The notes beneath the pieces were generated by a model. It had not been told where the DNA came from, ran no database searches, and saw nothing but the letters and a program-made list of their open reading frames with translations. 64,000 bases of DNA. Origin: Dehalococcoidia bacterium (lineage in GTDB: Bacteria; Chloroflexota; Dehalococcoidia; UBA6926). Below are positions 1-64,000 of this stretch, one piece after another (within the stretch, counting starts at the first letter, position 1; every line of letters starts with the position of its first letter). The stretch covers positions 12,456 through 76,455 of the forward strand of contig CBDCYO010000001.1 of NCBI GenBank assembly GCA_965224255.1, written 5' to 3'. The position numbers and the translations under genes were made by a program.

Positions 1-174
1 ACCCGTTGCCTCCAGCAACACCATGGCCGGACCTAGATCCACCATCTGGGAGACCAATTCCTTGATTCCGGTCTCGTCGTAGGACACGACCCATCTCTGT
101 CCCGTAGGCTGGACTGCAACGTCCACCTGCGCCTTTGAGACATCAATGCCTACGAATCTCGGTTCTCCTTCCAT
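1..174 (-). CDS. IS110-family transposase, N-terminal part (gene runs off the window start)
   Basis: RC translation gives [58 protein letters not shown], the DEDD N-terminal domain. Near-identical to copy at 50109-50891. Confidence 0.8.
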   Translation of the reverse strand, partial: MEGEPRFVGIDVSKAQVDVAVQPTGQRWVVSYDETGIKELVSQMVDLGPAMVLLEATG

Positions 175-360
175 CGGTACCTCCTGTGTGAACGTCGGCC
201 CTTCCTTGTCGGCCCTTCCTTGCATGATGCGGGCGCAATTGGCCCGGGCAACTGTTCGGGCTCTATCAGGATAGGATGCGACGACCAGGCTGGCCCACGG
301 TTTTCTTCAACCCAGGTTGGATCGGTCTGTCGCATCCCTACGTACCATACAAGGTTGTGC
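1..360 (-). mobile_element. IS110-family element copy 1 (partial; ~99% identical over 1-360 to 50701-51070)
   Basis: Direct repeat of 360 bp with about 4 mismatches. Identity ends at ccatacaagg (360 / 51070), marking the IS end about 190 bp upstream of the transposase start. Confidence 0.8.
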
Positions 361-467
361 GCCATCACCTGCACGGCCAGCCAGGCGCCGTTGGCGGCGA
401 AACGGGAAGGCTGCGGGATCCGCGTTCCTGGGGCATCCTGGAGAATCCCCGCGTGGGCGGATTCACA

Positions 468-640
468 TAATGACCCTATTGGGCGAACCAACGCGGGTAT
501 CAATAAGATGTAGGCCGCTGGAAAGATGGAGGCCCACATGGGGTTCGCCAAGGCGTTTCAGTAGTCTTTCCGGCGGGTGATTAACGACAATTGATCCTGC
601 CAGCCTGTTGCCTCACCGGAAAATGTTACCGAAAATTTAT
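468..640. repeat. mosaic of short IS-terminal-like repeat pieces X/Y/Z (X also at 9552-9591 inverted and 63742-63782; Y at ~57218-57234; Z at ~28785-28830)
   Basis: taatgaccc..gggtatcaataag (X), gtgattaacgacaatt (Y), cctgttgcctca..aatgttaccgaaa (Z) recur at the listed places. Confidence 0.4.
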
Positions 641-838
641 GGGCAAGCTACGTGAGTGGAAGCATAGGCAAGATGGCGAAGCGAGAATCATTGGCAACAC
701 CGCAAGACCGGTACCGGAGTTCTTCCAAGAAGGACAAGAGGCGGGTCCGTGATCGGTGATAGCATGCTGTGTCCGGACACCGGCGTTCTCATCGTGCGGG
801 CTCAGCCCGCTCAAATTTGCCTCCGGAGGTGGGATAGC

Positions 839-1369
839 ATGAGTATCAGAGATGTAAGGCAGGCGATCGTTGAAGTGCGCGGTCGCATACAAGAATGGGA
901 TGACCTCGGTCCTGATTTGAACAATTGGTTGGAGGAACACACTCGCTACGCCCTCATCGACCCTATTTTGGCTGCGCTGGGTTGGAATATCCACGAGCCG
1001 AAAGAATGCCATCCACAGTGGAAATATCCTGATGGCGAGGGTTGGGTTGATTACGCCTTGCACACTCCCGCCGAAATGGAGCACATCGCCACCCGCGAAA
1101 TCGCACCTTACATCATCATTGAGGCTAAGGCACTCCGGACCGCTCTTGACGGTGAACCGTTGCAGCAACTTGAGAAATACGCCACCGCGCGCCCACGGAT
1201 GCGCGGTGGTTATGCTGTCCTCACAGACGGTAACTACTGGCGGATCTACGATCCGGCCGGCCGGAGTGCCTTCGCAAATAGGACACCGACCTCGGTCTCC
1301 GTGTTGGGGACCAGCCTTGATGAGTCCTCGCGGACGCTATACGAACACTTGGCTAGGCCCAAACCATAG
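839..1369 (+). CDS. standalone HsdR_N-like (Type I restriction R-subunit N-terminal PD-(D/E)xK) domain protein
   Basis: ORF 749-1369; likely ATG at 839. Motifs EEHTRYALIDPIL..LGW, DYAL, YIIIEAKAL, LTDGNYWRIY match the HsdR N-terminal domain pattern. Confidence 0.6.
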   Translation: MSIRDVRQAIVEVRGRIQEWDDLGPDLNNWLEEHTRYALIDPILAALGWNIHEPKECHPQWKYPDGEGWVDYALHTPAEMEHIATREIAPYIIIEAKALRTALDGEPLQQLEKYATARPRMRGGYAVLTDGNYWRIYDPAGRSAFANRTPTSVSVLGTSLDESSRTLYEHLARPKP

Positions 1370-1480
1370 AGGTCAGCCAATGCGGAGTTAAGGCTGCACA
1401 GGATGTCCAGGTTGGCCCTGGTCCAAATGGTTGGATCGGCGAAGTTGGTCAGGGTCGGAACCCGCGCGGTCAGTCTAGCG

Positions 1481-1509
1481 ATGGCAGACTTCCGTTCAAA
1501 CTCTGCCAC
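1481..1509. repeat. hairpin element H1 (ATGGCAGA[C/G]TT-loop-AA[G/C]TCTGCCA family)
   Basis: atggcagacttccgttcaaactctgccac; convergent intergenic region. Confidence 0.7.
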
Positions 1510-1590
1510 TTTCCCGCCTATGTGCGTACCGGGGACATGAGCGAGTTCGAAGTGGGGAAACCCCTAAACAGAAGGCGTACCATCAGACAG

Positions 1591-1989
1591 TCACTCCTTC
1601 TCCCGCCAGGTGCGCTCTGGATCCATGAGAGGCATCAGCGGCTTCGGCAATTCCGCTGCTTCAGTTTCATCAAGCCACTCACGAAATACGTCCCCTTGGC
1701 ACGACGCGTAGCCTTCCAGCCAAGCCATCCTTTCGTATGTCACGGACACCCTGCTATCCAACGCTTCAGCGGGTTCCTGCGCAGCCTCGAGGCGGCGTAC
1801 TATGTCCCAATATCTATTTTCCTGACGGGTTTCCGCGATTCCTATGAAAACCGCGAAAAGCACAAAAGCACCGGATATTAATGCAGGGCTAATCCATTGC
1901 GACACAGGGGTACCTCTTTCGTAAGACGGTTGCACTTTGACGGTAGAAAGTAGTGATCGTTGCAACGACGCACGAAAGATCGCTCGCAC
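1591..1989 (-). CDS. hypothetical membrane protein (one predicted TM helix)
   Basis: ORF track. Hydrophobic segment ISPALISGAFVLFAVFIGI. Alternative GTG start after AAGAGG gives MSQWISPAL.... Confidence 0.35.
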   Translation of the reverse strand: MRAIFRASLQRSLLSTVKVQPSYERGTPVSQWISPALISGAFVLFAVFIGIAETRQENRYWDIVRRLEAAQEPAEALDSRVSVTYERMAWLEGYASCQGDVFREWLDETEAAELPKPLMPLMDPERTWREKE

Positions 1990-2053
1990 GAGTCGATGAA
2001 CAACACGATCATAGTTTCAGGCCACTAACCCACCTCGGTCAACTTGCCGAAGA

Positions 2054-2274
2054 ATGGCAGATTTCAGCGTAAAGTCTGCCATTTTTGGGCGCCCTGGTCC
2101 GGAGTTGGGTGCCGCCGCAAGCACAGCGCTGGCGCGAATCGGCAGCGAAATGGCAGAGTTGCTAATGAACTCTGCCATGCCAACGTCGAAAGGCCTCTGG
2201 CTATGTGCTTGCAACGGCGGCGGCGATCGGCCCAAGGCATTAAAAATGGCAGACTTTACTTGGAAGTCTGCCAT
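2054..2274. repeat. three hairpin elements H2-H4, spaced about 95 bp apart (2054-2082, 2150-2178, 2246-2274)
   Basis: Each has 11-bp stems atggcaga[t/g/c]tt / aa[a/c/g]tctgccat with different 7-nt loops. The central stem base covaries. Confidence 0.8.
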
Positions 2275-2277
2275 CGC

Positions 2278-2321
2278 TAGTACTCAATCAATCTTGGAAT
2301 TGAAGGGATAGAGGCGATGCA
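2278..2321 (-). mobile_element. IS630-family terminal remnant (~44 bp, about 95% identical to the end of the IS630 element at 61919-61965)
   Basis: tagtactcaatcaat[c/g]ttggaattgaagggatagaggcgatgca is shared with 61919-61965. It encodes the ...RLYPFNS(K/N)ID transposase tail. Confidence 0.6.
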
Positions 2322-3142
2322 TGTAATCGGCGACGTAGATGTAACCGGCAGCATCGACGGTGACCCCGGACGGCCGGCTGAACTCGCCATCGCCTCGGCC
2401 GCTGCCGCCGTAGAACGCCAGGTATTGCCCGTCCCGCGAAAACGTCTGGATGCGGTCGTTGCCCCAGTCCGCCACGTACACTCTGCCGTCAGCGCCCACG
2501 ACCGGCCCCAGGGCAGGTTGAGTTCGGCCGGGCTGCTTCCTGGCGTCCTAAGGACGCCAGGAAGCAGCCCTCCGTTGTGAACTTCTGCACCCGGCGGTTG
2601 TAGGCGTCCGCGACGTAAAGGTTGTCGTCACTGTCAAAGACCAGGCCCGACGGGGTGTCCAGCTGACCTTCGCCGGCTCCGTGCTCGCCCCAGATGGACA
2701 GCAGCGCGCCCTCCCGGTCAAACACCGAAATCCGGTGCAATTGCTCGTCGCTGACATACACCCGGTCCCGGCTGTCCAGCGTGCAGGTGGAGGGCCAGAT
2801 GAACCGGCCCGCGGATACGCCGTAAGCGCCGAAGGTCCCGTAGTACTCGCGGTCGATGTCGCACATGGTGAAGCAGACGCCCCGCGTGACGTTTTCCAGA
2901 GAACGGTTGCGACGCACATCCGCCCGTCGGCGGCGATGGCCGTGTCGGTGGGATAGTAGAACCCCCGGCCTTCCATGGTAATCATGCCCAGAGTAAGACG
3001 GTATTCGAGTAATTGGATTGCTCTGTCCCGAATTGTGGTCATGGTCTTTCTGCACCCATCCGGTTGGGCTAGGCCCAGAAGAGATTCCGAAATTCCATTC
3101 CGTCATTCCGGCGAAAGCGGAGATCTCATCGAAGCGGACCAC
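2284..3142 (-). pseudogene. NHL-repeat protein gene, multiply frameshifted, fused to IS630 remnant at its 3' end
   Basis: YVADWGNDRIQTF, YVADAYNRRVQKF and YVSDEQLHRISVF NHL-type repeats are split over several reading frames (2284-2499, 2489-3142, 2548-3042). Confidence 0.6.
2531..2569. repeat. 39-bp perfect palindrome (18-bp arms, TAA spacer) inside the NHL pseudogene
   Basis: ggctgcttcctggcgtcc taa ggacgccaggaagcagcc; arms are exact reverse complements. Confidence 0.9.
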
Positions 3143-3213
3143 CAGCCTTTAGCGGGTCGTAGAGTTCGGCGCGGTAGCCTTTGCCGCCTGGCCACAGTAT
3201 GCCGCACGCATCG

Positions 3214-4719
3214 TCAGTTCTGTTGCGTATTCTTTGCGGACAACTCCGAGCGAGGAAAAACGCGTCCGCCAAGGATGACGACATCAATAGCATCGAAAGC
3301 GGACACGTCATTCATCGGGTTTTTGGTCATTAACAACAAGTCGGCGCGTTTGCCTTCCTCTACCGTACCTATTTCTTCTTGCAGACCAAAAAACTCCGCA
3401 TTTGCAATCGTCGCGGCGCGAAACAACTGAGCAGGAGTGACGCCAGCATCCAGCCAACGCTGCATTTCCATAAAGCCGTTAAGGCCGGGAGGATTGGCGT
3501 AGGTGGGACTGCTCGGGGTGTCGGTGCCGAAACTTAACCGCCCGCCATTCGAAGCAAGATAGGAGAGCGCCGAGGTGACGCCGGCTATCGGCGCATCGCC
3601 CAATTCCTCCCAGTGGCCGCTTTCCACTACTCGCGCCACTCTCGGATTATCGAGCATTCGATTGCGAAACCACCGCCCATCATCGGTTTTATACCAGTCG
3701 ATGAGGCTTTGCGGCAGCACGTCCTGCAATTCGTAACCGGAGAGATAGTCCGGGTTGTGCAGGTCACGCTCTCCATAGAGCACCTGCATGGTAGGTTGCC
3801 AAACGATGTTTCGTTCAATGATGGCATCAAGGATCAGGGTAACCTCCGGGTTTAGCCTGGCTGCGGGTCGCTCATCCCAATTCCACATCCCGTGGGCCAA
3901 ACCATCGACACCCGTTTCAACTCCGAAAGCTTGAGCGGATTGCGAATTGGCGTGCAGTAGCACCGGCATTCCCTGCTCGTTTGCGGCGGTCACCAGATCC
4001 CGCATCATCTCTTTGGTGGGTAAGGGCAAATCGTCCTGAAGACCAAACCCCGGTTCAAAAAACGTCTTCACGCAGATGGCGCCGTCATCATGCATATTTG
4101 CGACGACAGCCTGCGGCATATGTTCTTCTGGGTCATATTTGACAGGGAATTCATCAGCGCGCGCCTCGTCAAACAGGAAATACGGCGCAACACGGTAACG
4201 AACAGATTTTGGTATGAAGTTCATCGGATATCCGTCGAATACGGGCGCCGGTCCACAAAAATAAGCGTGCGGGCGAACGTCTTGCTTGTTCCACTCTTCG
4301 ACCACACCGGGCGGCGACGCCAAATCAATCACCGTGGTAAAGCCGTAATAGAGATAACTGCGTGGGATCTGTCGGCGGGCATCGCGGGCGATGTTCGGAT
4401 AGTCATTTTCATGCAAGTCGGTCATTCCTGGTATATCGCTCAAATGGGTATGAGCGTCAATCAGTCCAGGCGTCAGGTAGCGTCCTGCACCGTCGATCAC
4501 TTGATCTGACTCGTGGGCGCTCTGTGCAATCTCGCGCCCGATCACAGCGATCCGCCCCTCACGCACCAGAACGTTCGTCAACTCGGACGGCACATCCCGC
4601 TCCGGCGAGACAATGACCACATTTTTAATTAGAAGGCCATTCGCCACGATTTCGCTCGTATCTGTGGTACATCCAATTATGGCTAGTGCGAAGCAGAAAG
4701 TGGCCAGGTAAATTTTCAT
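3214..4719 (-). CDS. amidohydrolase-family metal-dependent hydrolase, predicted lipoprotein
   Basis: 501 aa. Signal MKIYLATFCFALAIIGC. GLIDAHTHL metal-binding motif. Amidohydrolase fold features throughout. Confidence 0.85.
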   Translation of the reverse strand: MKIYLATFCFALAIIGCTTDTSEIVANGLLIKNVVIVSPERDVPSELTNVLVREGRIAVIGREIAQSAHESDQVIDGAGRYLTPGLIDAHTHLSDIPGMTDLHENDYPNIARDARRQIPRSYLYYGFTTVIDLASPPGVVEEWNKQDVRPHAYFCGPAPVFDGYPMNFIPKSVRYRVAPYFLFDEARADEFPVKYDPEEHMPQAVVANMHDDGAICVKTFFEPGFGLQDDLPLPTKEMMRDLVTAANEQGMPVLLHANSQSAQAFGVETGVDGLAHGMWNWDERPAARLNPEVTLILDAIIERNIVWQPTMQVLYGERDLHNPDYLSGYELQDVLPQSLIDWYKTDDGRWFRNRMLDNPRVARVVESGHWEELGDAPIAGVTSALSYLASNGGRLSFGTDTPSSPTYANPPGLNGFMEMQRWLDAGVTPAQLFRAATIANAEFFGLQEEIGTVEEGKRADLLLMTKNPMNDVSAFDAIDVVILGGRVFPRSELSAKNTQQN

Positions 4720-4837
4720 CTCGTCGCTTATCCTCGTAGCTGGTGTCCCTCGTCAACTATATTTGCTTATTTGTCGTCGACTAGTTTTGCCGGTTCACGT
4801 CCCCGGCCGGTGACCTCTGGGAGCTGGTGATCAGGGA

Positions 4838-5644
4838 TCACTCGATATAGATCGAACCGTTCGAAGTAGTCAGCGTTAGATCAGTATCGCCGTCTCCAAT
4901 CACGGCAGCCAAACGGTTATTGTGGCGGGTCGCGGAGGCAACCGAGAGGGCCGATCCCATCACGATATCGCCGTTACTGGTCTCCGCATCCACACTCAAG
5001 CTGACCAGCCCGCCTTCGAGCAGAGTAGTGATGTTCCCGTTGGAAGTCTTGAACCGATTGTTCGTTCCGCGTGCCAGTTCTCCCTGGAAGCGAATCCCGC
5101 CGTTGTAAGTCCTGATGTTGAAGGTTCCTCGGCCATCATCGACCTCGATCTGTCCGTTGGAGGTTGTGATGTCGTATACCCCTTCCACGTCAACGGCTTT
5201 GATGGCTCCGTTAAACGTCACCAGCTCTACAGCGCCGATTATATTGCGCAAGCTGATGATTCCATTCTCGGCCCTCACGTGTATGTTCGAACTCCGCGGC
5301 ACGATGACCTCAATGTTAGCCCGCCGTCCCTGCGGGAAGAAATTGGCCCAGAGGCCAATCCCTCGAGCCGTAACGCTGACCGTATTCCCGTTCTGTACTG
5401 CCTCGTACGCCATTCGGTCAGGACGGCGCAATTCCGCCACCACATTTACGTGTTGATCGTGCACTCCGCCGTACACCTTAACGCTACCGTTGAAGTCCTT
5501 GACGACCAGTGTGGGCACATCCGTAATCGCGAATGTGTCGTTTCTGCTCACCTCCGGCCAAGCTTCATGCCACGGTGAGAACCCACAGGCTGCCGTGACC
5601 GACGCAATGGCCGCCAACAAAAAGCACAGGCTAATCAATCGCAT
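4838..5644 (-). CDS. DUF4097-like putative adhesin/lipoprotein
   Basis: Repetitive beta-rich TSNG(Q/N/S)I motifs; signal MRLISLCFLLAAIASVTAAC. The ORF track allows a longer N-terminus (to 5698). Confidence 0.6.
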   Translation of the reverse strand: MRLISLCFLLAAIASVTAACGFSPWHEAWPEVSRNDTFAITDVPTLVVKDFNGSVKVYGGVHDQHVNVVAELRRPDRMAYEAVQNGNTVSVTARGIGLWANFFPQGRRANIEVIVPRSSNIHVRAENGIISLRNIIGAVELVTFNGAIKAVDVEGVYDITTSNGQIEVDDGRGTFNIRTYNGGIRFQGELARGTNNRFKTSNGNITTLLEGGLVSLSVDAETSNGDIVMGSALSVASATRHNNRLAAVIGDGDTDLTLTTSNGSIYIE

Positions 5645-6011
5645 GGCTACCTCCCTTGCTAATGCGCAGTGGTCGAACGCAGACCGCGTAAAACCCACCC
5701 GCCGGAACTTGAACCGGGTGCTCCATCCCCTGACGCGAAGGGTTATCGCGACGCATTCTATTTCTTTGGGCAGACCGCTGACCCCTAGTCGTCGTCAGGT
5801 GGTGACGGCATGAGGGCGAAGATTATACCGCAACCGTCGCGGCCATTTAGGTTCGTGGTGCCCCAAGGGGACGGCGGGCCGTTCCCAGTAGGGCTGCGTT
5901 TCCAAAAGCTGCAGGGTCGGTGCCAGATGTCTCAGTTGACCTATCGGAGTTTCGCTAGTCGTAGACCAGCGCGCTATCTCTTCCGAGCTGAACTCGATTG
6001 CGGACGATTCC

Positions 6012-7577
6012 GGCTGGACTTTGTACAAAAGTTAGATACGTGGCGGAATCGGCGCACTTCGTGCTGTGGCTGGCCTACTGACATATTCAACTATCGGGGT
6101 TGAAACCTCGGCTTTGTACAATCAAGCGGCATAGGCTAGCGTGTCGAGCATCCTGTGGTACAAGAGGCGCGGGACTTTTATCGATTCGTGCTCGCGCTCG
6201 GACGGCATAAAAGTTCCCTGCTGCACCCAGAGGTGTCGTCTGACCAGGGCGACGGCGTCGGCGAAGGAAGGGCTGGTTTTGTCATACCACGCCGCGGTGC
6301 GCGGCGCCATGGCGCCACGCTGTTCGATCAGGATATCCGCTGCCAGCGTCACCACGCTGAACAGGCCAAAGAGCGCGGGGGTGGTTCGGGCGATGGCTCG
6401 TTCCGACCACTGGCGCTGGGTTTCCATGCCCAGGTGAGCCCGCAGCTCCTCAAAGGTCACCTCGACCTGCCACCGCAGCAGATACCACTGCAGTATCCGC
6501 AGGGGTTCCGCCTCGGTGTCGGTGCATAGCAAAGCATAGGGCCCGCGGCGCTCCGCCAGGTATCTGATGACGACCCAACGTATGGGAAGGCGCGGCGGCC
6601 CGCCGTGGTACCACAGCGCTACGCCCGAAGCGAGCTCGACCATGGCGGTACTGCCGTCGGAACCGGTGGCGCGGTAGGGAATCCATGCGGTAGGGGTCCA
6701 TTGTGTAGCGGGATCGTCCAGCACCGCCGTGGGACTGGGCAGTCGCGCGCCGACCACCCGGGGCCGCCCGATCTGGCCGGGCCGCCGCGGTGGCGCGGGC
6801 TGGTACCGGGACGCGTCCTTGCGCAGTTTGGTGACGACGACAATCGGCTTTGACATACTCTGGCAATGCCGCAGGAACTCCCGCTTGGCGTAGCCGCCAT
6901 CGGCCACCACCACCAGGTCCCTCTCCGGCAGCCAACGGCGCAGGCAGACCAGCATCTGCTGGGCGTAGTCGGTGAACGTCTTGTGCCGGCGACCTTTGCG
7001 CCGGTCGTAACGGGCCGACACCACCAGCGCGGTCAAAAACGGCAGCGCCCAGTGTCGACCCGCCCATCCGATACGCGTCAGCAACATCAGGCTCACCCAT
7101 TGCAGTCCGGGGGTCATCACCACCTGGTCGTCGGTGGACCGCACCGGATCCCGATACCGCCCCTTGGCCGCAATCTTCCGCCCCCAGCGTCGCTCCACCG
7201 TCTCGTCAATGCCGAACACCAACGGCTCGGTGGATGAACCAAGGCGCCCGGCCAACAGCAGCAACAGCGCCCGGCTCAGTTGCAGCGGCGACCATTGGGC
7301 GCGGTTGAGCACGTGGTGATAGACGGCGAAGTCGCCGTGCTGCCCAATCCCCAGGATGTTGAGGGCGGAGGACACGGTGCGTTTGCCGGGAGACAGGATC
7401 GCTCCCATGGCCAGGAGTTGGGCTTTGCGCCAGGTCCTGGGGTCAAACAGGCGCTCAAAGGGCAGCAGCAGGGTTACCATGACTGCGGGCAGGGTAGGCA
7501 TACTCGACCTCTTGTGGTGATTTGGTCGAGCTTACCCTGTCCTTATAACTTATCTAGCTTTTGTACAAAGTCGAGCC
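6012..7577 (-). mobile_element. IS701/IS4-like insertion sequence (~1.57 kb) with 27-bp terminal inverted repeats
   Basis: IRs GGCTGGACTTTGTACAAAAGTTAGATA (6012-) and RC of 7551-7577 GGCTCGACTTTGTACAAAAGCTAGATA (25/27 identical) flank the transposase gene. Confidence 0.8.
6122..7501 (-). CDS. DDE transposase (IS701/IS4-like family)
   Basis: 459 aa. FGIDETVERRWG, VVADGGYAKREFL and YLLRWQVEVTFEELRAHLG are typical DDE_Tnp_1-like blocks. Confidence 0.85.
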   Translation of the reverse strand: MPTLPAVMVTLLLPFERLFDPRTWRKAQLLAMGAILSPGKRTVSSALNILGIGQHGDFAVYHHVLNRAQWSPLQLSRALLLLLAGRLGSSTEPLVFGIDETVERRWGRKIAAKGRYRDPVRSTDDQVVMTPGLQWVSLMLLTRIGWAGRHWALPFLTALVVSARYDRRKGRRHKTFTDYAQQMLVCLRRWLPERDLVVVADGGYAKREFLRHCQSMSKPIVVVTKLRKDASRYQPAPPRRPGQIGRPRVVGARLPSPTAVLDDPATQWTPTAWIPYRATGSDGSTAMVELASGVALWYHGGPPRLPIRWVVIRYLAERRGPYALLCTDTEAEPLRILQWYLLRWQVEVTFEELRAHLGMETQRQWSERAIARTTPALFGLFSVVTLAADILIEQRGAMAPRTAAWYDKTSPSFADAVALVRRHLWVQQGTFMPSEREHESIKVPRLLYHRMLDTLAYAA

Positions 7578-7595
7578 GAATTGGGTCTGAGATAA

Positions 7596-7665
7596 ACGCG
7601 CGGACACGCGCGCAGCGTTGGTGAGGTGGATTGCCTCATCCAATCACATCCAATCACATCACCAC
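7596..7665 (+). repeat. repeat family R2 copy a (second copy at ~60281-60365, - strand), contains tandem CATCCAATCA units
   Basis: About 80% identity over about 55 bp between gcgcggacacgcgcgcagcgttggtgaggtggattgcctcatccaatcacatc and RC of 60285-60340; both end ..atcgccat. Confidence 0.4.
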
Positions 7666-7741
7666 AATACGACACCATCGCCATCCGGCAGATCATTACG
7701 CCGCAGTCCCATCGGCAGAGCGGCGTACCGAGCATCTCTGT

Positions 7742-8218
7742 TCAACGGGATACCACGGGCGGGGCGGGGTTGCTCAGGTCTATGCCGAATGCACTCGCCA
7801 CCTCTCTGATGCGGGACCATTTGGCGGTGGCGTAATCCGTGGCCTCGTACCGCTGTATCTGCTGTTCCTTCAGTCCCAGCCGGTCCGCCAACTCCTTTTG
7901 ACTGAGACCCTGGGAGATGCGTGCCTTGATGAGCAGGGCTGGTAGGTCGGCAACCACCCGCAGCCTGTCCATTCGGAACTCACCCGCCCTCACCGACTCG
8001 TACTCACGCAACTCGGCTTCCAGGTCGGACAGCTGACTGCTGACCGCATCCGCCTGTGCTTGCGCAATCATGGGATGCACTCCGTCCACCGCCTCGGGCC
8101 GTTCCCTGAGGCCCCGCAGGGTCTGAAGACCATATGGAGTCCCCTGCATTTGACAGCCGACGCACTCTGTGTTAAATGCACTGGCGATCTTGTCATGATC
8201 GGCACAGAATTCGAACAT
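7742..8218 (-). CDS. XRE-family HTH transcriptional regulator with Cys-containing N-terminal region
   Basis: C-terminal LIKARISQGLSQKELADRLGLKEQQIQRYE is a canonical HTH_XRE. N-terminal FCADH...ECVGC may bind metal. Confidence 0.6.
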   Translation of the reverse strand: MFEFCADHDKIASAFNTECVGCQMQGTPYGLQTLRGLRERPEAVDGVHPMIAQAQADAVSSQLSDLEAELREYESVRAGEFRMDRLRVVADLPALLIKARISQGLSQKELADRLGLKEQQIQRYEATDYATAKWSRIREVASAFGIDLSNPAPPVVSR

Positions 8219-8234
8219 CGGATGTATTCATCAG

Positions 8235-9002
8235 ATGAGGTTCTGGATCGAAAACCAAAATTGGAGGAAAGAATTGATCAACAGTATGACGCGGTTGGCG
8301 TTCGAGGGCTGGGGGGACATCCTTGATGATTTCGAAGACGCTGGCCTCCATCCAGATCTGACCTTCAGGTTGTTGTACCGCAAAGACGGGGAAGAGTTTG
8401 TTATCTACCATCCGTTTGGGGAAGTTCGTATGCGGAAGGAATCGAAGCTCCCTGATTTGATGGACGACATTACCTTTGCGTATCTGACCTCCCGGAGGCG
8501 AATTTCTGAATTGCCATTGACGGAAGCCATCGCCCTGTATTCCGAACCTTTCCGGCTGCAAGCAGTTATGGAATGCTGGTTCGACCAGCGGATCCCCGCT
8601 AGGAAGGAGTTCAACGATGCTTTGAGTTTTGCATGGCTGTCCAGCAAACATCTGAATATGCCAGCGATTCTGCATTGGACGTGTGGCGACGACTGGACCT
8701 TTCAGGTAGAAGATCTGTTGGAAGTGTTTAAGGACAACGCCATCGTCACTAATGATGACAACATTAACGTGCCAAGAGAACCGATCGACGTCTTTTCTGC
8801 AGGCTGGCCGAGCACCATCTCGTGGTACTCGTCGCCGGGTGTCGCCAAGGCGAATTTGCCCGGAGACCCGGATGACGGGCCGCATACGATGTTCAGCGCG
8901 ACCGCGTCGCCGGACGCTATTCTGGCGATGTTCAATACCGACTCGGCGCTCGAGTTCGTACTGGACCCAGATTTATTGACGGACATCAAGCCGGTTGCCT
9001 GA
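8235..9002 (+). CDS. hypothetical protein (lower-GC gene); true start possibly TTG 8273 or ATG 8286
   Basis: 255-aa ORF with protein-like composition; GGAGGAAAG RBS-like sequence at about 8261. The antisense ORF 8193-8885 looks less protein-like. Confidence 0.5.
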   Translation: MRFWIENQNWRKELINSMTRLAFEGWGDILDDFEDAGLHPDLTFRLLYRKDGEEFVIYHPFGEVRMRKESKLPDLMDDITFAYLTSRRRISELPLTEAIALYSEPFRLQAVMECWFDQRIPARKEFNDALSFAWLSSKHLNMPAILHWTCGDDWTFQVEDLLEVFKDNAIVTNDDNINVPREPIDVFSAGWPSTISWYSSPGVAKANLPGDPDDGPHTMFSATASPDAILAMFNTDSALEFVLDPDLLTDIKPVA

Positions 9003-9827
9003 TTACCCACAGCGGCCCGCATCCGATCCCGGTCAGCCTCGCCTGCCCGGTTCGCGCCGCTGTGGTTCCTTGGCTCAGACCTCCCCCGGTCCAATCCCCA
9101 CCGGCCCGGAGGCCTCCGCCGGCGGAGGTACGATAATCTTCGAGAGGTCCCTTTCGCAGGCCAACCGGTACCCTGTTTCAGCCATCGATATGGTGAAGCC
9201 AGCAGCGGAGAATCGGGCGGCGCGCCATTTGGAACCAGCCGCCACGGTCTGATGACTGCGCAAATAACAATGTAATTGAGCGTGGAAACTGTGGCAAAGA
9301 GAAAGTGTCAAAGGTGCCCCGGCGGTGCCCGTACCACCTGCTGCCCCTTCTGCCGGCTCACGGCGTCGTCTTGAGGTTTCAGAGCAAGGATGATGAGCAT
9401 TGCCTCAAACCAAATGTTATGAACTCCGGTCGCACAGGGTCTCCTGGTGGATACAGCCATGAAATTCGAGCGCTTAGCCAACGTCATCAGGGAAACCCAC
9501 CGCAACGCATCGGTGGACATGATTTGCCGTGCGCTGTACTCGCGTCCCCCGCCTTATTGATACCCGCCGTGCTTCGCCCAAGGATCATTACGTAAACTTG
9601 GCCGAGTATCAGCCGCAGGCGTTGCACGTCGGGAACCAAGACCCGTTGCGACGTCGGTTGGCCTTGTTCACCCCGCACTTCCCGTAGATCGGCGCCCCGG
9701 ACCCGCCTGGCGATGCTGCTGGCCAGCTGGTGCCAGCGCCAGCGCTGCCTGCTCTGTTCTCTGGTCGGTGAACGCCGCGAATTGGCAGGCCCTGCCCAAA
9801 CGGCAGAGCGTCGGCGACCGGAGGCCG

Positions 9828-10572
9828 TCAAAAGAGGTCAGCGTCGTGGCCGAGCCACTTCCTGATGAGGGCGTTCAGTGAGCCGTCATCTTTCATTTCG
9901 CTGATGGCCTGGTCCAGCTTGTCCTTTAACGGACCATCGTCTTCCCGAACGCCGACACCGGTACCGAAGTCGAGCTTCACCTCAGGGCCAACGATGGTCA
10001 GCCTTCCCTCGTATCCCACCATACTCTCATGAGCGAACTCCCGGTCCACCAGCGCCGCATCCACTTCGCCGCTCAACACGGCCTCAACAGGTTCTGAGGC
10101 CAGTTTGTACTCCAACAGCGTTACCCCTGTTTGGGACATAAGATAGCTGGCCTGGATCGTGGCCACCTGAGCGGCCACCTTGCCATTGGCCGCTTCGTCG
10201 CCGTCACCGGCCAGAGCTACGTAGACCGACCGGCCGGGCGGGATGTACGGCTGAGTGAAATCGATGACTTCATCCCGCTCATCGGTGATGCTCATCCCGG
10301 CCAGGATAGTGTCGTACTTGCCGTCCAGCAAGTTGGGGATGATGGTGTCCCATTCGTTGGTTACCCACGTGCACTCAAGATTGGCCCGCCGGCACAGCTC
10401 ATCACCCAACTCCCGCTCCAATCCGTCGACCTCACCATCATCGTTGATGAAATTGAAAGGGGGATAGGCCCCCTCGGTCCCCATACGGACAACATCGGGC
10501 GCACTGGAGCACGACAGAGAAACGGCAAGGAGTACCGCAAGCATTGCAACGAAGAAGATGGGTCTGATCATG
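9828..10572 (-). CDS. ABC transporter substrate-binding protein, family 3 (amino-acid type), lipoprotein
   Basis: MIRPIFFVAMLAVLLAVSLSCSS signal with lipobox. SBP_bac_3-like blocks (DTIIPNLLDGKYD, GMSITDERDEVIDFTQPY). Confidence 0.8.
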
Positions 10573-10960
10573 TTCGTTTTCCACCTTGTTGCCGTTCGCT
10601 GAAACGTCGTCCATTTCATGTGCAATTGGCCCGAGTGCACTTTGAGCTTACCGGAAAGGGCCGCTCTTTCCGCTAGGATTTTACGTCGTGGAAAGTTGCC
10701 GGTCGACCAGTGTCGGAACACGGAGCGGCGCCGTCCGGAAACCGGTCACCGGTGGCCAGAGACCGTAAGAGCGCCGGATTCTGCGCAACGACGAACATCG
10801 TCCGCCGCGGCAGTCGAAATACGTCACCGGCGCAAGACCTGGGCGACCGGCGATTGAGCACAACATCGGGTCCGGAGCTGGACACCGGGCCGGTTTTGAG
10901 GCGCACAATAGGCCGTTACGTAATGCGGGCCAACTTGTCCGCATTGACCCTTCGCTTGGT

Positions 10961-11086
10961 ATGGCAGAGTTCATAAGCGAAGTCTGCCGCCGTCAGCAAC
11001 TTTCCGGCTGGCCGTCCCGAAGGACGTGCGGACCCGACCTGAGCCGAGCCGCCGAAAATAGCAGACTTGTACCCAAAGTCTGCCAT
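10961..11086. repeat. hairpin elements H5 (10961-10990) and H6 (11058-11086) upstream of hsdM
   Basis: atggcagagttcataagcgaagtctgccgc and atagcagacttgtacccaaagtctgccat. Confidence 0.7.
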
Positions 11087-11254
11087 CCTTATACTCCCAA
11101 CGTGAGCTCAGATCATAACCAACTCCTTGTACCGAACCTACCGGAGCTGGAACAACTTGGGCATCCTGCACCGACTCGACTCCGCCTCGGTAGACCTTAT
11201 TGGGCTGGATTGGCCTGATGGCGGCGTTGGCAAACGAGCGGTAATTGGCTCTAG

Positions 11255-13420
11255 ATGGTGCCTGTGCCGGAGAAAAGACGGGCGTGCAGGAGAGGCAAAC
11301 ATCCATTGATTGCGGACCACTTTACAGGTATCGAGAAGTTTGAGGCGGATCTGTGGAAGGTCGCGGACAACCTGCGGGCCAATTCGAACCTAGCGTCAAA
11401 TGAATACTTCATGCCCATCCTGGGCGTGATCTTCCTGCGGCATGCGACGAACCGGTACGATGCGGCGGTGGCAGCGATAGATGCAGAAAAGGCCACAGGG
11501 GATATGCCTGACCGCCCGCTGGTCGAGGCCGACTTCGCTAGGCGAGGCTCCATGATGTTGCCCGAGGCTGCGCGCTACGACGCCCTCCTAGAAATCCCGA
11601 AGGACGGCAATCTCGGAGCGGCCGTGAATGCCGCCATGGAGATGATCGAAGACCACTACCCGCCCCTACGGGGACAGCTGCCGAAGGATTACGCACACTT
11701 CGACAATGACGTCCTAGAAGAAATGATGCGAACCTTCGATTCGGAGGCACTCCGCAAGGCCTCGGGCGACGTGCTCGGCCGCATCTATGAATATTTCCTT
11801 GCCGAATTCTCGAAGCTAGGCGCGCACGACAATGGCGAGTTCTTCACGCCACCCTCAATCGTCCAGACCATAGTCAATGTGATCGAGCCGGATCACGGCA
11901 CCGTCTTTGACCCCGCCGCCGGTTCTTGCGGCATGTTCGTGCAAACGGGCCATTTCATTGAGGACAAAGGCGAAGACACAATGGAAAGGGTCACGTTCTT
12001 CGGCCACGAGAAGAACGAAACGACCGCTAAGCTCGCCCAGATCAATCTCGCCGTACATGGGCTACAGGGCAACATAAGGGCCGGAAATGAAGCGATCACT
12101 TATTACAATGACCCCCATGAACTGGTAGGGCAGTGCGATTTCGTCATGGCCAATCCACCTTTCAATGTGGACGAGGTTGACGAGGAAAAGGTGAAGAGTG
12201 ACCCACGCCTACCGTTTGGTTTGCCCGGGGTGAACAATTCCAAGAAGGTGTCCAATGCCAATTTTCTTTGGATGCAATATTTCTATAGCTACCTCAACGA
12301 GAACGGCCGTGCTGGCGTCGTGATGTCGTCGCAGGCATCAAACGCAGGAGGAGATCAGGCAACCGTGCGGCGAAAACTGGTCGAGAGCGGTGCTGTGGAT
12401 GTGATGGTCGATATCCGCAACAAATTTTTCTATAGGAATGCCGTCCCATGCCAACTCTGGTTCTTTGACCGGTCGAAAGAGCGGGATGATAACCGCCGTG
12501 ACCAAGTCCTGATGCTCGACGCGCGCAACATCTATCGCAAGGTCACAACTCGGATCTTCGACTTCAGTCCCGAACAGCAGAAGAACATCACCGCCATCGT
12601 GTGGCTCTACCGGGGCCAGTCGGAACGGTTCCTCAACCTAGTTGAGAGGTACCTCAGGCAGGCCATCGACGAAGGACGAGCGACTACTACGATGCTCTCC
12701 AAGTTCCAGGGGAGTTTGGACAAGCTTAGCGGTCTGGCGGAACCCTTCGCAACAGAGAAGCGTGATCCCGATCCGCTGCTCGAAACTTGGACGGAACTCA
12801 TCTCCACGAAGGATACGCTGTCGGCAGACGTTGAGGTTTTCGTGACCGAGGTAGCGGCGCGGACCTTTGAATGGGAGCAACGCGAGGACGGTTCCACGCG
12901 TGGGAACGCTGAACTGCACGTCGCGCGTGAAAGCTTGCGCGAAATGGCGGGGCACTGTCAGGACTTGACCAAGCAGGTCGATCTTGCCACGAGGTTGTCT
13001 GGGAGGGCTGTCGAGATCGCGACGAAGGAACTCGACGCGCGTAAATCTGAACTCTGGACCAATAGGGATATCAACGCTACGCGCAGGGAGCTTGAGGATG
13101 TACGAGTTGCAACCGTCGAAGCGCTGCGTCGGGCGCGGCACTACGTTCGTGAGGCCGACTGGCTGCAGGAGCGTTTTCCGGATGCCGGCCTGCGTGATGT
13201 CGAGGGGTTAGTGAAGTTGGTGGATCTGAGCGACATCGAAGCGCTTGATTGGAGTCTCACTCCTAGCCGCTACGTAGGACTCGCCCCAGAGGAGATGGAC
13301 GAGGATTTCGTTTTTGAGGAAACGATGCGGGCAATCCACATCGAAATGAATGAGCTGAACGAGGAAGCAGTGGAACTGGCGGCGCGGATCGCTCGGAACT
13401 TTTTGGAGTTGGGGGTGTGA
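11255..13420 (+). CDS. hsdM: Type I restriction-modification system DNA methyltransferase subunit HsdM (N6-adenine)
   Basis: FTPPSIVQTIV, DPAAGSCGMF (motif I), CDFVMANPPFN (motif IV) and an N-terminal HsdM_N-like helix (FEADLWKVADNLRAN). Alternative TTG start at 11308 after AGGAGAGG. Confidence 0.92.
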   Translation: MVPVPEKRRACRRGKHPLIADHFTGIEKFEADLWKVADNLRANSNLASNEYFMPILGVIFLRHATNRYDAAVAAIDAEKATGDMPDRPLVEADFARRGSMMLPEAARYDALLEIPKDGNLGAAVNAAMEMIEDHYPPLRGQLPKDYAHFDNDVLEEMMRTFDSEALRKASGDVLGRIYEYFLAEFSKLGAHDNGEFFTPPSIVQTIVNVIEPDHGTVFDPAAGSCGMFVQTGHFIEDKGEDTMERVTFFGHEKNETTAKLAQINLAVHGLQGNIRAGNEAITYYNDPHELVGQCDFVMANPPFNVDEVDEEKVKSDPRLPFGLPGVNNSKKVSNANFLWMQYFYSYLNENGRAGVVMSSQASNAGGDQATVRRKLVESGAVDVMVDIRNKFFYRNAVPCQLWFFDRSKERDDNRRDQVLMLDARNIYRKVTTRIFDFSPEQQKNITAIVWLYRGQSERFLNLVERYLRQAIDEGRATTTMLSKFQGSLDKLSGLAEPFATEKRDPDPLLETWTELISTKDTLSADVEVFVTEVAARTFEWEQREDGSTRGNAELHVARESLREMAGHCQDLTKQVDLATRLSGRAVEIATKELDARKSELWTNRDINATRRELEDVRVATVEALRRARHYVREADWLQERFPDAGLRDVEGLVKLVDLSDIEALDWSLTPSRYVGLAPEEMDEDFVFEETMRAIHIEMNELNEEAVELAARIARNFLELGV

Positions 13421-14637
13421 GTTTTCGAATACGGAAACTTGGCGAGCTGGGTAGATTTCGAAATGGCCTCAACTACTCGAGATCAAACTTCGGCCGTGGA
13501 CTAAAAGTGATCAGCGTCAAGGATTTCGGAGACCGCTGGAGACCTGAACTTGCCGTTTTGGATGAGATCGATCCGGCAGGGGTACGTGCAGCGCAGTGCG
13601 ATTTACGTCGAGGCGACATCCTATTTGTGCGCTCGAACGGAAATAAAGACCTGATCGGTAGATCAATGCTCATTGAGCATGATCTTGACGACGTCTCGTT
13701 TTCGGGTTTTTGTATCCGTTTCAGACCAGCAGAACCTGAGGATAAATCGAAGTTTTTGTCTCTCTATTTCAGAACACCCATATTCCGTCGGACGCTTTCT
13801 CTCCACGGCACGGGTACCAACATCAACAACCTCAACCAATCGATACTGGAGCAAATGGATGTACCATGGCCCGAAACGGTGGCACGAGAGCGTATCGTCG
13901 ATATTGCTGGAACCTACGACGGCTTAATAGAGAATAACCGGCGGCGGATTGAGTTGTTGGAGGAAACGGCGGGGGTGCTCTACCGCGAGTGGTTCGTCCG
14001 CTTCCGCTTCCCAGGCTACCAATACGTCAAGGTAATCGACGGCCTTCCGGAAGGGTGGGAGAGGCGGACATTCAATGATGTTTGCGATGCGGTGGGAGGC
14101 GGGACGCCCAAGACATCGCGACCAGATTATTGGACCGACGGCGATATCCCTTGGTACACACCCACAGACGTCACGCGCAATCCGTGCTTAGCCCTTCTGG
14201 ATAGCGCAACTAAGATAACGGAAGCAGGGCTGCGGGGATCGTCTGCAAAAATGCTTCCGGCTGGAACCGTGTTAATGACAAGTCGCGCGTCTGTTGGTTT
14301 CTTCGGAATTATTGAGGCTCCTTCGTGCACTAATCAGGGTTTCATCAGCATCGTCCCCAATGACCAATGCGCCAAGATGTATTTGCTCTACAACCTCATG
14401 CATCGGGTGGAGGAAATCCGGTCTCATGCTGGCGGTGCAACCTACAAGGAAATTAGCAAAGGGAAATTCAGGGCCTTCCCTATCGTGCTTCCCGAAGGGA
14501 CACTCCTTCAACAGTTCGAGAAGCAGGCATCGACACTTCATGCCCAAGTTCGTACACTTCATCAATCAAACCAGAAACTCGCACAAGCCCGCGACCTTCT
14601 ACTGCCGCGCCTGATGAGTGGGGAGATTACGGTTTGA
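13417..14637 (+). CDS. hsdS: Type I R-M specificity subunit HsdS (two target-recognition domains)
   Basis: GTG start overlapping hsdM stop (GTGA). Central conserved ERIVDIAGTYDGLIENNRRRIELLEE and C-terminal LLPRLMSGEI repeats; lower GC typical of TRDs. Confidence 0.9.
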   Translation: MSFRIRKLGELGRFRNGLNYSRSNFGRGLKVISVKDFGDRWRPELAVLDEIDPAGVRAAQCDLRRGDILFVRSNGNKDLIGRSMLIEHDLDDVSFSGFCIRFRPAEPEDKSKFLSLYFRTPIFRRTLSLHGTGTNINNLNQSILEQMDVPWPETVARERIVDIAGTYDGLIENNRRRIELLEETAGVLYREWFVRFRFPGYQYVKVIDGLPEGWERRTFNDVCDAVGGGTPKTSRPDYWTDGDIPWYTPTDVTRNPCLALLDSATKITEAGLRGSSAKMLPAGTVLMTSRASVGFFGIIEAPSCTNQGFISIVPNDQCAKMYLLYNLMHRVEEIRSHAGGATYKEISKGKFRAFPIVLPEGTLLQQFEKQASTLHAQVRTLHQSNQKLAQARDLLLPRLMSGEITV

Positions 14638-14674
14638 CGCCTGCTGCCGACACGAGCATATGAGGGAGTGAGCG

Positions 14675-17600
14675 ATGGCGGTGACATCCATCAACAGCGA
14701 AGACCGGCTGGTGCAGGTGACTTTTGCCCAGCACCTTGAGCAGGCGCTGGGTTGGGACAGCATCTACGCCTGGAACCAGGAAACCTTTGGGCCGGACGGC
14801 ACCCTGGGCCGTGCCAATACCAAAGAGGCGGTGCTGACCCGTGACGTGCGAGCAGCTCTGGAACGGCTCAATCCTGAGCTGCCGGCTTCCGCCATCGAGG
14901 ACACGGTGCGGAAATTGGCGGCCTATGACGTCAGCCGTTCGATGGTGCAGCATAACCGCGATTTCTACCGTCTGATCCGCGGTGGCGTTCCCGTCGAATA
15001 CCGCGACGACAAAGGCAGCCTCCGAACAGCCCGTGCCCGGGTGATCGACTTCGACAACGCACCGGGTACCAATCGCTTCCTCGCCGTGCGCGAGTTGAAG
15101 CTTACCGGTTTCCGAACGCCGAACTACAATCGCCGCGCCGATCTGGTCTGTTTCGTCAACGGCCTGCCGCTGGTCTTCATCGAGCTGAAGGCGGTCTACA
15201 AGAACATCCGCGAGGCCTTTGAAAACAACCTCTCCGATTACATGGACGAGAGAGTCATTGCCCATGCCTTCCACCACAACGCCTTCCTGATCGTTTCCAA
15301 CGGCGACCGCGCCCGTTTCGGCTCTATCACCAGCCAGTGGGAGCATTTCGCCGAGTGGAAGCGGCTCGATGAGGCGGACACGGGCAGTCTGGAAGCCGAG
15401 GTGTTGTTGAACGGTATGCTGGCCCATGACCGGCTGCTGGACATCGTCGAAAACTTCATCCTGTTCGACGACAGCAAGCCAGGCGCCACGCGCAAGGTGA
15501 TCGCTCGCAACCACCAGGTTCTGGGCGTCAATCGAGCCGTCGAGTCGGTTCGCCGGCAGGAAGAGTTGAAGCTGGAGTTCCCGCCAGTGCGGCGTTTGGA
15601 ACACCGCGTCGTGGAACTTCCGCTGGAATCCCGAATTCCCACCGAGCACGAGTTGATGCAGGGTCGGGCCCGAGCGGCGTCCCCTTTCATTCCAGCAGGA
15701 CCGATAGAAATTATCGAGCGGGCACATCCCGACCTCGGCCGGCTCGGCGTGTTCTGGCATACCCAGGGTAGCGGCAAGTCCTATTCCATGGCGTTTTTTG
15801 CCGAGAAGGTGCGGCGGAAGGTGCAAGGCAACTTCACATTCCTGCTGATGACCGACCGCAATGACCTTGATAGCCAGATCTACAGAACCTTCATCGGATG
15901 CGGCATCGCTGACAATCAGACACCGCGCGCCGCGTCGGGCGACGATCTGGAAAAGCGGCTGCAAGAAAACCCCAGCTACCTCTTCAGCCTGATCCACAAG
16001 TTCAACAAAGATGTCGATCCTAAACAACCGTACAGTGAGCGCGACGACATCATCGTCATTTCGGACGAGGCACACCGTACCCAGGCGGGACGGCTGGCGC
16101 GCAATATGCGCAACGCGCTGCCGAACGCGTCCTTCATCGGGTTCACCGGCACACCTCTGTTCACACAGGACGAGCTGACGAGGCGAATTTTCGGCGACTA
16201 CGTCTCGCGTTACGATTTCAAGCGGTCCGAGGAAGACGGCGCCACCGTCAAGCTGGTCTACGAAAACCGCGGCGAGATGCTGGGTGTCGCCCGGAAAGAT
16301 CTAAACGACCTGATCGCGGCCAAGATCGAGGAGGCCGAGCTCGATCCTGACCAGGAGGCGCTGCTCGACAAACTGCTGGGCCAGGACTACGAGGTGATCA
16401 CAGCGGATGCACGGCTCGAGAAGATTGCGGCCGATTTCGTCGAGCACTGTGCAACCCGATGGCAATCGGGCAAGTCGATGCTGGTCTGCATCGACAAAAT
16501 CACCTGCGCACGGATGCTGCAACTCATCGTACCCAGGTGGAAGGTGAAAGTCTTTGCGGTCCGCGCTGCAGCTGGAGCGAAGCGAGCGGAGGCCAAGGCG
16601 GCAAATGACGAGAGTGTCCGCGATGCCCTCGCGGAGCAAGCTCAAGAGCTGGCAGCCCAAGCCGATTGGCTGGACGAGACGATCGTCGAGATCATCATAA
16701 GCGAGGCGCAGAACGAGGTCTCCGACTTCAAGAAGTGGGGATTCGATATCATCCCGCACCGCGCCCGAATCAAGCAGGGTTTTGAGACGCCGGATGGCCG
16801 GCGCGTTGATGTTGAAGATGCATTCAAGGATCCGGATCATCCATTCCGTGTTGCCATCGTCTGCGCCATGTGGTTGACCGGTTTCGACGTGGAATGTCTG
16901 TCAACTCTCTACATCGACAAACCCATGAAAGCGCACAGTTTGATGCAGGCGATCGCGCGGGCGAACCGGGTCTATCCCGGAAAGGATTTCGGTCTGATTG
17001 TCGACTACAACGGCATGTTGAGAAGCCTGCGGGAGGCTCTGGCGCAATACGCCCTCGGCGACGATGGGGGAGATGACGGTCCGATCGTCGAGCCTATTGA
17101 GGAGCGTTTACAGGCACTGATCGAAGCTATCGAGGCGACGGAGGCACACCTTCGCGGCCTCGGTTTTGACCCGAGGTCATTAATCGGCTCGACTGGTTTC
17201 GCACGGATTAAGGGCCTGAAGGATGCAGTCGAGGCCGTTTACACCAGCGACGAGGATAAGCGCCGGTTCGAGGTGCTAGCCAGGCAGGTGTTCATTCGTT
17301 TCAAGGCGCTACTGACCGAACCTTCGGCGTTCGCCTACGCTGAGCGGCATGACAACATCGAGGCGATCTACAAGAAACTCGCCGAGCGGCGCGACACGGC
17401 GGACGTAACGGAGCTGCTCAAAGAACTACACCGGATAGTGAACGAGGCCATCCGCACTCAAGAGCCGGGTGAAGATCAGGCAGAGGGGTTGACCTTCGAT
17501 CTCAGCCAGATCGATATGGAAACACTGCGGGACGAGTTCGCGAAGAAGGTTCGCCGCAAGGCGACGACGCTACAAGACATTCGCGACATCGTTGAGCAAA

Positions 17601-18088
17601 AACTCGTTGAGATGCTCGCGCGTAATCCGTTGCGCATGGACTACCAACAAAAATATGAGGAGATCGTCGCGGCCTACAACCGCGAGAAAGATCGTGTCAC
17701 CATAGAGGAAACGTTCCGGCGACTAACCGAGCTGATGGTCGAACTCGACGCCGAACAGAGTCGTGCAGTACAGGAAGGCCTCGACGAGGATGAGTTGGCC
17801 CTGTTCGATCTGCTGAAGAAAGACGGTTTGAATAGGTCCGACCGCGAAAAAGTCAAACAGTCAAGCCGGGAACTCCTCAAGGCAATCAAAAAACGACTGG
17901 CCGAACTAGACCGATTCTGGGAGAAAGAGCAGACCAAGGCGGAAATGGAGGTATTCATCCTCGACGCAGTCTTCGTTAAACTCCCGACCTCGGCCTTTTC
18001 CTCAGAGGAAAAGCGGACAGTTGCCTCCGATGTTTATAACCACGTCTGGCAGCAGGCCCTCAGCCGCCAGTTTGCGATCGCGGCGTGA
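14675..18088 (+). CDS. hsdR: Type I restriction enzyme endonuclease/helicase subunit HsdR
   Basis: 1137 aa; TQGSGKS (Walker A), VISDEAHRTQ (DEAH), FTGTPLF motifs; RBS GAGGGAG upstream of ATG 14675. Confidence 0.95.
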   Translation: MAVTSINSEDRLVQVTFAQHLEQALGWDSIYAWNQETFGPDGTLGRANTKEAVLTRDVRAALERLNPELPASAIEDTVRKLAAYDVSRSMVQHNRDFYRLIRGGVPVEYRDDKGSLRTARARVIDFDNAPGTNRFLAVRELKLTGFRTPNYNRRADLVCFVNGLPLVFIELKAVYKNIREAFENNLSDYMDERVIAHAFHHNAFLIVSNGDRARFGSITSQWEHFAEWKRLDEADTGSLEAEVLLNGMLAHDRLLDIVENFILFDDSKPGATRKVIARNHQVLGVNRAVESVRRQEELKLEFPPVRRLEHRVVELPLESRIPTEHELMQGRARAASPFIPAGPIEIIERAHPDLGRLGVFWHTQGSGKSYSMAFFAEKVRRKVQGNFTFLLMTDRNDLDSQIYRTFIGCGIADNQTPRAASGDDLEKRLQENPSYLFSLIHKFNKDVDPKQPYSERDDIIVISDEAHRTQAGRLARNMRNALPNASFIGFTGTPLFTQDELTRRIFGDYVSRYDFKRSEEDGATVKLVYENRGEMLGVARKDLNDLIAAKIEEAELDPDQEALLDKLLGQDYEVITADARLEKIAADFVEHCATRWQSGKSMLVCIDKITCARMLQLIVPRWKVKVFAVRAAAGAKRAEAKAANDESVRDALAEQAQELAAQADWLDETIVEIIISEAQNEVSDFKKWGFDIIPHRARIKQGFETPDGRRVDVEDAFKDPDHPFRVAIVCAMWLTGFDVECLSTLYIDKPMKAHSLMQAIARANRVYPGKDFGLIVDYNGMLRSLREALAQYALGDDGGDDGPIVEPIEERLQALIEAIEATEAHLRGLGFDPRSLIGSTGFARIKGLKDAVEAVYTSDEDKRRFEVLARQVFIRFKALLTEPSAFAYAERHDNIEAIYKKLAERRDTADVTELLKELHRIVNEAIRTQEPGEDQAEGLTFDLSQIDMETLRDEFAKKVRRKATTLQDIRDIVEQKLVEMLARNPLRMDYQQKYEEIVAAYNREKDRVTIEETFRRLTELMVELDAEQSRAVQEGLDEDELALFDLLKKDGLNRSDREKVKQSSRELLKAIKKRLAELDRFWEKEQTKAEMEVFILDAVFVKLPTSAFSSEEKRTVASDVYNHVWQQALSRQFAIAA

Positions 18089-18473
18089 CGGGCCATCTTG
18101 ATGGGTTGATGACAGATGCCGAAACAAATGGAGATCCACCCACAGCAAATTGACCCCAATGCATCCCGCTTGTCGTGCAGAGGGTAGCGTAGATGCTACG
18201 AACCGGTTGATGCCGTATGCTGTTCTTCATGTGGCCCAGCGCAGTTTGCACTTATCACGACCGGACATACGCAGAGCGCACGGGCAGTAGCCGAGACTGG
18301 GTGCCCGCCGCCGCAGTGCACCTTAGTTCAAACTATTGCAGTTTGCTTGAACTTTATCCCAGCGTCTCCTCTTAGTGCCGTCAAAGTTTCAATAGAAGTT
18401 GCCGTTCTCCAAATCCCAAAGGCGGGTACGGTTGCTACTGCAGGCACGGGGACAGGGCCGGATTCCTTGCACG

Positions 18474-18502
18474 ATGGCAGACTTTGAACGGAAGTCTGCC
18501 AT
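18474..18502. repeat. hairpin element H7 between convergent hsdR and the Dam-ParB-nuclease cassette
   Basis: atggcagactttgaacggaagtctgccat, perfect 11-bp stem. Confidence 0.8.
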
Positions 18503-18652
18503 GCTGGTTCAGCCGGCAAACCGAATGATCAACTCAATTCGCTGCGAGTACGGTTCCGCTATGGACTTCTGCCGGAGCATGTCAATCGACTTAACAGCCT
18601 TGGGTGAGTTGACGGACTATTGCATCCAGCCAACCCTGAGATCGTTGAGTAA

Positions 18653-19618
18653 TCAAACCGCAGGCAATCCATTGGCGATGGCGGCCGCTCGTGTCCAAGC
18701 AGACATGTATGCCAGGGTCTGGGACGAAATTGTTTCGCATAACTCGATTACTCGCGACCGATCGAACAAAATGCCGGCGTACGTAGACCTCTTGTACCAA
18801 CGGTCTTCGGGCAACTCATCCGTGATGAAAAACATGCGGACCGGGTCAACTGCTGGCATGCTGTCGAACCAATTTTTACAAAACGCATCGGGCTTGAGCC
18901 TTGTGAATTGTTCTTCGTAGTGGGTGCCGGTTTTACATTGCCCGAATCCAATCAACTTGCCTTGTCTGTCGTCGTTGAACGGATTCCAGACCACCACATC
19001 AAGTCCATCATCTTTTGCTTAGGGATTGCCGCCCGATCTGTTTTTGTAGGTACTCCCTTCACCTATTTGCTGACAAAGCGCCTTCACCCGGTCTGAAAAG
19101 CTTCGAGTATCACTGGATGTACCGAACACAAAGCTTCGGGACCCGTCTCCGAAATATCGACTAGCGACCTCTGCACAAAGTTGCTCGAATAATTCAGTCC
19201 CATCAATGCCCGCATGCTTCTTGTTTAGGTTCATATCCAATCGGGTTGCCAAGAGCAAATATTTGTACACGGTTTGGCGAGGGTTGCCGCCGCCCTGGCG
19301 CCATTGAAGTGAACTACCAGTGTGGTCCAACTCGAAAGGATACCCTGAACCGTACGCTTCCGTGCGTTCTTCGACGAGCTCGAATGCTCCCTTCACCCAC
19401 TCATACAATTCGTCGATTTCGAGAACGCCGTTTGCATGGTCGTTCTCTTCAGGTTTGGCTAGTTGGTTAGAGACGTGCCTATCGGACGCCATGCCACTTT
19501 GCCAAGATATGAGCTCACTGAAATCTGCGACGTCCAGTTGCCATGCCAGTAGTTCGTTGTAGTCTGCTTGGTCTTGGTCAGTCGGTCGAGCTGGAAGTTC
19601 CTTGGGCCATTTGAACAC
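18653..19618 (-). pseudogene. PD-(D/E)xK-like putative nuclease interrupted by one in-frame TAA (ORFs 19019-19618 and 18653-18997 are in the same frame)
   Basis: GTG start after GAGGTGA RBS, 13 bp downstream of the ParB-like stop. ...STYKNRSGGNP*AKDDGLDVVVWNPFNDDRQGKLIGFGQCKTG carries a D...(Q)xK PD-(D/E)xK-like motif. Confidence 0.4.
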
Positions 19619-19630
19619 GGGTGGTCACCT

Positions 19631-20731
19631 CTACGGTCGCGAGGGCTGAGGCCTTGGTGAAGCGAATTGTTTGCGCACCATCTCTGCGTGAAGGTCCGTA
19701 GCTAAAGCGACGACTCCATCAGCAGTCGCAAGCAATTCGCCGGATCCGTCATACCCGTCTGATAGCATTGCCCGCGCCTCACGCAAGCTCTCCATGGCCG
19801 CGACCAAGGATTCCTCGAATCGATTAGTCGGGGGACGACTCGCCGCAAACGCCGCTTGGAGGTTGCTCGTATTGCGTAGACTGGCTACCGCCGACCGATT
19901 TCCCAGTACTGCGTCCAATTGACGGAGGTGTGGGTTCTGGGATCGTATGATGGGACGTGCATCCTTGCGCTTACTACCGTATAACCATAGGCATAGTTCA
20001 CCAAGTTCCGTTCGTTTTTCCGAAGGGACGGGCTCCGGGTCCTCCGCTTCCTCTGAGGTCAGTCCGATATACGAACTGATGCCAGGATAATCTAGTCCCG
20101 TATAAAGATGGGAGAATGAAAAATGTCGGTGCCACCGATCTTCGCGGCGAAAAACCTCCCAATCCTCAGCTTGTTCGATAACTTTCAGCCCACGAAAAAG
20201 CCTCTGGACCGTGTTGTGGTTGTCGCCAATCTGCTGCGCGATCTGTACCAAAGAGACGTTGAAGGTTTGGTTGACCGAAGCGACATATCGTGCTTTTGCG
20301 TAGCTGCCCCACTTAGCTGGACCGTTGACGTGTTTGAAACCGAGAAACCTCCAAGTGTCTTCTCGCGTATCTATCAGACAAGGTAGGCGGTTCAGCCCAT
20401 CAAGTAGGTCGGCCGCAATCGTCGGGATATTGGCTTTCACCTGCCGGGCGACGGCGGGGTCCCTGATTGCCTTGACTGCTGCCAGCCGACGGTTTCCTTC
20501 GATAACGACAAATTTGTCTGACTCCTCCACCACGATTAGAGGCTCGTGTCGGAAGAACCCGCTGGCCGTGATGGACATCACTAATTCCTGCACATCCTCC
20601 GTTTCCCACAGTATCTTGATGATGTCCATTTCATTTTGGATCGGCGAGTCGAAAAATTCGGCAAGCCTCGGATTCTTCACATCGAACTCGAGTTGGTCGA
20701 CGTCGATGTCGGTAACCGTTGGCGTAGTCAT
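19631..20731 (-). CDS. ParB/Srx-like nuclease-domain protein with HTH-like region
   Basis: HEPLIVVEESDKFVVIEGNRRLAAVKAI matches the ParB GxRR box. ATG overlaps the Dam stop (ATGA at ~20728-20731). Confidence 0.75.
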   Translation of the reverse strand: MTTPTVTDIDVDQLEFDVKNPRLAEFFDSPIQNEMDIIKILWETEDVQELVMSITASGFFRHEPLIVVEESDKFVVIEGNRRLAAVKAIRDPAVARQVKANIPTIAADLLDGLNRLPCLIDTREDTWRFLGFKHVNGPAKWGSYAKARYVASVNQTFNVSLVQIAQQIGDNHNTVQRLFRGLKVIEQAEDWEVFRREDRWHRHFSFSHLYTGLDYPGISSYIGLTSEEAEDPEPVPSEKRTELGELCLWLYGSKRKDARPIIRSQNPHLRQLDAVLGNRSAVASLRNTSNLQAAFAASRPPTNRFEESLVAAMESLREARAMLSDGYDGSGELLATADGVVALATDLHAEMVRKQFASPRPQPSRP

Positions 20732-21630
20732 GGCGTTTGCACCATCTGTTGGTTGGGTATTGGCTCGGGACCGCAGGATGAAACCCATGCGGACGGGCGT
20801 TGCACGTAAGGTGGCGTAATCAGCAGTTCGAACGTTTTCTTCTTCTGTTGCAAGCTATATTGCAAACCAATATCCGAGATATTGCAGTCGGCGTAGAGCC
20901 CTCTGATTAGTTGGGAGTCATCGTATGAGGCTACCCATTGGACCGATTGCTGTCGCCGCAAGTACCGAGCGAGTTTGCCGTGGTCTTTTGTGTCGTAATC
21001 GTTCAAATACAGGCGACTCCCCTTCGAGACGTAAGGTGGATCCAAATACACGAAGACCTGCTTGCGGCGGTTACCTTTAGGAAGGTGGGTAGTCAAGAAT
21101 CGCAACGCGTCGTCATTGGTAACCTGGATTTGGTCTCGCTGTTCAGCAACTCGGACGATTCGTTCAGCGAGGGCTTGCCGGTTGAAACGCGCATCCATGC
21201 GCCACGTTCCAGTCTGGGAATATCCGCCTATCGGTGCCGAACCGAGCAGGATGCCAGAGCGATTGCACCGGTTCAAATAAAACGTGGCAAATCCGAGATC
21301 GAACGTGCTATGCAGGGTTGGTTGTAGGCAGATTTCTTTTTGCTTTCGCCATTGGTTTACGTTCAATTCAACCGACATGATCGCATCGGCAAATCGTTCA
21401 TGTTCGTTGAGAATAGCCTGCCAGAACGCGTAAATCTTCGGGTCGAGATCGTTCAGCAGTAACTCAGAAACCACGCCCTCGCGCAAAAGCCGAAGGGCTG
21501 CTCCGGCTCCGCCTGCAAACGGTTCGAAGTATCTACATTCCCTGAGACCGTTGGTTTCTATGAAACAACCCAATAGACCGGCCAGCGAACCCTTACCTCC
21601 CGGATAACGTAAAGGGCTATACGTTCTCAT
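20728..21630 (-). CDS. Dam-like (D12 class) N6-adenine DNA methyltransferase
   Basis: N-terminal LRYPGGK, FEPFAGGAG and DPPY motifs diagnostic of the Dam/MethyltransfD12 family. Confidence 0.9.
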   Translation of the reverse strand: MRTYSPLRYPGGKGSLAGLLGCFIETNGLRECRYFEPFAGGAGAALRLLREGVVSELLLNDLDPKIYAFWQAILNEHERFADAIMSVELNVNQWRKQKEICLQPTLHSTFDLGFATFYLNRCNRSGILLGSAPIGGYSQTGTWRMDARFNRQALAERIVRVAEQRDQIQVTNDDALRFLTTHLPKGNRRKQVFVYLDPPYVSKGSRLYLNDYDTKDHGKLARYLRRQQSVQWVASYDDSQLIRGLYADCNISDIGLQYSLQQKKKTFELLITPPYVQRPSAWVSSCGPEPIPNQQMVQTP

Positions 21631-21953
21631 GCCAACTCGACTTTGCCGTACTAATTGCGGTCATTCTAATCGAATTCAATTGGAAACAACAAAGACTGCC
21701 AGGCTCTCGGGAACCTGGTCTGGCCTGTAACGCGGGACACGATTGCGGGCGCTACCTAACAACCTCGAGCTACGACGCTGCCCACCGACGCCACGTAGTT
21801 GCGATTGGAGTCGAACGGCGAGTCCAGATAGATGAGGTAGACCGACGCTGAATTGAGGCCGCACGAGATGCCCAGGTTGTCCCCTGTCCAAATGGTTCGA
21901 TCGGCAGAATTGGTCATGGGAAAATGCCAACTGGACAGTCGAGCGATGGCAGA

Positions 21954-22063
21954 GTTTGAGCACAACTCTGCCACTTTTGTTGGGTCTGCGGTGGCCTCTA
22001 CTCGGAGGCCATCTGGTGACAATGGGTCCTTTTGGCAGAGTTAGTCTGAGTGTATTCTGCCAT
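21954..22063. repeat. hairpin elements H8 (21954-21982) and degenerate H9 (22031-22063) between Dam start and integrase fragment
   Basis: atggcagagtttgagcacaactctgccac; tttggcagagttagtctgagtgtattctgccat. Confidence 0.7.
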
Positions 22064-22602
22064 CATGGAAGTACCACATTACTGGACTGCCGGCCAGGTG
22101 GGCCGTCTGCTGGACGCGCTGGCGGCGCACAATCGGCATCAGGCTCGCACCGCGGTGCTCATCATGTGGCGCACCGGCTTGCGGGTAGGCGAGGTCCTCG
22201 AACTCGAGTGGCGAGACCTCGACTACTGGGGTCGTCCGGAAGTCGAAGAGCCGGCGGGCTCGCACGGTGCGCTTGCATGGCGACCTGGTGCAGCTGTTCG
22301 CGAACTGGCCGTCCAGCCGGTCCCCGCGGGACAAGGTTGTGGGCCTGGCGATGCGGACGACGCTGCGGCACATCGCTGACGGCATCGGGTGGGCGGACTT
22401 GGACGAGGAATCCCCAGGTACTGGGAAGCGGCGCGCTGGTGCCCATTCCCTGCGGCACAGTACTGCCAGGCATTGGCTGATGGTCGGGAAGGTTCCGCTG
22501 AACGTGGTCTCGCAATGGCTTGGCCACGCGAATCTCCAGGTAACGCTCCGGATCTACCTGCCCATCGTGGGCAGCGACTACGGCATGGATGCTGTGCCGT
22601 AG
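22050..22602 (+). pseudogene. tyrosine recombinase (phage-integrase family) catalytic-domain fragment, frameshifted
   Basis: TGLRVGEVLELEWRDLD (first catalytic Arg region) then, in another frame, AHSLRHSTARHWL...LGHANLQVTLRIYLP (HxxR, H, Y). N-terminal DNA-binding domain absent. Confidence 0.7.
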
Positions 22603-22867
22603 AACGCGGATCTTCCCACGGTGCTGGCGGCCGGATGGTATCTCTCCCCCATGAACTGCACGTTGGGCCTAAGAGCCTATCCTAAAAACTCCAGGGAAAT
22701 GGCAGGACCAGTATGCTGAGGTGCGCCGCACGCTGGGCGATTTGGGCTTCACCGCCCACATATTGTAAAGTAGGCGATCTCCGCGACGACCTGCCGGAGC
22801 CGGGACTCCAGCCGTGCTTTCATGCCGTGGAGTTCTCCAATCCGCGCAAACACTGGAGGTGTACGCG

Positions 22868-23422
22868 ATGGCCGTATGGGTAGTGAGACAATCCGAGCCG
22901 AAAGGGGGCGCATGGGACAAAATTGCTTTAGAAAACGGGGTTGTCGTCATCGACTTCGGGCTTGAGACGGATATTTCCAATTTCCGCGACCGACGAGCAA
23001 TGGAAGACTATCTCCGACAAAATGCGCACGCTCTGTACGGTTACAGATCTGGCCCTCCCGGAAGGGTACGACATGCAGTGGGACAAGTATGGCGGTTTTA
23101 CAAGTGCATCGCGCCTGGAGACATAGCGGTCTACCACGTTTGGGAGGACGAAAGACGGGTTCGAGTGGGCGAGTTTCTGGAAGGTGGTGCCTATCAGAAG
23201 GAGTTCCCAAATTACTGCGAAGGTTGGAGATCAGAGAAACCAGATCCCATCATGTTTCAGGTTCGTTCAGTGCAGTGGTTAGCAACGGACATTCCCATGT
23301 CCGCTTTTGTCCCTGATTTGAAATTGGATGCACCTGGCACCGTCTACAAACCGTCATACGTTGACGCCGATGCCCACGTTCGGGAGGTTCTGCAAAAACA
23401 CCGAAACGCCGGATCGCCCTGA
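22868..23422 (+). CDS. hypothetical protein, possible PUA/EVE-like beta-barrel segment
   Basis: GGAGG RBS before ATG 22868. IAPGDIAVYHVWEDERRVRVGEF resembles the EVE/PUA GD..FYHS strand; lower GC. Confidence 0.45.
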   Translation: MAVWVVRQSEPKGGAWDKIALENGVVVIDFGLETDISNFRDRRAMEDYLRQNAHALYGYRSGPPGRVRHAVGQVWRFYKCIAPGDIAVYHVWEDERRVRVGEFLEGGAYQKEFPNYCEGWRSEKPDPIMFQVRSVQWLATDIPMSAFVPDLKLDAPGTVYKPSYVDADAHVREVLQKHRNAGSP

Positions 23423-23447
23423 TGTCGAAAACAAGGACAGGATTATG

Positions 23448-23618
23448 AGTAGGCGCAGACGAAGCCGAAGGAATAAGGAAGAGACGGTGATGATCCAAGG
23501 GACGGAAGTCCCGAAATCGCAAGCAAAAAAAGTCGTTTGGGTTGCGTTGGGCTTCGCGGGCTTCGGCTTCTTGGTCATGTTAGCCTGCACCGCGATGTTG
23601 GTGAGTGCCGCAGATTGA
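23448..23618 (+). CDS. small Arg-rich single-TM protein
   Basis: MSRRRRSRRNKEE... followed by VVWVALGFAGFGFLVMLACTAMLV. Confidence 0.3.
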   Translation, partial: SRRRRSRRNKEETVMIQGTEVPKSQAKKVVWVALGFAGFGFLVMLACTAMLVSAAD

Positions 23619-23645
23619 AAACGAACCGAACAGTACTCCAGTCGA

Positions 23646-23930
23646 GTGTTACTCCGCTTTAAGGTGGTGGCGCTGTCGATGCGGAGTGCGCTGCGTCACA
23701 TTGCCGACGGCATTGAGTGGGCTGGTCTCGATGAGGAATCTCCAGGTACGGGTAAGCGACGTGTACGAGCTCACAGCTTGCGGCACAGCGCGGCTCGGCA
23801 CTGGTTGATGGTTGGGAAGGTCCCACTGAACGTGGTTTCGCAATGGCTGGGCCATTCCTCTGTGCAGATCACCCTGCGAATTTACTTGCCTATCGTGGGG
23901 AGCGACTACGGCATGGAATCTGTTCCGTAA
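23646..23930 (+). pseudogene. second tyrosine-recombinase C-terminal fragment (paralogous to 22330-22602)
   Basis: AHSLRHSAARHWLMVGKVPLNVVSQWLGHSSVQITLRIYLPIVGSDYGMESVP is about 85% identical to the first fragment. Confidence 0.65.
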
Positions 23931-23987
23931 AAGTTTCTGGTTATACCTGCAGTGCGCCCGTCGCCGACGGGTGAGAACTTGATGAAA

Positions 23988-24014
23988 AACGGCCGTTATT
24001 CGGCCGTTTTTTCT
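23988..24014 (+). terminator. intrinsic terminator
   Basis: aaaaacggccgttattcggccgttttttctt: 8-bp GC stem, 5-nt loop, T-run. Confidence 0.7.
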
Positions 24015-24180
24015 TGTATCAGCGTGCTGGCAAAATCGGATATTTTCCAGCCGTAAATTGCCGGTTTCGTTCGGGAATCGACGCCAAAACGGGATTTAAA
24101 CTGGTGTCTCATTAAGGGTTAACCCGGGAAGATTGCGGAAACGGCCACGGAGATGACGTTAGCATATCGGCGAGAGCGTA

Positions 24181-24519
24181 ATGCTCCGGCGGAGAGACAT
24201 GGTCGAAAGGTCCGAAATAAGTACGTGTAAGACGCCCGTTGAGCTGGTTGACGCTGCAGCGTTCGTCACCGAATGGTGGGAGAACGCGGAGGGTCGCCGG
24301 CTCTTTGGTGAGAAGGGTGGATACACCGTTTTCGCCGTCGAGTTCCGGGATGGCTGTCGATTCTTCGATTACACCCAGGGAGGCGTGTTTGAGCGCGTTT
24401 CGGAATTGGGGTTTGGGCCGGTCGAGGTCTGGCGCAACAATTTCTTATCGGAACACGGTCGTGTGATGGCCTACGTGGTTCGGTGCGTGGCCGCGGACCT
24501 CGCCGTGACTGATGCGTTA
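24181..24519 (+). pseudogene. hypothetical gene disrupted by IS5-family insertion (3' part continues in frame at ~25384-25573)
   Basis: Removing the IS plus one TTA copy joins ...VTDAL to ELVTRLVVAPPGG... in frame. Confidence 0.5.
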
Positions 24520-25380
24520 GAACCTGTCTACGATCTCTGAAATAGGTTAAGCTGAGACTATTATCAGGGGAGGGGTAATCATGTCTCATTCCTATTCCAG
24601 CGACATCAGCCGGGAGCAATTCGTCCGGATTCTGCCGACGTTGGAGTCGGCCCGACGCCGGACCAAGCCCCGCACCGTGGACTTGTATGACGTTTTCTGC
24701 GGCGTGCTGTACCTCTTGAAAAGCGGGTGCCAGTGGCGAATGCTGCCCGCGGACTTCCCCAATTGGCGTACTTGCTACCAGTATTTCCGGCAATGGAGCG
24801 AGCGGCCTGGCCCGGGTCAGGATTCCATTCTGGAGCAAGTCCTAAAAAAAATCGGTTGGCGCGGCCCGACAAAGCAATGGACGGAAAGAGCAGACCAGCT
24901 TCTGTATCGTGGACTCCCAGAGCGTCAAGAACACGGACACCGCTGGGCACAAGGGCTATGACGCAGGCAAGAAGGTGTCGGGAATCAAGCGTCATATCGC
25001 GGTGGACACGCAAGGATTGCCCCATGCGATACACGTGACTACCGCCGACGTCACCGACCGGGCCGGGGCTTTGGCGATGTTTGACCGGCGCCGAGACGGC
25101 CTCAGTCAAGTGCAGAACGTGCTGGTGGACGGGGGTTACACCGGAAAGCCCTTTGCCACTGCGGTGCAAGGCCTGTTGGGAGCCTCGGTGGAAGTGGTGA
25201 AACGCAACGAACTGCACACCTTCGTGGTGCTGCCAAAGCGATGGGTGGTGGAGCGGTCTTTCGCCTGGCTGGAAAAGTGCCGCCGACTCTGGAAGAACTG
25301 CGAAAGGAAGCTCAATACCAGCCTGCAAATGGTGGTGCTTGCCTTCACGGTGCTAATCCTAAAAAGATTGTAGACAGGTT
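24520..25380 (+). mobile_element. IS5-family (IS427-group-like) insertion sequence with TTA target duplication
   Basis: Terminal IRs GAACCTGTCTAC / GTAGACAGGTTC flanked by tta on both sides; about 860 bp. Confidence 0.85.
24581..25373 (+). CDS. IS5-family transposase, OrfA-OrfB joined by programmed frameshift
   Basis: OrfA MSHSYSSDISREQF...CQWRMLP; OrfB ...GIKRHIAVDTQGLPH...VLVDGGY...WVVERSFAWL; A8 slippery run at about 24843. Confidence 0.8.
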
Positions 25381-25622
25381 CTTAGAGCTGGTGACCCGGC
25401 TGGTGGTGGCCCCGCCTGGGGGGATGCTGCCGCTGGGGAGAGGGGTGCTGGAGCACCCGGAGTGCTTCCTCGGTGAGCACGCGCTGGAGCCGGTGACGAT
25501 GAGCTTTGGGGAGTGGGTGAAGACCCGCGAGACGGCCGAGACCAAGGGATCGGTAAGTTCACTCATCCCTTAACGGGTACATACAAGGTAGGGCCTGGCG
25601 CACCATAACCCGGAGGAAATCC

Positions 25623-25949
25623 ATGAAGAGCCCGGAGGAACGTCGAGCGGAAGACCGCCGCCGTCGCACCGAGCGACAGAGGGAAAGACGTAGTCAGGAC
25701 AGGATCTGCGGGTATTGCAGGGAACCCGCCACCGCAGGCCTCATCGAGTGGTTCGGGCGCGGCACACGGTCTCTGCTCATTCCCATCTGCCGCAGTTGCC
25801 TGGCCAGGCTGGGGGCCCGCTGTCGGGATATGGATGAGGTCGGCCCCTGGTGCCACCTCGATGAGCAGAGACCGTGTGCCGATTGCTCAGTGGCGAGCCC
25901 GGCTGAGAAATCAGAACGGAGCTTTCTCCGTCGGCTATTCTCAGGATGA
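25623..25949 (+). CDS. Arg-rich, Cys-rich small protein (putative zinc ribbon)
   Basis: GGAGG RBS; eleven Cys including CGYC and CRSC pairs. Confidence 0.45.
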   Translation: MKSPEERRAEDRRRRTERQRERRSQDRICGYCREPATAGLIEWFGRGTRSLLIPICRSCLARLGARCRDMDEVGPWCHLDEQRPCADCSVASPAEKSERSFLRRLFSG

Positions 25950-26034
25950 CTATTTTGCAAAAACCGCCGAAAGGGGGAAGTTCTGTACAAGGTGCTGGGC
26001 AATCTGAAAAGGAGACGACTTGCAGGAGGTAGTT

Positions 26035-26946
26035 ATGGACGAGGATCTGAAAAATTTGACAAAGCTCCCGTGGGCGTCAATTCCGGAGTTGGCCGGCTTC
26101 CGCTATATAAACCGGACCACCGTGTCCCGCAAAGAGGAGGAGTGGAACCAGGATGGACTGGTCGTTGTCAAACACGGTGGCTTTTTGGTGCGGCCGCGGG
26201 CCAGGTTGTTGAGCACCACGGGAGGGCTGATCCAGGTTTTTCCTCAGCAGCATGATCACCTGGGACCCGATCATGACTATCACGAGCATGACCCCTTCCA
26301 CCCGGAATGGGAAGACCATGAACATCCCGGTTTTTTCAACGGTTATAACGGAGCTCTCGACCTCTGGGAGAAGTTGGAGCGGATCGAGATGTGGTACCCC
26401 GCGGCCCCGGAGGTGCTGCTGGGCGAGGGCGCTGCCTGGACCCACGACGGCAAAGCCCGGAAGATCTTGTCCTGGCGGTGGCTGCGGAACACCAGGTTCG
26501 TAGAGGCAGTCGCGACCTACGAGGACGACTATCGGATCTTCTTCGGCCACATCGGCCGGTCGGTTACAGAGAGGATGCTGGAGTACCGGTGGACAAACCG
26601 CTTTCCCGACGTTCACGACGGCCGGCTCCACACGCTGGTCATGCGGTCCAGCGGCGAACGGGAGGAACGCCTGCGAAACGAGCTGGCCGACCCGCCGGAC
26701 CCTGACTTGGACTACAACCCCAAGCCTTCGGCCTACGTCATTTCCACGCCCGATATCCGCGGGGTCGAGCTGGCCTGTAGGATCCTGCCCAGAGACGCGG
26801 GATATCTCTACCTCGTGGGACCGCCGCCCGGTCAACGCTTCTACCTGGGCCGGGCGGAGCCCGCCCCTCATGACGACGTCGCCGACGCATTCGAAACCCT
26901 CAATTTCGGAGACCGGCTGCCGCAGGACCTGTGCCCTGCAGAATAA
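26035..26946 (+). CDS. hypothetical protein
   Basis: CAGGAGG RBS 6 nt before ATG 26035; long protein-like ORF (track 26020-26946). Confidence 0.55.
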   Translation: MDEDLKNLTKLPWASIPELAGFRYINRTTVSRKEEEWNQDGLVVVKHGGFLVRPRARLLSTTGGLIQVFPQQHDHLGPDHDYHEHDPFHPEWEDHEHPGFFNGYNGALDLWEKLERIEMWYPAAPEVLLGEGAAWTHDGKARKILSWRWLRNTRFVEAVATYEDDYRIFFGHIGRSVTERMLEYRWTNRFPDVHDGRLHTLVMRSSGEREERLRNELADPPDPDLDYNPKPSAYVISTPDIRGVELACRILPRDAGYLYLVGPPPGQRFYLGRAEPAPHDDVADAFETLNFGDRLPQDLCPAE

Positions 26947-26969
26947 CGACTGACGAGAAGGAGGATGGC

Positions 26970-28259
26970 ATGGTGATCAGGGGACGTGGCGCGTTCCGTC
27001 CGGAGCTGCCGGCAGAGATGAAAAGGCTCGAGCGGCTCAACGGGGTGTTGCCCTACAAGGTCTTTGAAAATATCGAGCACTATTCGGGCCTGAGCGACCC
27101 GCAGTTGGCGGACCTGCTGGACGTGAGGCCCAGCAGGCTCGCCGATGCTCTGGCTCAGCTCAACCAGGGAGAGGACGAGGAGAAGATCGCAGCCGCGGTG
27201 GCCTGGTTCAACGAGGCCACGGGGGAGGATGAAAATGCTGATAGGAACACCATCGGAGATCTGCTGAGAGAGGCCAACCGTGGCGAACTATTGGTGCGGA
27301 TACCCGTGTACACCGGACCGGAGGGCGAACTGACTTCCAATGTGGCCCTGGTACCCCTGCTCGAAGACGGGACCTTGCCAGCACCCCGGTTTCACATGAA
27401 TTACGTTTCCGTGGAAGGGACCATCATCATCCAGCACAGGGATGCGACCTCCCTCGCCGCCATACGCCGCAGGGCATATGAGGATGTCCGCAAGGACCAC
27501 AATGGATACGCGCCTCAGCTGACCCACACCCACCAGCAGAACGGATGCCTCGTGGCGATGTCACTGCACGAATACCCCGTTTCTGCCGGGTACCGGGGTG
27601 CTCTGTATCTGCCGGGCGGGCAGCAGCTCGTGCCGGACGCCCGGCTGACAGCCCACGTCTACCAAAGCGATCTCCCCACGGAGTTCATGCGCGGGGGCCA
27701 TTGGATCCGGTGGGGCGAACAAGGCAGGGCAGAGCGGGAGGAGATCCGGCGGCAGCTGGAACGGTACGTACCCGAGGCACGCCGGCTCGGCGGCCTGTCC
27801 GTTGCCTGCCTGTGCGAGAACGAGGCAGTGATCGAGGTGGTCAGGGATGAAGCTGCGAACATCGCCCGGGACTACGACGTGGCGCTCCATGCCCTAGCGG
27901 TACTGAAGGACACCGTCACCGTGGGTGATGCGGCTCCGGGTAGGCCGGACTTTATCCGTCCGATCTACGTGGTCAAGCAGTGGTATGTCGAATACGAACG
28001 CTCGGCAACCACTCCCGTCGCCATCCGGAACAAGCTGATGCCCTATTTCCGTGCGGTGCGTCGCGGCTACGACTGCCCTGTGATCGTTATCTGCGAGACC
28101 CAGAGAGCTGCACAGATCTTCCGGCAGCAACACGGGAACCTGCAGCGGGAGCTGGGTGTTTCGTTCCTGCTCATCACGTCCACCTACGCCCAGGTGACGG
28201 CCGGGGACCAGTTTGATACCTGCTGGGACCTAGACGGACATCCCATCAGGTTGATTTAA
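26970..28259 (+). CDS. hypothetical protein, translationally coupled to 26035-26946
   Basis: GAGAAGGAGGA RBS overlapping upstream stop; ATG 26970 in frame with ORF 26931-28259. Confidence 0.55.
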   Translation: MVIRGRGAFRPELPAEMKRLERLNGVLPYKVFENIEHYSGLSDPQLADLLDVRPSRLADALAQLNQGEDEEKIAAAVAWFNEATGEDENADRNTIGDLLREANRGELLVRIPVYTGPEGELTSNVALVPLLEDGTLPAPRFHMNYVSVEGTIIIQHRDATSLAAIRRRAYEDVRKDHNGYAPQLTHTHQQNGCLVAMSLHEYPVSAGYRGALYLPGGQQLVPDARLTAHVYQSDLPTEFMRGGHWIRWGEQGRAEREEIRRQLERYVPEARRLGGLSVACLCENEAVIEVVRDEAANIARDYDVALHALAVLKDTVTVGDAAPGRPDFIRPIYVVKQWYVEYERSATTPVAIRNKLMPYFRAVRRGYDCPVIVICETQRAAQIFRQQHGNLQRELGVSFLLITSTYAQVTAGDQFDTCWDLDGHPIRLI

Positions 28260-28579
28260 CCACCTGGAAACTCGCGTGCATCCCAAGCACTCATTTTGTC
28301 CCCCTGGGGGGTAGTTTCAGGGTCTGAGACCCCACCCCGTGAGGGCATGCACGGCAATTTCCAAGTTTGCGAGCCCCTTGATCAGCGGAAATTCGCGTGC
28401 GGGGCGGCCATCCCTCGCCTGAACGCCACGCGGTGGGGAGGCTAATATAGGGATCACGAGTTTTCGTGGCTGAATACGGGGGGCTAGCGTGCATTTCCCG
28501 TGCGACCGGTTTCGCGCCGCATTCCAGCCTCCGGGGCCGGGCTATGGGCCGTGTCCTGCAGCGGGTTGAGGTCACCGGT

Positions 28580-29043
28580 TGGGGAACATGCCGAGGCTTG
28601 TCAATGAGTGTGAGGACACCTTGGCAGTCACCGTAGACGGCCAGGGGAATGCCGAATAGTCGGATGAATCCCTCCATCAGCAGAAGGTAGCCCCGAGTGT
28701 CCTCCTCGGGTCTGAAGAGAGCATTGGCCACGTTGCCGGTGGCGTTGTCCCGCGACAACCATAATTGCCGATTCCTGTTGCCTCATTCAGGAATGTTACC
28801 GAAACTTTAGCACTTGGGGTCCGCCCCAACCAGCGCTAATTCCGGCATTGCAGGGAGTTCCGCCATGGGCTCACCAGCGGCGGCGTAGACTAGCTCTTTG
28901 CTCATGATGCCGCGCCACTGCCGCACTCTGCGCTGCAGCGTGCGCAGGTGAGCCCGGTTGAAACGATCTGGTTCAGCCTCTTGCAATCGGCCCAGCAATA
29001 CCACCGCACTGGCGTCCGGGTCTTCCTGCAACCAGCCCAGCAC
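28580..29043 (-). pseudogene. possible IS remnant: a C-terminal-like fragment (28807-29043) and an N-terminal-like fragment (28580-28758) either side of terminal piece Z (~28785-28830)
   Basis: ...LQRRVRQWRG tail-like fragment; MSRDNATGNVANALFRPEEDTRGYLLLMEGFIRLF fragment. Family not assignable. Confidence 0.25.
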
Positions 29044-29652
29044 GTCGCACCATACTCCTTCGAAAGGGTCTGGCCGAGTTCGCCAGGTGCGGGGATTCCT
29101 GGCGGAGCCTCAGGTACACGGCTTTGCGCCTCTACTTGAAGAATCACCGCCGTCCGGATTAGTTCCGCATGGTCGGCACCAAGTGAACCGATGGGCGCTC
29201 AAAACCGCCCGAGTTTTCCCGGCGGCAATAACCTGCCGAACCTTCGCCTCGACGTCACGATGGTTTTGCGATCGACCGCGGTTTCGTCGAGTGCTGGGCC
29301 CCCGATGCCACAGACGCGTTTCAGGTCGGCTCTTTCAGCGAGATTGCGCGCAACCGCATGGTGCGAATATCGAACAAGCAAATAAGAACAGCCATCACAT
29401 GGACAGGATCCGAATGTTTCATCCGAGCTCCGACCTGCGAGGCTGACCTACGCTGGTAAGGAGTTCATCGACAACCTCAACAACCCCTCGGTCAAGGCCG
29501 TGGCCGTGGCAGCTGTCAAACAATGAGGGCTGTCGGTGATAATGCAAATGGTGACGGAAGCGGCCAAGCAATTAATCCCGACGGAACAATCCGCCGCCAG
29601 GTCTTACGTCGCAGTCGGCTCAGCAGAATAGTCCAGGTCCTGATTGTCTACC

Positions 29653-29684
29653 AGTCAATGAGATGGGTGTTCAATGAGATGGGT
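29653..29684. repeat. perfect 16-bp tandem duplication
   Basis: caatgagatgggtgtt caatgagatgggtgtt. Confidence 0.8.
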
Positions 29685-29971
29685 GTTCCGCGTAAGCATC
29701 CCTGACGATCCAGCTTGGCCGCGCTGGCCGCCAGCAGCTGCTCTCAAAAGCAACCGTTTTGCTGAAGCAATACGTGGCGGTCGCCAGATCATGCCGGTCA
29801 GCCTGAGCCTGATTGGTAAAATCGGCGTCAATTAACTCCTGCTGCTTTCTCGCACGGACGTGTCCGCGATGATGACTCTGCTGCCCGGTGGGTCAATTCC
29901 ATATCGGTGCTGCCGCACATGACAACGTCGGCAGTCACACAGGGTGATCGTAATAATACATTGCGTAAATA

Positions 29972-30003
29972 GTATGCCTTGCGCCGATGCACAACTGAGG
30001 CGA
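29972..30003 (+). promoter_or_regulatory. candidate promoter of the AbiEi-like gene (TTGCGC-17 bp-GATAAT), predicting a near-leaderless transcript
   Basis: -10 GATAAT ends about 10 nt before ATG 30014; AT-rich island in GC-rich context. Confidence 0.3.
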
Positions 30004-30013
30004 TAATAGCATT

Positions 30014-31087
30014 ATGAGAGCACCATCAGGACAACAGGCAGTGCGGCTGGCCGAGGACAGGCTGGCTCAGATATTCAGCGCAATCGGCCAGGCTGATCAC
30101 TTCGACATCGAGCTGCACGCCAAAGACGGCGACGAACGCAGTCAATCGGATGCTGTCATCACCATTGCCGGCCGCAGCTTCGTGCTGGAATGCAAGAGTT
30201 CCGGTTCACTCGGCCCGGTAGCAATGGCAGTTAATCGACTGGCCCAAGTCCCGTCCAACTCCCCTGATCCGGTGATCCCGTTGCTGGCGGTCCCCCACAT
30301 GGGCGCGTCAGCACGGGCTTACTGTGAGCAGAACGGCGTGGCCTGGCTGGACCTCTCCGGCAACGGGAGAATCGTGGCGCCTGGGATGTTCTACCAAGAG
30401 GTGGGACACCCCAACCGATTCCCCCGGTCCGGCCGACCGGAAAGCGCCTTCGGTCCCAAGGGTTCCCGTATAACCAGGCAGCTTCTCAAGGATCCGGAAA
30501 CGCCGGTCCGTCAGCGCGACCTGGCTTCCAGCACCGGTTTGAACGAAGGCCACGTCAGCCGGATCGTCAACAAACTGGTGGATATGGATCTCGTGCAGCG
30601 CGGCGATGACGGCATCAGCGTTACTGACCAAAACCTTCTGCTTGACGCTTGGCGTGAGGAGTATCGCTTCGACCGGCATACCGTCATACGCGGGTATGTG
30701 GCGGCTAGGTCGGGCGACGCGTTGGCCCGTTCACTAGCTCAGAAACTGGACGAGTTCGAGATGTCTTATGCCGTAACCGGATTGCCAGCCGCCTGGTTGT
30801 GGACCCGGTACGCCGGGTTCCGGCTCGTCACCGCTTATCTCGCCGATTTCCCATCGGCTGGATTGATGACGGATCTGGGTTTTCGGGAAGAGCCACGCGG
30901 CGCCAACACGTGGCTGGTGATCCCCAACGACGAGGGGGTATTCCATGGAGCCAGCCAGGTAGACGGCGTACGATGCGTCCATCCGGTGCAGGCGTATCTG
31001 GACCTGAAGGACCATCCGGAGCGGTCACAGGAAGCTGCCGAAGAACTGAGGAGCCGGTTGCTCGCAGGAAGTCCCGTTGACCGCTAA
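30014..31087 (+). CDS. AbiEi-like Type IV TA antitoxin/regulator with an extra N-terminal PD-(D/E)xK-like domain
   Basis: Residues about 40-65 FDIELHAKDGDERSQSDAVITIAGRSFVLECKS (D...ExK). Central wHTH VRQRDLASSTGLNEGHVSRIVNKLVDMDLV. AbiEi-like C-terminal domain. Confidence 0.55.
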   Translation: MRAPSGQQAVRLAEDRLAQIFSAIGQADHFDIELHAKDGDERSQSDAVITIAGRSFVLECKSSGSLGPVAMAVNRLAQVPSNSPDPVIPLLAVPHMGASARAYCEQNGVAWLDLSGNGRIVAPGMFYQEVGHPNRFPRSGRPESAFGPKGSRITRQLLKDPETPVRQRDLASSTGLNEGHVSRIVNKLVDMDLVQRGDDGISVTDQNLLLDAWREEYRFDRHTVIRGYVAARSGDALARSLAQKLDEFEMSYAVTGLPAAWLWTRYAGFRLVTAYLADFPSAGLMTDLGFREEPRGANTWLVIPNDEGVFHGASQVDGVRCVHPVQAYLDLKDHPERSQEAAEELRSRLLAGSPVDR

Positions 31088-31919
31088 ACCGACCACATGG
31101 GACGGATATTCCAACGACCAGCTGGACATCGTCACCCGCGCCTGTCTCTACGTTTTCACCAAGCTGGGTGATCTGTGCGACGATGTTGTGGTGGTAGGCG
31201 GCTTGGTGCCTTACCTCCTGGTGGACCAGGATGACCCGCCGACATTGCTGGGGACCCACTCCGGCACCATGGACCTCGACCTGGGGCTGGCGCTCGCGAT
31301 CCTGGATGAACAGCGATATCAGGACTTGAGCGCACGGTTGCGCAGCGCGGGATTTTCTCCAGACGTGAACAGCGCCGGCAACACAACCCTGCAACGCTGG
31401 GTCACCAACTCGGGACCGCACGTAACCATAGACTTCCTGATTCCTCCGCAGGCTGCGAACGGCCAGCCAGGCAGACTTTTCCACATCGAAAACGACTTTG
31501 CCGCGATCATCACTGAGGGACTTGGCCTGGCCTTTCGCGACCGGCGATCGGTGACGTTATCGGGCTACACGCTTGCAGACGAGCGCGCCACCAGAGAGAT
31601 TCCGGTGTGCGGTCCGGGCGCTTTCACCGTGCTCAAGGCTCTGGCCTTTCGGAACCGGGGCGAAAACAAGGACGCCTACGACCTGCATTACGTGCTGAGC
31701 GGTCTGGGCATCAACGAAGTCGCCCACTGCCTGCGGTCGCTCTTGCCAGATGCCCGGGTCAAGAAAACGTTGACCATCATCGGGAACGAGTTCACCGTGC
31801 GCGACGCCACGGGACCGAGGCGGGTGGCTCAGTTCCTGACCAACGGTCCGGACGATGATATTCAGGCGGACGTCGTCGGCAATGCGGTTGCGCTGCTAAA
31901 CGCGATGGGAATGACTTAA
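31077..31919 (+). CDS. AbiEii/DUF1814-family nucleotidyltransferase toxin
   Basis: TTG start after AGGAAG RBS, overlapping upstream stop. VVVGGLVPYLL...GTMDLDL (GG...D.D) and KDAYDLHYVL signature blocks. Confidence 0.75.
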   Translation: MTAKPTTWDGYSNDQLDIVTRACLYVFTKLGDLCDDVVVVGGLVPYLLVDQDDPPTLLGTHSGTMDLDLGLALAILDEQRYQDLSARLRSAGFSPDVNSAGNTTLQRWVTNSGPHVTIDFLIPPQAANGQPGRLFHIENDFAAIITEGLGLAFRDRRSVTLSGYTLADERATREIPVCGPGAFTVLKALAFRNRGENKDAYDLHYVLSGLGINEVAHCLRSLLPDARVKKTLTIIGNEFTVRDATGPRRVAQFLTNGPDDDIQADVVGNAVALLNAMGMT

Positions 31920-32031
31920 GACTGCGGACCGCCTTCAGGCGGCCGTAGAGTTTCGACGAAGCAACATACCGCTTCGAAGACAAAGGTTTGCCAAGACCCG
32001 CCCGCAAGTCAAGAATGGAGAAGGGACAGCC

Positions 32032-33801
32032 GTGCTTCAGATTGCATCCGGCAAATTGTTCCGGAAGAAACCCGGCCAGCGCAATGAGTTGCGAGGCGTA
32101 CTGTACACGAACCTGCGGGTGTACGACAGAGTGATTGAGACTTCCGCAGGCCGTTTACTGTCCACGAGCAACCTGCACGACTCGAAAACGTTGGTGTACG
32201 AGTTAGCCGAACTCATCGAGGATGATCCCGGCCCAGGAGTGATCGCATCACACGGTATTGATCCGTACCTGAGCGACTTTGCAACCGTCGTATCCTTCGT
32301 CCTCAACGTGACCTGCACGCCGGACCACGACCTAACCCTTAGGTTGCTCAGCGGACGCCCCAGTCCGTCAGTTCAGTTCCCTCCTAACAAACTGGTCGCT
32401 CGGGCGTTCGATGACATGGTCTGGTGCCAGCCTCGGGACGAAATCCAGCTGTTCGAGATGGTTGCTCAACTCATCAGCCTGAAGCGCGAGAGTTTCCTGG
32501 CGGCCATGCGGTCCATACGCTCCTACGTCACCGGATTGCATAGGCTCGCCGATGACCATGAGCTGGCTTACACACTGCTGGTAGTAGCCATTGAGTCGCT
32601 GGCGCCGGAATTCGACGACTCCAATCCACAGTGGTCAGACTACGACCAGCGGAAGCGTCTTGCCATCGATAAAGCCCTGGTCGGTGCGGATGAGGGTTTG
32701 GCTACGCGAGTCAGAGAAGCTTTGCTGGCAACCGAGCACGTTGCGTTGGGCCGGCGCTTCCGTGAGTTCGCTCTGGAACACTTGGAGCCGTCCTACTTCC
32801 GGAAGGAAGCCCAAGGTTTGGTCAATCCCGTGGGATATTCCGACCTGGAAGTCGCGTTGCGGCAGGCATACAACTTGCGCTCCGACTATGTTCACGAACT
32901 AGCAGAACTACCCGCGATACTGAAGCTGCCGGGTTTCGGGGACACGGCTCCACTGGGTCGCCAGGCAGTGCTGACATTTCAAGGACTAGCTCGTCTGGCT
33001 CGCCATGTGATCGCGACATTCATCCAGAGACAACCCAAGGTTCACCGGGAAGCGTACGATTACCGGCTCGAACTGCCCGGCGTGGCAAGAGTCGAGCTGG
33101 AACCTCGATACTGGGTCGGTCGCGCTGACAACCTGCACAACAACGCGGGACGTCGACGCTTGGAAGGTTTCCTGAAACAGGCCACGGCGTGTCTGCTCCA
33201 AGGAGAAGGAGCTTCCGTTACTAACCTGAGGGACGTGCTGTTGGAAGTCGAGAGAATGCTCGCCCAGATGAGCGCTCACCAACGGCGGCCGTTCATCGCG
33301 CTCTACATCCTATTCAACACGATGGCATTGGGAAACGAGAAGATGGATCAATTTGAGGAGCTCACGAAGCACTACTGGGAGGAGTTTGCCCAGCCAGCGA
33401 TAGAGTCCATGCTGACGTTTCTGGCGTTGGGTATCGACCCCGAGTGGTCTCTCACCGAGCATCGCGAGGTCCACGACACTTACTTCCGGGAGAAGCACCA
33501 CAAGAACGGCCTGAGAGTTCCTCCCGCTCTGGAAGCAGGGCTCTGCCTGACTCTCGCCGAGCATTACCGCCTGGCAGGCGACGTTGTGCAGGCACGCGCA
33601 CTCATCACATCAGCTGCGGAGAATCATCCTGGCCACGCTCCTCTGCTCGACCTTGAGCAGAACTTCGACCCTGCCCAGGAGATCAACTGGATGAATACGG
33701 TCAGACCACCTCGGGTTGATGAAGATGACAAAGACCCTGCGGGAGGAACCGGCGACCGAGATGCGAAAGGGGCAACATCGGAGGTGTTCGGAAAACCATA
33801 A
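32032..33801 (+). CDS. large hypothetical protein with HEPN-like Rx4H motif
   Basis: GTG start after GGAGAAGGGA RBS. ALRQAYNLRSDYVHELAEL contains R-x4-H. No other recognisable domain. Confidence 0.5.
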   Translation: MLQIASGKLFRKKPGQRNELRGVLYTNLRVYDRVIETSAGRLLSTSNLHDSKTLVYELAELIEDDPGPGVIASHGIDPYLSDFATVVSFVLNVTCTPDHDLTLRLLSGRPSPSVQFPPNKLVARAFDDMVWCQPRDEIQLFEMVAQLISLKRESFLAAMRSIRSYVTGLHRLADDHELAYTLLVVAIESLAPEFDDSNPQWSDYDQRKRLAIDKALVGADEGLATRVREALLATEHVALGRRFREFALEHLEPSYFRKEAQGLVNPVGYSDLEVALRQAYNLRSDYVHELAELPAILKLPGFGDTAPLGRQAVLTFQGLARLARHVIATFIQRQPKVHREAYDYRLELPGVARVELEPRYWVGRADNLHNNAGRRRLEGFLKQATACLLQGEGASVTNLRDVLLEVERMLAQMSAHQRRPFIALYILFNTMALGNEKMDQFEELTKHYWEEFAQPAIESMLTFLALGIDPEWSLTEHREVHDTYFREKHHKNGLRVPPALEAGLCLTLAEHYRLAGDVVQARALITSAAENHPGHAPLLDLEQNFDPAQEINWMNTVRPPRVDEDDKDPAGGTGDRDAKGATSEVFGKP

Positions 33802-33815
33802 CCATTACCCAGCGC

Positions 33816-35336
33816 ATGGGATTTCCAGATGAAAAACAATGGTCAATAAGCCAGGAGGACAATTTGAACGAACCGCGTGTACCGGAAGCTATTGATCTGC
33901 AGCAGAAATGGCGACTCGGCGAGCAGTTGGGAGCCGGGGGATTTGCCGACGTCTATCGGGCCCGGTCGGGGAACGGAACATCGGCAGTGGTCAAGCTCGT
34001 CCGCAAGCTGCCCGGTACCCATCGCGAACTCCTGTTTGTGGATTTGGACGACGTGCCCAATGTCGTGCCCATCATCGACTGGGGTGAACACGACGACTAT
34101 TGGGTGCTGGTGATGCCGGAAGCAGAGAAGTCGCTCCGCGACCGCCTCATTGAAGTCGAAGGTCGGCTTGATACGTCCGAAGCCGTCCCGATACTCATTG
34201 ACGTCGCCCAGGCGCTTGTAGCCATGGAAAGCCGCGTCGTGCACCGGGACATCAAGCCGGAGAACATCCTCCTGCTGGATGGCAGCTGGCGCCTTGCGGA
34301 CTTCGGTATCGCCCGTTACGCCGAGGCCACCACCGCGCCGGACACGCTGAAGTACTCGATGTCCCGCGCCTACGCCGCGCCTGAGCAGTGGCGAGGCGAG
34401 AGGGCCAGCAGCGCTACGGACGTGTACGCTTTGGGGGTTGTGGCATATGAACTCCTGACGGGACAGCTTCCGTTCCAGGGAGTCGACCTGCGGCAACAGC
34501 ACTTGGAAGAGACCCCAGAGACCATCTCAGGCATTCCCGACAGGCTGCGATCCCTGGTGAACGAATGCTTGTACAAGGGCCCCGAAGCACGCCCACGGCC
34601 TCAGAATCTTCTGGCGCGGTTGCAGGGAAGTATGCAAGCGGCCTCCGCGGCAGCATCTCGCCTGCAACAGGCCAACGCTCTGGCCGTACAGAGAAAAGCG
34701 GAGGATGAGCGTCAACAGTCTGCAGCCCAAGTCGAAGCGGAGCGGCGGAGAACGCTTCGGGCCGCAGCCGAACAGTCGTTGGAAACCACTCTGGCCCTGC
34801 TCCATCAGCAGATTGCGGACAACGCGCCAGCAGTCCGTGTAGCAGGTTCCCCTCCCCGAAGCTGGGCTTTGAACGACGCCACTTTGCGCATGGGCACGAT
34901 CACGCTAGCTGTTCCGAAACCCGACGAACGTATGCAATTGCCGTTCGACGTAGTGGCCCATACATCGATCAGCCTCTCCGTTCCCCGAGACCGATACGGG
35001 TACACAGGCCGTTCCCACTCGTTGTGGTATTGCGACGCCCAGCACGAGGGAGGGTTCCGGTGGTACGAAACGGCCTTCATGATCACCTTTGGTGGGTCCG
35101 AAAGGCGGGGCTTTGCACCCTTCGATATGCACCCGGGCGATCCCGACGCAATGCTAGCCCTGTCGCCGGTGATGCATACTCACCAGGTGGCTTGGCCATT
35201 CACTCCGATTGACCAGGGGGACGAGGACGCTTTCATCGAACAGTGGATGGGGTGGATCGGCGAGGCCGCACAAAGCCAGATGCGCCGTCCGAGCACGCTA
35301 CCGGAAGTAAACCCCCAAGGTTCGTGGCGACGATGA
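33816..35336 (+). CDS. Hanks-type Ser/Thr protein kinase with ~230-aa C-terminal domain of unknown function
   Basis: LGAGGFADVY...AVVK, HRDIKPENILL, DFG, APE motifs. Alternative TTG start 33876 after GGAGGA. Confidence 0.85.
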   Translation: MGFPDEKQWSISQEDNLNEPRVPEAIDLQQKWRLGEQLGAGGFADVYRARSGNGTSAVVKLVRKLPGTHRELLFVDLDDVPNVVPIIDWGEHDDYWVLVMPEAEKSLRDRLIEVEGRLDTSEAVPILIDVAQALVAMESRVVHRDIKPENILLLDGSWRLADFGIARYAEATTAPDTLKYSMSRAYAAPEQWRGERASSATDVYALGVVAYELLTGQLPFQGVDLRQQHLEETPETISGIPDRLRSLVNECLYKGPEARPRPQNLLARLQGSMQAASAAASRLQQANALAVQRKAEDERQQSAAQVEAERRRTLRAAAEQSLETTLALLHQQIADNAPAVRVAGSPPRSWALNDATLRMGTITLAVPKPDERMQLPFDVVAHTSISLSVPRDRYGYTGRSHSLWYCDAQHEGGFRWYETAFMITFGGSERRGFAPFDMHPGDPDAMLALSPVMHTHQVAWPFTPIDQGDEDAFIEQWMGWIGEAAQSQMRRPSTLPEVNPQGSWRR

Positions 35337-35609
35337 TGTTGCAGGAGCGCATGACCGTTTACTGTAAGGACCCCAAGGCAAAGCGGGAAACAATACCCGG
35401 ACGTCCCTTTGGCCTCACCGGCCCGATCAGCGGGGGACCGTCGCCATCGCCGCCGTAAACCACGGTGATGAGACGGCGCGTAGCGAATGCTCGGGCGCGA
35501 TGGTCTGGCCCGACGCCAGTTCCACGCGGACGCCAGTTCCATGCTGACAAGCTGACAACGCGTGCAACGTCCGGCCAGCGGGGTGAGCGCCGGCCGGACG
35601 TGCGGGGTG

Positions 35610-36314
35610 CTACTGGACCCGAACGTTCAGCGACGGATTGTCGCCATCGCCGGGTGCAGTGATGGTGAAGTGGAGGTGGATATCGATGTGGACATCATCT
35701 CCGTCCCGGACCGTCACCGCTCCGCCGCTCACCGTCAGGGTCGCCGCCTTCGGCGGCTGGGCCGGTCTGGCGGCAGCGGGCCGCCGGTTCAGCTTCTCCA
35801 CCTCCTCGGAGATCAACCGCTTGCCCAGCTGCTTCTGCACCTGGTCCCCTTCGGGCAGGTCGGCAAGACTGGCCACCAGGTCGTCCAGACCCGACAGAAG
35901 CTTGACCTTGCTGCCCCGCATCTCCTCCAGGATGTCCGGGTCTGGGGTCATGTCGGTGAACACCATCACGGGGATGACGTAGCAGCCGAAGTCCAGGTCC
36001 TGGGACAGCCGGTCCTTGATGGACATGGCCGCATCCCAGGCCTCTTCCCGGACGTTGCCCATCGGCGTGACGGCGCCGTCCTCGGCGTGGCGGTACCATC
36101 CACCGTCTCGCACGGACCATTGGTCGTGCAGGAAGGTGAGAGCGTAGCGGCCGTTGCCCTCCAGCAGGACCAGGCAGTCGGGGGCGGGGTCGCCGGGGGC
36201 CACCAGGGGCCACCACAGCGCCTGGCCGGACCGGTCGCTCTGCTCAAACTGCTGGCAGATCTCGATCTCCTTCAGGGTCATGGGGCGGTTGTCATCGGTT
36301 TTCACGACTTTCAT
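35610..36314 (-). CDS. NERD-like domain protein, degenerate (lacks the conserved K), paralog of 38869-39585
   Basis: DCLVLLEGNGRYALTFLH aligns with DYAVWIEGLGRFALQVKG of the paralog; YVIPVMVFTDMTPDPDI vs YVIPVLMFPDMEPDLAI. Confidence 0.55.
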   Translation of the reverse strand: MKVVKTDDNRPMTLKEIEICQQFEQSDRSGQALWWPLVAPGDPAPDCLVLLEGNGRYALTFLHDQWSVRDGGWYRHAEDGAVTPMGNVREEAWDAAMSIKDRLSQDLDFGCYVIPVMVFTDMTPDPDILEEMRGSKVKLLSGLDDLVASLADLPEGDQVQKQLGKRLISEEVEKLNRRPAAARPAQPPKAATLTVSGGAVTVRDGDDVHIDIHLHFTITAPGDGDNPSLNVRVQ

Positions 36315-36324
36315 GTTTAATCAC

Positions 36325-36350
36325 CTTTTGTTGTTGTTGCGATTGTGATT
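36325..36350 (-). repeat. CA-rich tandem repeat in 5' leader of NERD-like gene ((CAA)n / CAATCACAATCG on the coding strand)
   Basis: + strand ttttgttgttgttgcgattgtgattgg immediately upstream (on - strand) of the RBS AAAAGGTG. Confidence 0.6.
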
Positions 36351-36564
36351 GGAAGGTTGCGCCGGGTCCGCAGAAACGGAAGCGGGCCGACCCGGGAAGG
36401 TCCCGGATCGGCCCGCGGCAGCTGCGGCCAGGCTTTGGATGGTGAATGATGGTGAATTGGGGGCAGAATGTCGCCCCCCTGCGGGTAGCGCTCGCCCAGC
36501 GGTCGGGGGCGGCCCCCGGGCCGTGGCATTGCCAGCGGTTTCATGACGCATGATGATTTTCACT

Positions 36565-36595
36565 TCCTTGTGGTGTGGTGTGGTGTGGTATGGAC
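36565..36595 (-). repeat. (CCACA)3-4 tandem repeat followed by AAGGAAG RBS-like sequence
   Basis: + strand cttgtggtgtggtgtggtgtggtatgg; RC CCACACCACACCACACCACAAGGAAGTGAAAATCATCATG. Confidence 0.6.
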
Positions 36596-36850
36596 GGGGC
36601 CTGCGCGACCTTTCCCGAGGGTTGGCAGTGCGTTCGCCAGCGCTCGGTTTTCACGTCCCACAGCCGTCCGTGGTCCGGGTCCGGGATCAGCCGGTACCGG
36701 AGCGCCAGGGGGAACGACGGCCACCATACAGAGGACGATGGCCAAGACCAGCGGCGTCCCGGTAAGACGCTGCGCCCCTGGTGACGTTGACCAGCTCGAC
36801 TGCAGGGACGACGGCGCAGATGCGGTTTCGCCGCCATCGGCGCGGCGCCC

Positions 36851-38587
36851 TCAGGACGGCACTTGCCCCAAATGCACGTCCACGCCCATCAGGCGCAGCA
36901 TCACCCGCCCCGTCACCGGCGCGGCCTCCCGCGTGGAGCCCTTCTCCCTGGGCTCGAACCGCTGGCGGGCCAGCGCCTCAATGTCCCTCTGGCACAGTTC
37001 TCTCCAACGGCGGGCCTCATCCCAGATGTCGCCAAAACGCTGGTGCACCGGACCACCGGCCGTGAGCACCAGCAGCCGCTCGGCTCGGGAGAAGGCCACG
37101 TAATGCTGGCGCATGTGGTCGAAGGCCGCAATGAGCCGGGCGGGCTCTGCGTCAGACCGGAGATAGTACGGCCCCAACGACCTGCCCACCGGATCCACGT
37201 TGGGATTGTGTAAATCAAGAGACCCCACGATCACCACCGGCCACTGCCTTCCCTTGGACTGGTGAATGGTCGTCACGGTCACCGCTCCTTGGGAGCGTCT
37301 CCGGCCTCGTTCCCCGCGACCGGAGCCAGCCGGCACGCAGCGCGCGGGAATGCCCGCATCATTCAGGGCGTCCAGATAGGGTCCGGACACATCATCCTGT
37401 ACGCTGTGCAACAGCAACGCCACCTGGTGATAACCCTCAATCACTCGGCGGCTTTTCAGAAACCGCAGCAGATCAGCCAGCTGCCTTCCCTCGTCGTCGG
37501 GGTCGCGCCCCTCGACGGCGATCACCGCCGGGTAATCGTCGTACCCGCACGGGTCGTGGGGAACTATGGTCTTGGCATGGCGGAAGGGCGCGCCTTCGGG
37601 ATCGGGGTTGGACCAGTCCGCCGACCACATCCACCCGTCATACGCCCTGACGATGTCGGGGTGGCTGCGGTAGTTGACGGTGAGCTCCACCACCCGGCAG
37701 TCGTGGAAGCGCTCGCCGAACCCGAGAATATTGCGCACCGTGGCGCCGCGGAAACGGTACAGGGACTGGTCCTCGTCGCCGACCACGCACAGGTTGCCGT
37801 GCGCTGCGGACAGCCGCGTCAGGATGCGTTCCTGCACGTGGCTGGTGTCCTGACACTCATCACACATCAGGTACCGTATGCCACCGGAGATTGCATCGGC
37901 GACGTCATCGTCATCCAGCAGCAGGTCTGCCCAGGCCTGCAGGTGGGCGAAGTCGGCGGCGTTCTCATCCAGCAGCAGGCGCGCGTAGCGCCGGTAGCAG
38001 CGGCCCACGGCGGCAATGAAGGAACTGCGGGAACGGGTCAGGTTCCGGGGATTGATCACCTCATCGCAGATCCGCTCGAAGTACTTGAGCGCGCCCTTCA
38101 CCACCGCCGGGGGACGTCGCCAGCCCCGGCCCTCCAGATCCAACATGTCGGGGCCGAAAACGTCGTCGAACCGCCGATGCAGCAGGTTCGCCTGCTGATC
38201 GTTGTCCAGCAGGCGGAAACCGCGCCTCAAACCCACCCGCTCGGGGTGTTCGGCCAGGAGCCGTCCGCACAGGCTGTGGATGGTGCACACGCGCGTGCGG
38301 CCGGTGCTGACTCCGTAATCCGCCGCGCTGGCCACGGCGTCAAACCTCTGGCGCAGCTCACCGGCCGCGTCCGCGTTGTAGGTGCACAGCAGCAACTCCT
38401 CCGGCCGGGCCAGCCCCCGCAATAGGATGTTGGCTCCCCGGAGCGCCAGCGTCAGGGTCTTGCCGGCGCCGGGACCGGCGACGCCCAGCGTGGGGCCGTC
38501 CAGGCTGCTGATCAGCTCCAGCTGTCCGGCGTCCAGCTGCGGGTAGAGGGACAAAATGACGGGCGCTACGCCCGCGGTGGTTTTCAT
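36851..38587 (-). CDS. UvrD/Rep-family SF1 DNA helicase (compact, 578 aa)
   Basis: GPGAGKT (I), TYNADAAGEL (Ia), CDECQDTS (II), VVGDEDQSLYRFRGA (III), NYRSHPDIV (IV), TIHQSKGRQWPVVIV (V), YVAFSRAERLLVLT (VI). Confidence 0.9.
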   Translation of the reverse strand: MKTTAGVAPVILSLYPQLDAGQLELISSLDGPTLGVAGPGAGKTLTLALRGANILLRGLARPEELLLCTYNADAAGELRQRFDAVASAADYGVSTGRTRVCTIHSLCGRLLAEHPERVGLRRGFRLLDNDQQANLLHRRFDDVFGPDMLDLEGRGWRRPPAVVKGALKYFERICDEVINPRNLTRSRSSFIAAVGRCYRRYARLLLDENAADFAHLQAWADLLLDDDDVADAISGGIRYLMCDECQDTSHVQERILTRLSAAHGNLCVVGDEDQSLYRFRGATVRNILGFGERFHDCRVVELTVNYRSHPDIVRAYDGWMWSADWSNPDPEGAPFRHAKTIVPHDPCGYDDYPAVIAVEGRDPDDEGRQLADLLRFLKSRRVIEGYHQVALLLHSVQDDVSGPYLDALNDAGIPARCVPAGSGRGERGRRRSQGAVTVTTIHQSKGRQWPVVIVGSLDLHNPNVDPVGRSLGPYYLRSDAEPARLIAAFDHMRQHYVAFSRAERLLVLTAGGPVHQRFGDIWDEARRWRELCQRDIEALARQRFEPREKGSTREAAPVTGRVMLRLMGVDVHLGQVPS

Positions 38588-38599
38588 ATCTGTTCACTC

Positions 38600-38640
38600 C
38601 AGAATGGGTTTTGGGATTGGTTTTGGGATTGAGGTTGGGG
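38600..38640 (-). repeat. 12-bp tandem repeat (CAATCCCAAAAC x2) in helicase 5' leader
   Basis: + strand gggttttgggattggttttgggattg; RC ...CAATCCCAAAACCAATCCCAAAACCC...ATG. Confidence 0.7.
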
Positions 38641-38868
38641 GGATGGCAACGACAGCCAATGGCAGCAACATCCAATGGCGGCGGCGGCGATGGGCACGCT
38701 GCCGGTCGGGTCGGGTCGGATGCGCCCGTCATCCGCATGGAAAAGCGCCGGTGACCATCGGCCGACCGGCGCCGACGGCGCACGCATGTGGGCGCCCGGC
38801 CGGACTGCGACGACGAGATGCCGCCTATGCGTTGGACCAGGGCGTGGACTTCCCGGCAATATGGGCAG

Positions 38869-39585
38869 TTATCCCACCGGTCGCACGCCGCGGGCGCCGG
38901 TCGTCGTGACATCCACACCGACCAACGTCAGCCGAAGCGTCCCGGTATATTGCCGTCGCTCTGAGCCGGAAACCGGCTGACCCGCCGCATCGGCACCGCA
39001 GCGCTTCCCGAACTTTTCCAGGTAGATCAACCCGTCGGTCACCGCATGCACCTCGCGGGCGATGCGGCCCATCCCCAGAGCCTCCGATACCCGGCGGCTC
39101 CGAACAATCTTCTCCAAGTCAGCCAACAGGTTGCCGACGCCCCAGATCACGTACACTCCCGTGCGCTTGGCCAATTGATTGATGGCCAGATCGGGCTCCA
39201 TGTCCGGAAACATCAACACCGGAATGACGTACGGGTTGTAGTGGGTTTCGGCCAGCTCCTTGATGTCGTCGTGCCAGTCCAACGCAGCCAGCTTGGCCTC
39301 GTCCAGCGGGCACGACTTGACCGGCTGGAGGCCGTCCCGGGTCTTCAAATACCACTCGCCGTCGATGAGCAAGTAGCGGCCGCCCTTCACCTGCAGCGCG
39401 AAGCGGCCCAGCCCTTCGATCCACACGGCGTAGTCAAGCTCGATGTGTTCATATCCCTTGCGCCACTCGTAATAGCAAAAGCCCCGGCGGTCGCTGCCTG
39501 CCAGGGCTTCGTAAACTCGTCTTTCCGCCTGCCGCTTCGGCTTCCTGCGGCGGCCGGACGGAAACTCTCGCGGGTACATTCTCAT
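38869..39585 (-). CDS. NERD (nuclease-related domain) protein
   Basis: AERRVYEALAG...IELDYAVWIEGLGRFALQVKGGRY fits the NERD pattern (E..V..L ... ID.vv ... iEvK). Confidence 0.75.
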   Translation of the reverse strand: MRMYPREFPSGRRRKPKRQAERRVYEALAGSDRRGFCYYEWRKGYEHIELDYAVWIEGLGRFALQVKGGRYLLIDGEWYLKTRDGLQPVKSCPLDEAKLAALDWHDDIKELAETHYNPYVIPVLMFPDMEPDLAINQLAKRTGVYVIWGVGNLLADLEKIVRSRRVSEALGMGRIAREVHAVTDGLIYLEKFGKRCGADAAGQPVSGSERRQYTGTLRLTLVGVDVTTTGARGVRPVG

Positions 39586-39748
39586 GGGTTATTGTTGCTC
39601 CTTTGATGCGCTGCTTTTGATATTGTCACGGGATGAGATATTCACTCGCCGACACCAACGCCCGACCAGAATGGCGTCTGGGTTGCTCGGTCCTAAACCG
39701 GTTTCGCGCTGTTCACCATCACCACGCCGCCCGAGGAGACGATGCTCC

Positions 39749-40475
39749 ATGCCTCTGAAACTGCTCAACTGGAATGTCGAGTGGGCCGCGGCCAAGTGGA
39801 AAGCGGCGGAGCTGCAGCGCCGCATTGCCCAGCACGCTGCGGACATCGTCTGTCTCACCGAGACCGACACCGCGCGTTTGGCGTTGACAGGCGGCTACTC
39901 CATCTGCGCCCAGGACAACTGGGGTCAACCCTTCCGAAAGGGTCAGGAGGGGCAGGCGGAAGGTCCTGCTGTGGTCCAGAGCGCCCTGGGAGGCCGTGGC
40001 TGCTGTTGGCCACGCATCGCTCCCGCCCGGGCGATTCGTGGCCGGCGTCACCCAAACCAGCGTCGGCGAGGTAACGGTGATCGGCGTCTGCATTCCCTAC
40101 TCCGGCTCGCGAGTGGGTACCCGTTGGGACCGGAAGATGTGGCAGGACCACGAGGAGTATCTGGCTGGCCTGGCCGGATTGCTGAAACGGGCTCCCAGAA
40201 CGCGCCTCGTCGTGGTGGGAGATTTCAACCAGCGGATCGGGCAACGCAGTGCAACGCCGCTCCGCCTCCGCGCAGCCCTCCAGTCCACCCTCGGGCCGAA
40301 CCTGTTGATCGCCACCGCGGGCCTGGGCTTTCAGGGGCGGAGAACCATCGACCACATCGCGTTGAGCCAAGACCTCGCCGCCGACTCCCTCGGCGTCATC
40401 AGCAACGTCCATCAGGACGGGAATCTGTCGGACCATTTCGGCGTTGTTGCCGACCTTTCCGTTCGGGGTATGTAA
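39749..40475 (+). pseudogene. endonuclease/exonuclease/phosphatase (EEP) family gene with a frameshift in a G-run (~39935-39950)
   Basis: N-terminal MPLKLLNWNVEW...IVCLTETD in one frame; C-terminal ...VIGVCIPYSG...VVVGDFNQ...TIDHIA...SDHFGVVADL in the other (ORF 39996-40475). Confidence 0.6.
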
Positions 40476-40698
40476 CAGAAGATCCCGGCCAGGAACGCAT
40501 GGCTATCGCCGGCTCCGCCACCAACACGACCAAACCGACGGCGTGCAGCGGCCATCCAGGGTACAACCGGATATCGGTTGCGCCGTGGGTTCGTTGATGG
40601 GCACGGTGCGGAGTTGCGGGTTCGGCTCCTGTTATCGTGCGCAGGGAGGCAACCGCGATGGCTGAGCGTAGCTACATCAGAGCATCGTTTGCGACAAC

Positions 40699-42882
40699 TT
40701 ACAGCCCGTTATCGTCCAGCAAATCTTCAATCTGCGCGAGACTTAACCCGGCTTCACGCTGGATTTTCCGCACGCACGACTTGGCGCCGTTCTCCACGTT
40801 GGGCGTGCCGAACGCCTCGTGCTCACGGCCTTGGAGAGCCGTCACCGCTTTGCGGATGTTGGACCAGCTCTGATGGGTCTGGCTGCGGATCGCCTTCACT
40901 CGTTCCCATCTCCCGTCACCGGCATCAACCAGATCCGTCAGCGACCCCGCAATGCGGGGCTTCAGCAGCGTGGCGCCTCGGGCCGTGGTTGATCGAGGCT
41001 GGCCACATTCAGGCAGCCGTGAAACGTCGCTGCCGTACTGTTGGTCATCGCCGACCATATCCGGCATCAGATCGGCCTCATGAGCCTGACGGTTCAGCAG
41101 ATGCATCGCTTTATCCCGTGAGCTGGTGAAAATCGCCCGCTTGTCCACCGGCCTGTTTTCCAGTTCGTTCAGCTCATCTTGCCACCGGACCAATTCCGAG
41201 CGCAGATTTCCTTCCCACTCACCGAATATACGACGCTCCTGCACCCGGTTCGGAGGGTCCGGCAAGGCGCCGACATACTCGCTGAACAATCTCTCCAGTT
41301 CATCGTCGTCGTTCAACGCCGATTGACGCTGGCTTATCCAACGGCGCAGTTCGTTCCTCCGGGCGTCGCTCGCCCCCGCGCTGCTCTGCCGCTCCGCCTC
41401 AAGGAGTTCCTTGAACAGGGCGGACAGCCGGTTGGCGAGTTCATCGTCAATCTCGGCGTCGCCGGGGAAAGTCATGGCGTCCTCCGGGTCATGCTGGCCA
41501 ACCAGTTCATCCAACGGCGGCGCGATGGGCAGGTGCGCCTGGATATGGGCGTCGATGTGGCAAAGGTCGCAGACCCGCGCGTGGCCATCGCCGCAGTGAC
41601 CCTCGTATTGCCAGCGTTTGTGAGCCCGCCACCGACCGCAGCGATTGCAGTCTTTGCCGAAGGCGTGCCCACAGCCCAGGCAGTGGTGGCTGGCGGCGGG
41701 AGATGCCACGCCACACCAGGATGTGGGACACCAGACCACCGGCGGTGCGCCCAATGCCGGGGCTCCCCGCGCTGCCAACGACCATTCACAGCGTTTCTCG
41801 GGCAGCCCGTGGGTCAAGGCGTTCGCGGCCAAATCCAGAATCAGACAATCGCCTCGATCAGGTTTGGGTCGCAGGCCTCGGCCCACCATCTGCAGGTAGA
41901 GCGCAAGGCTCAGCGTGGGTCGGGCGATGATAACGCAGGATGCGTCGGGCAGGTCGAACCCCTCGGTGGCGACAATAACGTTGACCAGGACTTTGACACT
42001 CCCGTCCCGAAATCCTGCGATCGCCCCGTCGCGTGCTCTGCGTTCGGTGTCGCCCAATATGACCACGGCGCGGACGCCGGCATCATTGAACACGGAGGTC
42101 AGATTGTGAGCGTGATCAACGGATACGGCATACGCGATGGTGGGGCGGTTGTTGGCATGCTGTCGCCAGAAGGCCAGCGCCCCGGCGGTCATTACGTCCG
42201 GGTCGTCCCGGTTGGCCTGCGCTATGCCGGCTTCGGTGTAATCGCCGAGGCGGTGATCTATCGCGCCACCCGAGATACGCCGCTCCACGACAGGCAACAA
42301 TACTCGGGCCGAGCACAGGAATGGAGGATCGTGAACCTGCAGGTCGGCAGTCTGTGGTCCACAGAGCAGGTCGTCAAACAGGTGGTCGAACCCCTCTGTT
42401 TCCGACCTGCGCCACGGGGTCGCGGTCATGCCGACGATGGGGCCGGGCCACTGCTCCATGGCCCGCGCCCAGCCTGCGGCGGCGGCGTGGTGAGCCTCGT
42501 CGATCACCATCAGGTCGTTCGGATTGTAACGGTTCCAGACCTGACGTCTGTCAGTGCGTCGACCTACGGTCTGAGCCATGAGAATGACGACCCCGCCGTC
42601 CATGGCCGGGGCGTCGGTTCCCGGTGGCCAGCGGATATTCGTCCTTGCCGAAACGCCGGCATCGGCCAGCATCCCACGGGTCTGCTCGGCCAGCTCCTTG
42701 CGGTGGGTGAGCCAGACCGCCTTGCGGTTATCGTCTAGCCAACGGGCAAGCAGGGCGCCGCCGATGACGGTCTTGCCGCCTCCGGTGGGTAATTAGAGCA
42801 TCAGCCGCCCTTTGGGATAACCAGCCAGGGCGTTCTGAACCCGGCTGAGAAGGTCCTGCTGATAGGGGCGGAGTTGGCGCAT
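40699..42882 (-). pseudogene. SF2 DEAD/DEAH-box (ResIII-like) helicase with Cys-rich zinc-finger region; in-frame TAA at codon ~29
   Basis: RC of 42760-42882 gives MRQLRPYQQDLL...GRLML*LPTGGGKT (Walker A after stop). Downstream: VIDEAHH, MTATP, VATEGFDLP, QMVGRGLR; CPTSWC...CLGCGH...CNRCG...CDLCH. Confidence 0.7.
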
Positions 42883-44330
42883 GACGACGCAATTCTATCC
42901 ACCTGCCGGCCGGGGTCAAACACGGAGTTACGCCTCACTCCGGTCCTCACCACATCCGGGGACTTCACCAATTCGGATTGCGGGCTACGGCCGAGATTCA
43001 GCATCTATGCTCTTGCGCTGGGAACCGCCTGGCGATGTTCCAACTCACCACCCTGATCATGACATCCGCCTCCGCGGGACCAGTCGCCGGACCGGCTTGT
43101 CCCGGCTGCCCATAAATGTCCGATAAATAGCCCTTATCATACTTTTATGACGGCCTCATTTTTCGGCGCTGATGGTGTCTATTTTCAACGTGATTAGGCA
43201 GGCATGGTAATGGGGGATCCAAGCGGGAACGCCGCCGCGCCATCCCGTAGCCCAGCCCTTCGTGCTCCAGCCCGGCTTGACCCTCCCCGCCAGCCTCATT
43301 GCGATGCTACCCGCAATCTGGACCGGGCCTCAGGCCCTCACTCCAGCCTGGATACTCCGCTCCCACAGGGAACGGACGCTCCCTGGTTTCGTCGCCCGTT
43401 CCACCACTCATCAACGCAGGCATCCTGCGGGGAGAGTCATGGTAAAAATCGACCTGATCGTAACCTAGGACACCCCTGATGATGTCATCTCCGTCCTCCG
43501 CCTGATCGCCTTGGGCAAGGCGGCGGCGGAAAGGCCAGCCAGCGCCGACAGGGTGGCCGCTGCACCAGCCACAGACCCGGAGCCAATCACCGCAGTCCAG
43601 GCCGCTCCGGCGACAGTCCCCGCGGGACACTGGGCCGACGACCACGTGACTGCTTTCTGGCGGTTCCTCACCGATGACGTCCGCGACATCTACCGCCTGG
43701 TGGCCCATAGCAACAGGCACACCATCGCGCGCGATTCCCTGCTCAACGCCGTGTGAATCACCGCCCGCCCACTCTCCGGCCGACTGTCCTCAACAGGGCC
43801 ACGCCGTACGACGCATCCGCCTCCATCACAACCCCAGCCTGCCCCACCCCATGTCCTTCGACAACCAGTCCGACACCTACCGGATGCGACCCGACATCGC
43901 CGATGCCATCCTCCGGCTCAATCTCTGAACTCCGGCGCACTGACGGCCGGAGACTCTGTCCGCACCCTGGCCTGGCTGAGGAGGCGGAGCGGCAAACGTC
44001 GTGTTTTGGTGTCCCGAAATTGGGGGATTGCGACCAACCGGTCCAGCTCGCTCCCCACGCTGTAATCGGCCGGCACGACGCAGTGGACCCGTCCGGCTTC
44101 CGAAGTGTCCACAACGCTACATTGGCCGCTTTTTTAGAAAACCGGAAGGCTATGGTTCTTTCGCCCTTGTGGTTGAAAACTCCGCAATCTTGTAGTTCCG
44201 ACGCTAGGCATTCAGCATCGCCACTCTGTTAACCTTTGACACGGTGAATATGCCACCCGGTAAATTTGCGGTTTCGTCAATTGCCGTAGTCACGTAGCTA
44301 AAACACCAGCCTTACAGAAAGGAATAGCGT

Positions 44331-45017
44331 ATGGCAACTATCGGCTTCGTATCCTGGAAAGGCGGCACCGGCAAGACCCTCCTCGCGTTCAATACCGCCG
44401 AGAGGGCAACGGCTGCCGGCATCAAAACGGTTTTGTGCGACTTCGACCCTCAGCCCACATCCTTGCGTCAATGCCAACTCCGCGCCACCCACAGCCCCAA
44501 CGCTCCCAAGCTCAACGCCGTGAAAGGCTCATTGTCCGGAGACGGCATTGCGGCCCTCCAGAAGATGGCACTGACTGGCGACCAAGAACTCCTAGTCTGC
44601 GATATGCCCGGTGCCGATTCATTCACCATGGACCACGCCCTAGGCATCCTTGACCTGATCCTGATACCCATAACGGCCGCGCCCTACGAAATCATGATCA
44701 CGGCGAATCTGGTACATCGTGGCGTACAAAATGGCTGGAACATGGCCCTTGTACCCAATAACCTGCCGTCCATCAAGACCCGCCGCCAGCAGTTGCTAGT
44801 CACCCTAACTGGAATGGGCATCCCGATAGCGCCCGCAAGTTTGATCCGTCGTGTTACCCACTGGGACGCTATCCTGGCCGGCTTGGGAGTCTGCGAGTTC
44901 GCCCCCAATAGCCCGGCCGCCGCCGAGATGCAGGTGCTATGGGATTGGCTGTCCAAACAGATCAGTCTTATCGAAAACCAACAGCCTGATCTTAACGAGG
45001 AGATTCTCTATGCCTGA
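44331..45017 (+). CDS. parA: ParA/MinD-family partition ATPase
   Basis: GAAAGGAA RBS; deviant Walker A SWKGGTGKT; DFDPQ. Confidence 0.9.
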   Translation: MATIGFVSWKGGTGKTLLAFNTAERATAAGIKTVLCDFDPQPTSLRQCQLRATHSPNAPKLNAVKGSLSGDGIAALQKMALTGDQELLVCDMPGADSFTMDHALGILDLILIPITAAPYEIMITANLVHRGVQNGWNMALVPNNLPSIKTRRQQLLVTLTGMGIPIAPASLIRRVTHWDAILAGLGVCEFAPNSPAAAEMQVLWDWLSKQISLIENQQPDLNEEILYA

Positions 45018-45375
45018 CGGACGCACCGCCGACCTCCAGTCGCTTTCCACTACAACCGAGCTAGATTTCCCCGAGTTGGGCGCTCCGCAACTCGACCCCA
45101 ACCTAATATCCTTGGACGAACTTGACGACGAGACCATGCGGGAATACTTGCTGCAACGGGGATTCGAGATGCACCACCGGCGTTCCCCGAAGGGCGTCAT
45201 ATCTCGCACAGATGACGTGAAGGGGAAAAAGCGACTCACTTCCCATATCACGGTTGCACTACGCCGCAGCATCCAGTACGCCACCATTGAGGCAGACATG
45301 ACCTTGTCGGAAATTACTGAAGAAGCACTCAGGGACTGGCTGAACAAAAGGGGTTTCCGACAGCCGGGGCAATAG
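45014..45375 (+). CDS. ParG-like ribbon-helix-helix partition/regulatory protein
   Basis: Start overlaps parA stop; C-terminal KKRLTSHITVALRRSIQYATIEADMTLSEITEEALRDWL is RHH-like. Confidence 0.6.
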
Positions 45376-45573
45376 ACTGTCCACTGCCCCAATGCACAAC
45401 ATTTTGCCCAACTGGCGAACGATAGCCCGAAATCCAGCGACCAATGCTTGACAACCTACCTAAATAGCCGTTAGTCTCAATTCAGTCGCAAAAGGCCCCG
45501 TTTGCCACAATTTGGCGCACTCTGTAACCAATCGCATCACGGCCACGAGACTGACGGCGACTTGGAGCCTAAC

Positions 45574-45774
45574 ATGACGACGAGCACGGAAAAACGCAGG
45601 CGACGCGCTACCGCGAATCTAGATAACGAAACGTGGAAACGCCTCGATCGAATTGTAAAACGTGACGGTTTGAAGCCATCCGAGATACTGAAGCTCGCGG
45701 TAGCCGACTACCTACGCAAAGACGAACTCGCTTACCCTTTGAACCTACCGTCCGCGACGGACCGGCGCCTATGA
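45574..45774 (+). CDS. RHH/CopG-family small DNA-binding protein
   Basis: RRATANLDNETWKRLDRIVKRDGLKPSEILKLAVADYL; the ORF track allows an earlier start at 45502. Confidence 0.45.
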   Translation: MTTSTEKRRRRATANLDNETWKRLDRIVKRDGLKPSEILKLAVADYLRKDELAYPLNLPSATDRRL

Positions 45775-45796
45775 ACGGCTATGAAATTTAGATAAT

Positions 45797-45845
45797 AAAA
45801 AAGGCCAATCGACTTTCTGACGGAGGATTGGCCTAACAAATACCC
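45797..45845 (-). terminator. hairpin plus T-run (reads as terminator on - strand; A-run on + strand, possibly bidirectional)
   Basis: aaaaaaaggccaatc...gattggcct: 8-bp stem AGGCCAAT/ATTGGCCT; on - strand followed by TTTTTTTATTATC. Confidence 0.4.
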
Positions 45846-46261
45846 ACCCCACCAAAGCAAAGACGGGATTACACGGTCGCTCGCGATGAGTGCCGATAGG
45901 GTATTCTTATGCCAAAGATAGCACATCCTACAGAACGTAACAATACTAGGACCACCCCATTCGGTGCAATTCCCGGGCAAGGACGCCACAGCGGCCGGGA
46001 CACTGTGGAACACAGGGACCCCGACCAACAGCCGAGGCGTACCGTCTACACCCGCATGATTGCCATAGACTCCGATCGAATCGGAGTTGCGACATCGGCA
46101 GGCAAGCTGGATAAACCCAACCAGCACGTGCTCAACCTGTCGCGCCACTGCCGTCGAGACAAGATCATGCTGGCGGACAGAGACATCCCGCCGCGGCACC
46201 AGCTGTCCTACCCTGATATTGGAGAAAGCACGGTCGCGGAGAATGGCAATACCGCATCAAG

Positions 46262-47479
46262 ATGCGGCCAGCCATGACAACCCACCAGAACGGCAAAAGA
46301 GTTTCCGTAACGCAAAACGGCAAAACTTTTTCGGCTGACACAGAACCGCCGGCCAACACGGTGGCTGATCGGGTCTACGAGATAATCGACGACCTATCCG
46401 GCAAGGCGGGCAAGCCGGTGTGGTTTGCTCAGAAGGAACTTGCCGAGTTTCTAGGAGTAACGCCGCAGACACTGTCGCTGGCCATCAGCGAACTCAAAGC
46501 CGACGGGCTGATCAGCGTAACGCGAACGGGCAAGAAGTTCTCTTACATGGCTATCCGGACAGAGACACAACTCCCAATGATAGCAGCCATCACGGCCCAG
46601 CGGTCCCGTACGGAGTCAATAGCTGCAGAGGCCCCACCAAATGACGCGCCTGCCAATGATGCCAATCACGAGGAACCCACCAAAACCAAGCCGACAGCTT
46701 CGGAGACCATATGTGAAGATGACCTTAAGTTAACCATAAGTACAGATGAAGTACCGCCGAAGCAACTCCAAAGTTCACCTGAAGCTCAGCACGATGATGG
46801 GTTAAGGACCCAACAAAGCCACCGCAAGAAAGGCCGAAAGAACTCCCAATCATCGGGTAAATCAACACCGTTCAAGCCGATAACTGCAAAAAACGCAGAC
46901 GCTGATGAAATCTGGCGCAAAGCTATGACGAAAATCAAGTTGTCCCTACCGACAGACCTCTATGATTCGTTCTTGGCTCCTACAGCAGCCCTCAGCCTAA
47001 CGGAGAGCGAAATCACGATAGCAACACAGTCTGACTTCGCCAAGGAATGGCTCATGTTGCCACTCCACCACACCATCGCGGCCGAGGCGGTCATGTCGGT
47101 CACCAACCGCACACTAGAAGTCCGGTATGAAGTCGAACCAGATGCATGCTCGCCAATTCCACCAAAAGCTAATGATTCTGCACCACTGCAACGCACGGAC
47201 CTAGATTCGTCACCCTGCCCCTCATGCGGTGCAGGTACCATGCAGCCGACTACCTGGCAGAGTGTCATGGCGTTGCCAGGCGATACGTACTTTTGTCGCA
47301 ACACAGGCTCGTGCTCCAGGCTTTGGAATTCGATTGTCGGCGAGTTCTGGTCCCCACACCAAAGCGAGCTAGGCCCGACGGAAGTTAGAGACCGGTTGAA
47401 GCAGCAGCTGACGCAAGTCGCTGGGCCCACGCGCGCGCGCGCCGGCCCGGTTCCCGGTAACTTAAAGTTACCGTATTAA
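46262..47479 (+). CDS. replication-initiator-like protein: N-terminal wHTH, low-complexity linker, DnaA_N-like C-terminal segment
   Basis: VWFAQKELAEFLGVTPQTLSLAISELKADGLISV (HTH). EIWRKAMTKIKLSLPTDLYDSFLAPTAALSLTESEITIATQSDFAKEWL resembles the DnaA N-terminal domain. Lower GC. Confidence 0.55.
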   Translation: MRPAMTTHQNGKRVSVTQNGKTFSADTEPPANTVADRVYEIIDDLSGKAGKPVWFAQKELAEFLGVTPQTLSLAISELKADGLISVTRTGKKFSYMAIRTETQLPMIAAITAQRSRTESIAAEAPPNDAPANDANHEEPTKTKPTASETICEDDLKLTISTDEVPPKQLQSSPEAQHDDGLRTQQSHRKKGRKNSQSSGKSTPFKPITAKNADADEIWRKAMTKIKLSLPTDLYDSFLAPTAALSLTESEITIATQSDFAKEWLMLPLHHTIAAEAVMSVTNRTLEVRYEVEPDACSPIPPKANDSAPLQRTDLDSSPCPSCGAGTMQPTTWQSVMALPGDTYFCRNTGSCSRLWNSIVGEFWSPHQSELGPTEVRDRLKQQLTQVAGPTRARAGPVPGNLKLPY

Positions 47480-47519
47480 TACGAAACTATCTTTTTGAAC
47501 CGGGCCGGCCCGGTTCAAA
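47440..47519. promoter_or_regulatory. cluster of palindromes and direct repeats at Rep gene 3' end, followed by ~600-bp AT-richer non-coding region (candidate origin)
   Basis: GGTAACTTAAAGTTACC and TTGAACCGGGCCGGCCCGGTTCAA palindromes; GCCGGCCCGGTTC twice. Confidence 0.3.
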
Positions 47520-48114
47520 ATCAGCCAGAATAAAGCGTGAAATTCCTGTCGAGTTCGAGAATTTACCAGTACGCCAGTTGGTTAGGTTCAGACTCTGCAA
47601 GTTTTGCAACTTACGGTCTTACCAGCATACGAATACGCACCGTCACAAATTCGCATAGTGACATAGTTACAGCTACACGACTACGTCAATCCGGAAGGTA
47701 GTGGACTTGCATATCCCACGTTTACAACCGTTGTTGGTAGGCCGGAGATAGCTTGCAACATAGAGCAGTGGGCCAGGTTATCTCGGTTGATGGTGAGCCA
47801 GTACACAGCGACCGCCGCCAAGATTAGCGTCTATTACTGGGCCCCGGGGGGCGCGCCACGGTTCTGGGTTCGATATCACAACATTCCCTGGAGGAACTTG
47901 GGCAGCCAACGATGGCGCGGTGCTAAGGTCTGGATGCTGACCTGAAGGAGCCGGATTTGCGAACACAACCGGGGCAGGACTGGGAACATATGTTGGCGTG
48001 GCAGTTCAGGCAACTGCTTCCGGTGGAGGAATATCTGGATGAACTGCCCAGCGTATTCGCCTGGCTGGCTTCGGAAACTTCTATCAACGACCCTATACCG
48101 GTGTTATCGTTACT

Positions 48115-49506
48115 ATGGAAAACCTGAGTGATATCCTGCGCCGTACCGTCTCAAACCGGCCCAGTCGCCCGGTCGATGACACGGTTCATGACCAGCCTAC
48201 TCGTTCTGATGCCGGGAAGTGCCCGATCTGCAATGGAGTGGGATGGCTGACGACCAACGTTCCCGTGACCCACCCTGATTTCGGGCGGGTTTATCCGTGT
48301 GAATGTCAGGAGTCCGATCTCAACGGTGCGCGGCGTAGCAAAGCCCTGGAGCGTTACAGCCGGCTGGGAATTCTCCGAGAGTCTACTTTTGCTGCTGTGA
48401 ACCCCGCTGGTCCCACGGCTGACATTGTCAGCACCCGTGCCTTCGTCGCGGTTCTGGATGCGGCAGTCCGATATGCTGAGGATCCGTTCGGTTGGTTTAC
48501 CATCACTGGCCCCAGCGGCGCTGGCAAGACCTATTTGGCCGCTGCGATTGTCAACCGGCAGATTGACCTGGGCAACCCTGCTCTGCTGATCACCGCTGCT
48601 GACCTGTTGGATTACCTCAGGACCGGCTTTGACAACGACTACGAAGAGCCCAGCTTCGCCGATATGTTCGAACAGGTCCGCAATGCTTCGTTCCTGGCGT
48701 TGGATAACTTGCCGGTTAATCCCACGACGTCGTGGGGGCAGGACCGGTTGTTACAGCTGCTGGCGCACCGCCATTCGGTGCGATTGCCAACGGTGATCAC
48801 CGTGCGGGGTTCCCTTGACCAGGCGGATGACTTCCTCAGAACCCGCCTCAATACTGCTGACGGCTTCTCCAAGGTGTACAGCTTGGGCCGCCCGGTAAAT
48901 GTCGCCATGCGCAAACTGGGAGAGATACCCGCGGCTATGGCGGACCGCATGACGTTCGATGCTTTCCGGACCGATGGTGGCGGCATATTCACTCCCGAGG
49001 AGGCCGCCGCTTTTGCGGTCGCCCACGCCTACGTCAAACGCTGGGCCCATGCCGAACGTCCGAATGGATGGCTGATGCTCATGGGGCCCTATGGAGTGGG
49101 CAAGACCCACCTGGCCGTGGCGGCTGCCGTGGTGCGCCGGAATCTGGGCGATGATGTGTACTTTTCCACCGTCGCCAATTTGCTGGACCACCTACGGGCT
49201 GCTTATAGTCCTGATAGCGCCGTCGCTCACGCTGACCTGCTGATGCGGATCAGCAGCGCCCAGTTGCTGGTGCTGGATGACCTGGGAGCGGAGCGCAACA
49301 CGCCCTTCGCCGAGGATAAGCTCTTCCAGATCGTCAATCACCGTTATGAGGAGCGTCTGCCCACCATCATCACCACGTCGGACCGGCTGTCCGACATTGA
49401 TGCGGCCCGCCCGCGTATCGCGTCGCGCCTCCTGGACAAGATGGTGGTTACCGTGCTGCCACTGCAGGGGCCGGACTATCGTAGACACAGCGTTCCCGGG
49501 GGATAA
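48115..49506 (+). CDS. tandem DnaC/IstB-like AAA+ ATPase (two modules) with N-terminal Cys4 zinc-binding motif; putative helicase loader
   Basis: CPICNGVGW...YPCEC. Module 1 GPSGAGKTYLAAAI with degenerate Walker B FLALDNL. Module 2 GPYGVGKTHLAVAA with LLVLDDLG. Confidence 0.8.
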   Translation: MENLSDILRRTVSNRPSRPVDDTVHDQPTRSDAGKCPICNGVGWLTTNVPVTHPDFGRVYPCECQESDLNGARRSKALERYSRLGILRESTFAAVNPAGPTADIVSTRAFVAVLDAAVRYAEDPFGWFTITGPSGAGKTYLAAAIVNRQIDLGNPALLITAADLLDYLRTGFDNDYEEPSFADMFEQVRNASFLALDNLPVNPTTSWGQDRLLQLLAHRHSVRLPTVITVRGSLDQADDFLRTRLNTADGFSKVYSLGRPVNVAMRKLGEIPAAMADRMTFDAFRTDGGGIFTPEEAAAFAVAHAYVKRWAHAERPNGWLMLMGPYGVGKTHLAVAAAVVRRNLGDDVYFSTVANLLDHLRAAYSPDSAVAHADLLMRISSAQLLVLDDLGAERNTPFAEDKLFQIVNHRYEERLPTIITTSDRLSDIDAARPRIASRLLDKMVVTVLPLQGPDYRRHSVPGG

Positions 49507-49889
49507 ATCGCTCAGTATCCATAGACCTCAGCCGGACAATGACGTCGGCGACGTCCGGAACCATCCGGTATTGCGCGGATCGGGAGTCGATCGGCATGAG
49601 CGCCTTTGCGGCGAGATCGATGCGGACGAAAAGTTGGCGAGGTGGACTTCGCGTGACGGTACCGGGTGGATTTAATGATGCTACCAGGTGGAATCAGAGA
49701 CGACCTGGCACTCAGATACTCGTTGTGAGCACGGTGGCCAACCGGTCGAGGCGCTGGAGCATGCGTGACACGGCCTCTGTGCAGGGCACTGCATCTATGG
49801 TCAGGCTAACGATGGTCGATCAACGTGGGGTTGTCCGGAGTGCGCGCCGAGTGGAGGTACGCAGTTGGCGAAGGTGTCAAGGGCGGGGG

Positions 49890-51070
<1,181 letters not shown>

Positions 51071-51477
51071 GGGCGACGCTGACCGACCGTTGGCTAGCGT
51101 AGCGCCACCTGGAGGATGGGAATACGGCGCCCTGATTATGGGGGACGCGGGGACAAGGGGACGTGTTTTGGTGTCCCGTTTCGGCGGTCCAGCCTACTGA
51201 AAAAGGGAAAGCCCCTATTGCACTACCGTCAGACAGGGGCCAAGGCGATCCCGAAAGATGTGCCAGCCGGCCCGTTCCGCCAGATGGATTGCCGGGGACG
51301 ACCGGCCGTTTGCAGAAGGTGTGGCCGCGGCGCACAGAATGTCGTAGCCGAAAGGTTCTCGGGGACCAACGGCGGCGGCAACCCAGCGTCGTTAGGTGTT
51401 ACGCACCACTATCTCGGCTCGGGCCGTGCATTGCCCAGGCGTGTCGGGCGCCGGTCGCGTCAGATGGCGTCGCCGGT

Positions 51478-51505
51478 GCGAAACGGGGTGTCGTAGTCGG
51501 GGTGT
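51478..51505. repeat. 14-bp perfect tandem duplication
   Basis: ggggtgtcgtagtc ggggtgtcgtagtc. Confidence 0.8.
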
Positions 51506-51778
51506 CGTAGTCGGGGAAGCCCTCGTTCGATTACGTTGCGAGTAGGAGAGGTTGTAGACTTGATCATAGACTTGCCGGCCCAGCCTGCTGAAATTAATGA
51601 CGCTACCCCGTGCAGATAGGGCTGATTGTTTACTCAGAATCACCCTTGACGCCAAGCACACCCCCAAGCTCTGGGAGGGCAGTTGCGGTGTCGGATCAAG
51701 AGGCAGTTGACGTCAGTCGGAAGGATTGGTGAGAATAGCATCGGATTTGGGAAGGAATAGGGAGCGCGGAGTAAGCCA

Positions 51779-52243
51779 ATGACCACTGCGAGGATTCCGG
51801 AACTGCGGAAAGCGCACACCCGGACCCGGGCGCAATTGGCCAGGGCGGCCGTACGGTACGGCAAACGGGCACTGGCCGGTCGTGGGTCCGGCGAGGACGG
51901 TCCGCCTTCGGACCAGGAGGTAGCGCTGCTGCGGGAGCTGTTGGTTGCCGCCGAGGCCATGACGGCGGCGGCGAGGGAACACCGGGCCGCCGCCAACTGG
52001 CAACCCCAGCAACAGCCCTGGGCGGGTGTCGCCGGAGCCAACCCCGACCCACTGTCGGGGTTGTGGTGGGCGGCGTTCCGGCTGGACACGGCCCAGGCTG
52101 CTGGGGATCCGGCGGCGACCATCGAGGCTGGGAAGGCATTGCAGGAGGCGGCGATCGCCTTCTGCGAAGTGGACCGCACCGGCGGCGTCCGGGCCGGCAA
52201 GGCGGCTGACGATGCCGGCAACCCGGCCTTGGATTCCGGCTGA
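51779..52243 (+). CDS. hypothetical protein
   Basis: GGAG RBS before ATG 51779; Ala-rich but consistent frame. Antisense ORFs 51640-52335 judged spurious. Confidence 0.35.
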   Translation: MTTARIPELRKAHTRTRAQLARAAVRYGKRALAGRGSGEDGPPSDQEVALLRELLVAAEAMTAAAREHRAAANWQPQQQPWAGVAGANPDPLSGLWWAAFRLDTAQAAGDPAATIEAGKALQEAAIAFCEVDRTGGVRAGKAADDAGNPALDSG

Positions 52244-52561
52244 TTGCCGGGTAGGCAACGAACCGGGTAGGTGTTAGGTGTAATGACGCTACCGGGTAGA
52301 TAGAGGTTGCATACATACTCAGCGACGCTCTGCACCGGGGATAACCGAGGGCGTCGAGTCGGCAGTTGAGGACTGAGGAAAATGCCTACCGACGACGGCG
52401 CGGCGAGATGCGGCGTCCGGCATCGCTAGCGCCACGCTGGCCGGTTGCCATTCGTCCATGTCAGGCCCGTCACCGATCCCCTCCGCTCTCGCCGGTAGTC
52501 ATGGGTCGATCCGACCGGTTGCGCGACTCAGGGGGCGGTTGGCGCCGAGCATGGTCGCGGT

Positions 52562-53656
52562 CTACGGGGCTGCCAGGTTGCGGGTCAGGTTGTAGATGAA
52601 CCAGCCGTCGCCGTTGCGGAAAACCACCAGGCGGTTGGGCTGGGCGCGCGGCACGGCGCCGATGCCGTCGTGGTACGGCTCCCAATGCACCACCGAGCCG
52701 TAGGCCAACCGGATACTGAGGCCCGGTCCACGAAAATGCAGGTGTTCGCTGGCCACCGCCAATTGGCCGCGTGCCACGGATTCCCAGCCCTGGTCTGGCA
52801 CGTGGCGGTCCACGAACGACTGGGGCCGGTAATAGGGGAGATCCCGGTCCGGCGCCGCCACGCCGGTGATGGTGGTCGACGGCTCCGGAGGCAGCTGGCC
52901 CTGGCAACACTCCACGTCGTCAAAGAGCCACACCAGCTGCTCCGACCTGCGCAGCAGTGCGGACGAGGGCGCGCCTTGCGGGAAATTCATGCGCTGGGGG
53001 ACCAGACCGGCCGCGGCTTCGGCAATGGCAGCACCCTGAACGAACTGGCGCAGCATCCCGTGATGGTCCAGCTGGGCATCGTCCAGGTCGAAATGCCGAG
53101 CGTAGTACAGCAGCGCGGCCTCCCGGTCCAGGTCGATGCCCACATCGCCCAGTTGACGCGCTACCGCGGCCTCCCAGGCCGGCAGCATCAGCTCGCGGCC
53201 CTCCTCATGGGAAAGGTCGGAGCGTTGCAAAAGGTTCGACACCCGCTCCATCCGTGGCGACCGCTGGCGCGTCGCCAGGGCAGCGCGCGCCGCCGCGGCC
53301 AGCAGCGACGCCCTGCGGTCGTCAGGGGTCTGGGACGCCGGATGATGGCCGTCTCGGAACTCCCGCAACCGGGCCGTTTCCGACTGGGTCAGCACGTCAT
53401 CCACCATTCGGTTCAGGTCGGACAGATGCCAGCCGGCGGCCAGAACGGCGTGCAGGTATTCGATTGGCACGTAGCACTGCTGAGCCAGTCCATCCAGAAT
53501 GCGCAGCATTCGCCGCTGGGTGAAATCGGGCCGGCCGGAGGCGGCCACCACCAGATCAACCAGCTGCGCCAAACCCTGACGGTAAGTTGCGGCGCACTGG
53601 CGATGGTTGCTGCGCAACCAACCGGCGCGGTGACCACAAAATCGGCAATGGCCCAT
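52562..53656 (-). CDS. hypothetical protein with N-terminal CRFC...H zinc-ribbon-like motif
   Basis: Likely start MGHCRFCGHRAG; protein-like C-terminus ...NRLVVFRNGDGWFIYNLTRNL. Confidence 0.4.
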   Translation of the reverse strand: MGHCRFCGHRAGWLRSNHRQCAATYRQGLAQLVDLVVAASGRPDFTQRRMLRILDGLAQQCYVPIEYLHAVLAAGWHLSDLNRMVDDVLTQSETARLREFRDGHHPASQTPDDRRASLLAAAARAALATRQRSPRMERVSNLLQRSDLSHEEGRELMLPAWEAAVARQLGDVGIDLDREAALLYYARHFDLDDAQLDHHGMLRQFVQGAAIAEAAAGLVPQRMNFPQGAPSSALLRRSEQLVWLFDDVECCQGQLPPEPSTTITGVAAPDRDLPYYRPQSFVDRHVPDQGWESVARGQLAVASEHLHFRGPGLSIRLAYGSVVHWEPYHDGIGAVPRAQPNRLVVFRNGDGWFIYNLTRNLAAP

Positions 53657-54379
53657 CGCGGTCTCCCGGGTGAAACTGAGGCCAATGATATGACATAACC
53701 GAGGCAGAGACCCGTGGTTGACAGTTATTGCCGTATGGCATAGTATGTATTGTGAACGCTGGGGTGGCTGGGACACTCCACCCGTTACGAACCGAGGGGC
53801 GCAAGCCCGTCAGCACTGGAGGTGGGAAGTGGTTTCGTTGATTACGCTAAACCATAGATGGCAGGGTGACATGGTTGGCCCGGTGGGCGACGCTGCCGCG
53901 GCCTGATTCGTTTCCCGCAATCAGAGCCGTCCTGAGAACCGGCAGAGTTGCCGACCGGGCCGCCAACGGCATTCGGGGTTCCCGCCAGGGAATGGCCGAG
54001 CCGATACCGAACACCAGCCAGGCGCCGATGTACAGTCGGCGTCTGGCTCTTTTTATGAGTGATCTTCCTGGCATTCGATGGTAGTTCCGTCCGGCATCGC
54101 GGCTGCCGGTGAGACTGACCGCCGGGGCTGAAACCTGACCGCTGCAGGGGGCCGGCCTGACGGGACGATCAGCTCAGACCCAGGGCCTACGCTTGGAGAA
54201 GGACTTGGCGGACTCGGGAGTGGGCAGGCCACGCTGTTCCAGGAGCAGCAGGGCCATGCGGCGGAACTCCTCCCGGTCGTGGCGGGAGATCACCGCCTGC
54301 TCGTGGGCCTCGGAGATGGCACCGGATAGCCCAGACCCAGCTGGCACTGCTTGACCAGCATGGCGTGGCGCTGCTGAGA

Positions 54380-54612
54380 GTAGAGTCCTGGGAAGACCGC
54401 GGGCAGCATTCGCCACTGGCAGCCGCTTTTCAGGAGGTACAGTACGCCGCAGAAAACGTCGTACAAGTCCACGGTGCGGGGCTTGGTCCGACGGCGGGCC
54501 GACTCCAACGTCGGCAGAATACGGGCGAATTGCTCCCGGCTGATGTCGCTGGGATAGGAATGAGACATGATTACCCCTCCCCTGATAATAGTCTCAACTT
54601 AACCTATTTCGG
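54380..54612 (-). mobile_element. truncated second copy of the IS5-family element (left IR plus about 55 codons of OrfA)
   Basis: RC matches 24519-24750 (agaacctgtct..gatctc.gaaataggttaag.tgagactattatcaggggaggggtaatcATG...); identity ends after ...CQWRMLPA. Confidence 0.7.
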
Positions 54613-54638
54613 AGATCGGAGACAGGTTCTAAAATGGG

Positions 54639-54923
54639 TCAATCGTGCCCAGCAGCACGGGCCAGCCGTTCTCTCATCCGATCCCGCAGCAGCCGGAGCC
54701 TGGCTTCCTCGGCCTGACGCGCATCGTAGAGCTCGCTCATGCGTCGCAGTGCGTCCGGAGCGTCGGGCCGGCGACCCCTGGCCAGCGCGGCCGTAACCGA
54801 CGTCGGCTGGACGCCAATGGCGCTGGCCACCCGCCGGATGGTTTCGCCCACTTCAAAACAGTCGCCGGCGGCGTTGGCAACCGGGGTAGTGAACACGGTG
54901 GTCGAAGGCCTGGGCATGAGCAA
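54639..54923 (-). CDS. small HTH protein with C-terminal Arg/Leu-rich coiled coil (IS3 OrfA-like or MerR/excisionase-like)
   Basis: GETIRRVASAIGVQPTSVTAALARGRR then ELYDARQAEEARLRLLRDRMRE. Confidence 0.35.
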   Translation of the reverse strand: MLMPRPSTTVFTTPVANAAGDCFEVGETIRRVASAIGVQPTSVTAALARGRRPDAPDALRRMSELYDARQAEEARLRLLRDRMRERLARAAGHD

Positions 54924-55814
54924 TTACCCGCAGCTATAACAGGTTTCGAAAAAACGCCCATTGCGGCGCTTGCCTACGCTATTGATGAGGCACACCGGGC
55001 AGAGGGGTGCGTTCTCATCCTAGCCGTCCCCGAGGCGTCGCTGTCCCGGCGCCCCTGGCTCTGCCGCCGCCGCGGGGCTGAGCAGCCGGCATGGGTGCTC
55101 AGCGGCTTGGCCCGAGGGCAGCGCCAGCGTGGGCGGCTTCCCGAAGCGATCGGCGTACTCCTGCTGGGTCAGTAGAACCTGGCCCAGCTGTCCGCAGCAA
55201 GGGCAACAGAGGATTTCCATGCAACATCCCAAAGTGCCCACGACCGGGCAGACGATTCGGCAGCAAATGCTACACGTGTGGTATAAATTGAACAAGGTTG
55301 AAGGGAGCACCGCGACATGATGGACAACCAGATGCCTATTGACCCCAAGCCGCTCTGTCGCTGCGTCCTCTGCATACACGACGCGATGAGGAATCTGGTC
55401 GCCGCCGTCGCCCGACGAGAAGGCGCGGACCCAGGCCAGGTAACCGGCGTGGTGTGCGGACTGAGGGCCAAGCCTTCGATCGAGCCCGGGCTTAACCGGG
55501 CTGGCTGCTGGCCAACGGGTACGAGTGGACACCCTGCGGCCGCAGGCTGCAGCTGGTGGAAAGGTAGAGCAGAATGCCAGCGCCGGTGAACATCGATCGT
55601 GAAGCCCGCACCGGAAGCGGGCGCTTGCTAGTCGATTGTTACTGCACCAGTTGCGACGAGTACTCGGGCGGTGGACTCTGCCGGGTATGCCAGCGCGCCG
55701 TCGACTACGGGCTGCCGGCCTCGGCCGATCAACCCCTGCAGCCGGAACGCCCACCGGTGGAGCCGGATGTGTCGACCGACGACGTGGCTCCTACGTCCAG
55801 GCTTTTCTGAGGTG

Positions 55815-56156
55815 GATGATGGCATTCAGTACACTGCCACGCTCGATTATGTCGTCAGCGTTCGGGTCGTGGACGATGAGAACAATCCGGTGGCGAATTG
55901 CAACGAAGACGGTGTTGCAGGCAGTTATCTACTCTATACCGTTCCGGACGACCGGAGTTGGGGGCGCAAGGTAACGCTTTCAGCATTATGCATTTCAGGA
56001 CTGGGCAGTAAAACACTGGTGGTTGAACTTCTGAACGGGTCGTCGGAATACCTGGGGCGCGCGGAGTTCGTGTTGAGTACGGAACGGGACATCGTGGGAC
56101 AACTGAACGAGGCGGGCATCCCGTCGCCTATGGAAACGGCGACCCATCGACATTGA
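55815..56156 (+). CDS. hypothetical protein (GTG start)
   Basis: Protein-like C-terminal part of ORF 55671-56156 (VDDGIQYTATLDYVVSVRVVDDENNPV...). Confidence 0.3.
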   Translation, partial: DDGIQYTATLDYVVSVRVVDDENNPVANCNEDGVAGSYLLYTVPDDRSWGRKVTLSALCISGLGSKTLVVELLNGSSEYLGRAEFVLSTERDIVGQLNEAGIPSPMETATHRH

Positions 56157-56175
56157 TCGGAACCTGATCGCCGAC

Positions 56176-56442
56176 GTGTTGGACGACATCCGCCGCGAAG
56201 CGAGGTGCGAGATGATGGAACGAGCTACCACCGCACAGCTGCGGTACCTGGAGCGGCTACTGGCCAACGCCAACACCACTTGGCCGATGGTCAAGGGTCG
56301 CTGGGCCGAAGCGCCCGCTCGCTTTGACGAGTTGGACACACAGCAGGCCGGCGCACTGATCGCCGCGTTGCGTCGGCATGGCCACGTTCCGGCGAACCAC
56401 AGCCTGGGTGGCGGGCCACCCAGACGGCAAGACACTGATTGA
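56176..56442 (+). CDS. hypothetical small protein
   Basis: ORF track. Confidence 0.3.
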   Translation: MLDDIRREARCEMMERATTAQLRYLERLLANANTTWPMVKGRWAEAPARFDELDTQQAGALIAALRRHGHVPANHSLGGGPPRRQDTD

Positions 56443-56903
56443 TGCAGCGCGATTCCGTAAATGAGGCAACAGGAACCAGCCCAGCGGGGAAGAGAACATC
56501 GGCTGTGGACACTGTTCCGGAGCCGGGGACAATGGCAACTTCTGGAACATTGGTGCCCGGCCGCTGGACGGAGGAGCTGGCTGCCGATTTCACGGCGGGT
56601 CTGGAGGTCGTGGCCAGACGGGTTATGTTCCAAGTGTGGCGGGCGGGTGAAAGGGGTATCCACCGCAATGTACTTTGCCAACGGGCCGACCTGACGCCGG
56701 TGGAGTTGCGCTCGTTGCTGATAAGGATGGGCCACGTGCTGAGGAGGTTCCAGCGGGAGCGGGGCCTGGCGCTGTCCCGGCCGGTGGCGGCCAACAGCCC
56801 GTTGCAGAGCTACTTAGTCGGTCCCGACTTTGCCGCGGCGGCGTCCGGTCTGTTCGGCGAGAGGACGGCGGACCAGCTGTCCAGTGGCTTGCGGCGCCCC
56901 TGA
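56439..56903 (+). CDS. wHTH-containing hypothetical protein (gene A, copy 1)
   Basis: ERGIHRNVLCQRADLTPVELRSLLIRMGHVLRRFQ; paralog at 61409-61921 (~80% aa identity). Confidence 0.5.
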   Translation: MMQRDSVNEATGTSPAGKRTSAVDTVPEPGTMATSGTLVPGRWTEELAADFTAGLEVVARRVMFQVWRAGERGIHRNVLCQRADLTPVELRSLLIRMGHVLRRFQRERGLALSRPVAANSPLQSYLVGPDFAAAASGLFGERTADQLSSGLRRP

Positions 56904-56906
56904 CGA

Positions 56907-57209
56907 ATGCGTGTCATACGGCACCTGGAAGAACGAACCGTGCACCGGTTGTTGAACACGCTGACGATAATGGTCGGCCTGTTGGTTATGCTGGCCTGCG
57001 GAGGTGACACCGACGACCGTATGTTGCATCGATACGCCAAATGCCTGACGGACACCAACACCACCCTGCATCGCCTGACCGTGTCCAGCGCCCTCGGGAC
57101 TGTTCCGCTGAGTGCCGAGGCGATGGAGGAGCGGTTGCGTGGTCAACTGGAGAGAGGGGAGCTCACCATGGGGAAGATCAGGGCCGACTACGCCCACTAC
57201 TGTAAATAG
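56907..57209 (+). CDS. small putative lipoprotein (gene B, copy 1)
   Basis: LLNTLTIMVGLLVMLACGGD signal/lipobox-like; paralog at 63177-. Confidence 0.5.
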   Translation: MRVIRHLEERTVHRLLNTLTIMVGLLVMLACGGDTDDRMLHRYAKCLTDTNTTLHRLTVSSALGTVPLSAEAMEERLRGQLERGELTMGKIRADYAHYCK

Positions 57210-57264
57210 GAGCCGGTGATTAACGACAATTAGTCCGACGCTTTGACGCCGGGCAAGTGATTTT

Positions 57265-58869
57265 ATGGTTGAAGTGTTCGCCGGTATCCTGGGAGGAGTA
57301 GGGCTGCTCTTTTTCGGGATGTGGATGCTGTCGGAGAATCTGAAGGCGCTGGTTGGCCCCCGGCTGCGGATGCTGGCCAGCCGTTTGGCCGACAACCGTT
57401 TTGCGGCATTCGGCTGGGGGTCGCTGGCCGGCGCGATTACCCAGAGTTCGCCGGCGGTTACCTTTATCACCGTCAGCATGGTGCGGTCGGGGCTGATTTC
57501 CGCGCGGCAGGGTTATCCCATCGCGCTGGGCGCCCAGTTGGGCGTGGGACTTATCCTGCTGATAGTTACCCTGGACATCAGGCTGGTCGCCCTCGGTGGC
57601 CTGGGCGTGGGGAGCATCGTGATTACGCGAGCCCGGCGGGGCAATTACCGGGCAACCGGCGCAATGCTGTTCGGAATCGCCGCGCTGTTGTTCGGTCTGG
57701 CGCTAATCAAGGAGTCGGCTGCGCCCCTGGCGGACCAGCCGTGGTTCCGGGCCGCGCTGGACATCTCAACCCGTTCCATCCTGCTGTCGTTCGTCCTCGG
57801 GGCGCTGCTCACGTTCATGGTGCAGGCGCTGGTGCCGGTAGTGGCCTTCGGCATCGGGCTGGCCGCGGCAAATCTGGTGGGCGTCGAACAGGTGTTGATG
57901 TATATCTACGGCTCTTACGTCGGCCTCGGCATCAGCGTAGTGGTGGTTTCCGCAAACTTGAGGGGCACCGCCCGCCAGATCGGTATGTTCTGGGCCGGCC
58001 AGTGTTTCTTCTCAGCGGCGATACTGGTTCCCCTGCTCTACGTGGAGGTGTACCTCGGCGTACCGCTGGTCAAGGCCGCCGTAACCGCCCTGGACATCGG
58101 CCTGGGCCCTCAAATGGCCATCGCCGTCATCATTTTCGGTATGCCTTCCCGCATCATCGTGCTGTCCGCTCCGGAGTGGACCATGCGATTGTTCTCCCGT
58201 TTCTGGCCGGCCAGCGACGAAGAACAGCAGTCCCAGACCCGGTACATCCACGACCGGGCCATTGACGACGTTGACACGGCCCTGGACCTGGTGCACCTGG
58301 AGCAGGCCCGGGTGCTCCGGACCTTCTCGGATTACCTGGACAGAGCCCGTATGGGAGAGGCCCTGGGCACGGTCCGCGACTCCACTCGGGAAGTCAACGC
58401 TCGGATCGACGAGTTTCTGGGTGAGCTGTCCCGTCAGCACCCCGGCGTCAGCGGCGAACGCCATAGCGCCATGCTGAACCGCCAGAGGTTGATCGCCTGG
58501 CTGGAAGAACAGTTCGCGACTCTGCCCGACGTACTGCGGCAGTTACCCGGAGATCCCGCGCTGGAAGCCTTCCGCGCGAGCGTGGTGGAGGGGACCGATG
58601 CCGCCTTTCTGATCTTCCTGGATGCCCTGGAAGACGACGATCCCGAATCCTGGGAGTTTGTCGTTGAGCTGATGGGAGACCGCCGGGTGATGATGCAGGA
58701 AGTCCGGTCCAGGTACCTGCCCACCGAACCGGACGATGACCCTGAGCGCCGCTGTCTTATCGTCGAGGCCACCAACGCCGTGGAGAACATTTTTTTCCTG
58801 CTGGCCCAGCTGATGCGCGAATTCCATACCGACGACGCCCTGCTGCCGTCCTCCTCATCGGAGCGATGA
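57265..58869 (+). CDS. Na+/phosphate cotransporter family protein (NptA-like) with C-terminal PhoU-like domain
   Basis: GSLAGAITQSSPAVTFITVSMV signature repeated in second half (VPVVAFGIGLAAANLVG). Confidence 0.85.
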   Translation: MVEVFAGILGGVGLLFFGMWMLSENLKALVGPRLRMLASRLADNRFAAFGWGSLAGAITQSSPAVTFITVSMVRSGLISARQGYPIALGAQLGVGLILLIVTLDIRLVALGGLGVGSIVITRARRGNYRATGAMLFGIAALLFGLALIKESAAPLADQPWFRAALDISTRSILLSFVLGALLTFMVQALVPVVAFGIGLAAANLVGVEQVLMYIYGSYVGLGISVVVVSANLRGTARQIGMFWAGQCFFSAAILVPLLYVEVYLGVPLVKAAVTALDIGLGPQMAIAVIIFGMPSRIIVLSAPEWTMRLFSRFWPASDEEQQSQTRYIHDRAIDDVDTALDLVHLEQARVLRTFSDYLDRARMGEALGTVRDSTREVNARIDEFLGELSRQHPGVSGERHSAMLNRQRLIAWLEEQFATLPDVLRQLPGDPALEAFRASVVEGTDAAFLIFLDALEDDDPESWEFVVELMGDRRVMMQEVRSRYLPTEPDDDPERRCLIVEATNAVENIFFLLAQLMREFHTDDALLPSSSSER

Positions 58870-59461
58870 TTGCGCCGGCCAAGGAGCCATGCTGTTGCCG
58901 ATCCTGGTCGATGTTCGATATCGAAACTTTGCGGACATTCTGCAAGCCATGCGCCGACTCATGCATATGTAAACGGCGGCGGCCAAGTACGGTCTTCGCT
59001 CGCTGGCCAGCCGCTACTATCAACTCAGCAAGGAAATCCACGACCTGAAGGCCGAGCTGGAACGACTCACCAGGACGGCAGCGCCAGCCCTGGTCAGTGT
59101 CTTCGGCGTAGGACCAGACACCGCGGCGACACTGCTGATCGCTGCTGGGAGCAACCCGGAACGCCTCCACTCAGAAGCCGCCTTCGCATCCTTGTGCGGA
59201 GTGAGCCCGATACCTGCTTCCTCCGGCAAGACCAACCGGCACCGGCTCAACTGCGGCGGCGACCGCCAGGCCAATGCGGCCCTCTATCGCATCGTCCTGG
59301 TCAGGCTTCGTCATGACGTCCGGACCAAGGCATACATGCGTCGCCGCACCGGAGATGGAATGAGCAAGAGTGAGGTTATCCGTTGCCTGAAACGCTACGT
59401 TGCCCGCGAGGTCTTCTCCGTCCTAAAGAACTCCTCGTGGACGGTTGGCAGCGCAGCTTGA
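58870..59461 (+). pseudogene. IS110-family (IS1111-like) transposase C-terminal fragment; N-terminal DEDD domain missing
   Basis: VFGVGPDTAATLLIAAGSNPERLHSEAAFASLCGVSPIPASSGKTNRHRLN ... LKRYVAREVF across two frames; unrelated to the IS110 copies at 1-360 and 49890-51070. Confidence 0.7.
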
Positions 59462-59802
59462 CATCTATAGGAGCATCATTCTCGCTGGACTGTTAGCCAC
59501 TGACCTAATCGTAGAGCATCGACACTATTGACCATAGAAAATGCAATCCGCAACGGCTGCACTCATGCGCGGCACGTAAATCATCGACCAGCCAGACCGC
59601 CTCAACAGCGACGTCGGGCTTCAGCGCGCCCTGCACGGCGCTATGTAAAGCACCGCGGCGACACTGCGTCGGCAGTCGCCGAATCGTCCTGGGCCAGTCG
59701 GGCAGAACTACGTTTCAGCAGCCAAGGCAACAGCCCACATCGCCCCGAATCCGGCGCACCACAGATTACGGATATCGTGCCGACGCCGCCGACTTGAACA
59801 AT

Positions 59803-59973
59803 CCTACGATGCAGGGAGAGCGCCGATGCGGAACTTCTTCGTGCCGCAGTCAACGCAGATGGCCTGGGCGGCAGCGCGGCCGTTCTTCATGGTGACGGCC
59901 TCGATGTCCCTGGAGGCGGTCTTGGCCTTGCACTTGACGCAGTAGATTTCGACGGCTTCGGAAGGGGTGGTCA
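59803..59973 (-). CDS. 56-aa zinc-ribbon protein (CxxC...CxxC), below the ORF-track length cutoff
   Basis: AGGAG RBS 8 nt before ATG. MTTPSEAVEIYCVKCKAKTASRDIEAVTMKNGRAAAQAICVDCGTKKFRIGALPAS; resembles small actinobacterial DUF5679-type proteins. Confidence 0.5.
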
Positions 59974-60329
59974 TGGATGGACGCTCCTGAAGAGGGAATG
60001 ACTGTCGTCATTGTAACCCGCCGCGGCGCCTCGCCCGACCCGCCGCCGGTGCCGGCATTCTGGTGACACTTGCCCCTTACGCCGCAGGCCACCAGCCGAA
60101 TAGAATGGTCTCACCGCTGCGGGAGTGCGGTCGACGAACTGCTGACCGCCCGCAGCGGACATACAACGCGGGTTGCGTTGCTCGTTGCCTACGATACGTC
60201 CGTCGTTGCTGGCCAGCAGGTTCCGCGAAGGCCGCCTGTTGGAACCCCAGGGCGGTCATAAGCCAGGCAAATGTGGCCGATAGCTCATGGCGATCCACAT
60301 CGTGATGTGATCGGATGCGGTAATCCACA

Positions 60330-60725
60330 TCACCCACGCTGCGCTCGGGTTCGCGCAGCGATCTCGGATGTGAGCCGAGCCAGGTCCCTGATATGGGACA
60401 TCGCCTGTTCCCGCTCCGCTCCATTCAGGCGTCGCCGGTACCGACGAAAGGTGTGCCTGAACTGGCGGGTCCCGTTTTGAAGTCGCTCCAAACGCTGGGT
60501 CTGGCTGTCGTTGGGAGTGGCCGGCCCCAGCCCCAGCATGGGGAATTCGCCAATCCCCCCGCGTCGCACTGTCGCAGCTCGCAGAATCCGGTAGACGGCC
60601 GCGACGTGCTGAGCAATTTGAGATCGCTCCTCCGGTGTACCATCCGGAGCGTGATCGGCTGCCGTCGTCGTCGCCTTCGCCAGCTGTCGCCCAATCGTCA
60701 GGAATATGTAGGTTCTCGATAACAT
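60330..60725 (-). CDS. hypothetical protein
   Basis: GGGAG RBS before ATG (MLSRTYIFLTIGRQ...). 3' end lies in repeat R2 copy b. Confidence 0.25.
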   Translation of the reverse strand: MLSRTYIFLTIGRQLAKATTTAADHAPDGTPEERSQIAQHVAAVYRILRAATVRRGGIGEFPMLGLGPATPNDSQTQRLERLQNGTRQFRHTFRRYRRRLNGAEREQAMSHIRDLARLTSEIAARTRAQRG

Positions 60726-61164
60726 CGTCTCCCAATCACCGGAAACGCCGTTGGGCACGATGTTACCACCGGGCGTAAAAGTGCCCGACCCCTTCGGATC
60801 AAGCCCTCAGTCGGCAGGTACCCCAATCGTGACAATCAGAACCATCGCCGTAATCTCCATCGTGGTTTTTCCACTCGCCTGTTCGTCGTAATCACTGCGT
60901 CAGGGTCAATGTTCAACGTGAATAGGCTGGGTGAGTAGGCTGGCGATTTACACGGACACTCGTCCACCCTGGGAGCGCGGTGCAGTGACAGATATCAGGT
61001 TGCCGTTTGTCGGTCAATCACCTTCTATTTGAGGCAATCACTCGCCGATAAGCAACCTTTTCATTGCGGCAATGCGGCCGGCAGGACGTATTGTCGTCGA
61101 TCAGGAGTGGGTGAATTGTATAATCTGCATGCAATCAGCCAATCCGATTGGTGCAGGTGCAGCC

Positions 61165-61407
61165 ATGTCGAACTCCATCGTGCGAAGAACGGTCTGGATC
61201 ACCGCCGGCGTATGGGCGGTCCTGATCCTCGCGGTGATAATCCAGTCCATGTTGGGCGTGACGGTAGCCGGCGCCAGGCCGGAAGCCAGCCGGCTGATAA
61301 TCACGATGACGCTGCTGTTCACGGTGGGCACGTCCGTAGTCGCCATTGGCGCGGCAATGGCCATCGGGTGGTGGAGCCGCCGGCGGGCTGCCAGCGGGAA
61401 CGACTGA
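61165..61407 (+). CDS. small two-TM membrane protein
   Basis: MSNSIVRRTVWITAGVWAVLILAVIIQ...LIITMTLLFTVGTSVVAIGAAMAIGWW. Confidence 0.3.
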   Translation: MSNSIVRRTVWITAGVWAVLILAVIIQSMLGVTVAGARPEASRLIITMTLLFTVGTSVVAIGAAMAIGWWSRRRAASGND

Positions 61408-61408
61408 A

Positions 61409-61921
61409 ATGGTGAAGTTGCATCTGGAACTGGAGGGCGAGGTGGGCGAGGTGGTCCGGGTGCTGCGCCGCATCGGCGGCGGGGACAACGCAGGCGGCGA
61501 GGTTCGGGATGGGCCGCGCCCGGCCCCAGCGGAGGAGAGAACAGCGGCTGTGGACACTGTTCCGGAGCCGGGGACAACGGCAACTTCTGCAGCGTTGGCG
61601 CCCGGCCGCTGGACGGAGGAGCTGGCTGCCGACTTCACGGCAGGCCTGGATGTCGTGGCCGGGCCGGTGTTGTGGCACGTGTGGCGGGCGGGCGAAAGGG
61701 GCATCCATCGGAACACACTCTGCCAGAGGACGGACCTTTCGCTGGTGGAGTTGCGCTCGTTGCTGATTAGGATGGGCCGCGTGCTGGGGAGGTTCCAGCG
61801 GGAACGGGGCCTGGCGCTGTCGCGGCCGATGGCGGCCAACAGCCCGTTGCGGAGCTATTTCGTCGATCCCGAATTCGCCGCGGTGGCGTCCGATCTGTTC
61901 AACGAGAGTATGCCGGACTAG
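61409..61921 (+). CDS. gene A copy 2 (wHTH hypothetical), 3' end altered by IS630 insertion
   Basis: ...ERGIHRNTLCQRTDLSLVELRSLLIRMGRVLGRFQ; ends ...FNESMPD* at the IS junction, versus ...FGERTADQLSSGLRRP* in copy 1. Confidence 0.5.
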   Translation: MVKLHLELEGEVGEVVRVLRRIGGGDNAGGEVRDGPRPAPAEERTAAVDTVPEPGTTATSAALAPGRWTEELAADFTAGLDVVAGPVLWHVWRAGERGIHRNTLCQRTDLSLVELRSLLIRMGRVLGRFQRERGLALSRPMAANSPLRSYFVDPEFAAVASDLFNESMPD

Positions 61922-63145
61922 TACTCAATCAATGTTGGAATTGAAGGGATAGAGGCGATGCAATTTGGTTCTGGCGTCCTGGGTGTTGAACCGCCAGTTG
62001 ATGGTGGCCTTGGAGGCGTTGCGCTGGACCTCATAGGCGTTGATGGCTCGCTGCAGGGCAGTCTCGTCGGGATTACGCCCCTGGAGACAGGCCCGGGTCA
62101 ACACGCTGAACTCGATCTCCGCCATGTTCAGCCAACTGGCGTGCTTGGGCGTGTGGTGAAATTCCAGCCGCTTCACGATGCGCCGAGCTTCGGCGGCGGG
62201 GAAGGTCTCGTAGAGGGAGGCCATACGATGGGTATTCAGATTGTCCAGCACCACGCGGACCACCGGAGCATCGGGGTAGGCCTCATCCACCAGCCACCGC
62301 ATCTGGTTGGCAAAGTCTTCCATGGTGCGTCGCTCGGTGATCGCCACGTGTCGCCAGCCCGCCAGGGGTTCGCAGGTCAGGAAGATGTTGCGGGTACCGC
62401 CGCGGCGATACTCGTAATCCTGACGCCGCGGTTGTCCCGGTTGCACTGGGATGGGCGGCCTGGTGTCGGCCAGCAACTGAGTGGAAGTCTCATCAAAGCA
62501 GACCACCGGCCGGTCTGGGTCGTAGGGCTCAGCATACAAGTCCAGCACGTCCTCCATCGCCGCCACGAATTCACCCCCTACCTTGGGGATGCACCACTGC
62601 TGCTTCCGCCACGGCTGGAGGACGTTTTTTTGAGCCTCAACCGCACCGTCTCATGGGACAGGGACTCCACCAACCCCAACTCCACCACTCGGTCGGCCAA
62701 AAGATGCAGGGTCCAGTAGTCGTGGCCATCGGGCGCTGGGCTGCACGCCAGGGCGATCAGGTGGGCCTCCCCCTTGTCATCAAGCTTCCGGTATCGGTTG
62801 GCCTGGACCCGGTCCTGCAACACGCCATCTAAACCTTCCTCAGCGTACCGCCGTTTGGCGCGGTACACCGTACCCTTGGAGATGTCCAAAGCGGCCGCCA
62901 CCTGTGGTGCGTTCCATCCCGCATCTACTTTCAGCAGGGTGCGCGCTCGGGCGATGATGCGCGCCGAACTTTTGCCGCTGCGAATCAGCTGGCTCAGTCG
63001 CTCACGTTCGTCCGGCGTCAACTGTACCGCGTATTGCTCCAGGGCCATGTTTACCATACCTCCTCTCCACTCTATTTTGCAGTCAGCGTAGCACTTGGAA
63101 GCCTCTCCCTAAAACTACCTACAATGCTGATTTGAACCAGTACTA
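61919..63145 (-). mobile_element. IS630-family insertion sequence (~1.23 kb) bounded by TA dinucleotides
   Basis: Ends TA|GTACTCAATCAATG... and ...GAACCAGTAC|TA. Inserted between gene A' and gene B' of the duplicated cassette. Confidence 0.8.
61925..63057 (-). CDS. IS630-family transposase (OrfA HTH 62578-63057; OrfB DDE 61925-62566; frameshift-joined)
   Basis: OrfA ...SARIIARARTLLKVDAGW..KGTVYRAKRRY. OrfB ...VVCFDETSTQLL...VVLDNLNTH...HTPKHASWLNMAEIEF. Confidence 0.8.
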
Positions 63146-63176
63146 GCTGCCCAGTGGCTTGCGACGCCCTTGAAGA

Positions 63177-63746
63177 ATGCGTGTCATAGGGCGCCTGGAA
63201 GAACCAACCGTGCATCGGTTGTTGAACACGCTGACGATAATGGTTTGCCTGTTGGTTATGCTGGCCTGCGGCGGTGACACCGATGACCGTATGGTGCGTC
63301 GCTACGCCAAATGCCTGACGGACACCAACACCACCCTGCATCGGCTGACCGTGTCCAGCACAATCGGGACTGTTCCGCTAAGTGCAGAGGCGGTGGAGGA
63401 ACGGTTGCGTGGTCAACTGGAGAGAGGGGAGCTCACCATGGGGGGAGATCAGGGCCGACTACGCTCGCTACTGCAAATAGGAGCCGGCGAGAGCTGCGGG
63501 AAGAACGCGGGCGAAAGGCGCTGGGGCGGGGCGCAGTCCGGTATCAAAATGGTCCCCGCCAGGCTGAATGCCAGGTGCGCTATGGTGGCGACGCAATGCG
63601 TCGCGTTTGGCGCGGATTGGATGGCTGGAGAGACGACCGGGGGGCGAATGATGTGGCGCATCCGTAATCGAGAGGGTCCAAAACGGGGCGACGAAAACCG
63701 CCGTCGGGCCGGCGGTAAGAATCACCGCACGAAGCGGTTTACGTAA
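63177..63746 (+). CDS. gene B copy 2; first ~95 aa paralogous to 56907-57209, then reads through into unrelated sequence
   Basis: MRVIGRLEEPTVHRLLNTLTIMVCLLVMLACGGDTDDRMVRRYAKCLTDTNTTLHRLTVSS...; the copy-1 stop context is replaced. Confidence 0.4.
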   Translation: MRVIGRLEEPTVHRLLNTLTIMVCLLVMLACGGDTDDRMVRRYAKCLTDTNTTLHRLTVSSTIGTVPLSAEAVEERLRGQLERGELTMGGDQGRLRSLLQIGAGESCGKNAGERRWGGAQSGIKMVPARLNARCAMVATQCVAFGADWMAGETTGGRMMWRIRNREGPKRGDENRRRAGGKNHRTKRFT

Positions 63747-64000
63747 TGACCCATTGCGCGAAGCACGGCGGGTATCAATAAGACGCAGTTCGCCAGAATG
63801 ATGGGGGCCTTAGTCAAGGCGATTAAGAGGTTGCGGCGATTGTCCTCAACGATGCCAGTTGCTAGCCCATTGCCCATGGGATTCAGGGTGATGGCCAGGC
63901 TGGAACCCACCGGGTAACAGTTCAGAGTCGAGGGGAAATGAGCAGCTGACGGCAGGCGGCGAGAGGATTTAGACCTTGGGCGCGCCAGGTGCCGAAGATG

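What the first reader, a model, noticed from the sequence alone, without database searches (positions are those of the whole stretch)
1481..22063. Family of nine ~29-bp hairpin elements with compensatory stem covariation, positioned at module boundaries
Elements at 1481, 2054, 2150, 2246, 10961, 11058, 18474, 21954 and 22031 share the stem ATGGCAGA[C/G]TT / AA[G/C]TCTGCCAT with variable 7-nt loops. When the central left-arm base is C the right arm has G, and vice versa (H3/H8 use G..C, H4/H7 use C..G). This means the hairpin itself, not the primary sequence, is conserved. They cluster upstream of hsdM, between hsdR and the Dam cassette, and between dam and the integrase remnant, so they flank acquired modules. 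Three copies at 2054-2274 are regularly spaced (~95 bp). Candidate REP/MITE-like elements or recombination/termination structures of a new family.
Basis: seen in the sequence. Interest (0 to 1): 0.6.

Follow-up and report, generated by a model that had tools for sequence, protein, structure and literature searches.

The report
Recombinase target sites bounding defence modules
The nine "hairpins" are most likely double-stranded lox/dif-like target sites for a family of very small tyrosine recombinases in uncultured Dehalococcoidia; they cut a defence-gene island into blocks, and one of their junctions differs between almost identical strains.

Summary
The palindromes are real: seven strong and two degenerate copies, none expected by chance, all within 1.4-22 kb. 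The claimed stem covariation fails. In 60 distinct sites from Dehalococcoidia genomes the singled-out pair is unpaired in 25. What is conserved is the half-site (A/G)TGGCAGA-S-TT.

The anatomy is 11-bp inverted arms around an asymmetric 7-bp centre, as in loxP, FRT and dif. The "integrase remnant" at 22065-22602 is a frameshifted member of a family of 184-189-aa tyrosine recombinases that consist of the catalytic domain only.

- Five of five recombinase loci fetched by protein alone carry such sites within 2 kb.
- More distant homologues carry different palindromes of similar build.
- Metagenome contigs 99.8-99.9% identical to window 18472-31631 are unrelated to the left of it. The switch falls inside site 18474: the left arm differs at its two variable positions, while spacer and right arm are identical.
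- Flank families in other genomes are re-joined to different partners exactly at the sites.

The blocks include a Type I restriction-modification system and a PD-Lambda-5 system. Closest analogue: Acinetobacter pdif modules. It is not a REP, MITE, terminator or integron attC. Binding and catalysis are inferred, not shown.

The parts
1481..1509 (.). Site: ATGGCAGACTT-CCGTTCA-AACTCTGCCAC. It has the same 7-bp centre as site 18474, in inverse orientation.
   Evidence: I7: 28 nt, 96% complementary to 18475-18502
1369..1452 (-). 28-codon 5' remnant of an N6_N4 methyltransferase-HNH gene (flank family F2), directly next to site 1481.
   Evidence: tblastn; family F2; Pfam of the intact homologue
1510..2053 (-). 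Small module between sites 1481 and 2054. It holds one ORF (1591-1989, 132 aa) with no family match.
2054..2274 (.). Three sites (2054-2082, 2150-2178, 2246-2274) at 96-bp spacing. The middle one has the centre GCTAATG that recurs in many genomes. The two 67-bp inter-site stretches are inverted copies of each other.
   Evidence: (I4)
2275..10960 (.). 8.7-kb module: NHL-repeat protein, amidohydrolase, DUF4097 protein, an insertion sequence (6011-7578), an HTH_3 protein and a solute-binding protein. It ends in the ~60-nt conserved flank F0.
10961..10990 (.). Degenerate site with an 8-nt centre (CATAAGCG). It is paired with 11058 at 97 bp.
11058..11086 (.). Site: ATAGCAGACTT-GTACCCA-AAGTCTGCCAT, upstream of hsdM.
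11087..18473 (+). Module holding a Type I restriction-modification system: hsdM 11255-13420, hsdS 13417-14637, hsdR 14675-18088. It is absent at this position in the 99.8-99.9% identical contigs.
18474..18502 (.). Site: ATGGCAGACTT-TGAACGG-AAGTCTGCCAT. This is a hybrid junction. The left arm differs from the near-identical relatives at arm positions 1 and 9. The centre and the right arm are identical to theirs.
18503..21945 (-). Module holding a PD-Lambda-5-type defence pair: ParB-like protein 19631-20788 and D12 methyltransferase 20728-21630. It also holds a disrupted 321-aa gene (18653-19618) and a 41-codon methyltransferase remnant (21795-21917).
21946..21974 (.). Full site: ATGGCAGAGTT-TGAGCAC-AACTCTGCCAC followed by TTTT, about 90 bp upstream of the recombinase start. 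This is the standard position in the type-d recombinase loci.
22032..22063 (.). Degenerate second site: TTGGCAGAGTT-N10-TATTCTGCCAT. It ends 1 nt before the recombinase ATG.
22065..22602 (+). Small tyrosine recombinase gene (catalytic domain only). It is inactivated by a frameshifting deletion near 22230.
   Evidence: family
23655..23927 (+). Second, partial copy of the recombinase gene, covering residues 94-184.
   Evidence: (D1)

Best explanation
Each 29-bp palindrome is a core site for site-specific recombination, built like loxP, FRT or dif. It has two inverted 11-bp arms, (A/G)TGGCAGA(C/G/T)TT, and an asymmetric 7-bp centre.

Inferred steps: each arm binds one subunit of a small Xer-like tyrosine recombinase, and the strands are cut and exchanged at the centre. 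The recombinases are 184-189 aa and consist of the catalytic domain alone. Dehalococcoidia genomes encode several paralogues, usually with one full site about 100 bp upstream of the gene and a degenerate site at its start codon.

Recombination between two sites with matching centres swaps the flanking DNA, by inversion, excision or integration, or module replacement. This turns the 20 kb next to the now frameshifted recombinase gene into an array of exchangeable blocks. Two of those blocks are complete defence systems: a Type I restriction-modification system and a PD-Lambda-5 pair.

Shown here: the site anatomy, the linkage to recombinase genes, a hybrid junction between near-identical strains, and the re-joining of flanks at the sites. 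Inferred: that these recombinases bind the arms, where they cleave, which paralogue acts in trans, and whether exchanges are inversions or cassette moves. A subset of sites may also act as operators that overlap promoters.
For: 1. Anatomy. Arms of 11 bp with 9 near-invariant positions flank a variable 7-bp centre.

2. The neighbouring gene. The gene at 22065-22602 and its intact homologues match PF00589 only. The catalytic R, K, HxxR, H and Y residues are conserved in the family. The whole protein aligns to residues 101-263 of XerA. The predicted fold (pLDDT 87) matches XerH, XerA and isolated integrase catalytic domains.

3. Linkage. Five recombinase loci were fetched by protein sequence alone. 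L119, L120 and L121 have a perfect site 105-135 bp upstream plus a degenerate site at the start. L133 has 5 sites within about 4.5 kb of the gene. L132 has variant sites 1.2-1.9 kb upstream.

4. Co-variation of protein and site.
- A 35%-identical homologue has TGATACATAA-N7-TTATGTATCA upstream.
- A 55% homologue has GGCAGAAAT-N8-ATTTCTGC.
- A 74% homologue has ATGTCCGACTT..AAGTCGGACAT, changed symmetrically in both arms.

5. A recent event. Contigs L122-L127 are 99.8-99.9% identical to window 18472-31631 and unrelated to the left. The first differences are exactly positions 1 and 9 of the left arm of site 18474. The centre TGAACGG and the right arm are identical.

6. Flank families. F0 (8 members), F1 (7) and F2 (6) are each joined to different partner flanks, and homology ends at the site. 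Window and L089 are 96% identical up to site 21946 and diverge after it.

7. Matching centres. Sites 1481 and 18474 share one 7-mer in inverse orientation. The chance of this among 36 site pairs is about 0.004 (I7).

8. Arrays. The near-identical relatives have sites about every 3 kb on one side of the recombinase gene.

9. Precedent. Hybrid junctions and a need for matching spacers are the experimentally shown behaviour of Acinetobacter pdif sites (PMC13141974).
Against: - No experiment shows binding or cleavage.
- The recombinase lacks the N-terminal core-binding domain that Cre and Xer proteins use to clamp the arms, so recognition of an 11-bp arm may need a partner.
- The adjacent recombinase gene is frameshifted here and in all six near-identical contigs, and many family members are truncated. 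A paralogue would have to act in trans.
- More than 30 different centres exist, so most site pairs would be incompatible if centre identity is strictly required.
- The orientation of a centre relative to a flank is not always constant. L056 differs from L016 and L042, and L001 differs from window 18474.
- Three of the five independent loci have no further site within 10 kb.
- The reciprocal junction of the event at 18474 was not found.
- The flank right of site 1481 does not fit a simple 1481 x 18474 inversion.
Confidence: 0.7

Rival explanations
1. Operator only. The palindromes are binding sites of a dimeric regulator, possibly the recombinase acting as a repressor. They overlap promoters of recombinase, methyltransferase and restriction genes, and no recombination takes place at them.
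For: - Sites sit just upstream of gene starts: recombinase, methyltransferase-HNH, hsdM.
- A TAnnnT hexamer 2-3 nt after the site occurs in 15 of 136 distinct flanks, against a control mean of 2.5. TTG at the arm/centre junction is 16-17 bp upstream of it.
- Paired sites keep a fixed 66-69-bp gap (about 96 bp centre to centre, near 9 helical turns) although the sequence between them drifts. This fits cooperative binding.
Against: - It does not explain why homology between 99.9%-identical strains ends inside a site with a hybrid arm.
- It does not explain why three flank families are each joined to many different partners exactly at the site.
- The standard sigma-70 scan finds no promoter at any of the sites.
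- The -10-like hexamer is present in only 11% of flanks.
- The catalytic residues are conserved, which a pure repressor would not need.
Confidence: 0.12
2. Structured single strand. The elements act as RNA or single-stranded DNA hairpins, as REP-like elements, terminators, or folded sites such as integron attC.
For: - The arms can form an 11-bp stem.
- About a quarter of flanks start with a T run.
- Site 21946 passes the terminator scan.
- There is a slight excess of symmetric half-sites over shuffles (91.8% against 90.2% paired, reached by 3 of 500 shuffles).
Against: - The variable inner pair is unpaired in 25 of 60 distinct sites and pair 1-29 in 21 of 60. G:U pairs are almost absent.
- The other nine pairs show no change on both sides (two never vary), so they carry no covariation evidence for a stem.
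- Only 1 of the 9 window sites looks like a terminator.
- No Rfam family matches.
- Copy number is low: 2-7 exact-pattern sites per complete chromosome among those scanned. None lies in the other 42 kb of the window.
- Sites lie upstream of genes as often as downstream.
Confidence: 0.05
3. Small non-autonomous mobile element. The ~125-bp unit (site, 67 bp, site) is a MITE-like element with palindromic ends that inserts in many places. Single sites are its remnants.
For: - The unit recurs in more than 10 genomes, in both orientations relative to a given flank.
- Its two ends are inverted repeats of each other (I4).
Against: - There are no target-site duplications next to the units (flanks).
- The inner 67 bp is poorly conserved while its length is fixed.
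- Most sites are solitary.
- No transposase is linked to the units, whereas a tyrosine recombinase is.
- In L096, L108 and L065 the unit is simply the upstream region of a recombinase gene.
Confidence: 0.05
4. Artefact or general recombination. The junction differences come from assembly chimeras or from RecA-type exchange at short repeats, not from a dedicated enzyme.
For: - The sequences are metagenome assemblies.
- Repeats can mis-join contigs.
- The reciprocal junction of the event at 18474 was not recovered.
Against: - Only 20 nt are shared across the junction at site 18474. That is shorter than usual assembly k-mers and far below the length needed for efficient homologous recombination.
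- The alternative junction is reproduced in six independent assemblies from different samples.
- The same pattern of flank exchange is seen in complete long-read chromosomes.
Confidence: 0.05

Closest known systems
pdif sites and dif modules of Acinetobacter plasmids (XerC/XerD)
   Same: Many short sites of 11 bp arm, spacer, 11 bp arm divide DNA into modules of one to several kb. The modules carry accessory genes and occur in different contexts. Junction sites are hybrids whose two arms reveal their parents. Recombination is seen between sites with identical or near-identical spacers (PMC13141974). The window shows the same kind of hybrid junction.
   Different: [quoted passage not shown]
- Here the arms are alike (palindromic) and the centre is 7 bp.
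- The candidate enzymes are dedicated, half-size, multi-copy recombinases encoded next to the sites.
- The host is Dehalococcoidia, and the arrays found in complete genomes are chromosomal.
Integrons (IntI, attI, attC cassette arrays)
   Same: A tyrosine recombinase gene has a primary site just upstream and an array of site-bounded blocks on that side. Array content differs between near-identical strains. Blocks can be defence systems.
   Different: - The sites are perfect 29-bp palindromes, not long imperfect attC sites with extrahelical bases.
- Blocks are 0.5-8.7 kb and may hold several genes on either strand.
- The recombinase lacks the N-terminal domain.
- It scores 49-54 bits against the integron-integrase model, whose cut-off is 265.
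Cre/loxP and FLP/FRT
   Same: Inverted arms flank an asymmetric centre of 7-8 bp that sets orientation and partner compatibility. One enzyme species could serve both arms.
   Different: Cre and FLP have an N-terminal DNA-clamping domain and 13-bp arms. They serve a single site type on a plasmid or phage, not dozens of centre variants spread over a chromosome.
FimB/FimE-type DNA invertases
   Same: Tyrosine recombinases of about 190-200 aa without a separate core-binding domain. Several paralogues act on short inverted repeats next to promoters.
   Different: The sequence match is weak: 24-34 bits against a cut-off of 222. fim inverted repeats are 9 bp and flank one 314-bp switch. Here the sites are self-palindromic and bound whole gene modules.
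XerS/difSL and XerH/difH single-recombinase systems
   Same: One Xer-type enzyme acts on a dif-like site. Closest solved folds are XerH and XerA. One distant homologue's site has dif-like ..CATAA-N7-TTATG.. arms. From my own knowledge, the XerS gene lies next to its site.
   Different: Those enzymes are full-length (about 350 aa) and act on one site per chromosome to resolve dimers.

Membership tests
Tyrosine (site-specific) recombinase superfamily (the enzyme) | Phage_integrase catalytic domain | tested here: met
   PF00589, E=2e-24 and 5.5e-23. The predicted fold matches XerH, XerA and the P2 and HP1 catalytic domains.
Tyrosine (site-specific) recombinase superfamily (the enzyme) | Catalytic residues R, K, H-x-x-R, H/W, Y | tested here: met
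   R40 and Y170 are invariant. K67, H133, R136 and H160 are conserved in at least 90% of 20 diverse members. The window's own copy is frameshifted.
Tyrosine (site-specific) recombinase superfamily (the enzyme) | N-terminal core-binding domain, typical of Cre, Xer and lambda Int | tested here: not met
   The protein starts at the position equivalent to residue ~101 of XerA. The model is a single domain. Full-length relatives are 180-220 aa.
Simple core recombination site (lox/FRT/dif type) | Two inverted recombinase-binding arms of about 11-13 bp around a 6-8-bp asymmetric centre | tested here: met
   An 11-7-11 layout. Arm positions 2-8, 10 and 11 are at least 90% conserved and the centre is variable.
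Simple core recombination site (lox/FRT/dif type) | The crossover maps to the site, giving hybrid sites | tested here: met
   Window against L122-L127: the left arm differs at its two variable positions, and the centre, the right arm and 13 kb beyond are identical.
Simple core recombination site (lox/FRT/dif type) | Binding and cleavage by the cognate enzyme | not testable with these tools
   Needs a gel-shift assay, a suicide-substrate assay or an in vivo assay.
Integron | IntI-type integrase reaching the family model cut-off | tested here: not met
   TIGR02249 scores 48.8 and 54.2 bits against a cut-off of 265. PRK15417 scores 32-45 bits against 435.
Integron | attC sites: imperfect R''-L''...L'-R' structure of 57-141 nt with extrahelical bases, all in one orientation | tested here: not met
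   The sites are 29-bp near-perfect palindromes. The orientation of the centres flips within the window array.
Acinetobacter-type dif modules | Sites made of distinct XerC and XerD arms with a 6-bp spacer, served by host XerC/XerD | tested here: not met
   The two arms are the same sequence and the centre is 7 bp. The linked enzyme scores 52-70 bits against XerC/XerD cut-offs of 330-335.
Acinetobacter-type dif modules | Discrete gene modules bounded by the sites and found in different contexts | tested here: met
   The modules include a Type I restriction-modification system and a PD-Lambda-5 pair.
REP elements / RAYT | Hundreds of extragenic copies per genome | tested here: not met
   2-7 exact-pattern sites per complete chromosome among those reported. 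There are none in 42 of the window's 64 kb.
REP elements / RAYT | A conserved GTAG head and an associated Y1 (RAYT) transposase | tested here: inconclusive
   No GTAG is adjacent to the stems. A genome-wide RAYT search was not possible. None was seen among the window ORFs that were scanned.
MITE | Terminal inverted repeats plus a target-site duplication | tested here: not met
   No duplications flank single sites or the 125-bp units.
Intrinsic terminator | G+C-rich stem followed by a T run, placed at gene 3' ends | tested here: not met
   1 of the 9 window sites qualifies. Many sites lie at gene 5' ends.
Structured RNA with a conserved stem | Compensatory changes that keep the pairs | tested here: not met
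   Pair 9-21 is unpaired in 25 of 60 sites and pair 1-29 in 21 of 60. There is no Rfam match. RNAalifold finds no consensus fold for the inter-site segment.

The most novel reading that the evidence does not exclude
Dehalococcoidia carry a cassette-exchange platform that evolved independently of integrons. Minimal tyrosine recombinases, made of the catalytic domain alone, use self-palindromic lox-like sites to capture, invert and swap whole defence systems. Several paralogues would have different arm preferences (ATGGCAGA against ATGTCCGA), so sites with one arm of each kind, as seen in L017 and L133, would be served by mixed pairs as XerC/XerD serve dif. The fixed 96-bp double sites would be the platform's assembly or control region.
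Probability: 0.35. Interest if true: 0.8.

Novelty: new variant of a known kind. Interest (0 to 1): 0.62.

Why it matters
If correct, this adds a third natural design to integrons and pdif modules for shuffling gene blocks by site-specific recombination. Here the blocks are whole anti-phage systems, in an abundant but uncultured bacterial class.

It would also show that a tyrosine recombinase of about 185 residues with no DNA-clamping domain can serve an 11-7-11 site. That bears on how these enzymes recognise DNA and on the design of compact genome-engineering tools.

The site pattern gives a simple marker for exchangeable islands in Dehalococcoidia genomes. The strain-level junction difference makes the idea directly testable with existing long-read metagenomes.

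Tried and rejected
1. RNA family search of the whole window: no match. No tRNA gene either.
2. Sigma-70 and terminator scans around all sites: no promoter, one terminator-like hit. My own test shows a -10-like hexamer enriched after the site, but in only 11% of flanks. I therefore keep the promoter/operator role as secondary.
3. Consensus RNA fold of the 67-bp inter-site segment: none.
4. Looking for the window's left 18 kb in other assemblies. The HsdM, HsdR and amidohydrolase proteins are not on record.
5. Metagenome scan for the TGAACGG-centred site, to find the reciprocal junction: a single hit that did not help.
6. Viral contigs: no site, so there is no sign of a phage origin.
7. A simple inversion between sites 1481 and 18474. 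The arms fit, but the flank right of 1481 does not match the relatives' flank. Left open.
8. L129, a 42% recombinase homologue: only 142 nt of upstream sequence available and no palindrome found.
9. Literature searches for this system in Dehalococcoidia or Chloroflexi, or for catalytic-domain-only recombinases: nothing specific.
10. Other recurrent lox-like palindromes in the window: none.

Full report
**Observation.** The pattern ATGGCAGANTT-N7-AANTCTGCCAT occurs 7 times in the window at up to 3 mismatches, against 0.00 in shuffles. A looser pattern adds 10961, which has an 8-nt centre. The half-site occurs 18 times against 3.0 expected, and every convincing copy lies between 1481 and 22063. 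The true starts are 1481, 2054, 2150, 2246, 10961, 11058, 18474, 21946 and 22032. The spacing of 2054, 2150 and 2246 is exactly 96 bp. So the repeat family is real and specific.

**Where else it occurs.** A scan of one genome per species found the N7 form almost only in Dehalococcoidia and SAR202 genomes. Each had a few copies, often in pairs 95-97 bp apart. Hits in other phyla had other centre lengths and look like chance palindromes. The window is itself a Dehalococcoidia sequence, 95-96% identical to parts of L089 and L092.

**The covariation claim fails.**
- I collected 60 distinct sites from these genomes and the window.
- In the 11-pair stem only two pairs vary on both sides.
Pair 1-29 is unpaired in 21.
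- Treated as half-sites, 53% of sites have two like halves against 44% expected from independent draws (p=0.087).
- A stem under selection would not tolerate a mismatch in 42% of copies.

What is conserved is the primary sequence (A/G)TGGCAGA-S-TT on both arms. That is the signature of a protein-binding half-site with one loosely read position. Rfam finds nothing. Only one of the nine sites resembles a terminator. The coding alternative (MADF/MAEF) is excluded because the sequence after the site differs from copy to copy.

**Anatomy and neighbour.** Inverted arms of 11 bp around an asymmetric 7-bp centre are the build of loxP, FRT and dif.

The gene that starts 1 nt after the degenerate site 22032 (ATG at 22065) is a tyrosine recombinase. 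It is broken by a frameshifting deletion near 22230. A second fragment lies at 23655-23927.

Intact homologues in related genomes are 184-189 aa and match only the catalytic Phage_integrase domain. They score far below the cut-offs for XerC/D, integron integrase and Fim-type invertases. They align to residues 101-263 of XerA. They keep the catalytic R, K, HxxR, H and Y residues. The predicted structure is a single catalytic domain (pLDDT 87) most like XerH and XerA.

The family is small. It has 176 cluster representatives at E<=1e-10. Its full-length members are consistently 180-220 aa, and it is full of truncated copies.

**Linkage of enzyme and site.** To avoid circularity I fetched recombinase loci by protein sequence alone.
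- L119, L120 and L121 each have a perfect site 105-135 bp upstream of the gene, followed by TTTT, and a degenerate site over the start codon. This is the arrangement of window 21946/22032.
- L133 has five sites around three recombinase paralogues, including a triple at 96-97 bp.
- L132 has paired sites 1.2-1.9 kb upstream with both arms changed symmetrically, to ATGTCCGACTT..AAGTCGGACAT.
- More distant homologues carry other palindromes of similar design upstream: TGATACATAA-GAACGGA-TTATGTATCA (dif-like arms, 35% identity) and GGCAGAAAT-N8-ATTTCTGC (55% identity).

Site and protein therefore change together. This is what direct recognition predicts, although binding itself is inferred.

**Evidence that exchange happens at the sites.** The window's D12 methyltransferase is found, residue for residue, on 13 metagenome contigs. 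Six of them (L122-L127) are 99.8-99.9% identical to window 18472-31631 and unrelated to the left of it.

Base by base, the first differences at that edge are 18474 and 18482. These are positions 1 and 9 of the left arm of site 18474, the only two variable arm positions. The centre TGAACGG, the right arm and the following kilobases are identical. The window has the Type I restriction-modification genes on the far side. The relatives have a 767-aa gene there, and further sites about every 3 kb.

This is a hybrid site of the kind that documents XerC/D exchange at Acinetobacter pdif sites (PMC13141974).

Across more distant genomes, three flank families are each joined to many different partners, with homology ending at the site:
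- F0, a ~60-nt element;
- F1, the 5' end of a recombinase gene;
- F2, the 5' end of a methyltransferase-HNH gene.

Window and L089 are 96% identical up to site 21946 and then diverge. Within the window, sites 1481 and 18474 carry the same centre in inverse orientation. The chance of that among 36 site pairs is about 0.004. By the pdif rule this makes them a competent inversion pair.

**What the blocks are.** From right to left the sites delimit:
- the recombinase pseudogene;
- a block with a PD-Lambda-5-type pair, namely the ParB-like protein and the methyltransferase (E=5e-101 for the methyltransferase);
- a complete Type I restriction-modification system;
- an 8.7-kb mixed block that holds an insertion sequence;
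- a 0.5-kb block with one small ORF;
- a methyltransferase remnant.

Other loci with sites hold GmrSD, AbiJ and AbiEi-like proteins, a KAP NTPase, HicAB and SMC-type ATPases. These are defence islands.

**Mechanism proposed.** Recombinase subunits bind the two arms. Two sites with compatible centres synapse, and strand exchange at the arm/centre borders swaps the flanks.
- Shown: the anatomy, the linkage, the hybrid junction and the flank reshuffling.
- Inferred: binding, cleavage positions, which paralogue acts (the adjacent gene is dead here and in the relatives), and the type of event.

A secondary operator role is possible. A -10-like hexamer follows 15 of 136 distinct flanks against 2.5 in controls, and TTG sits at the arm/centre junction. 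The standard promoter scan finds nothing, however.

**Unexplained.**
- Paired sites keep a 66-69-bp gap although the sequence between them is weakly conserved and has no consensus fold. This suggests phased protein binding.
- Centres are not always in a constant orientation relative to a given flank.
- Many flanks are short 5' remnants of recombinase or methyltransferase genes.
- How a protein without a core-binding domain would read an 11-bp arm is unknown.

**Comparison and novelty.** Functionally the closest known system is the pdif/dif-module system, followed by integrons. The system fails the membership features of both: arm asymmetry and host XerC/D for pdif, IntI and attC structure for integrons. 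It is likewise not REP, MITE or terminator. Literature searches found no description of it. The site is absent from viral contigs. I rate it a new variant of a known kind, namely arrays of modules bounded by tyrosine-recombinase sites, with moderate to high interest.

Noticed in passing
window 6011-7578: An insertion sequence with 31-bp terminal inverted repeats (6011-6041 / 7548-7578, 90% complementary) and a DDE_5 transposase (6122-7501, minus strand). An 83%-identical copy is in L053.
   Followed up: partly
window 19631-21630: The ParB-like protein and the D12 methyltransferase match the two proteins of the PD-Lambda-5 defence system in PADLOC (E=6e-20 and 5e-101).
   Followed up: partly
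window 22814-23422: A 202-aa ORF between the two recombinase fragments matches the PADLOC candidate defence family PDC-S02 (E=4e-18). It has no Pfam or NCBIfam match.
   Followed up: no
window 2530-2570: A perfect 20+20-nt palindrome with one base between the arms, inside the ORF of the NHL-repeat protein (2489-3142, minus strand). Its meaning is unknown.
   Followed up: no
window 479-518 and 9542-9581: A 40-nt inverted repeat (80% complementary) containing GCGAACC...TATCAATAAG. A similar motif follows the conserved ~60-nt F0 flank next to sites in other genomes (L034, L008, L053). It may mark the ends of another mobile element.
   Followed up: no
window 24581-25373 and 54390-54632: An IS5-like element with two overlapping ORFs, matching the genes called DUF4096 and DDE_Tnp_1 in L122-L123. 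A 243-bp fragment of the same element is repeated at 54390-54632 (95-97% identical to L122/L123).
   Followed up: no
L132 8120-8787; L017 6643; L133 6551: A variant arm, ATGTCCGA in place of ATGGCAGA, is changed symmetrically in both arms of some sites. Other sites have one arm of each kind. This could mean that paralogous recombinases have different arm preferences.
   Followed up: partly
21 site pairs in the window and 17 loci: The gap between paired sites is held at 66-69 bp (96 bp centre to centre) while its sequence drifts and has no consensus RNA fold.
   Followed up: partly
L122 (record ctg58821_244x_c, 152 kb): One near-identical relative of window 18472-31631 comes from a 152-kb contig whose name ends in '_c' and states 244x coverage. 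The suffix may mean circular, so this region could sit on a high-copy extrachromosomal replicon in that sample.
   Followed up: no
window 47493-47520: A perfect 28-nt palindrome, TTTTGAACCGGGCCGGCCCGGTTCAAAA, which looks like a bidirectional terminator just after the ORF 46262-47479.
   Followed up: no
L133 12564-14039: A Cas12f1/TnpB-like gene (PF07282) lies 2 kb from a cluster of three small recombinase genes and five sites.
   Followed up: no

Follow-up and report, generated by a model that had tools for sequence, protein, structure and literature searches.

The gene set at this locus, in which an adenine-specific DNA methylase, a ParB-like protein and a disrupted candidate nuclease are encoded side by side on one strand, raises the question of what these genes do together and in what state they persist. 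We analysed the locus within a 64,000-nt stretch of a Dehalococcoidia genome (referred to here as the window) and compared it with homologous loci and with described defence systems. The genes belong to a widespread, uncharacterised cassette family that is related to PD-lambda-5 of Escherichia coli and most likely provides restriction-modification (R-M)-type defence. We further judge it probable, if well short of certain, that the block in the window is a decayed copy of a mobile, three-gene, R-M-like anti-phage cassette that works as proposed below.

Cassette layout and genomic context

Inspection of the open reading frames showed that the three minus-strand genes are real and are arranged as a first-pass annotation had described, including an ATGA overlap between the methylase stop (TGA) and the ATG of the ParB-like gene (20729-20731). 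The features of the cassette are as follows (window coordinates).

18472-18501, no strand: hairpin repeat GGCAGACTT-TGAACGG-AAGTCTGCC of direct-repeat family D1, at the low-coordinate end of the cassette, 150 nt beyond ORF3
18653-19618, minus strand: ORF3 pseudogene, 321 codons with a GTG start, predicted winged-helix and PD-(D/E)xK nuclease
19019-19021, minus strand: premature TAA at codon 200 of ORF3, CAA (Gln) in near-identical copies
19631-20731, minus strand: ParB-like protein, 366 aa, intact
20728-21630, minus strand: D12-class (Dam-like) N6-adenine DNA methyltransferase, 300 aa, apparently intact, PD-Lambda-5_B family
21756-22022, minus strand: 88-aa ORF, mostly within the hairpin-bounded unit and running across the 21944-21973 hairpin
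21944-21973, no strand: second hairpin copy, 83% identical, high-coordinate end of the cassette

ORF3 extends from a GTG start at 19616-19618 through 321 sense codons to a TGA stop at 18653-18655, with one in-frame TAA. The first-pass annotation had reported this single stop, but placed it 3 nt away, at 19016-19018. It was also right about a GAGGTGA sequence ahead of ORF3, which overlaps the TAG of the ParB-like gene, although the spacing between the two genes is 12 rather than 13 nt. The lower GC content it had noted is present (0.525-0.536 over 18-22 kb versus approximately 0.60 for the window), but the difference is modest, and GC drops just as far elsewhere in the window. The flanking hairpins and the integrase remnant that it mentioned are real, the latter as fragments at 22050-22602 and 23646-23930, and a complete Type I hsdMSR adjoins the cassette, with the integrase fragments and an IS close by. 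A sigma-70 promoter scan gave no match, and terminator-like sites did not exceed shuffled expectation. No tRNA or Rfam family was found within the window, which therefore offered no clue to an attachment site, and its palindrome statistics were uninformative (GATC observed/expected 0.79, not distinctive).

The hairpins bound a mobile unit. Seven copies of the repeat occur in the window, versus 0.01 expected, and homology to two near-identical cassettes elsewhere (L001, a 99%-identical sister copy, and L008, 97% identical) stops at 18473-18475 and 21976-21978; both of those cassettes have the same hairpins at both ends. We did not adopt an integron reading of these hairpin-bounded cassettes, the hairpin being only ~27-30 nt long and the recombinase short and degraded. 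Judged by eye, the 88-aa ORF may be what is left of a beta-class methylase N-terminus (…VYLIYLDSPFDSNRNY); neither this ORF nor the 182-aa ORF that corresponds to it in L001 had a Pfam match.

Predicted functions of the three proteins

The methylase carries the motifs RYPGGK, FEPFAGGAG and YLDPPYV, among them the SAM-binding and catalytic motifs of a Type II R-M methyltransferase (FEPFAGGAG and DPPY). It matched Pfam MethyltransfD12 (PF02086) over its full length (1.7e-17) and PADLOC model PDLC04018, PD-Lambda-5_B, at 4.9e-101, with residues 1-280 aligned to profile positions 1-277 of 291. In 45 loci the ParB-like gene is immediately preceded by a methylase orthologue with 55-62% identity.

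The ParB-like protein consists of an N-terminal ParB/Srx nucleotide-binding fold, a central helix-turn-helix that resembles those of ParB and KorB, and a C-terminal helical domain. Its homologues are 366-368 aa long and begin at the same methionine. The match to Pfam ParB_N was weak (4.7e-4, under the gathering score). The protein contains VIEGNRRLAAV, with a P-motif at G79-N80-R81-R82, and shows both features of the ParB-CTPase fold, the ParB/Srx fold at the N-terminus and the arginine of the GxxR P-motif. Most of what is known about ParB-type nucleotide switches comes from chromosome segregation. In a survey published in 2025, the ParB fold proved to be widespread on mobile elements, where most of its roles are unknown (PMC12704722).

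ORF3 was modelled as a winged helix followed by a PD-(D/E)xK nuclease with the motif D207...Q227-x-K229, at modest fold scores. The first-pass annotation had recognised the D...QxK motif, and its QxK stands, but the catalytic aspartate is more likely D207 (in LDVVVW), 20 residues before Q227-x-K229, than the 'NDD' that it had quoted. E145, D207, Q227 and K229 are invariant in the family. A D...QxK arrangement is catalytically competent in MspJI, in which D334A and Q355A abolish activity (PMC2938202). Searches of Pfam, NCBIfam and PADLOC gave no match for ORF3, and its profile drew only chance matches from PDB sequences (E > 0.5). The family is nevertheless large (907 matches when clustered at 90% and 2364 representatives when clustered at 50%), and a homologue search with the ParB-like protein returned more than 3700 matches; neither ORF is a chance reading frame.

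The TAA at codon 200 lies upstream of the D207...QxK core. A codon-by-codon comparison found CAA at this position in both L001 and L008, and an intact ORF3 protein of 321 aa (P0001) was recovered, so the interruption is a genuine CAA to TAA change relative to two intact alleles.

Distribution and synteny of the cassette

To place the locus in context we compiled 82 distinct loci from many phyla, 80 of them from one-genome-per-species representatives. With two exceptions, one of them cut by a contig end, ORF3 came immediately after the ParB-like gene; in 59 of 72 loci its start shared 1 nt with the ParB-like stop, and the trees of the two proteins were broadly congruent. In approximately 80% of loci a methylase lay next to the pair, as a rule within one operon, where the genes were spaced by 0-60 nt or overlapped by ATGA. 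The three genes therefore form a conserved, translationally coupled cassette, as the first-pass annotation had proposed, and the intact three-gene versions for which it had suggested a search were found in 59 of the 82 loci, in different species and including L008 (a count made after two false 'broken' calls had been corrected).

The methylase itself was exchangeable. Partners included D12 lineage 1, D12 lineage 2 (on either strand), an N6_N4 enzyme (L086) and, in P2-like phages, a C5 enzyme. Eleven of the 82 loci, from different species and including a coherent alphaproteobacterial clade, retained both the ParB-like gene and ORF3 intact, and no DNA methylase was found within flanks of ~5-6 kb on each side. 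The longer ORFs beside these pairs were housekeeping genes (CoA-transferase, amidohydrolase, GGT) and not methylases, and a tblastn search combined with a [DNS]PP[YFW] motif scan revealed only two methylase remnants (L028 and L071). In three loci (L001, L013 and L079) the methylase was broken and both partner genes were intact; in L001 it is split by an IS. Overall, a broken methylase went with broken restriction genes in 3 of 6 loci, and an intact methylase did so in 1 of 60 (Fisher p = 0.0017), a statistic that could equally reflect decay of the whole cassette. The first-pass suggestion that a toxic nuclease had been disabled, leaving the methylase, is accordingly overstated and describes one possible history, given the opposite state of L001 and the 11 methylase-less pairs.

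Relationship to known systems

PD-lambda-5, an anti-phage system of E. coli that includes a methylase, has been validated by experiment (Vassallo 2022, PMC9519451). The window methylase is a full-length member of its B family, and the N-terminal ParB-like module is shared with PD-Lambda-5_A of Paracoccus phage Pkon1 (26% identity over ~175 residues); both kinds of cassette reside on mobile elements and in defence hotspots. The A component, however, differs. PD-Lambda-5_A proteins are 430-590 aa long, whereas the last ~190 residues of the 366-aa window protein have no match to A, and the best PD-Lambda-5_A model (5.8e-20) covered profile positions ~14-176 of 473 only. A true PD-Lambda-5_A (L089:1570-2889) matched PDLC04000 over its full length (2.2e-147) and aligned with the window protein over residues 9-169 only; searched against Pfam and the PDB it gave no matches, leaving its C-terminal part undefined. 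PD-lambda-5 also has two genes, A then B, whereas here the order is methylase, ParB-like gene and a coupled third gene, ORF3, which shows no similarity to PD-Lambda-5_A (hhalign probability 0.2).

A homologous trio occurs in P2 defence hotspot #1, between portal gene Q and gpA, in Wphi (gp98-gp96-Mth), in vB_EcoM-12474III (gp04-06) and in 36 complete E. coli genomes (e.g., O145:H28 RM13514). Its ParB-like protein is homologous over the full length (hhalign probability 99.9, E 4e-34, 329 columns) and its second gene is homologous to ORF3 (hhalign probability 92.6, E 4.6e-7, 239 columns), with the same pair order and a methylase attached. Identities are only ~30% (ParB-like) and ~22% (ORF3), the QxK lysine aligns with a glycine, and in place of a D12 adenine enzyme the trio has a C5-cytosine methylase, encoded on the opposite strand. 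The first-pass view that this is not a described architecture thus needs amending, since the pairing of methylase and ParB-like protein is of the PD-lambda-5 type and the P2 hotspot trio is already annotated. Its genes are annotated merely as hypothetical, and we found no study of them; searches of the literature for a ParB, methylase and nuclease trio, for Wphi orf96/orf98 and for the P2 hotspot returned no description of the trio or of a three-gene form with a 366-aa ParB-like protein and a separate nuclease.

Type II R-M systems with a PD-(D/E)xK endonuclease offer a second comparison: as here, a methylase and a nuclease of that fold (predicted in our case) share an operon, within a mobile unit whose methylase can be swapped and whose parts decay jointly. 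They differ from the cassette in that an obligatory ParB-like third component is coupled to the nuclease here, and in that the ParB-like/ORF3 pair sometimes lacks an adjacent methylase. GmrSD, SspE and BrxU (a DUF262 ParB-like NTPase with a DUF1524 HNH nuclease) resemble it in outline, with a ParB/Srx-fold NTP module coupled to a defence nuclease, and SspE also operates alongside a DNA-modification module; Pfam matched neither DUF262 nor the DUF1524 HNH domain in the cassette. Mrr/MspJI enzymes are similar at the fold level only, as ORF3 had no Pfam match at E <= 1 (Mrr_cat, PF04471, included) and an hhalign probability of 0.2 with EcoKMrr; modification dependence of that style is not indicated. 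We consider the cassette a three-gene variant of an R-M-like, PD-lambda-5-type system, inactive in the window, with a mechanism that we propose from these comparisons.

Proposed mechanism and alternatives

In the proposed mechanism, the D12 methylase would place N6-methyladenine on the host's own DNA, and the ParB-like protein and ORF3 would act as a two-subunit restriction module. The ParB-like subunit would bind DNA through its helix-turn-helix and use its ParB-type nucleotide-binding site as a switch, and the ORF3 subunit would combine winged-helix DNA binding with a PD-(D/E)xK (D...QxK) core that cuts unmethylated incoming DNA. The data establish the structure of the genes, their families, the fold predictions, the synteny, the existence of intact alleles and the bounded mobile unit; from these we infer a defence function, methylation-based discrimination of self from non-self, NTP dependence and complex formation. 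Speaking for this reading are the identity of the parts, the synteny, the R-M-like exchange of methylases, the linked decay, the pseudogene status and the defence context, both beside the Type I hsdMSR of the window and in the P2 hotspot; the methylase-less pairs, the loci with only the methylase broken and the glycine at the QxK lysine of the P2 homologue speak against it. A single C to T change (CAA to TAA, codon 200) truncates the window nuclease ahead of its predicted catalytic core; the restriction arm would therefore be dead, with the methylase and ParB-like genes intact. More tentatively, and with the odds against it, the ParB-like protein could be an NTP-gated clamp (CTP or other) at unmethylated sites, whose closing or sliding recruits or licenses the ORF3 nuclease; the first-pass annotation had raised a CTP-dependent clamp or a nickase partner as candidate roles.

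The alternative that deserves most attention, though we hold it unlikely, is that the ParB-like/ORF3 pair works on its own in defence or abortive infection, sensing infection or foreign DNA regardless of methylation, with the methylase as an exchangeable accessory (e.g., epigenetic cargo, anti-restriction protection of a mobile element or an independent orphan). The methylase-less pairs form persistent clades, the pair outlasts a broken methylase in L001, L013 and L079, the same core is accompanied by different chemistries (m6A and m5C), and PD-lambda-5 itself was described as 'RM+Abi' by Vassallo et al. (PMC9519451). A simple R-M system that is lethal without its methylase predicts neither methylase-less pairs nor broken-methylase loci, unless a methylase elsewhere in the genome protects. 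Such a methylase could indeed cover the methylase-less cases, and both the adjacency of a methylase in most loci, mostly within the same operon, and the correlated decay of methylase and pair argue against self-sufficiency. It is improbable that the ParB-like protein instead serves the modification arm, loading or targeting the methylase as a split ParB-methyltransferase fusion and leaving ORF3 alone as the restriction enzyme. Phages and prophages often carry ParB-CTPase folds fused to DNA methyltransferases (PMC12704722), and in the window the start codon of the ParB-like gene lies across the methylase stop; against this, ORF3 is the constant partner of the ParB-like gene, whether the methylase is exchanged, inverted or missing, and the recurrent 1-nt overlap likewise joins the ParB-like gene to ORF3.

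We give similarly little credence to the pair being a modification-dependent, Type IV-like enzyme (cf. split GmrS/GmrD and Mrr/MspJI) beside a methylase of non-overlapping specificity. Pfam matched none of Mrr_cat, DUF262 and DUF1524, the hhalign probability with EcoKMrr was low, the predicted nuclease is PD-(D/E)xK rather than HNH, and a methyl-dependent enzyme would run a risk from the close operonic linkage with a methylase that most loci show. It is highly improbable that the ParB-like gene is an ordinary partition or plasmid-maintenance gene sitting beside an R-M pair by chance. The ParB N-terminal fold, the ParB/KorB-like helix-turn-helix and a weak TIGR00180 match recall such proteins, but that match scored 37.1 versus a cut-off of 58.45, there is no LG(K/R)GL ParA-binding motif at the N-terminus, the operon neighbours are the methylase and ORF3 rather than ParA, and the loci are chromosomal, spread over dozens of phyla and accompanied by ORF3.

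Implications for phage defence

The window strain has probably kept methylation and lost restriction through a pseudogenised defence cassette. For the wider family, a full-length ParB-like protein is tied to a dedicated (predicted) nuclease and, usually, to a methylase, on a large scale: the 50%-identity clusters of the nuclease family have no Pfam, PADLOC or NCBIfam match. If the clamp reading is true, the cassette would represent a class of restriction that uses a ParB switch as its NTP engine, not a helicase or translocase, and that extends across many phyla, including the E. coli P2 prophage hotspot. The P2 prophage trio makes the cassette directly testable in a model host, and its characterisation would supply a mechanism for the still unexplained PD-lambda-5 class, reveal the role of the ParB switch in immunity and annotate thousands of 'hypothetical' genes.

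Gene layout and protein families

The cassette consists of three minus-strand genes, the first two coupled by an ATGA overlap that places the gene 2 ATG on the gene 1 TGA:

20728-21630, minus strand: gene 1, methylase, 300 aa, with motifs RYPGGK, FEPFAGGAG and YLDPPYV
19631-20731, minus strand: gene 2, ParB-like, 366 aa
18653-19618, minus strand: gene 3 (ORF3), 321 codons with one in-frame TAA

ORF3 starts with GTG 12 nt past the gene 2 stop, which is overlapped by GAGGTGA. A 385-aa ORF was rejected as the form of gene 2 because its homologues (366–368 aa) begin at the methionine of the shorter form. The first-pass annotation had described this arrangement correctly apart from small coordinate errors, the TAA lying at 19019-19021 rather than 3 nt away at 19016-19018. 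GC content was 0.525–0.536 over 18–22 kb versus ~0.60 for the whole window, with several other stretches of the window equally low.

Gene 1 is a D12-class adenine methyltransferase (PF02086, 1.7e-17) and a full-length member of the PADLOC family PD-Lambda-5_B (4.9e-101). Upstream of it, an 88-aa ORF (21756-22022, minus strand) ends in ...VYLIYLDSPFDSNRNY, resembling the N-terminus and motif IV of beta-class DNA methylases. This ORF found no support in Pfam, and its 182-aa counterpart in L001, a near-identical copy of the cassette, diverges directly past the motif; the ORF is possibly what remains of an older methylase.

Gene 2 is a ParB-like protein. Matches to ParB_N in Pfam (4.7e-4) and to TIGR00180 (37 bits, cut-off 58) were sub-threshold; G79-N80-R81-R82 is invariant and lines up with the nucleotide-binding box (GERR) of H. 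pylori ParB, and the central region resembles the DNA-binding domains of ParB, KorB and SopB as well as sigma region 4. No informative match was found for the helical C-terminal region. Many PD-Lambda-5_A profiles match gene 2, only on their first ~170 of ~470 positions, and a genuine PD-Lambda-5_A (Paracoccus phage Pkon1) shares 26% identity with it over residues 9–169 only. The earlier view that this is not a partition protein held, and partition is a less likely role for the cassette.

ORF3 had no match in Pfam, NCBIfam, PADLOC or PDB sequences. Its family is large, with 907 proteins in a 90%-clustered collection and, in clusters at 50%, 2364 representatives. Almost all have 300–330 aa and a single architecture, and in the family alignment E145, D203, D207, D216 and F225-G-Q-C-K-T-G231 are invariant. 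Foldseek ranked MspJI first (probability 0.99). In ORF3, D207 stands at the start of a strand and Q227-x-K229 follows 20 residues on, at the end of the next strand, the D-X20-QxK arrangement on which catalysis by MspJI depends, its D334A and Q355A mutants lacking activity (PMC2938202). At the sequence level ORF3 falls outside the Mrr family (hhalign probability 0.2 against EcoKMrr). The nuclease fold proposed earlier for the third ORF is well supported, at modest fold scores that stop short of proof.

Premature stop in the window copy

Two loci, L001 and L008, carry the cassette at 99.2% and 97.2% DNA identity to the window, respectively, and in both the codon at 19019-19021 is CAA instead of TAA. 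The intact 321-aa protein P0001 departs from the window translation at just two residues, one of them a glutamine where the stop stands. From this codon-by-codon comparison, the stop probably arose as a single C→T transition. This stop is upstream of both D207 and QxK, and an internal GTG ORF of 114 aa begins past D207, so a catalytic fragment cannot be made. The window copy is a pseudogene and in that respect ordinary; alternatively, the TAA may be an assembly error or a polymorphism. The first-pass annotation had read it as the disabling of a toxic nuclease, a history that is not established because the sister copy L001 lost its methylase instead. In L001 the situation is reversed: an IS3-type element (HTH_21/rve; L001:4980-6205, ENA ERZ21829562, contig ctg258042l) splits the methylase at a point matching window ~21321-21323, and the ParB-like gene and ORF3 are whole. 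L001 is also ~930 bases longer at the site corresponding to window 21794/21795.

Mobility and genomic neighbourhood

Homology between the window and L001 and L008 was limited to 18473-21978, with unrelated flanks. Each end of the homology falls on a copy of a hairpin repeat that also bounds the cassette in those two loci; the cassette therefore travels, or is swapped, as a unit of ~3.5 kb bounded by hairpins. The core hairpin, TGGCAGA-N13-TCTGCCA, occurs seven times in the window versus 0.01 copies expected by chance, three copies near 2.1 kb being spaced by 96 nt:

1482-1508, 2055-2081, 2151-2177, 2247-2273: hairpin copies 1–4
11059-11085, 18475-18501, 21947-21973: hairpin copies 5–7
18472-18501 and 21944-21973: 30-nt hairpin repeat copies at the two homology ends
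11255-18088, plus strand: complete Type I restriction-modification system (hsdM 11255-13420, hsdS 13417-14637, hsdR 14675-18088)
22050-22602 and 23646-23930, plus strand: degraded short tyrosine-recombinase genes

Hairpins at 11059 and 18475 bracket the hsdMSR module, and those at 18475 and 21947 the cassette. The repeat was also found outside the cassette in L001 and L008, and in none of 88 other loci. Given this distribution and bracketing, the hairpin looks like a lineage-specific REP-like element delimiting exchangeable defence modules. The complete Type I system and the cassette are convergent, so the region forms a small defence island.

The recombinase gene at 22050-22602 is frameshifted into two ORFs, and its C-terminal fragment visibly resembles that of the copy at 23646-23930. 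Their transcription, divergent from the hairpin-bounded cassettes, is reminiscent of an integron, although attC sites are far longer than these hairpins. Beyond these fragments, two overlapping ORFs of 126 and 154 aa (24581-25373, plus strand) resemble, on visual inspection, a frameshifted IS5/DDE-type transposase.

Conservation of the pair and exchange of the methylase

A scan of one genome per species yielded 80 loci from Dehalococcoidia, other Chloroflexota, Binatia, Acidobacteriota, Latescibacterota, Spirochaetia, Nitrospirota, Rhodothermales, and Alpha- and Gammaproteobacteria; from their names, we take several of the records to be sponge-symbiont bins. Adding loci from exact protein look-up and removing identical repeats gave 82 distinct loci for scoring. 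The ParB-like gene lay directly upstream of ORF3 in 80 of them (one of the two exceptions is cut by a contig end), the ParB stop overlapped the ORF3 start by one base in 59/72 loci, and the two protein trees were broadly congruent. All three genes were intact in 59/82 loci, counting as intact two apparent breaks where alignments extended beyond the natural stop, which bears out the suggested conserved co-occurrence of the trio.

Methylase state at 85 loci, including five repeats of one protein set
Orthologue of the window enzyme, directly upstream, same strand: 45 loci
Fragment of a window-type orthologue: 6 loci
Second D12 lineage (25–30% identity), either strand: 20 loci
No match to the D12 query: 14 loci

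Among the last 14, one has an N6_N4 methylase and two have methylase remnants; no recognisable DNA methylase was found in 11 within the ~5–6 kb searched on each side. Housekeeping genes adjoin the pair in those methylase-less loci checked. Methylase-less loci with an intact pair include L038, L061, L066, L072 and L078 (Alphaproteobacteria MAGs forming one clade in both protein trees) and L015, L018, L069, L070, L077 and L085. Restriction-arm genes were broken in 3/6 loci with a broken methylase versus 1/60 with an intact one (Fisher p = 0.0017), the pair remaining intact beside a broken methylase in L001, L013 and L079.

A related trio in E. coli P2-like phages

The ParB-like protein and ORF3 matched PHROGs families labelled 'unknown function' (phrog_3694, 8.5e-79, and phrog_14650, 7.6e-21), which tblastn located in P2-like phages:

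L091:96-3266: phage Wphi trio (gp98, gp96, Mth)
L092:3504-6540: phage vB_EcoM-12474III trio (gp04-gp06)

Both trios place a ParB-like gene, an ORF3-like gene and, convergent to them, a C5 cytosine methylase between portal gene Q and replication gene A, at the site known from Vassallo et al. and Rousset et al. as P2 defence hotspot #1. Profile comparison confirms that the window and phage versions are homologous (ParB-like, probability 99.9, E 4e-34; ORF3, 92.6, E 4.6e-7); in the phage ORF3 the QxK lysine aligns with glycine (GQCGA). In 36 complete E. coli genomes, O145:H28 outbreak strains among them, this exact phage trio is present, annotated as 'ParB N-terminal domain-containing protein / hypothetical protein / DNA cytosine methyltransferase'. 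The two hotspot papers do not comment on this trio.

Interpretation

The cassette is most parsimoniously read as a restriction-modification-like defence whose invariant core is a two-gene restriction module, the ParB-like protein and a winged-helix/PD-(D/E)xK nuclease, the methylase being exchangeable. Methylation would protect self, the ParB-like subunit would be a nucleotide switch that binds DNA, and the nuclease would cut unmodified DNA. The main difficulty for this reading is the intact pair in methylase-less or methylase-broken loci, which keeps alive the alternative that the pair works independently of methylation; we consider that alternative unlikely. A Type IV-like activity and a role of the ParB-like protein as methylase helper are less likely still.

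The cassette is a three-gene relative of PD-lambda-5. The methylase family and N-terminal ParB module are common to both, but two features that define PD-lambda-5, a full-length A protein and a two-gene layout, are missing from the cassette. The earlier claim of an undescribed architecture overlooked both PD-lambda-5 and the annotated P2-hotspot trio. The family that the cassette reveals is large and unnamed; it is coupled to a ParB-type switch and lends itself to direct testing in E. coli.

Follow-up and report, generated by a model that had tools for sequence, protein, structure and literature searches.

Two co-oriented genes, A and B, located within a window of 64,000 nucleotides (the whole stretch of DNA analyzed), probably constitute a two-gene toxin–antitoxin (TA) or abortive-infection module of the COG4861 (AbiEi_2, PF09952)–DUF1814 branch, in which the PD-(D/E)xK domain of protein A is most likely structural. 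This assignment comes from sequence comparisons and structure models. The pair is an ordinary member of a widespread, already catalogued AbiE-type TA family, and no new annotation category is needed for it.

Organization and Assignment of the Locus

Both open reading frames and the overlapping TTG start of gene B were found as the initial annotation had described them (Table 1). Based on the ORF list and the sequence, the start of B overlaps the final codons and the stop codon of the upstream gene A by 11 nt. The proposal of an AbiE-type pair was likewise borne out: protein A carries a wHTH and a C-terminal AbiEi_2 domain, and protein B is a DUF1814-type nucleotidyltransferase (NTase). The motifs quoted for the two proteins are present, namely DAVITIAGRSFVLECKS (D46...E59-x-K61) in A and GG41-42...D66-L-D68-L and K198-DAYDLHYVL in B; the core spacing in A, given as D-x13-ExK, is D-x12-ExK by our count.

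Table 1. Features of the A–B locus; coordinates are positions in the window.
Feature	Position	Strand	Remarks
Operator-like upstream half-site TTGCGTAAA	29961..29969	+	family consensus TTGccTAAA, 46–54 nt before ATG
Imperfect palindrome CTTGCGCcgaTGCACAAC	29978..29995	+	left arm holds −35-like TTGCGC (29979–29984)
−10 hexamer GATAAT	30002..30007	+	17 nt after TTGCGC, 6 nt before ATG
Gene A	30014..31087	+	ATG start, 357 aa
Predicted PD-(D/E)xK (restriction-endonuclease-like) fold domain, A residues 1–130	30014..30403	+	AF2 models, Foldseek, weak sequence matches
Linker, A residues 131–147	30404..30454	+	G131, N134, F136, G140-R141-P142, F146
wHTH region of A	30455..30625	+	Pfam, PDB profiles, Foldseek
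AbiEi_2 (PF09952/DUF2186) domain, A residues 205–357 and stop	30626..31087	+	Pfam, Foldseek
Shine-Dalgarno-like AGGAAG	31066..31071	+	5 nt before TTG of B, within the end of gene A
Gene B (DUF1814/AbiEii-type nucleotidyltransferase)	31077..31919	+	TTG start, 280 aa
GC-rich hairpin directly 3′ of B stop	31922..31948	+	RNA fold −22.3 kcal/mol, z = −4.4

The COG4861–DUF1814 pairing had already been described in 2014 (PMC3985639). PF09952 is equivalent to COG4861 (PMC7251935), and MenA2/MenT2 of M. tuberculosis (Rv0837c/Rv0836c) is placed in the same branch (PMC3968373, PMC7450476). Homologues of A of about 350 aa that have the N-domain number in the thousands in Chloroflexota, Proteobacteria and Actinomycetota, and 419 loci were found among species-representative genomes. 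The N-domain alone matches 396 cluster representatives, mostly at the N-terminus of 340–360-aa proteins, and it is included in all 82 plasmid matches. A homologue of B lies directly downstream of A in 70 of the 79 genome loci. In RefSeq, relatives are named "type IV toxin-antitoxin system AbiEi family antitoxin" beside "AbiEii/AbiGii toxin family protein"; pairs annotated in this way occur in Bosea and Klebsiella, an identical layout is seen in Streptomyces, and A is 33% identical to an annotated family member.

The A–B pair sits in a defense-island-like stretch of a Chloroflexota-type genome, where genes for a type I R subunit, a Dam-like methylase, a Ser/Thr kinase and a UvrD helicase are found nearby. 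The hairpin that follows B has no U-tract and is absent from the output of the consensus terminator scan, and none of 200 shuffled sequences was equally stable; it likely marks the end of the operon. A 589-aa gene farther downstream and the Ser/Thr kinase were considered as parts of the same system and rejected, because none but the two closest loci (L001 and L003) have them beside the pair, and because this strong hairpin stands between them and B.

Protein B Is a Divergent DUF1814 Nucleotidyltransferase

Motifs I–II (hG[GS]...DhD), III (KLxAaxxR in COG4849) and IV (+DxxD), as defined in PMC3985639 (see also PMC11375011), correspond in B to G41-G42 (motif I), T64-x-D66-L-D68 (motif II), K187-ALAFRN-R194 (motif III) and K198-D-A-Y-D202 (motif IV). 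As is known for DUF1814, the G-to-D spacing exceeds that of the pol-beta consensus. Residues G41, D66, D68, K187, R194, K198, D199 and D202 are invariant in 27 B homologues, and G42 is conserved in at least 90% of them. T64, also invariant, lies two residues before the first catalytic Asp (T64-M-D66) and is a putative phospho-acceptor; T39-x-D41 of MenT1 and S78 of MenT3 are reported as phospho-acceptors in PMC11375011.

The PF08843 model scores B at 20.8 bits (E 4e-4), just under the cutoff of 22.5. Several B homologues at ~80% identity carry PF08843, and B aligns along its whole length, at 27% identity (E 7e-23), with a RefSeq AbiEii/AbiGii protein scoring above the cutoff. Thus, B is assigned as a divergent DUF1814/AbiEii member by transitive homology and not by the model threshold. 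A PDB search by sequence gave no match to B, including no MenT or AbiEii entry, and NCBIfam yielded nothing useful for A or B. PADLOC returned marginal matches only (PDC-M05A, PDC-M21B and AbiEii at E 0.022).

Architecture of Protein A

Based on Pfam, HTH_Crp_2, MarR_2 and MarR models match A at residues 155–209, so that a winged helix precedes the AbiEi_2 domain. PDB profiles of MarR regulators (E 4.5e-5) and Foldseek matches to MarR/IclR agree with this. PF09952 matches residues 203–350 over model positions 2–142 of 143 with 26.8 bits (cutoff 21), and it is also matched by 55 of 76 diverse relatives. Foldseek matched the C-terminal domain to LnuA (4fo1; TM 0.52, 153 columns) and ANT(2″)-Ia (5cfs/5kqj). 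The AbiEi_2 fold is therefore predicted from the model to resemble small pol-beta-type nucleotidyltransferases, without the DxD carboxylates, and may represent a degenerate version of such a fold. By analogy with the C-terminal domain of AbiEi (bioRxiv 10.64898/2026.01.19.700257), it is presumed to be the toxin-neutralizing part. An origin of this domain as a paralogue of toxin B was also considered and rejected, since profile–profile comparison was negative (probability 0.2%).

The AlphaFold model of A (pLDDT 93.6, pTM 0.90) gives the N-domain an alpha-beta-beta-beta-alpha-beta core. In two AF2 models its elements are H6–23, (E30–34), E47–51, E54–60, H66–77, E87–93, H98–106 and E110–113. The pLDDT of the domain is ~80 in the first model and mostly 80–98 in the second (66 for residues 31–40), and the 31–50 loop is the sole lower-pLDDT part of residues 10–145. 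D46 starts beta2 and E59-x-K61 lies on beta3, which are the canonical positions. The best PDB match found by Foldseek was NucS (2vld), with modest E-values of 4e-4 and 3e-3, and EndoMS, AF1548, Can2, Cdn1 and VC1899 were matched as well. The N-terminal ~130 aa are thus predicted to adopt a PD-(D/E)xK fold, as had been proposed from the sequence. Sequence matches are weaker. Pfam gave no match for the N-domain of this A itself. Among the N-domains of 35 relatives it gave weak matches to Mrr_cat in three (best E 5.6e-4) and PDDEXK_9 in three, and single weak ones to SfsA, HSDR_N, NOV_C and Hjc. In a PDB profile search the scores were marginal, with E 0.22 for Hjc (1gef), where D and ExK align, and E 0.64 for NucS. 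The weak matches to Mrr_cat, PDDEXK_9, Hjc and NucS nevertheless agree in pointing to this fold.

It should be noted that this domain is not an "extra" on AbiEi, as was first thought, because the same three-domain build of ~350 aa is found throughout the AbiEi_2/COG4861 family. Nor is the domain order a new variant: of more than 2280 homologues, nearly all of the best 120 listed have a length of 343–366 aa and at least 94% query coverage. In COG4861 antitoxins, the ~200 residues that lie before PF09952 form a domain of PD-(D/E)xK fold, followed by a conserved linker and then a wHTH; about half of the family keeps the triad. No description of a PD-(D/E)xK domain in COG4861 antitoxins was found in Pfam or in the literature searched on DUF2186, COG4861, AbiEi_2 or PF09952, and the literature searched for AbiEi together with PDDEXK, REase or NucS likewise gave no description of such a domain.

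It was also considered whether the N-terminal region arises from the choice of start codon, the true start lying near the HTH. Automated calls do differ, as most public annotations of the identical protein begin at a GTG at codon 10 (348 aa) and one cluster member has 357 aa, but the difference amounts to nine codons only. Residues 1–9 (M-R/Q-x-P...) and the ATG of A are conserved in 60 of the 79 related loci, so the extension is genuine. Furthermore, residues 10–145 are conserved in thousands of homologues, have a pLDDT mostly above 80–90 and include the motif that is conserved best in A, which leaves a start artefact with practically no probability.

Function of the N-Terminal Domain and Alternative Readings

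The most conserved motif of protein A is W-x-D-L-S-G-N: W111-x-D113-L-S-G-N117 is nearly invariant, and D113 and N117 are present in all 76 family representatives. The linker also consists of near-invariant columns, without secondary structure and with pLDDT above 90 in the second AF2 model. The full D-E-K triad occurs in only 39 of these 76 representatives and is wholly lost in several (AAS, TAA, VAA, NVM, HNA and IAQ), which nevertheless retain the whole architecture. Hence, catalysis appears dispensable for the function of the family, nuclease activity is probably not the core function of the N-domain, and the part played by the domain is most likely structural rather than that of an obligatory nuclease. 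Within the clade of A itself (at least 59% identity), E59 is conserved in 40 of 40 sequences and D46 and K61 in at least 90%. Such conservation in homologues indicates that the motif is more than chance, and it weakens a non-catalytic reading of the N-domain. As the triad is intact here, residual nuclease activity is conceivable in this clade. The earlier idea that the domain couples DNA cleavage to the antitoxin is doubtful for the family.

An active nuclease in the N-domain would make A a bifunctional antitoxin/effector, in which control of the NTase toxin is tied to the cutting of phage or host DNA. The canonical placement of D46, E59 and K61, their conservation in the clade, the best structural matches being true nucleases (NucS/EndoMS, Can2, Cdn1) and the location among defense genes all fit this reading; we nevertheless regard it as unlikely, given the erosion of the triad across the family, the strongest conservation lying in W-x-D-L-S-G-N and the linker, and the lack of any conserved acidic residue seen on helix alpha1 of the domain. 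It is also conceivable, if quite unlikely, that the pair is not a growth-arresting TA system and that the NTase of the COG4861 branch is a harmless enzyme of modification or signalling, controlled by a dedicated regulator of three domains that is perhaps a transcription factor sensing a ligand or DNA. MenT2, the one studied member of the branch, proved non-toxic in both M. smegmatis and E. coli (PMC7450476) and has no detectable activity (PMC7450476, PMC11375011); B scores just too low for the AbiEii model of Pfam and escapes the AbiE models of PADLOC; and in several loci B is lost or truncated while A is intact. However, orphan antitoxin genes beside decayed toxin genes are equally typical of TA decay. 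B retains all the catalytic and family-specific motifs that mark the toxic DUF1814 enzymes, the regulatory T-x-D among them, and the tight A–B coupling, the multiple copies per genome, the copies on plasmids and ICEs and the defense-island context are typical of TA/Abi modules.

Rather improbable is a broader proposal, in which the PD-(D/E)xK domain of COG4861 antitoxins, including MenA2, is a working nuclease or a DNA-sensing module in the D-E-K clades such as this one, and the AbiEi_2 C-terminal domain may itself be an inactivated NTase of the pol-beta type whose partner is the toxin. If it were true, A would be a second effector or an infection sensor that releases the NTase, and not a mere antitoxin. 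Returning to the preferred reading of a TA or abortive-infection module with a structural N-domain, its three points (the N-domain build, the promoter and the fold of the C-terminal domain) leave the current view of AbiE/MenAT function unchanged.

Predicted Promoter and Operator of the Pair

The promoter of gene A is very probably leaderless and operator-controlled, and transcription is predicted to start at or beside the A of the ATG. The proposal of a leaderless, autoregulated promoter is well supported by 58 unique ATG-anchored upstream regions, which share −35 and −10 elements within palindromes and have TATAAA or TATAAT at a fixed 6–7 nt before the ATG (family consensus TATAAA, 7 nt before), without a Shine-Dalgarno sequence: SD-like 4-mers precede 5 of 58 A starts vs. 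35 of 50 homologous B starts, in the latter 4–13 nt upstream. The GATAAT hexamer had been said to end about 10 nt before the ATG; the shorter distance measured here fits a leaderless start better. TTGCGC-17-GATAAT agrees with the sigma-70 consensus at 8 of 12 positions (3 of 6 for the −35 alone), and it was not listed by the generic promoter scan. A GAGG found 13 nt before the ATG of A could be a weak SD. All 61 aligned A starts are ATG, a figure biased by selection through alignment to Met1. The AT-rich island noted at this promoter does exist, with 45% GC at 29930–30013 vs. 59.7% in the window, but it is only modest.

The TTGccTAAA half-site shows position-specific conservation over the 58 regions, the neighboring positions having ~0 bits. 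The family consensus of the palindrome is ACTTGCgcAaaTgcGCAAg, 20–38 nt before the ATG, and in the distant loci L072–L077 the half-sites change jointly to TTGAC...GTCA. In proteobacterial homologues, too, palindromes lie at or across the ATG, and the geometry is TTGACA-17-CATTTT-6-ATG. It is presumed from these patterns that the palindrome is the operator for the wHTH of A. An inverted-repeat search of this promoter reported none, since the copy here is degenerate (arm match 5/7), and the palindrome becomes visible only in the 58-locus comparison. The very well conserved promoter/operator with its leaderless geometry offers ready targets for EMSA and reporter assays.

Proposed Mechanism

We suggest the following scheme for the pair. 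The operon would be transcribed as a leaderless mRNA, and A would bind the TTGC...GCAA repeats via its wHTH and repress its own promoter. B would be translated by coupling, with the SD inside the end of A and the TTG overlapping the A stop codon. Free B would act by nucleotide addition at the 3′ ends of tRNA, blocking translation. To neutralize B, the C-terminal domain of A may bind it and/or trigger auto-phosphorylation of T64; antitoxin binding and/or toxin auto-phosphorylation are shown for MenA1/MenT1, MenA3/MenT3 and AbiEi/AbiEii (for the T-x-D of MenT1 and MenT3, see PMC11375011). The PD-(D/E)xK domain would serve as a structural module, providing dimerization or a non-catalytic DNA contact that seats the repressor on palindromic operators. 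As MenT2 is non-toxic, the toxicity of B and the antitoxicity of A are extrapolated from the COG5340 branch and MenAT1.

Comparison with Known Systems

The closest likeness is to MenA2–MenT2, where a large COG4861/PF09952 antitoxin, far exceeding the toxin in size, is likewise encoded ahead of a DUF1814 NTase (PMC3968373, PMC7450476 and PMC3985639); the likeness of MenA2 to A is one of membership through the PF09952–COG4861 equivalence. In contrast to MenT2, which was non-toxic in tests, B keeps all motifs, and the present pair comes from a Chloroflexota-type genome.

The AbiEi–AbiEii pairs of S. agalactiae and Lactococcus, MenA3/MenT3 and MenA4/MenT4 (COG5340–COG2253) are also bicistronic, and in them too a wHTH autorepressor/antitoxin precedes the DUF1814 NTase, repression by A being predicted. 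They share promoter inverted repeats, toxin motifs I–IV and, at position −2 from the first catalytic Asp, a Ser/Thr phospho-acceptor that is putative in B (PMC3985639, PMC11375011, bioRxiv 10.64898/2026.01.19.700257). Unlike in A, the wHTH of COG5340 antitoxins is N-terminal and no PD-(D/E)xK domain is present, and their C-terminal domain has no detectable sequence relation to AbiEi_2 (PMC3985639). To the classical AbiEi (COG5340; PF17194/PF13338/PF11459), A shows neither a sequence nor a fold match: the Pfam AbiEi_1, AbiEi_3 and AbiEi_4 models did not match A, PDB sequence and profile searches with A gave no AbiEi, MenA or Rv2827c entry, and AbiEi (6Y8Q) and Rv2827c were absent among the top 50 Foldseek matches listed for A.

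The N-domain resembles the C-terminal nuclease domain of NucS/EndoMS as well as Hjc and Mrr in its predicted alpha-beta-beta-beta-alpha-beta core and in the placement of D...E-x-K. It differs from them in that the identity is only 16–19%, the triad is not conserved throughout the family of A, and the domain is fused to a repressor instead of a repair or restriction module. To our knowledge, W-x-D-L-S-G-N has no counterpart in the NucS/EndoMS, Hjc or Mrr enzymes. An AbiEi-type wHTH and a PD-(D/E)xK-type domain are combined in one protein in the AbiEi_4 wHTH–DUF559 fusions as well, where the nuclease-like part is C-terminal; compared with A, these fusions have the reversed domain order, lack AbiEi_2 and carry a domain of a different nuclease family.

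Gene Organization and Family Assignment

Both reading frames proposed in the initial annotation, and the peptide strings quoted from them, were found in the sequence. Gene A, encoding the presumed antitoxin, and gene B, encoding the presumed toxin, overlap by 11 nt. An AGGAAG lies 5 nt 5′ of the TTG of B, and a stable hairpin (−22.3 kcal/mol, z = −4.4) is located 3′ of the B stop codon. Based on Pfam annotation, residues 203–350 of A match AbiEi_2 (PF09952; 26.8 bits vs. a gathering score of 21) and residues 155–209 match MarR/Crp-type winged helices, while residues 1–150 have no Pfam match. PF09952 corresponds to COG4861, the AbiEi_2 antitoxin branch (PMC7251935), COG4861–DUF1814 gene pairing was described in 2014 (PMC3985639), and such pairs include Rv0837c–Rv0836c (MenA2–MenT2) of M. 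tuberculosis.

Protein B scored just under the Pfam cutoff for AbiEii (PF08843; E = 4e-4, 20.8 bits vs. 22.5), and it carries all four DUF1814 nucleotidyltransferase motifs in the definition of Dy et al. (2014, PMC3985639): G41-G42 (I), D66-L-D68 (II), K187-ALAFRN-R194 in the COG4849 form KLxAaxxR (III) and K198-DAY-D202 (IV). The motif residues are invariant among 27 homologues, save G42 (at least 90%). Also invariant is T64, two residues ahead of D66, at the position that is auto-phosphorylated in MenT1 (T39) and MenT3 (S78; PMC11375011). Over its full length, B is 27% identical (E = 7e-23) to a Bosea plasmid protein named nucleotidyl transferase AbiEii/AbiGii toxin family protein in RefSeq, which clears the PF08843 cutoff. 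The PF09952 match and winged helix of A, together with the four motifs of B, bear out the initial assignment to an AbiE-type pair.

Features of the A–B locus and its surroundings (positions in the window unless a related locus is named)
Feature	Position	Strand	Comment
Type I restriction R subunit	14675–18088	+	HSDR_N + SWI2_SNF2 + T1RH-like_C; upstream of A–B
ParB_N-like 385-aa ORF and adjoining Dam-like methylase	19631–21630	−	D12-class adenine methylase; upstream of A–B
308-aa ORF	26020–26946	+	No Pfam match
442-aa ORF	26931–28259	+	No Pfam match
Apparent transposase/integrase fragments	28291–29043	−	Short ORFs, translations read; just upstream of the A promoter
−35-like TTGCGC	29979–29984	+	17 nt upstream of GATAAT
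−10-like GATAAT	30002–30007	+	6 nt between hexamer end and ATG of A
Gene A	30014–31087	+	ATG start, 357 aa
AbiEi_2 C-terminal domain of A	30626–31084	+	Residues 205–357
Gene B	31077–31919	+	TTG start, 280 aa
589-aa protein and Ser/Thr kinase (506 aa)	32032–35336	+	Downstream of A–B; 15 nt between genes
UvrD-like helicase	36851–38587	−	Downstream of A–B
Counterparts of 589-aa/kinase genes, related locus L003	7993–11300
Counterpart of 589-aa gene, related locus L001	7997–9238

Genomic Neighborhood

Taken together, the R subunit, methylase, kinase and helicase make the region look like a defence island. The kinase strongly matches defence kinases (PADLOC mad6, 6.7e-53; PD-T4-6, 3.6e-45), and the 589-aa protein has no Pfam, NCBIfam or PADLOC match. 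Among 79 related loci, the 589-aa gene accompanies the A–B pair only in the two closest, L001 and L003, the latter being the only one that also has the kinase. The two genes were therefore not counted as part of the A–B system; they may form a separate two-gene defence unit. In L003, the kinase is 95% identical to that of the window, vs. only 70–81% for A, B and the 589-aa protein. The 442-aa ORF was found in none of the 79 loci. The transposase-like fragments, which gave no Pfam match at E 1e-3, may be an IS remnant.

Three-Domain Architecture of Protein A

The N-terminal region of A was initially described as an extra domain, in a domain order that may be a new variant. This did not hold: the three-domain build, shared by homologue lengths, N-domain matches and plasmid records, is standard in the family and represents neither a new fusion nor a new domain order. 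More than 2280 homologues of A were found. In the best 120 (identity at least 59%), nearly all are 343–366 aa long with query coverage of at least 94%, and a small number of shorter fragments and longer gene calls make up the remainder; NCBI names one of the 120 type IV toxin-antitoxin system AbiEi family antitoxin. Residues 1–145 alone gave 396 matches against 1.84 billion cluster representatives, and the full-length matches are mostly proteins of 340–360 aa, matched at their N-terminus. In a plasmid collection, 82 records carry an A homologue (Ralstonia, Streptomyces, Agrobacterium, a Klebsiella ICE and others), 61 of them with query coverage of at least 80%, and even the weakest of the listed matches begin within the N-domain, no later than residue 90. 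In RefSeq, the plasmid pairs carry the labels AbiEi family antitoxin and AbiEii/AbiGii toxin. Three domains are thus the usual architecture of COG4861/AbiEi_2 antitoxins, and RefSeq already annotates it so.

Searching a single genome for each species yielded 419 loci with an A homologue, several genomes having two copies. Most of the best 79 belong to Chloroflexota MAGs (Dehalococcoidia, Caldilineaceae), and some to Latescibacterota and other phyla. Among the isolate labels, several seem to resemble sponge-metagenome bin names. A B homologue directly follows A in 70 of the 79.

In about one-tenth of related loci (L012, L022, L029, L035, L038, L050, L051, L055, L078 and others), the toxin gene 3′ of an intact A gave only a partial or weak match, or, away from contig ends, no match (for example L002, L034, L057, L059 and L070). 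This suggests repeated decay of the toxin with retention of the regulator A.

Fold and Possible Function of the N-Terminal Domain

The N-domain of A was modelled with AlphaFold from close homologues (pLDDT about 80) and from 76 diverse sequences (whole-model mean pLDDT 93.6, pTM 0.90). Its elements (helix 6–23, strands 47–51 and 54–60, helix 66–77, strand 87–93, helix 98–106, strand 110–113) follow the order of a PD-(D/E)xK core in the model. D46 opens the second strand, with E59 and K61 both on the third; the spacing is D46-x12-E59-x-K61, one residue shorter than the D-x13-ExK first reported. In both Foldseek searches of the PDB, NucS (2vld) ranked first or second (E = 4e-4 and 3e-3, probability 1.00, about 105 columns), and the first search also gave EndoMS, AF1548, Cdn1, Can2 and VC1899, all PD-(D/E)xK proteins. 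Weak sequence matches point in the same direction: individual family members match Mrr_cat (best E = 5.6e-4), PDDEXK_9, SfsA, HSDR_N and Hjc, and in the PDB the N-domain profile matches Hjc (E = 0.22), in which the D and ExK line up, as well as NucS (E = 0.64). The fold proposed initially is therefore upheld by the modelled core and the NucS match. We found no statement of this N-terminal fold for COG4861 antitoxins in Pfam or in the literature searched; the assignment is a modest annotation insight and does not define a new kind of system.

An active nuclease in the clade of the window seems improbable, although the triad is kept there (E59 invariant; D46 and K61 at least 90%). Of 76 representatives (31–75% identity), 65 retain D46, 52 retain E59 and 50 retain K61, and only 39 have the full triad; several have no triad residue at all (AAS, TAA, VAA, NVM, HNA, IAQ) and a complete architecture. 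The best conserved N-domain residues lie outside the triad: P94 (74/76), W111 (74/76), D113 (76/76), S115 (72/76), G116 (75/76) and N117 (76/76). The linker that comes next is just as well conserved (G131, N134, G140-R141-P142, F146), and E59, P94, D113, G116 and N117 are identical in a four-way alignment with the Bosea, Klebsiella and Streptomyces homologues. From this pattern we infer a common function of the family that would not need nuclease chemistry; dimerisation, interdomain packing or non-catalytic DNA contact is the more likely role.

C-Terminal Domain

The AbiEi_2 C-terminal domain of A is modelled with pLDDT above 95. Small pol-beta-type nucleotidyltransferases are the only PDB matches, among those listed, covering residues ~205–357: LnuA (4fo1; TM 0.52 on the target, 153 columns, second model) and ANT(2″)-Ia (5cfs/5kqj), with weak Foldseek E-values of about 2e-2. 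A nearly invariant A253-x-T255-G256 occupies the place expected for the hG[GS] motif, and the strand after it has no acidic pair (DxD carboxylates), so that the domain, if the similarity is real, would be catalytically dead. The antitoxin may thus contain a dead nucleotidyltransferase fold. Profile–profile comparison of A and B (hhalign) found no relation. No structure of AbiEi of the classical branch, COG5340, was among the listed PDB matches of A, in agreement with the lack of sequence similarity between COG5340 and COG4861 reported in PMC3985639.

Start Codon and Predicted Promoter–Operator Region

Public calls of the exact A protein mostly start at a GTG at codon 10 (30041; 348 aa), and one of 16 cluster members has 357 aa. 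The ATG at 30014 is favoured by the conserved N-terminus M-R/Q-x-P (within residues 1–9) and the promoter geometry; the GTG calls look like a systematic start-site miscall tied to the leaderless arrangement.

The promoter region of A has a GC content of 45% vs. 59.7% for the window, and the GATAAT is closer to the ATG than the ~10 nt first estimated. Upstream regions of 58 unique loci (A proteins 49–74% identical to that of the window), anchored at the A start codon, gave the consensus nnnaacTTGccTAAAtAannnnACTTGCgcAaaTgcGCAAgntntggTATAAAanCAAntATG. Its −10 element, TATAAA, is separated from the ATG by 7 nt; the window and its nearest relatives have a TATAAT-like −10, with a separation of 6 nt. 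The TTGCgc 17 nt upstream of the −10 belongs to a palindrome, CTTGCGCAnnTGCGCAAG, as its left arm, and more TTGC/GCAA-type half-sites occur at −54 and just 5′ of the ATG. Information content reaches 1.2–1.7 bits at the −10, palindrome and half-site positions and is about 0 at those in between. All half-sites switch jointly to TTGAC/GTCAA in the distant loci L072–L077. The palindrome of the window is degenerate (5/7 arm match) and thus invisible without comparison. An SD-like 4-mer 4–13 nt upstream was found at 5 of 58 A starts vs. 35 of 50 B starts of the same loci. ATG is present at 61/61 aligned A starts, a figure biased by the choice of loci through alignment to Met1.

The Bosea and Klebsiella homologues have other palindromes (TTCAGCA...TGCTGAA) spanning the ATG, located at 2755–2850 of L080 (Bosea plasmid) and 2935–3000 of L081 (Klebsiella ICE), and the Bosea homologue has TTGACA-17-CATTTT-6-ATG. 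One proteobacterial palindrome is centred on the ATG itself, so its first codons (ATG CTG AA.) lie within the presumed operator.

The 58-locus consensus and the scarcity of SD-like motifs at A starts give strong comparative support to a leaderless transcript, which the initial annotation had suggested to be possibly autoregulated, and to predicted operator control by the winged helix of A. This predicted control parallels the autoregulation shown experimentally for AbiEi (PMC3985639).

Follow-up and report, generated by a model that had tools for sequence, protein, structure and literature searches.

Genes A and K, which lie next to each other on the forward strand of the window (the whole 64,000-nucleotide stretch of DNA analysed here), are interpreted with moderate confidence as two independent single-gene defence modules standing side by side in one mobile island, and not as a two-gene system. 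The families of the two genes are almost never linked, and for this reason the split Ire1/RNase L logic suggested in the preliminary description falls; we propose that the idea of a kinase-nuclease system be dropped here. Gene A is put forward instead as the candidate founder of a new abortive-infection family, HEPN-like and acting as a single gene, for which Pfam, NCBIfam, PADLOC and PHROGs have no entry. The features that make the family useful are its five-residue invariant site, its regular occurrence in defence islands and the frequency with which it is inactivated.

Gene A and its invariant site

Gene A (32032..33801, + strand) begins with a GTG codon and encodes a 589-aa protein with three predicted regions. 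The start is supported by the N-terminus (M)LQIASGK, which agrees with the N-termini of relatives. Ahead of the GTG, a consensus scan indicated a promoter-like site, TTGCCA-17-AAGAAT (31988..32026, + strand), and the purine-rich stretch GGAGAAGGGA (32017-32026, + strand) may serve for ribosome binding; both are pattern matches only.

The relatives of A number more than 468, every one annotated as hypothetical, and clustering of the family at 50% identity gives at least 1212 representatives, most of them about 570 aa long. Searches of Pfam, NCBIfam, PADLOC and PHROGs gave no family match for A, and a sequence-profile search of the PDB gave no match either. In a profile search of 1.84 billion representatives, the best 150 matches were exclusively full-length members of the A family, with no bridge to a named family. 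Members occur in Chloroflexota, Alpha- and Gammaproteobacteria, Myxococcota, Actinomycetota, Bacillota and one methanogen contig, and A-family genes are carried by plasmids of Acinetobacter baumannii, Ralstonia, Bradyrhizobium and Bacillus thuringiensis. The A family is large, unnamed and horizontally mobile.

The AlphaFold2 (AF2) model of full-length A (pLDDT 85.6) divides the protein into an N-terminal mixed beta/alpha region, a central helical domain and a C-terminal helical repeat. The first of these, residues 1-126 (32032..32409, + strand), is unassigned and is predicted to contain strands at 16-26, 34-37, 40-44 and 53-62 and helices at 77-91 and 99-106; the motifs MLQIxSGK, NELRG and YE are conserved there among relatives. 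The central domain, residues 127-345 (32410..33066, + strand), has a predicted HEPN-like topology and was also modelled alone (pLDDT 90, pTM 0.81). Helices H1 (152-173) and H2 (176-188) are followed by a helical insert (189-268), H3 (269-289), a beta hairpin and H4 (316-333). The last region, residues ~360-560 (33109..33711, + strand), is predicted as an alpha-helical, TPR-like repeat domain with helices from 370 to 557, and may serve as a sensor or an interaction module. The TPR_14 model matched 27 of 53 family members (best E 4.7e-5), while the protein of the window scored 14.5 bits, under the 23.5 cutoff; TPR proteins are also among the best Foldseek matches of full-length A in the PDB, all of them non-significant.

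The string LRSDYVHEL, which the preliminary description had offered as a candidate HEPN Rx4H motif, corresponds to residues 282-290 (nt 32875-32901) and is genuine. Its core, R283-S-D-Y-V-H288 (32878..32895, + strand), has the form R-S-x3-H and stands at the C-terminal end of the predicted helix H3. R283 and H288 are present in 225/225 members, which makes this Rx4H motif the unvarying centre of a large family. Across the 225 full-length relatives, which range from 25 to 98% identity, only E188, Y280, R283, S284 and H288 are 100% invariant. There are four Rx4H strings in A and the one from R283 to H288 alone is conserved; the invariance of R283, S284 and H288 in all 225 sequences takes the motif far beyond a chance match.

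The surroundings of the motif were compared with the HEPN active-site layout described by Anantharaman et al. 2013 (PMC3710099), which agrees with the order of motif, glutamate and helices in A. In the models the motif stands at the end of its helix and is followed by a loop and then by the helix at 316-333, and Glu188 (codon 32593..32595, + strand) ends the preceding helix hairpin, the helical insert lying between. At the level of predicted secondary structure the order H1, H2, insert, H3 with the motif, and H4 fits that of HEPN domains. The conserved acidic residue of HEPN helix 2 is present in the sequence as Glu188, at the end of H2 (Glu in 225/225 members). The residue directly after the HEPN arginine is polar, typically Asn, Asp or His (PMC3710099); in A it is the invariant Ser284, which is polar but outside the typical three.

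Fold and family searches were less favourable to the HEPN assignment: the motif is not isolated and its layout fits, but no significant Foldseek match and no Pfam HEPN model accompanies it. With full-length and domain models of A, Foldseek against the PDB gave nothing below E 0.3, the Sacsin HEPN domain (E 1.2) and Csm6' (E 3.3) appearing in the lists at noise level only, and the central domain had no significant match in BFVD. The HEPN models of Pfam and PADLOC did not match A, and hhalign of the A-family profile against the AbiV protein of a related plasmid locus showed no relation. A lone HEPN_AbiU2 match (E 0.027, one of 53 members) was rejected as noise, being absent on a rescan of ten divergent members.

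These results leave a smaller, though appreciable, chance that A is not an HEPN RNase, and that the invariant Glu, Tyr, Arg-Ser and His form some other catalytic or ligand-binding site within a helical fold. Such a protein would not be tied to any HEPN family by profile or structure searches, as is the case here; the serine after the arginine and the invariant Tyr280 are atypical of HEPN, and chance topological resemblances are frequent among helical bundles. However, the conserved set equals the HEPN site in composition, spacing and secondary-structure positions, and HEPN families are mutually undetectable by sequence. From the motif and the predicted topology, we infer that A is HEPN-like.

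Among known systems, A is closest in character to HEPN defence RNases such as ApeA, AbiU2, AbiV, RnlA/LsoA and those of the C6orf70/DUF4209 type. It has in common with them the Rx4H at a helix end, the upstream acidic residue and the helical insert. Like them it is found in defence islands, as one large protein in which further domains lie on the N- and C-terminal sides. The C6orf70 family is listed as an HEPN-TPR fusion in Table 1 of PMC3710099. A differs from these RNases in lacking a profile or Foldseek match, in the Ser after the Arg and in the additional invariant Tyr280.

Gene K and its C-terminal domain

Gene K encodes a Hanks-type Ser/Thr kinase, with a longest ORF of 506 aa from an ATG (33816..35336, + strand). 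The likely start is the TTG at 33864, with AGGAGG upstream at 33853-33858; it yields a 490-aa protein, which matches the length of relatives such as P0121 and P0124. Both ORFs are placed as in the preliminary description, but the spacing it gave as 15 bp is 14 nt between the longest ORFs and 62 nt from the likely TTG start.

The kinase assignment was confirmed. Residues 34-267 (33915..34616, + strand) form the catalytic domain (Pkinase E 3.5e-37), in which the Gly loop (39-47), Lys60 (VAIK-type), Glu71, HRD (143-145), DFG (162-164) and APE (188-190) are all intact. The uncharacterised C-terminal domain of about 230 aa, noticed earlier, is also real: residues ~275-506 are conserved across a large kinase family and had no match among the Pfam, NCBIfam and PADLOC models. 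They comprise a charged linker (~275-335; 34638..34820, + strand), delimited from the sequence and the family alignment and presumed helical from its composition, and a family-specific domain (336-506; 34821..35336, + strand) with 42 invariant columns among 11 diverse members. The latter contains the motifs GRSHSLWYCDA, FRWYETAF, VAWPF and IDQGDE; its invariant columns include no conserved motif of the Rx4H type, and a PDB sequence-profile search with it gave no match. In every locus examined this domain occurs only downstream of a kinase domain or of a broken kinase remnant. Its existence as a kinase-free protein was considered and rejected, the short matches examined being split or degraded kinase genes.

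The PADLOC mad6 and PD-T4-6 kinase models matched K with E values between 1e-53 and 1e-45, the matches being confined to the kinase domain. For the PD-T4-6 models (E 3.6e-45 and below, residues ~28-320) PADLOC sets no curated cutoff, and a match to them would be expected of any Hanks kinase. The NCBIfam equivalogs remained far under their cutoffs (MAD6, 142.6 against 460 bits; PglW, 47 against 990), and no MADS or BREX partner genes were present among the neighbouring ORFs scanned. K resembles the PD-T4-6, Stk2, MADS Mad6 and BREX PglW kinases in its complete Hanks domain and in being a stand-alone gene among restriction-modification and defence genes, and differs in that the PD-T4-6 and Mad6 models cover its kinase domain only, leaving a C-terminal domain of about 170 aa without a model. 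As judged from its sequence, K belongs with the PD-T4-6-like Hanks kinases, to which it adds a C-terminal domain specific to its own family. This conserved domain, to which no family is assigned, may be a phage sensor.

Linkage of the two genes across genomes

The co-occurrence of A and K in other genomes, which the preliminary description had put forward as a test of its proposal, came out against pairing. Of the 31 genome loci in which A is near-full and 1.6 kb or more of downstream DNA is available, one has K downstream of A, and it belongs to the window's own lineage. Conversely, A was found in 0/80 metagenome loci of the K family, more than 30 of which have over 2 kb of upstream sequence. 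Relatives of K occur without A at 84% (L130, L131), 66% (L128) and 64% (L129) identity. Several loci have opposite-strand genes on both sides of A, for example L012, L014, L030 and the A. baumannii plasmid locus L125.

Same-strand adjacency of A and K was observed in six close loci (the window, L015, L118, L120, L121 and L122), with spacings in this lineage from a 4-bp overlap to 62 nt. All six present one syntenic island, AbiEi-AbiEii-A-K, plus UvrD where the contig reaches, and so they represent a single evolutionary event. Three further relatives have lost K or keep only a remnant of it; two of them, L119 (no K) and L123 (a decayed K remnant next to A), still have an intact A. A consensus scan revealed no terminator-like site between A and K, and this together with their tight packing indicates that the two genes are probably co-transcribed in the window's lineage, where a local functional link may therefore exist.

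The adjacency, the absence of a terminator-like site and the K remnant placed right after A in L123, a locus without AbiE, would also be expected if A and K were a true two-gene system in the Dehalococcoidia-type lineage, the kinase sensing infection and, by phosphorylation, switching the HEPN-like nuclease on (or holding it off) in trans, in the manner of Ire1/RNase L. We regard this as improbable, since the six loci count as one event, A stays intact where K has been lost, a K of 84% identity stands without A, the two families lack each other in nearly all the loci counted above, and the genes are unfused with the nuclease-like gene first in order. A slimmer chance is given to a recent recruitment, in one island lineage, of the kinase and the HEPN-like protein into a working pair in which phosphorylation would gate the RNase in trans.

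The likeness to Ire1 and RNase L is that a protein kinase and an HEPN-like motif are genetically close in the window. The KEN domain of those proteins is circularly permuted, fused C-terminal to the kinase, and eukaryotic (PMC3710099). None of these traits applies here, A and K being separate genes with the nuclease-like one first. The split logic is therefore not supported, given that the adjacency is confined to one island lineage and A is kept where K is lost. If the pair were true, prokaryotes would have a split version of the Ire1/RNase L principle, put together recently from defence genes that elsewhere act on their own.

Defence-island setting and proposed action

The pair A and K had been described as lying between AbiE and a NERD/helicase cluster in the defence island. 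The AbiE side holds: an AbiEi-like gene (30014-31087, + strand; AbiEi_2 E 7.5e-6, above the Pfam cutoff) and, directly upstream of A, an AbiEii-like gene (31077-31919, + strand; AbiEii E 4.2e-4, 20.8 against a cutoff of 22.5 bits) precede A. Downstream of K, the ORF scan found a UvrD-type helicase (36851-38587, - strand), but no NERD domain was present in the window ORFs scanned. The defence-island setting itself is supported.

AbiEi-AbiEii is syntenic with A, which it directly precedes with the same orientation in the window, L015, L118-L122 and L001, and a second, unrelated AbiEii type of about 340 aa lies upstream of A in L009, L035 and L007. Both arrangements could be read as an AbiE-type module to which A has been added as an accessory third gene. 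The HEPN-like protein would then be under the control of the AbiEii nucleotidyltransferase, an analogue of MNT-HEPN pairs, where the transferase modifies the HEPN toxin. Nucleotidyltransferase-HEPN association is a recurrent theme (PMC3710099, PMC7641770), which counts for this possibility. We nevertheless consider it very doubtful. In most loci no AbiE was detected upstream of A, as judged by iterative HMM searching for the genome loci and by annotation for L123, L124 and the plasmid loci, and other upstream genes of about 280 aa are unrelated to AbiEii. Where the second AbiEii type is present, either A or AbiEii is degraded, and AbiE is common in such islands, which makes a chance adjacency plausible. 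AbiE, a type IV toxin-antitoxin system, directly precedes A in syntenic order in the close lineage, and is a separate two-gene module.

Beyond AbiE, the neighbours of A include RES, type I, IIG and ISP restriction-modification, NACHT, CBASS plus AbiV, Cas9, and a gene pair of a UvrD-helicase and an AAA-ATPase. In Erythrobacter (L022, L025), NACHT, A and a 505-aa gene form a block, a candidate for a genuine multi-gene system with A as a component. The ~280-aa genes that often precede A are not all AbiEii-like: one is a DUF6602 protein, another an addiction-module antidote, and others are unrelated proteins. The neighbours of K are variable between loci and comprise C5 and N6 methylases, MmeI, DndB, NotI, DUF4238 and OLD-TOPRIM. 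Both families are found among restriction-modification, toxin-antitoxin, CBASS, Cas9 and NACHT genes.

For A and K as independent modules, we infer the following roles. The central domain of A would carry a metal-independent RNase site of the HEPN type, made up of Glu188 and Y280-x2-R283-S284-x3-H288, and the TPR-like repeat would keep the enzyme inactive until a phage cue is sensed. Once activated, probably through the dimerisation known from other HEPN RNases, A would cut cellular or phage RNA, and the infection would be aborted. In K, the C-terminal domain may act as the sensor of the trigger and the kinase domain may phosphorylate host or phage proteins.

The A and K families are both often inactivated. 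At 10 of 36 A loci the gene is damaged by frameshifts, stop codons or insertions of 0.9-1.4 kb, or survives as a short remnant, and we count this frequency toward a cost or toxicity of A. The insertions within A at L019 and L027 encode DDE and rve transposases.

Genes A and K in the window and in related genomes

ORF translation recovered both genes at the positions reported in the preliminary description. Gene A (32032-33801, plus strand) starts with GTG and encodes a 589-aa protein with a candidate HEPN motif; its N-terminus, (M)LQIASGK, is conserved as the N-terminus of its relatives. Gene K, a Hanks-type Ser/Thr kinase gene, has its longest ORF (506 aa) at 33816-35336 on the plus strand; this ORF begins 14 nt past the A stop codon, at an ATG (33816) that lacks a ribosome-binding site. 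A consensus AGGAGG (33853-33858, plus strand) lies 5 nt ahead of a TTG at 33864, from which K would have 490 aa, as have relatives including P0121 and P0124; the A-K gap is therefore probably 62 nt. The adjacency of the two genes stands, and the 15-bp spacing first given for them is corrected to 14 nt between the longest ORFs.

An AbiEi-like gene and a weak AbiEii-like gene were found upstream of A (30014-31919), in agreement with the AbiE originally placed there. Downstream of K, on the opposite strand, there is a UvrD-type helicase; the neighbouring cluster had been described as NERD/helicase, and no NERD domain was found in the window ORFs scanned. A terminator-like hairpin with a 16-bp stem (13 G-C pairs) is located downstream of the minus-strand UvrD gene (36382-36416, minus strand). 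The coding strand of the ORF beside it (35562-36320) is ambiguous, being a plus-strand ORF of 252 aa in the window and called as a minus-strand gene of 313 aa in locus L120.

The two genes had been interpreted as a split version of the kinase plus HEPN (KEN) logic of Ire1/RNase L, to be refuted if the Rx4H match proved isolated and the two genes did not co-occur in other genomes. The scan with A, taking one genome per species, gave 37 loci from Chloroflexota, Alpha- and Gammaproteobacteria, Myxococcota and Actinomycetota, together with one Binatia MAG and one Methanobacterium contig. In 31 of them A was near-full with at least 1.6 kb downstream, and K, by its N- or C-terminal part, was present in a single one (L015, a Dehalococcoidia MAG). 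Clustering of the neighbours across the A loci revealed no conserved partner gene, and in several loci, including an A. baumannii plasmid, A has opposite-strand genes on both sides. Conversely, no A relative occurred in 80 metagenome loci retrieved with the K C-terminal domain alone, more than 30 of which have over 2 kb upstream, nor beside K relatives of 84% (L130, L131), 66% (L128) and 64% (L129) identity. A and K are nearly always apart, which largely refutes the pair. A two-gene system of A and K is not conserved, so the split Ire1/RNase L logic lacks a tested defining feature; the window also contains no kinase-KEN protein.

The contigs that carry close relatives of A (68-84% identity) were identified. 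The order AbiEi-AbiEii-A-K is present in six loci (the window, L015, L118, L120, L121 and L122), followed, where the contig is long enough, by the UvrD helicase that the window has and by a gene of 238 aa; L120 and L122 have an integrase ahead of the island. Identity to the window across the island relatives is 85-95% for K, 68-84% for A, 71-88% for AbiEii and 69-73% for AbiEi. These six loci are one syntenic island and represent one evolutionary event. Loss of K within this lineage takes three forms: L119 keeps AbiE and an intact A, with IS21 genes at the position of K; in L001 A is frameshifted and K absent; and in L123, which lacks AbiE, an intact A adjoins a type ISP restriction-modification gene. 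Directly after A, L123 carries a decayed K remnant of 59 residues (7797-7958), corresponding to K residues 37-95 at 61% identity, with the Gly loop destroyed. In L124, A (63% identity) is alone in a mobile element.

Within the island, A-K spacing ranges from a 4-bp overlap (L121) to the 62 nt of the window, and no terminator-like site was found between the genes. The tight spacing and this result suggest that A and K are co-transcribed in this lineage, so a local functional link is possible, and nothing requires it. A working kinase-nuclease pair in this lineage-specific operon is considered very improbable. The best reading is that A and K are two autonomous single-gene modules.

Motif and predicted topology of the A protein

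Pfam, NCBIfam, PADLOC and PHROGs models do not match A. It has more than 468 relatives among the 90% clusters, every one labelled hypothetical. At 50% identity there are 1212 representatives (E up to 0.001), and the best 150 mostly have about 570 aa and align end to end. Among 225 full-length members, 25-98% identical to the window protein, only E188, Y280, R283, S284 and H288 are invariant (225/225), and R152, W201, G318 and W361 are kept in at least 98%. A has four Rx4H strings, of which only that at 283-288, the LRSDYVHEL motif noticed previously, is conserved. By this alignment, the motif is not a chance match.

The AF2 model, which is confident (pLDDT 85.6 for the full length, 90.0 for residues 127-345), presents an N-terminal beta/alpha region (1-126), a central helical region (127-345) and a C-terminal helical repeat (~360-560). 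In the central domain are predicted a helix at 152-173, a helix ending in Glu188 (176-188), a helical insert (189-268), a helix with R283 and H288 at its end (269-289), a loop with a beta hairpin and a last helix (316-333). HEPN domains are four-helix bundles in which helices 2 and 3 are often separated by inserts; helix 2 carries a conserved acidic residue, and the Arg is followed by a polar one, mostly Asn, Asp or His (Anantharaman et al. 2013, PMC3710099). In conserved residues and predicted order of elements A fits this description, except that its polar residue is Ser.

The profile and structure searches gave no link to HEPN. Pfam gave nothing for A at E up to 1, PADLOC nothing consistent, and the PDB sequence-profile search nothing. 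HEPN_AbiU2 matched one of the 53 members scanned (E 0.027), an isolated match whose member was not located on rescan. Foldseek against PDB gave no match below E 0.3 for the full-length or 127-345 model, with Sacsin HEPN (E 1.2) and Csm6' (E 3.3) amid chance helical bundles, and the BFVD structure search gave nothing usable. We therefore refer to A as "HEPN-like by motif and topology", with membership left unproven. TPR_14 matches in 27 of the 53 members (best E 4.7e-5) show the C-terminal region to be TPR-like. A HEPN-TPR fusion is listed for the C6orf70 family (PMC3710099), and A resembles both this fusion and HEPN abortive-infection proteins in motif, topology and setting. Membership of a named family was not detectable.

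We infer that A would be a HEPN-like RNase effector, restrained by the TPR-like tail until a trigger releases it. As a candidate for a new HEPN-like defence gene, the A family is clean and testable.

The kinase and its C-terminal domain

K, first described as a Hanks-type kinase, is a complete one: Pkinase matches residues 34-267 (E 3.5e-37), and the Gly loop, Lys60, Glu71, HRD143-145, DFG162-164 and APE188-190 are all present. The PADLOC PD-T4-6 model also matches the kinase domain (E about 1e-45), and the likeness to PD-T4-6-type kinases is confined to this catalytic domain. Kinase and C-terminal domain together form a large family of their own (7562 matches), the best 120 matches being mostly full-length and 56-95% identical. 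The C-terminal domain is real, with 42 columns invariant across 11 diverse members. K would be a PD-T4-6-like kinase with this conserved domain as its putative sensor. A and K are new families of known kinds, and their novelty is modest.

In Micromonospora sp. WMMD712 (L132, 3038-4531), one ORF encodes the kinase domain (289 aa) and the ORF next to it the family-specific C-terminal domain (176 aa); the gene is either split or a pseudogene. The two ORFs are flanked by two DUF4238 genes, with an OLD-TOPRIM gene near. In L130 and L131 (2957-6497 and 10677-11497), the kinase 84% identical to K lies beside a DndB-family gene; these contigs also encode an 800-aa protein with a kinase domain and an ADP-ribosylglycohydrolase domain.

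Defence neighbourhoods and gene decay

The defence-island setting was borne out for both families, which are set amid defence and toxin-antitoxin genes. Neighbours of A include AbiE (two unrelated types), RES, DUF6602, IrrE, an addiction-module antidote, type I S subunit, type IIG and type ISP restriction-modification genes, a 2191-aa NACHT protein, CBASS plus AbiV, Cas9 and a UvrD-helicase plus AAA-ATPase gene pair. Those of K include C5 and N6 methylases, MmeI, an SNF2-NOV_C helicase, DndB, NotI, DUF4238 and OLD-TOPRIM.

Ten of 36 A loci (about 28%) are inactivated: two are frameshifted, one has in-frame stop codons, four have insertions of 0.9-1.4 kb and three are short remnants. The inactivated genes lie near 10001-13100 in each of L001, L009, L019, L021, L027, L029 and L036, and the remnants (28-125 residues) are in L034, L035 and L037. 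The insertions of L019 and L027, the two scanned, encode DDE and rve transposases. This frequency suggests that A is costly or toxic. Split or degraded K genes were also found, and the decay in both families suits costly or toxic defence genes.

Two unrelated types of AbiEii, each with AbiEi, immediately precede A on its strand: one of ~280 aa in the window lineage (window 30014-31919) and one of ~340 aa in other Dehalococcoidia (L009 8327-9944, L035 8324-9929, L007 9462-9860). This arrangement recalls nucleotidyltransferase-HEPN pairings; AbiE was not detected upstream of A in most loci. In two Erythrobacter genomes (L022 and L025, 3442-13310), the NACHT-domain gene and the start of A share 17 bp, and a 505-aa gene without Pfam match begins 4 bp past A, which may be a true three-gene operon. 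In L003 and L019 (6517-9899), genes of ~820 aa and 278 aa precede A; the latter has no Pfam match, and in L003 it and the longest A ORF have 4 bp in common.

Plasmids of A. baumannii, Ralstonia, Bradyrhizobium, Nocardia, Bacillus thuringiensis and Paenibacillus carry relatives of A as well. A relative with 37% identity and 95% coverage (H16) is at 9849-11525 of MT835554.1 from human faeces, viral by its record label only ('Bacteriophage sp.'). On the Bradyrhizobium plasmid pBsp2S1b (L127), the A-family gene is located between a TrlF-like ATPase and the CBASS plus AbiV cluster; on A. baumannii pABA-2f10 (L125, WP_000939241.1), it adjoins the UvrD-helicase plus AAA-ATPase pair. Both are from cultured isolates, strains convenient for experiments.
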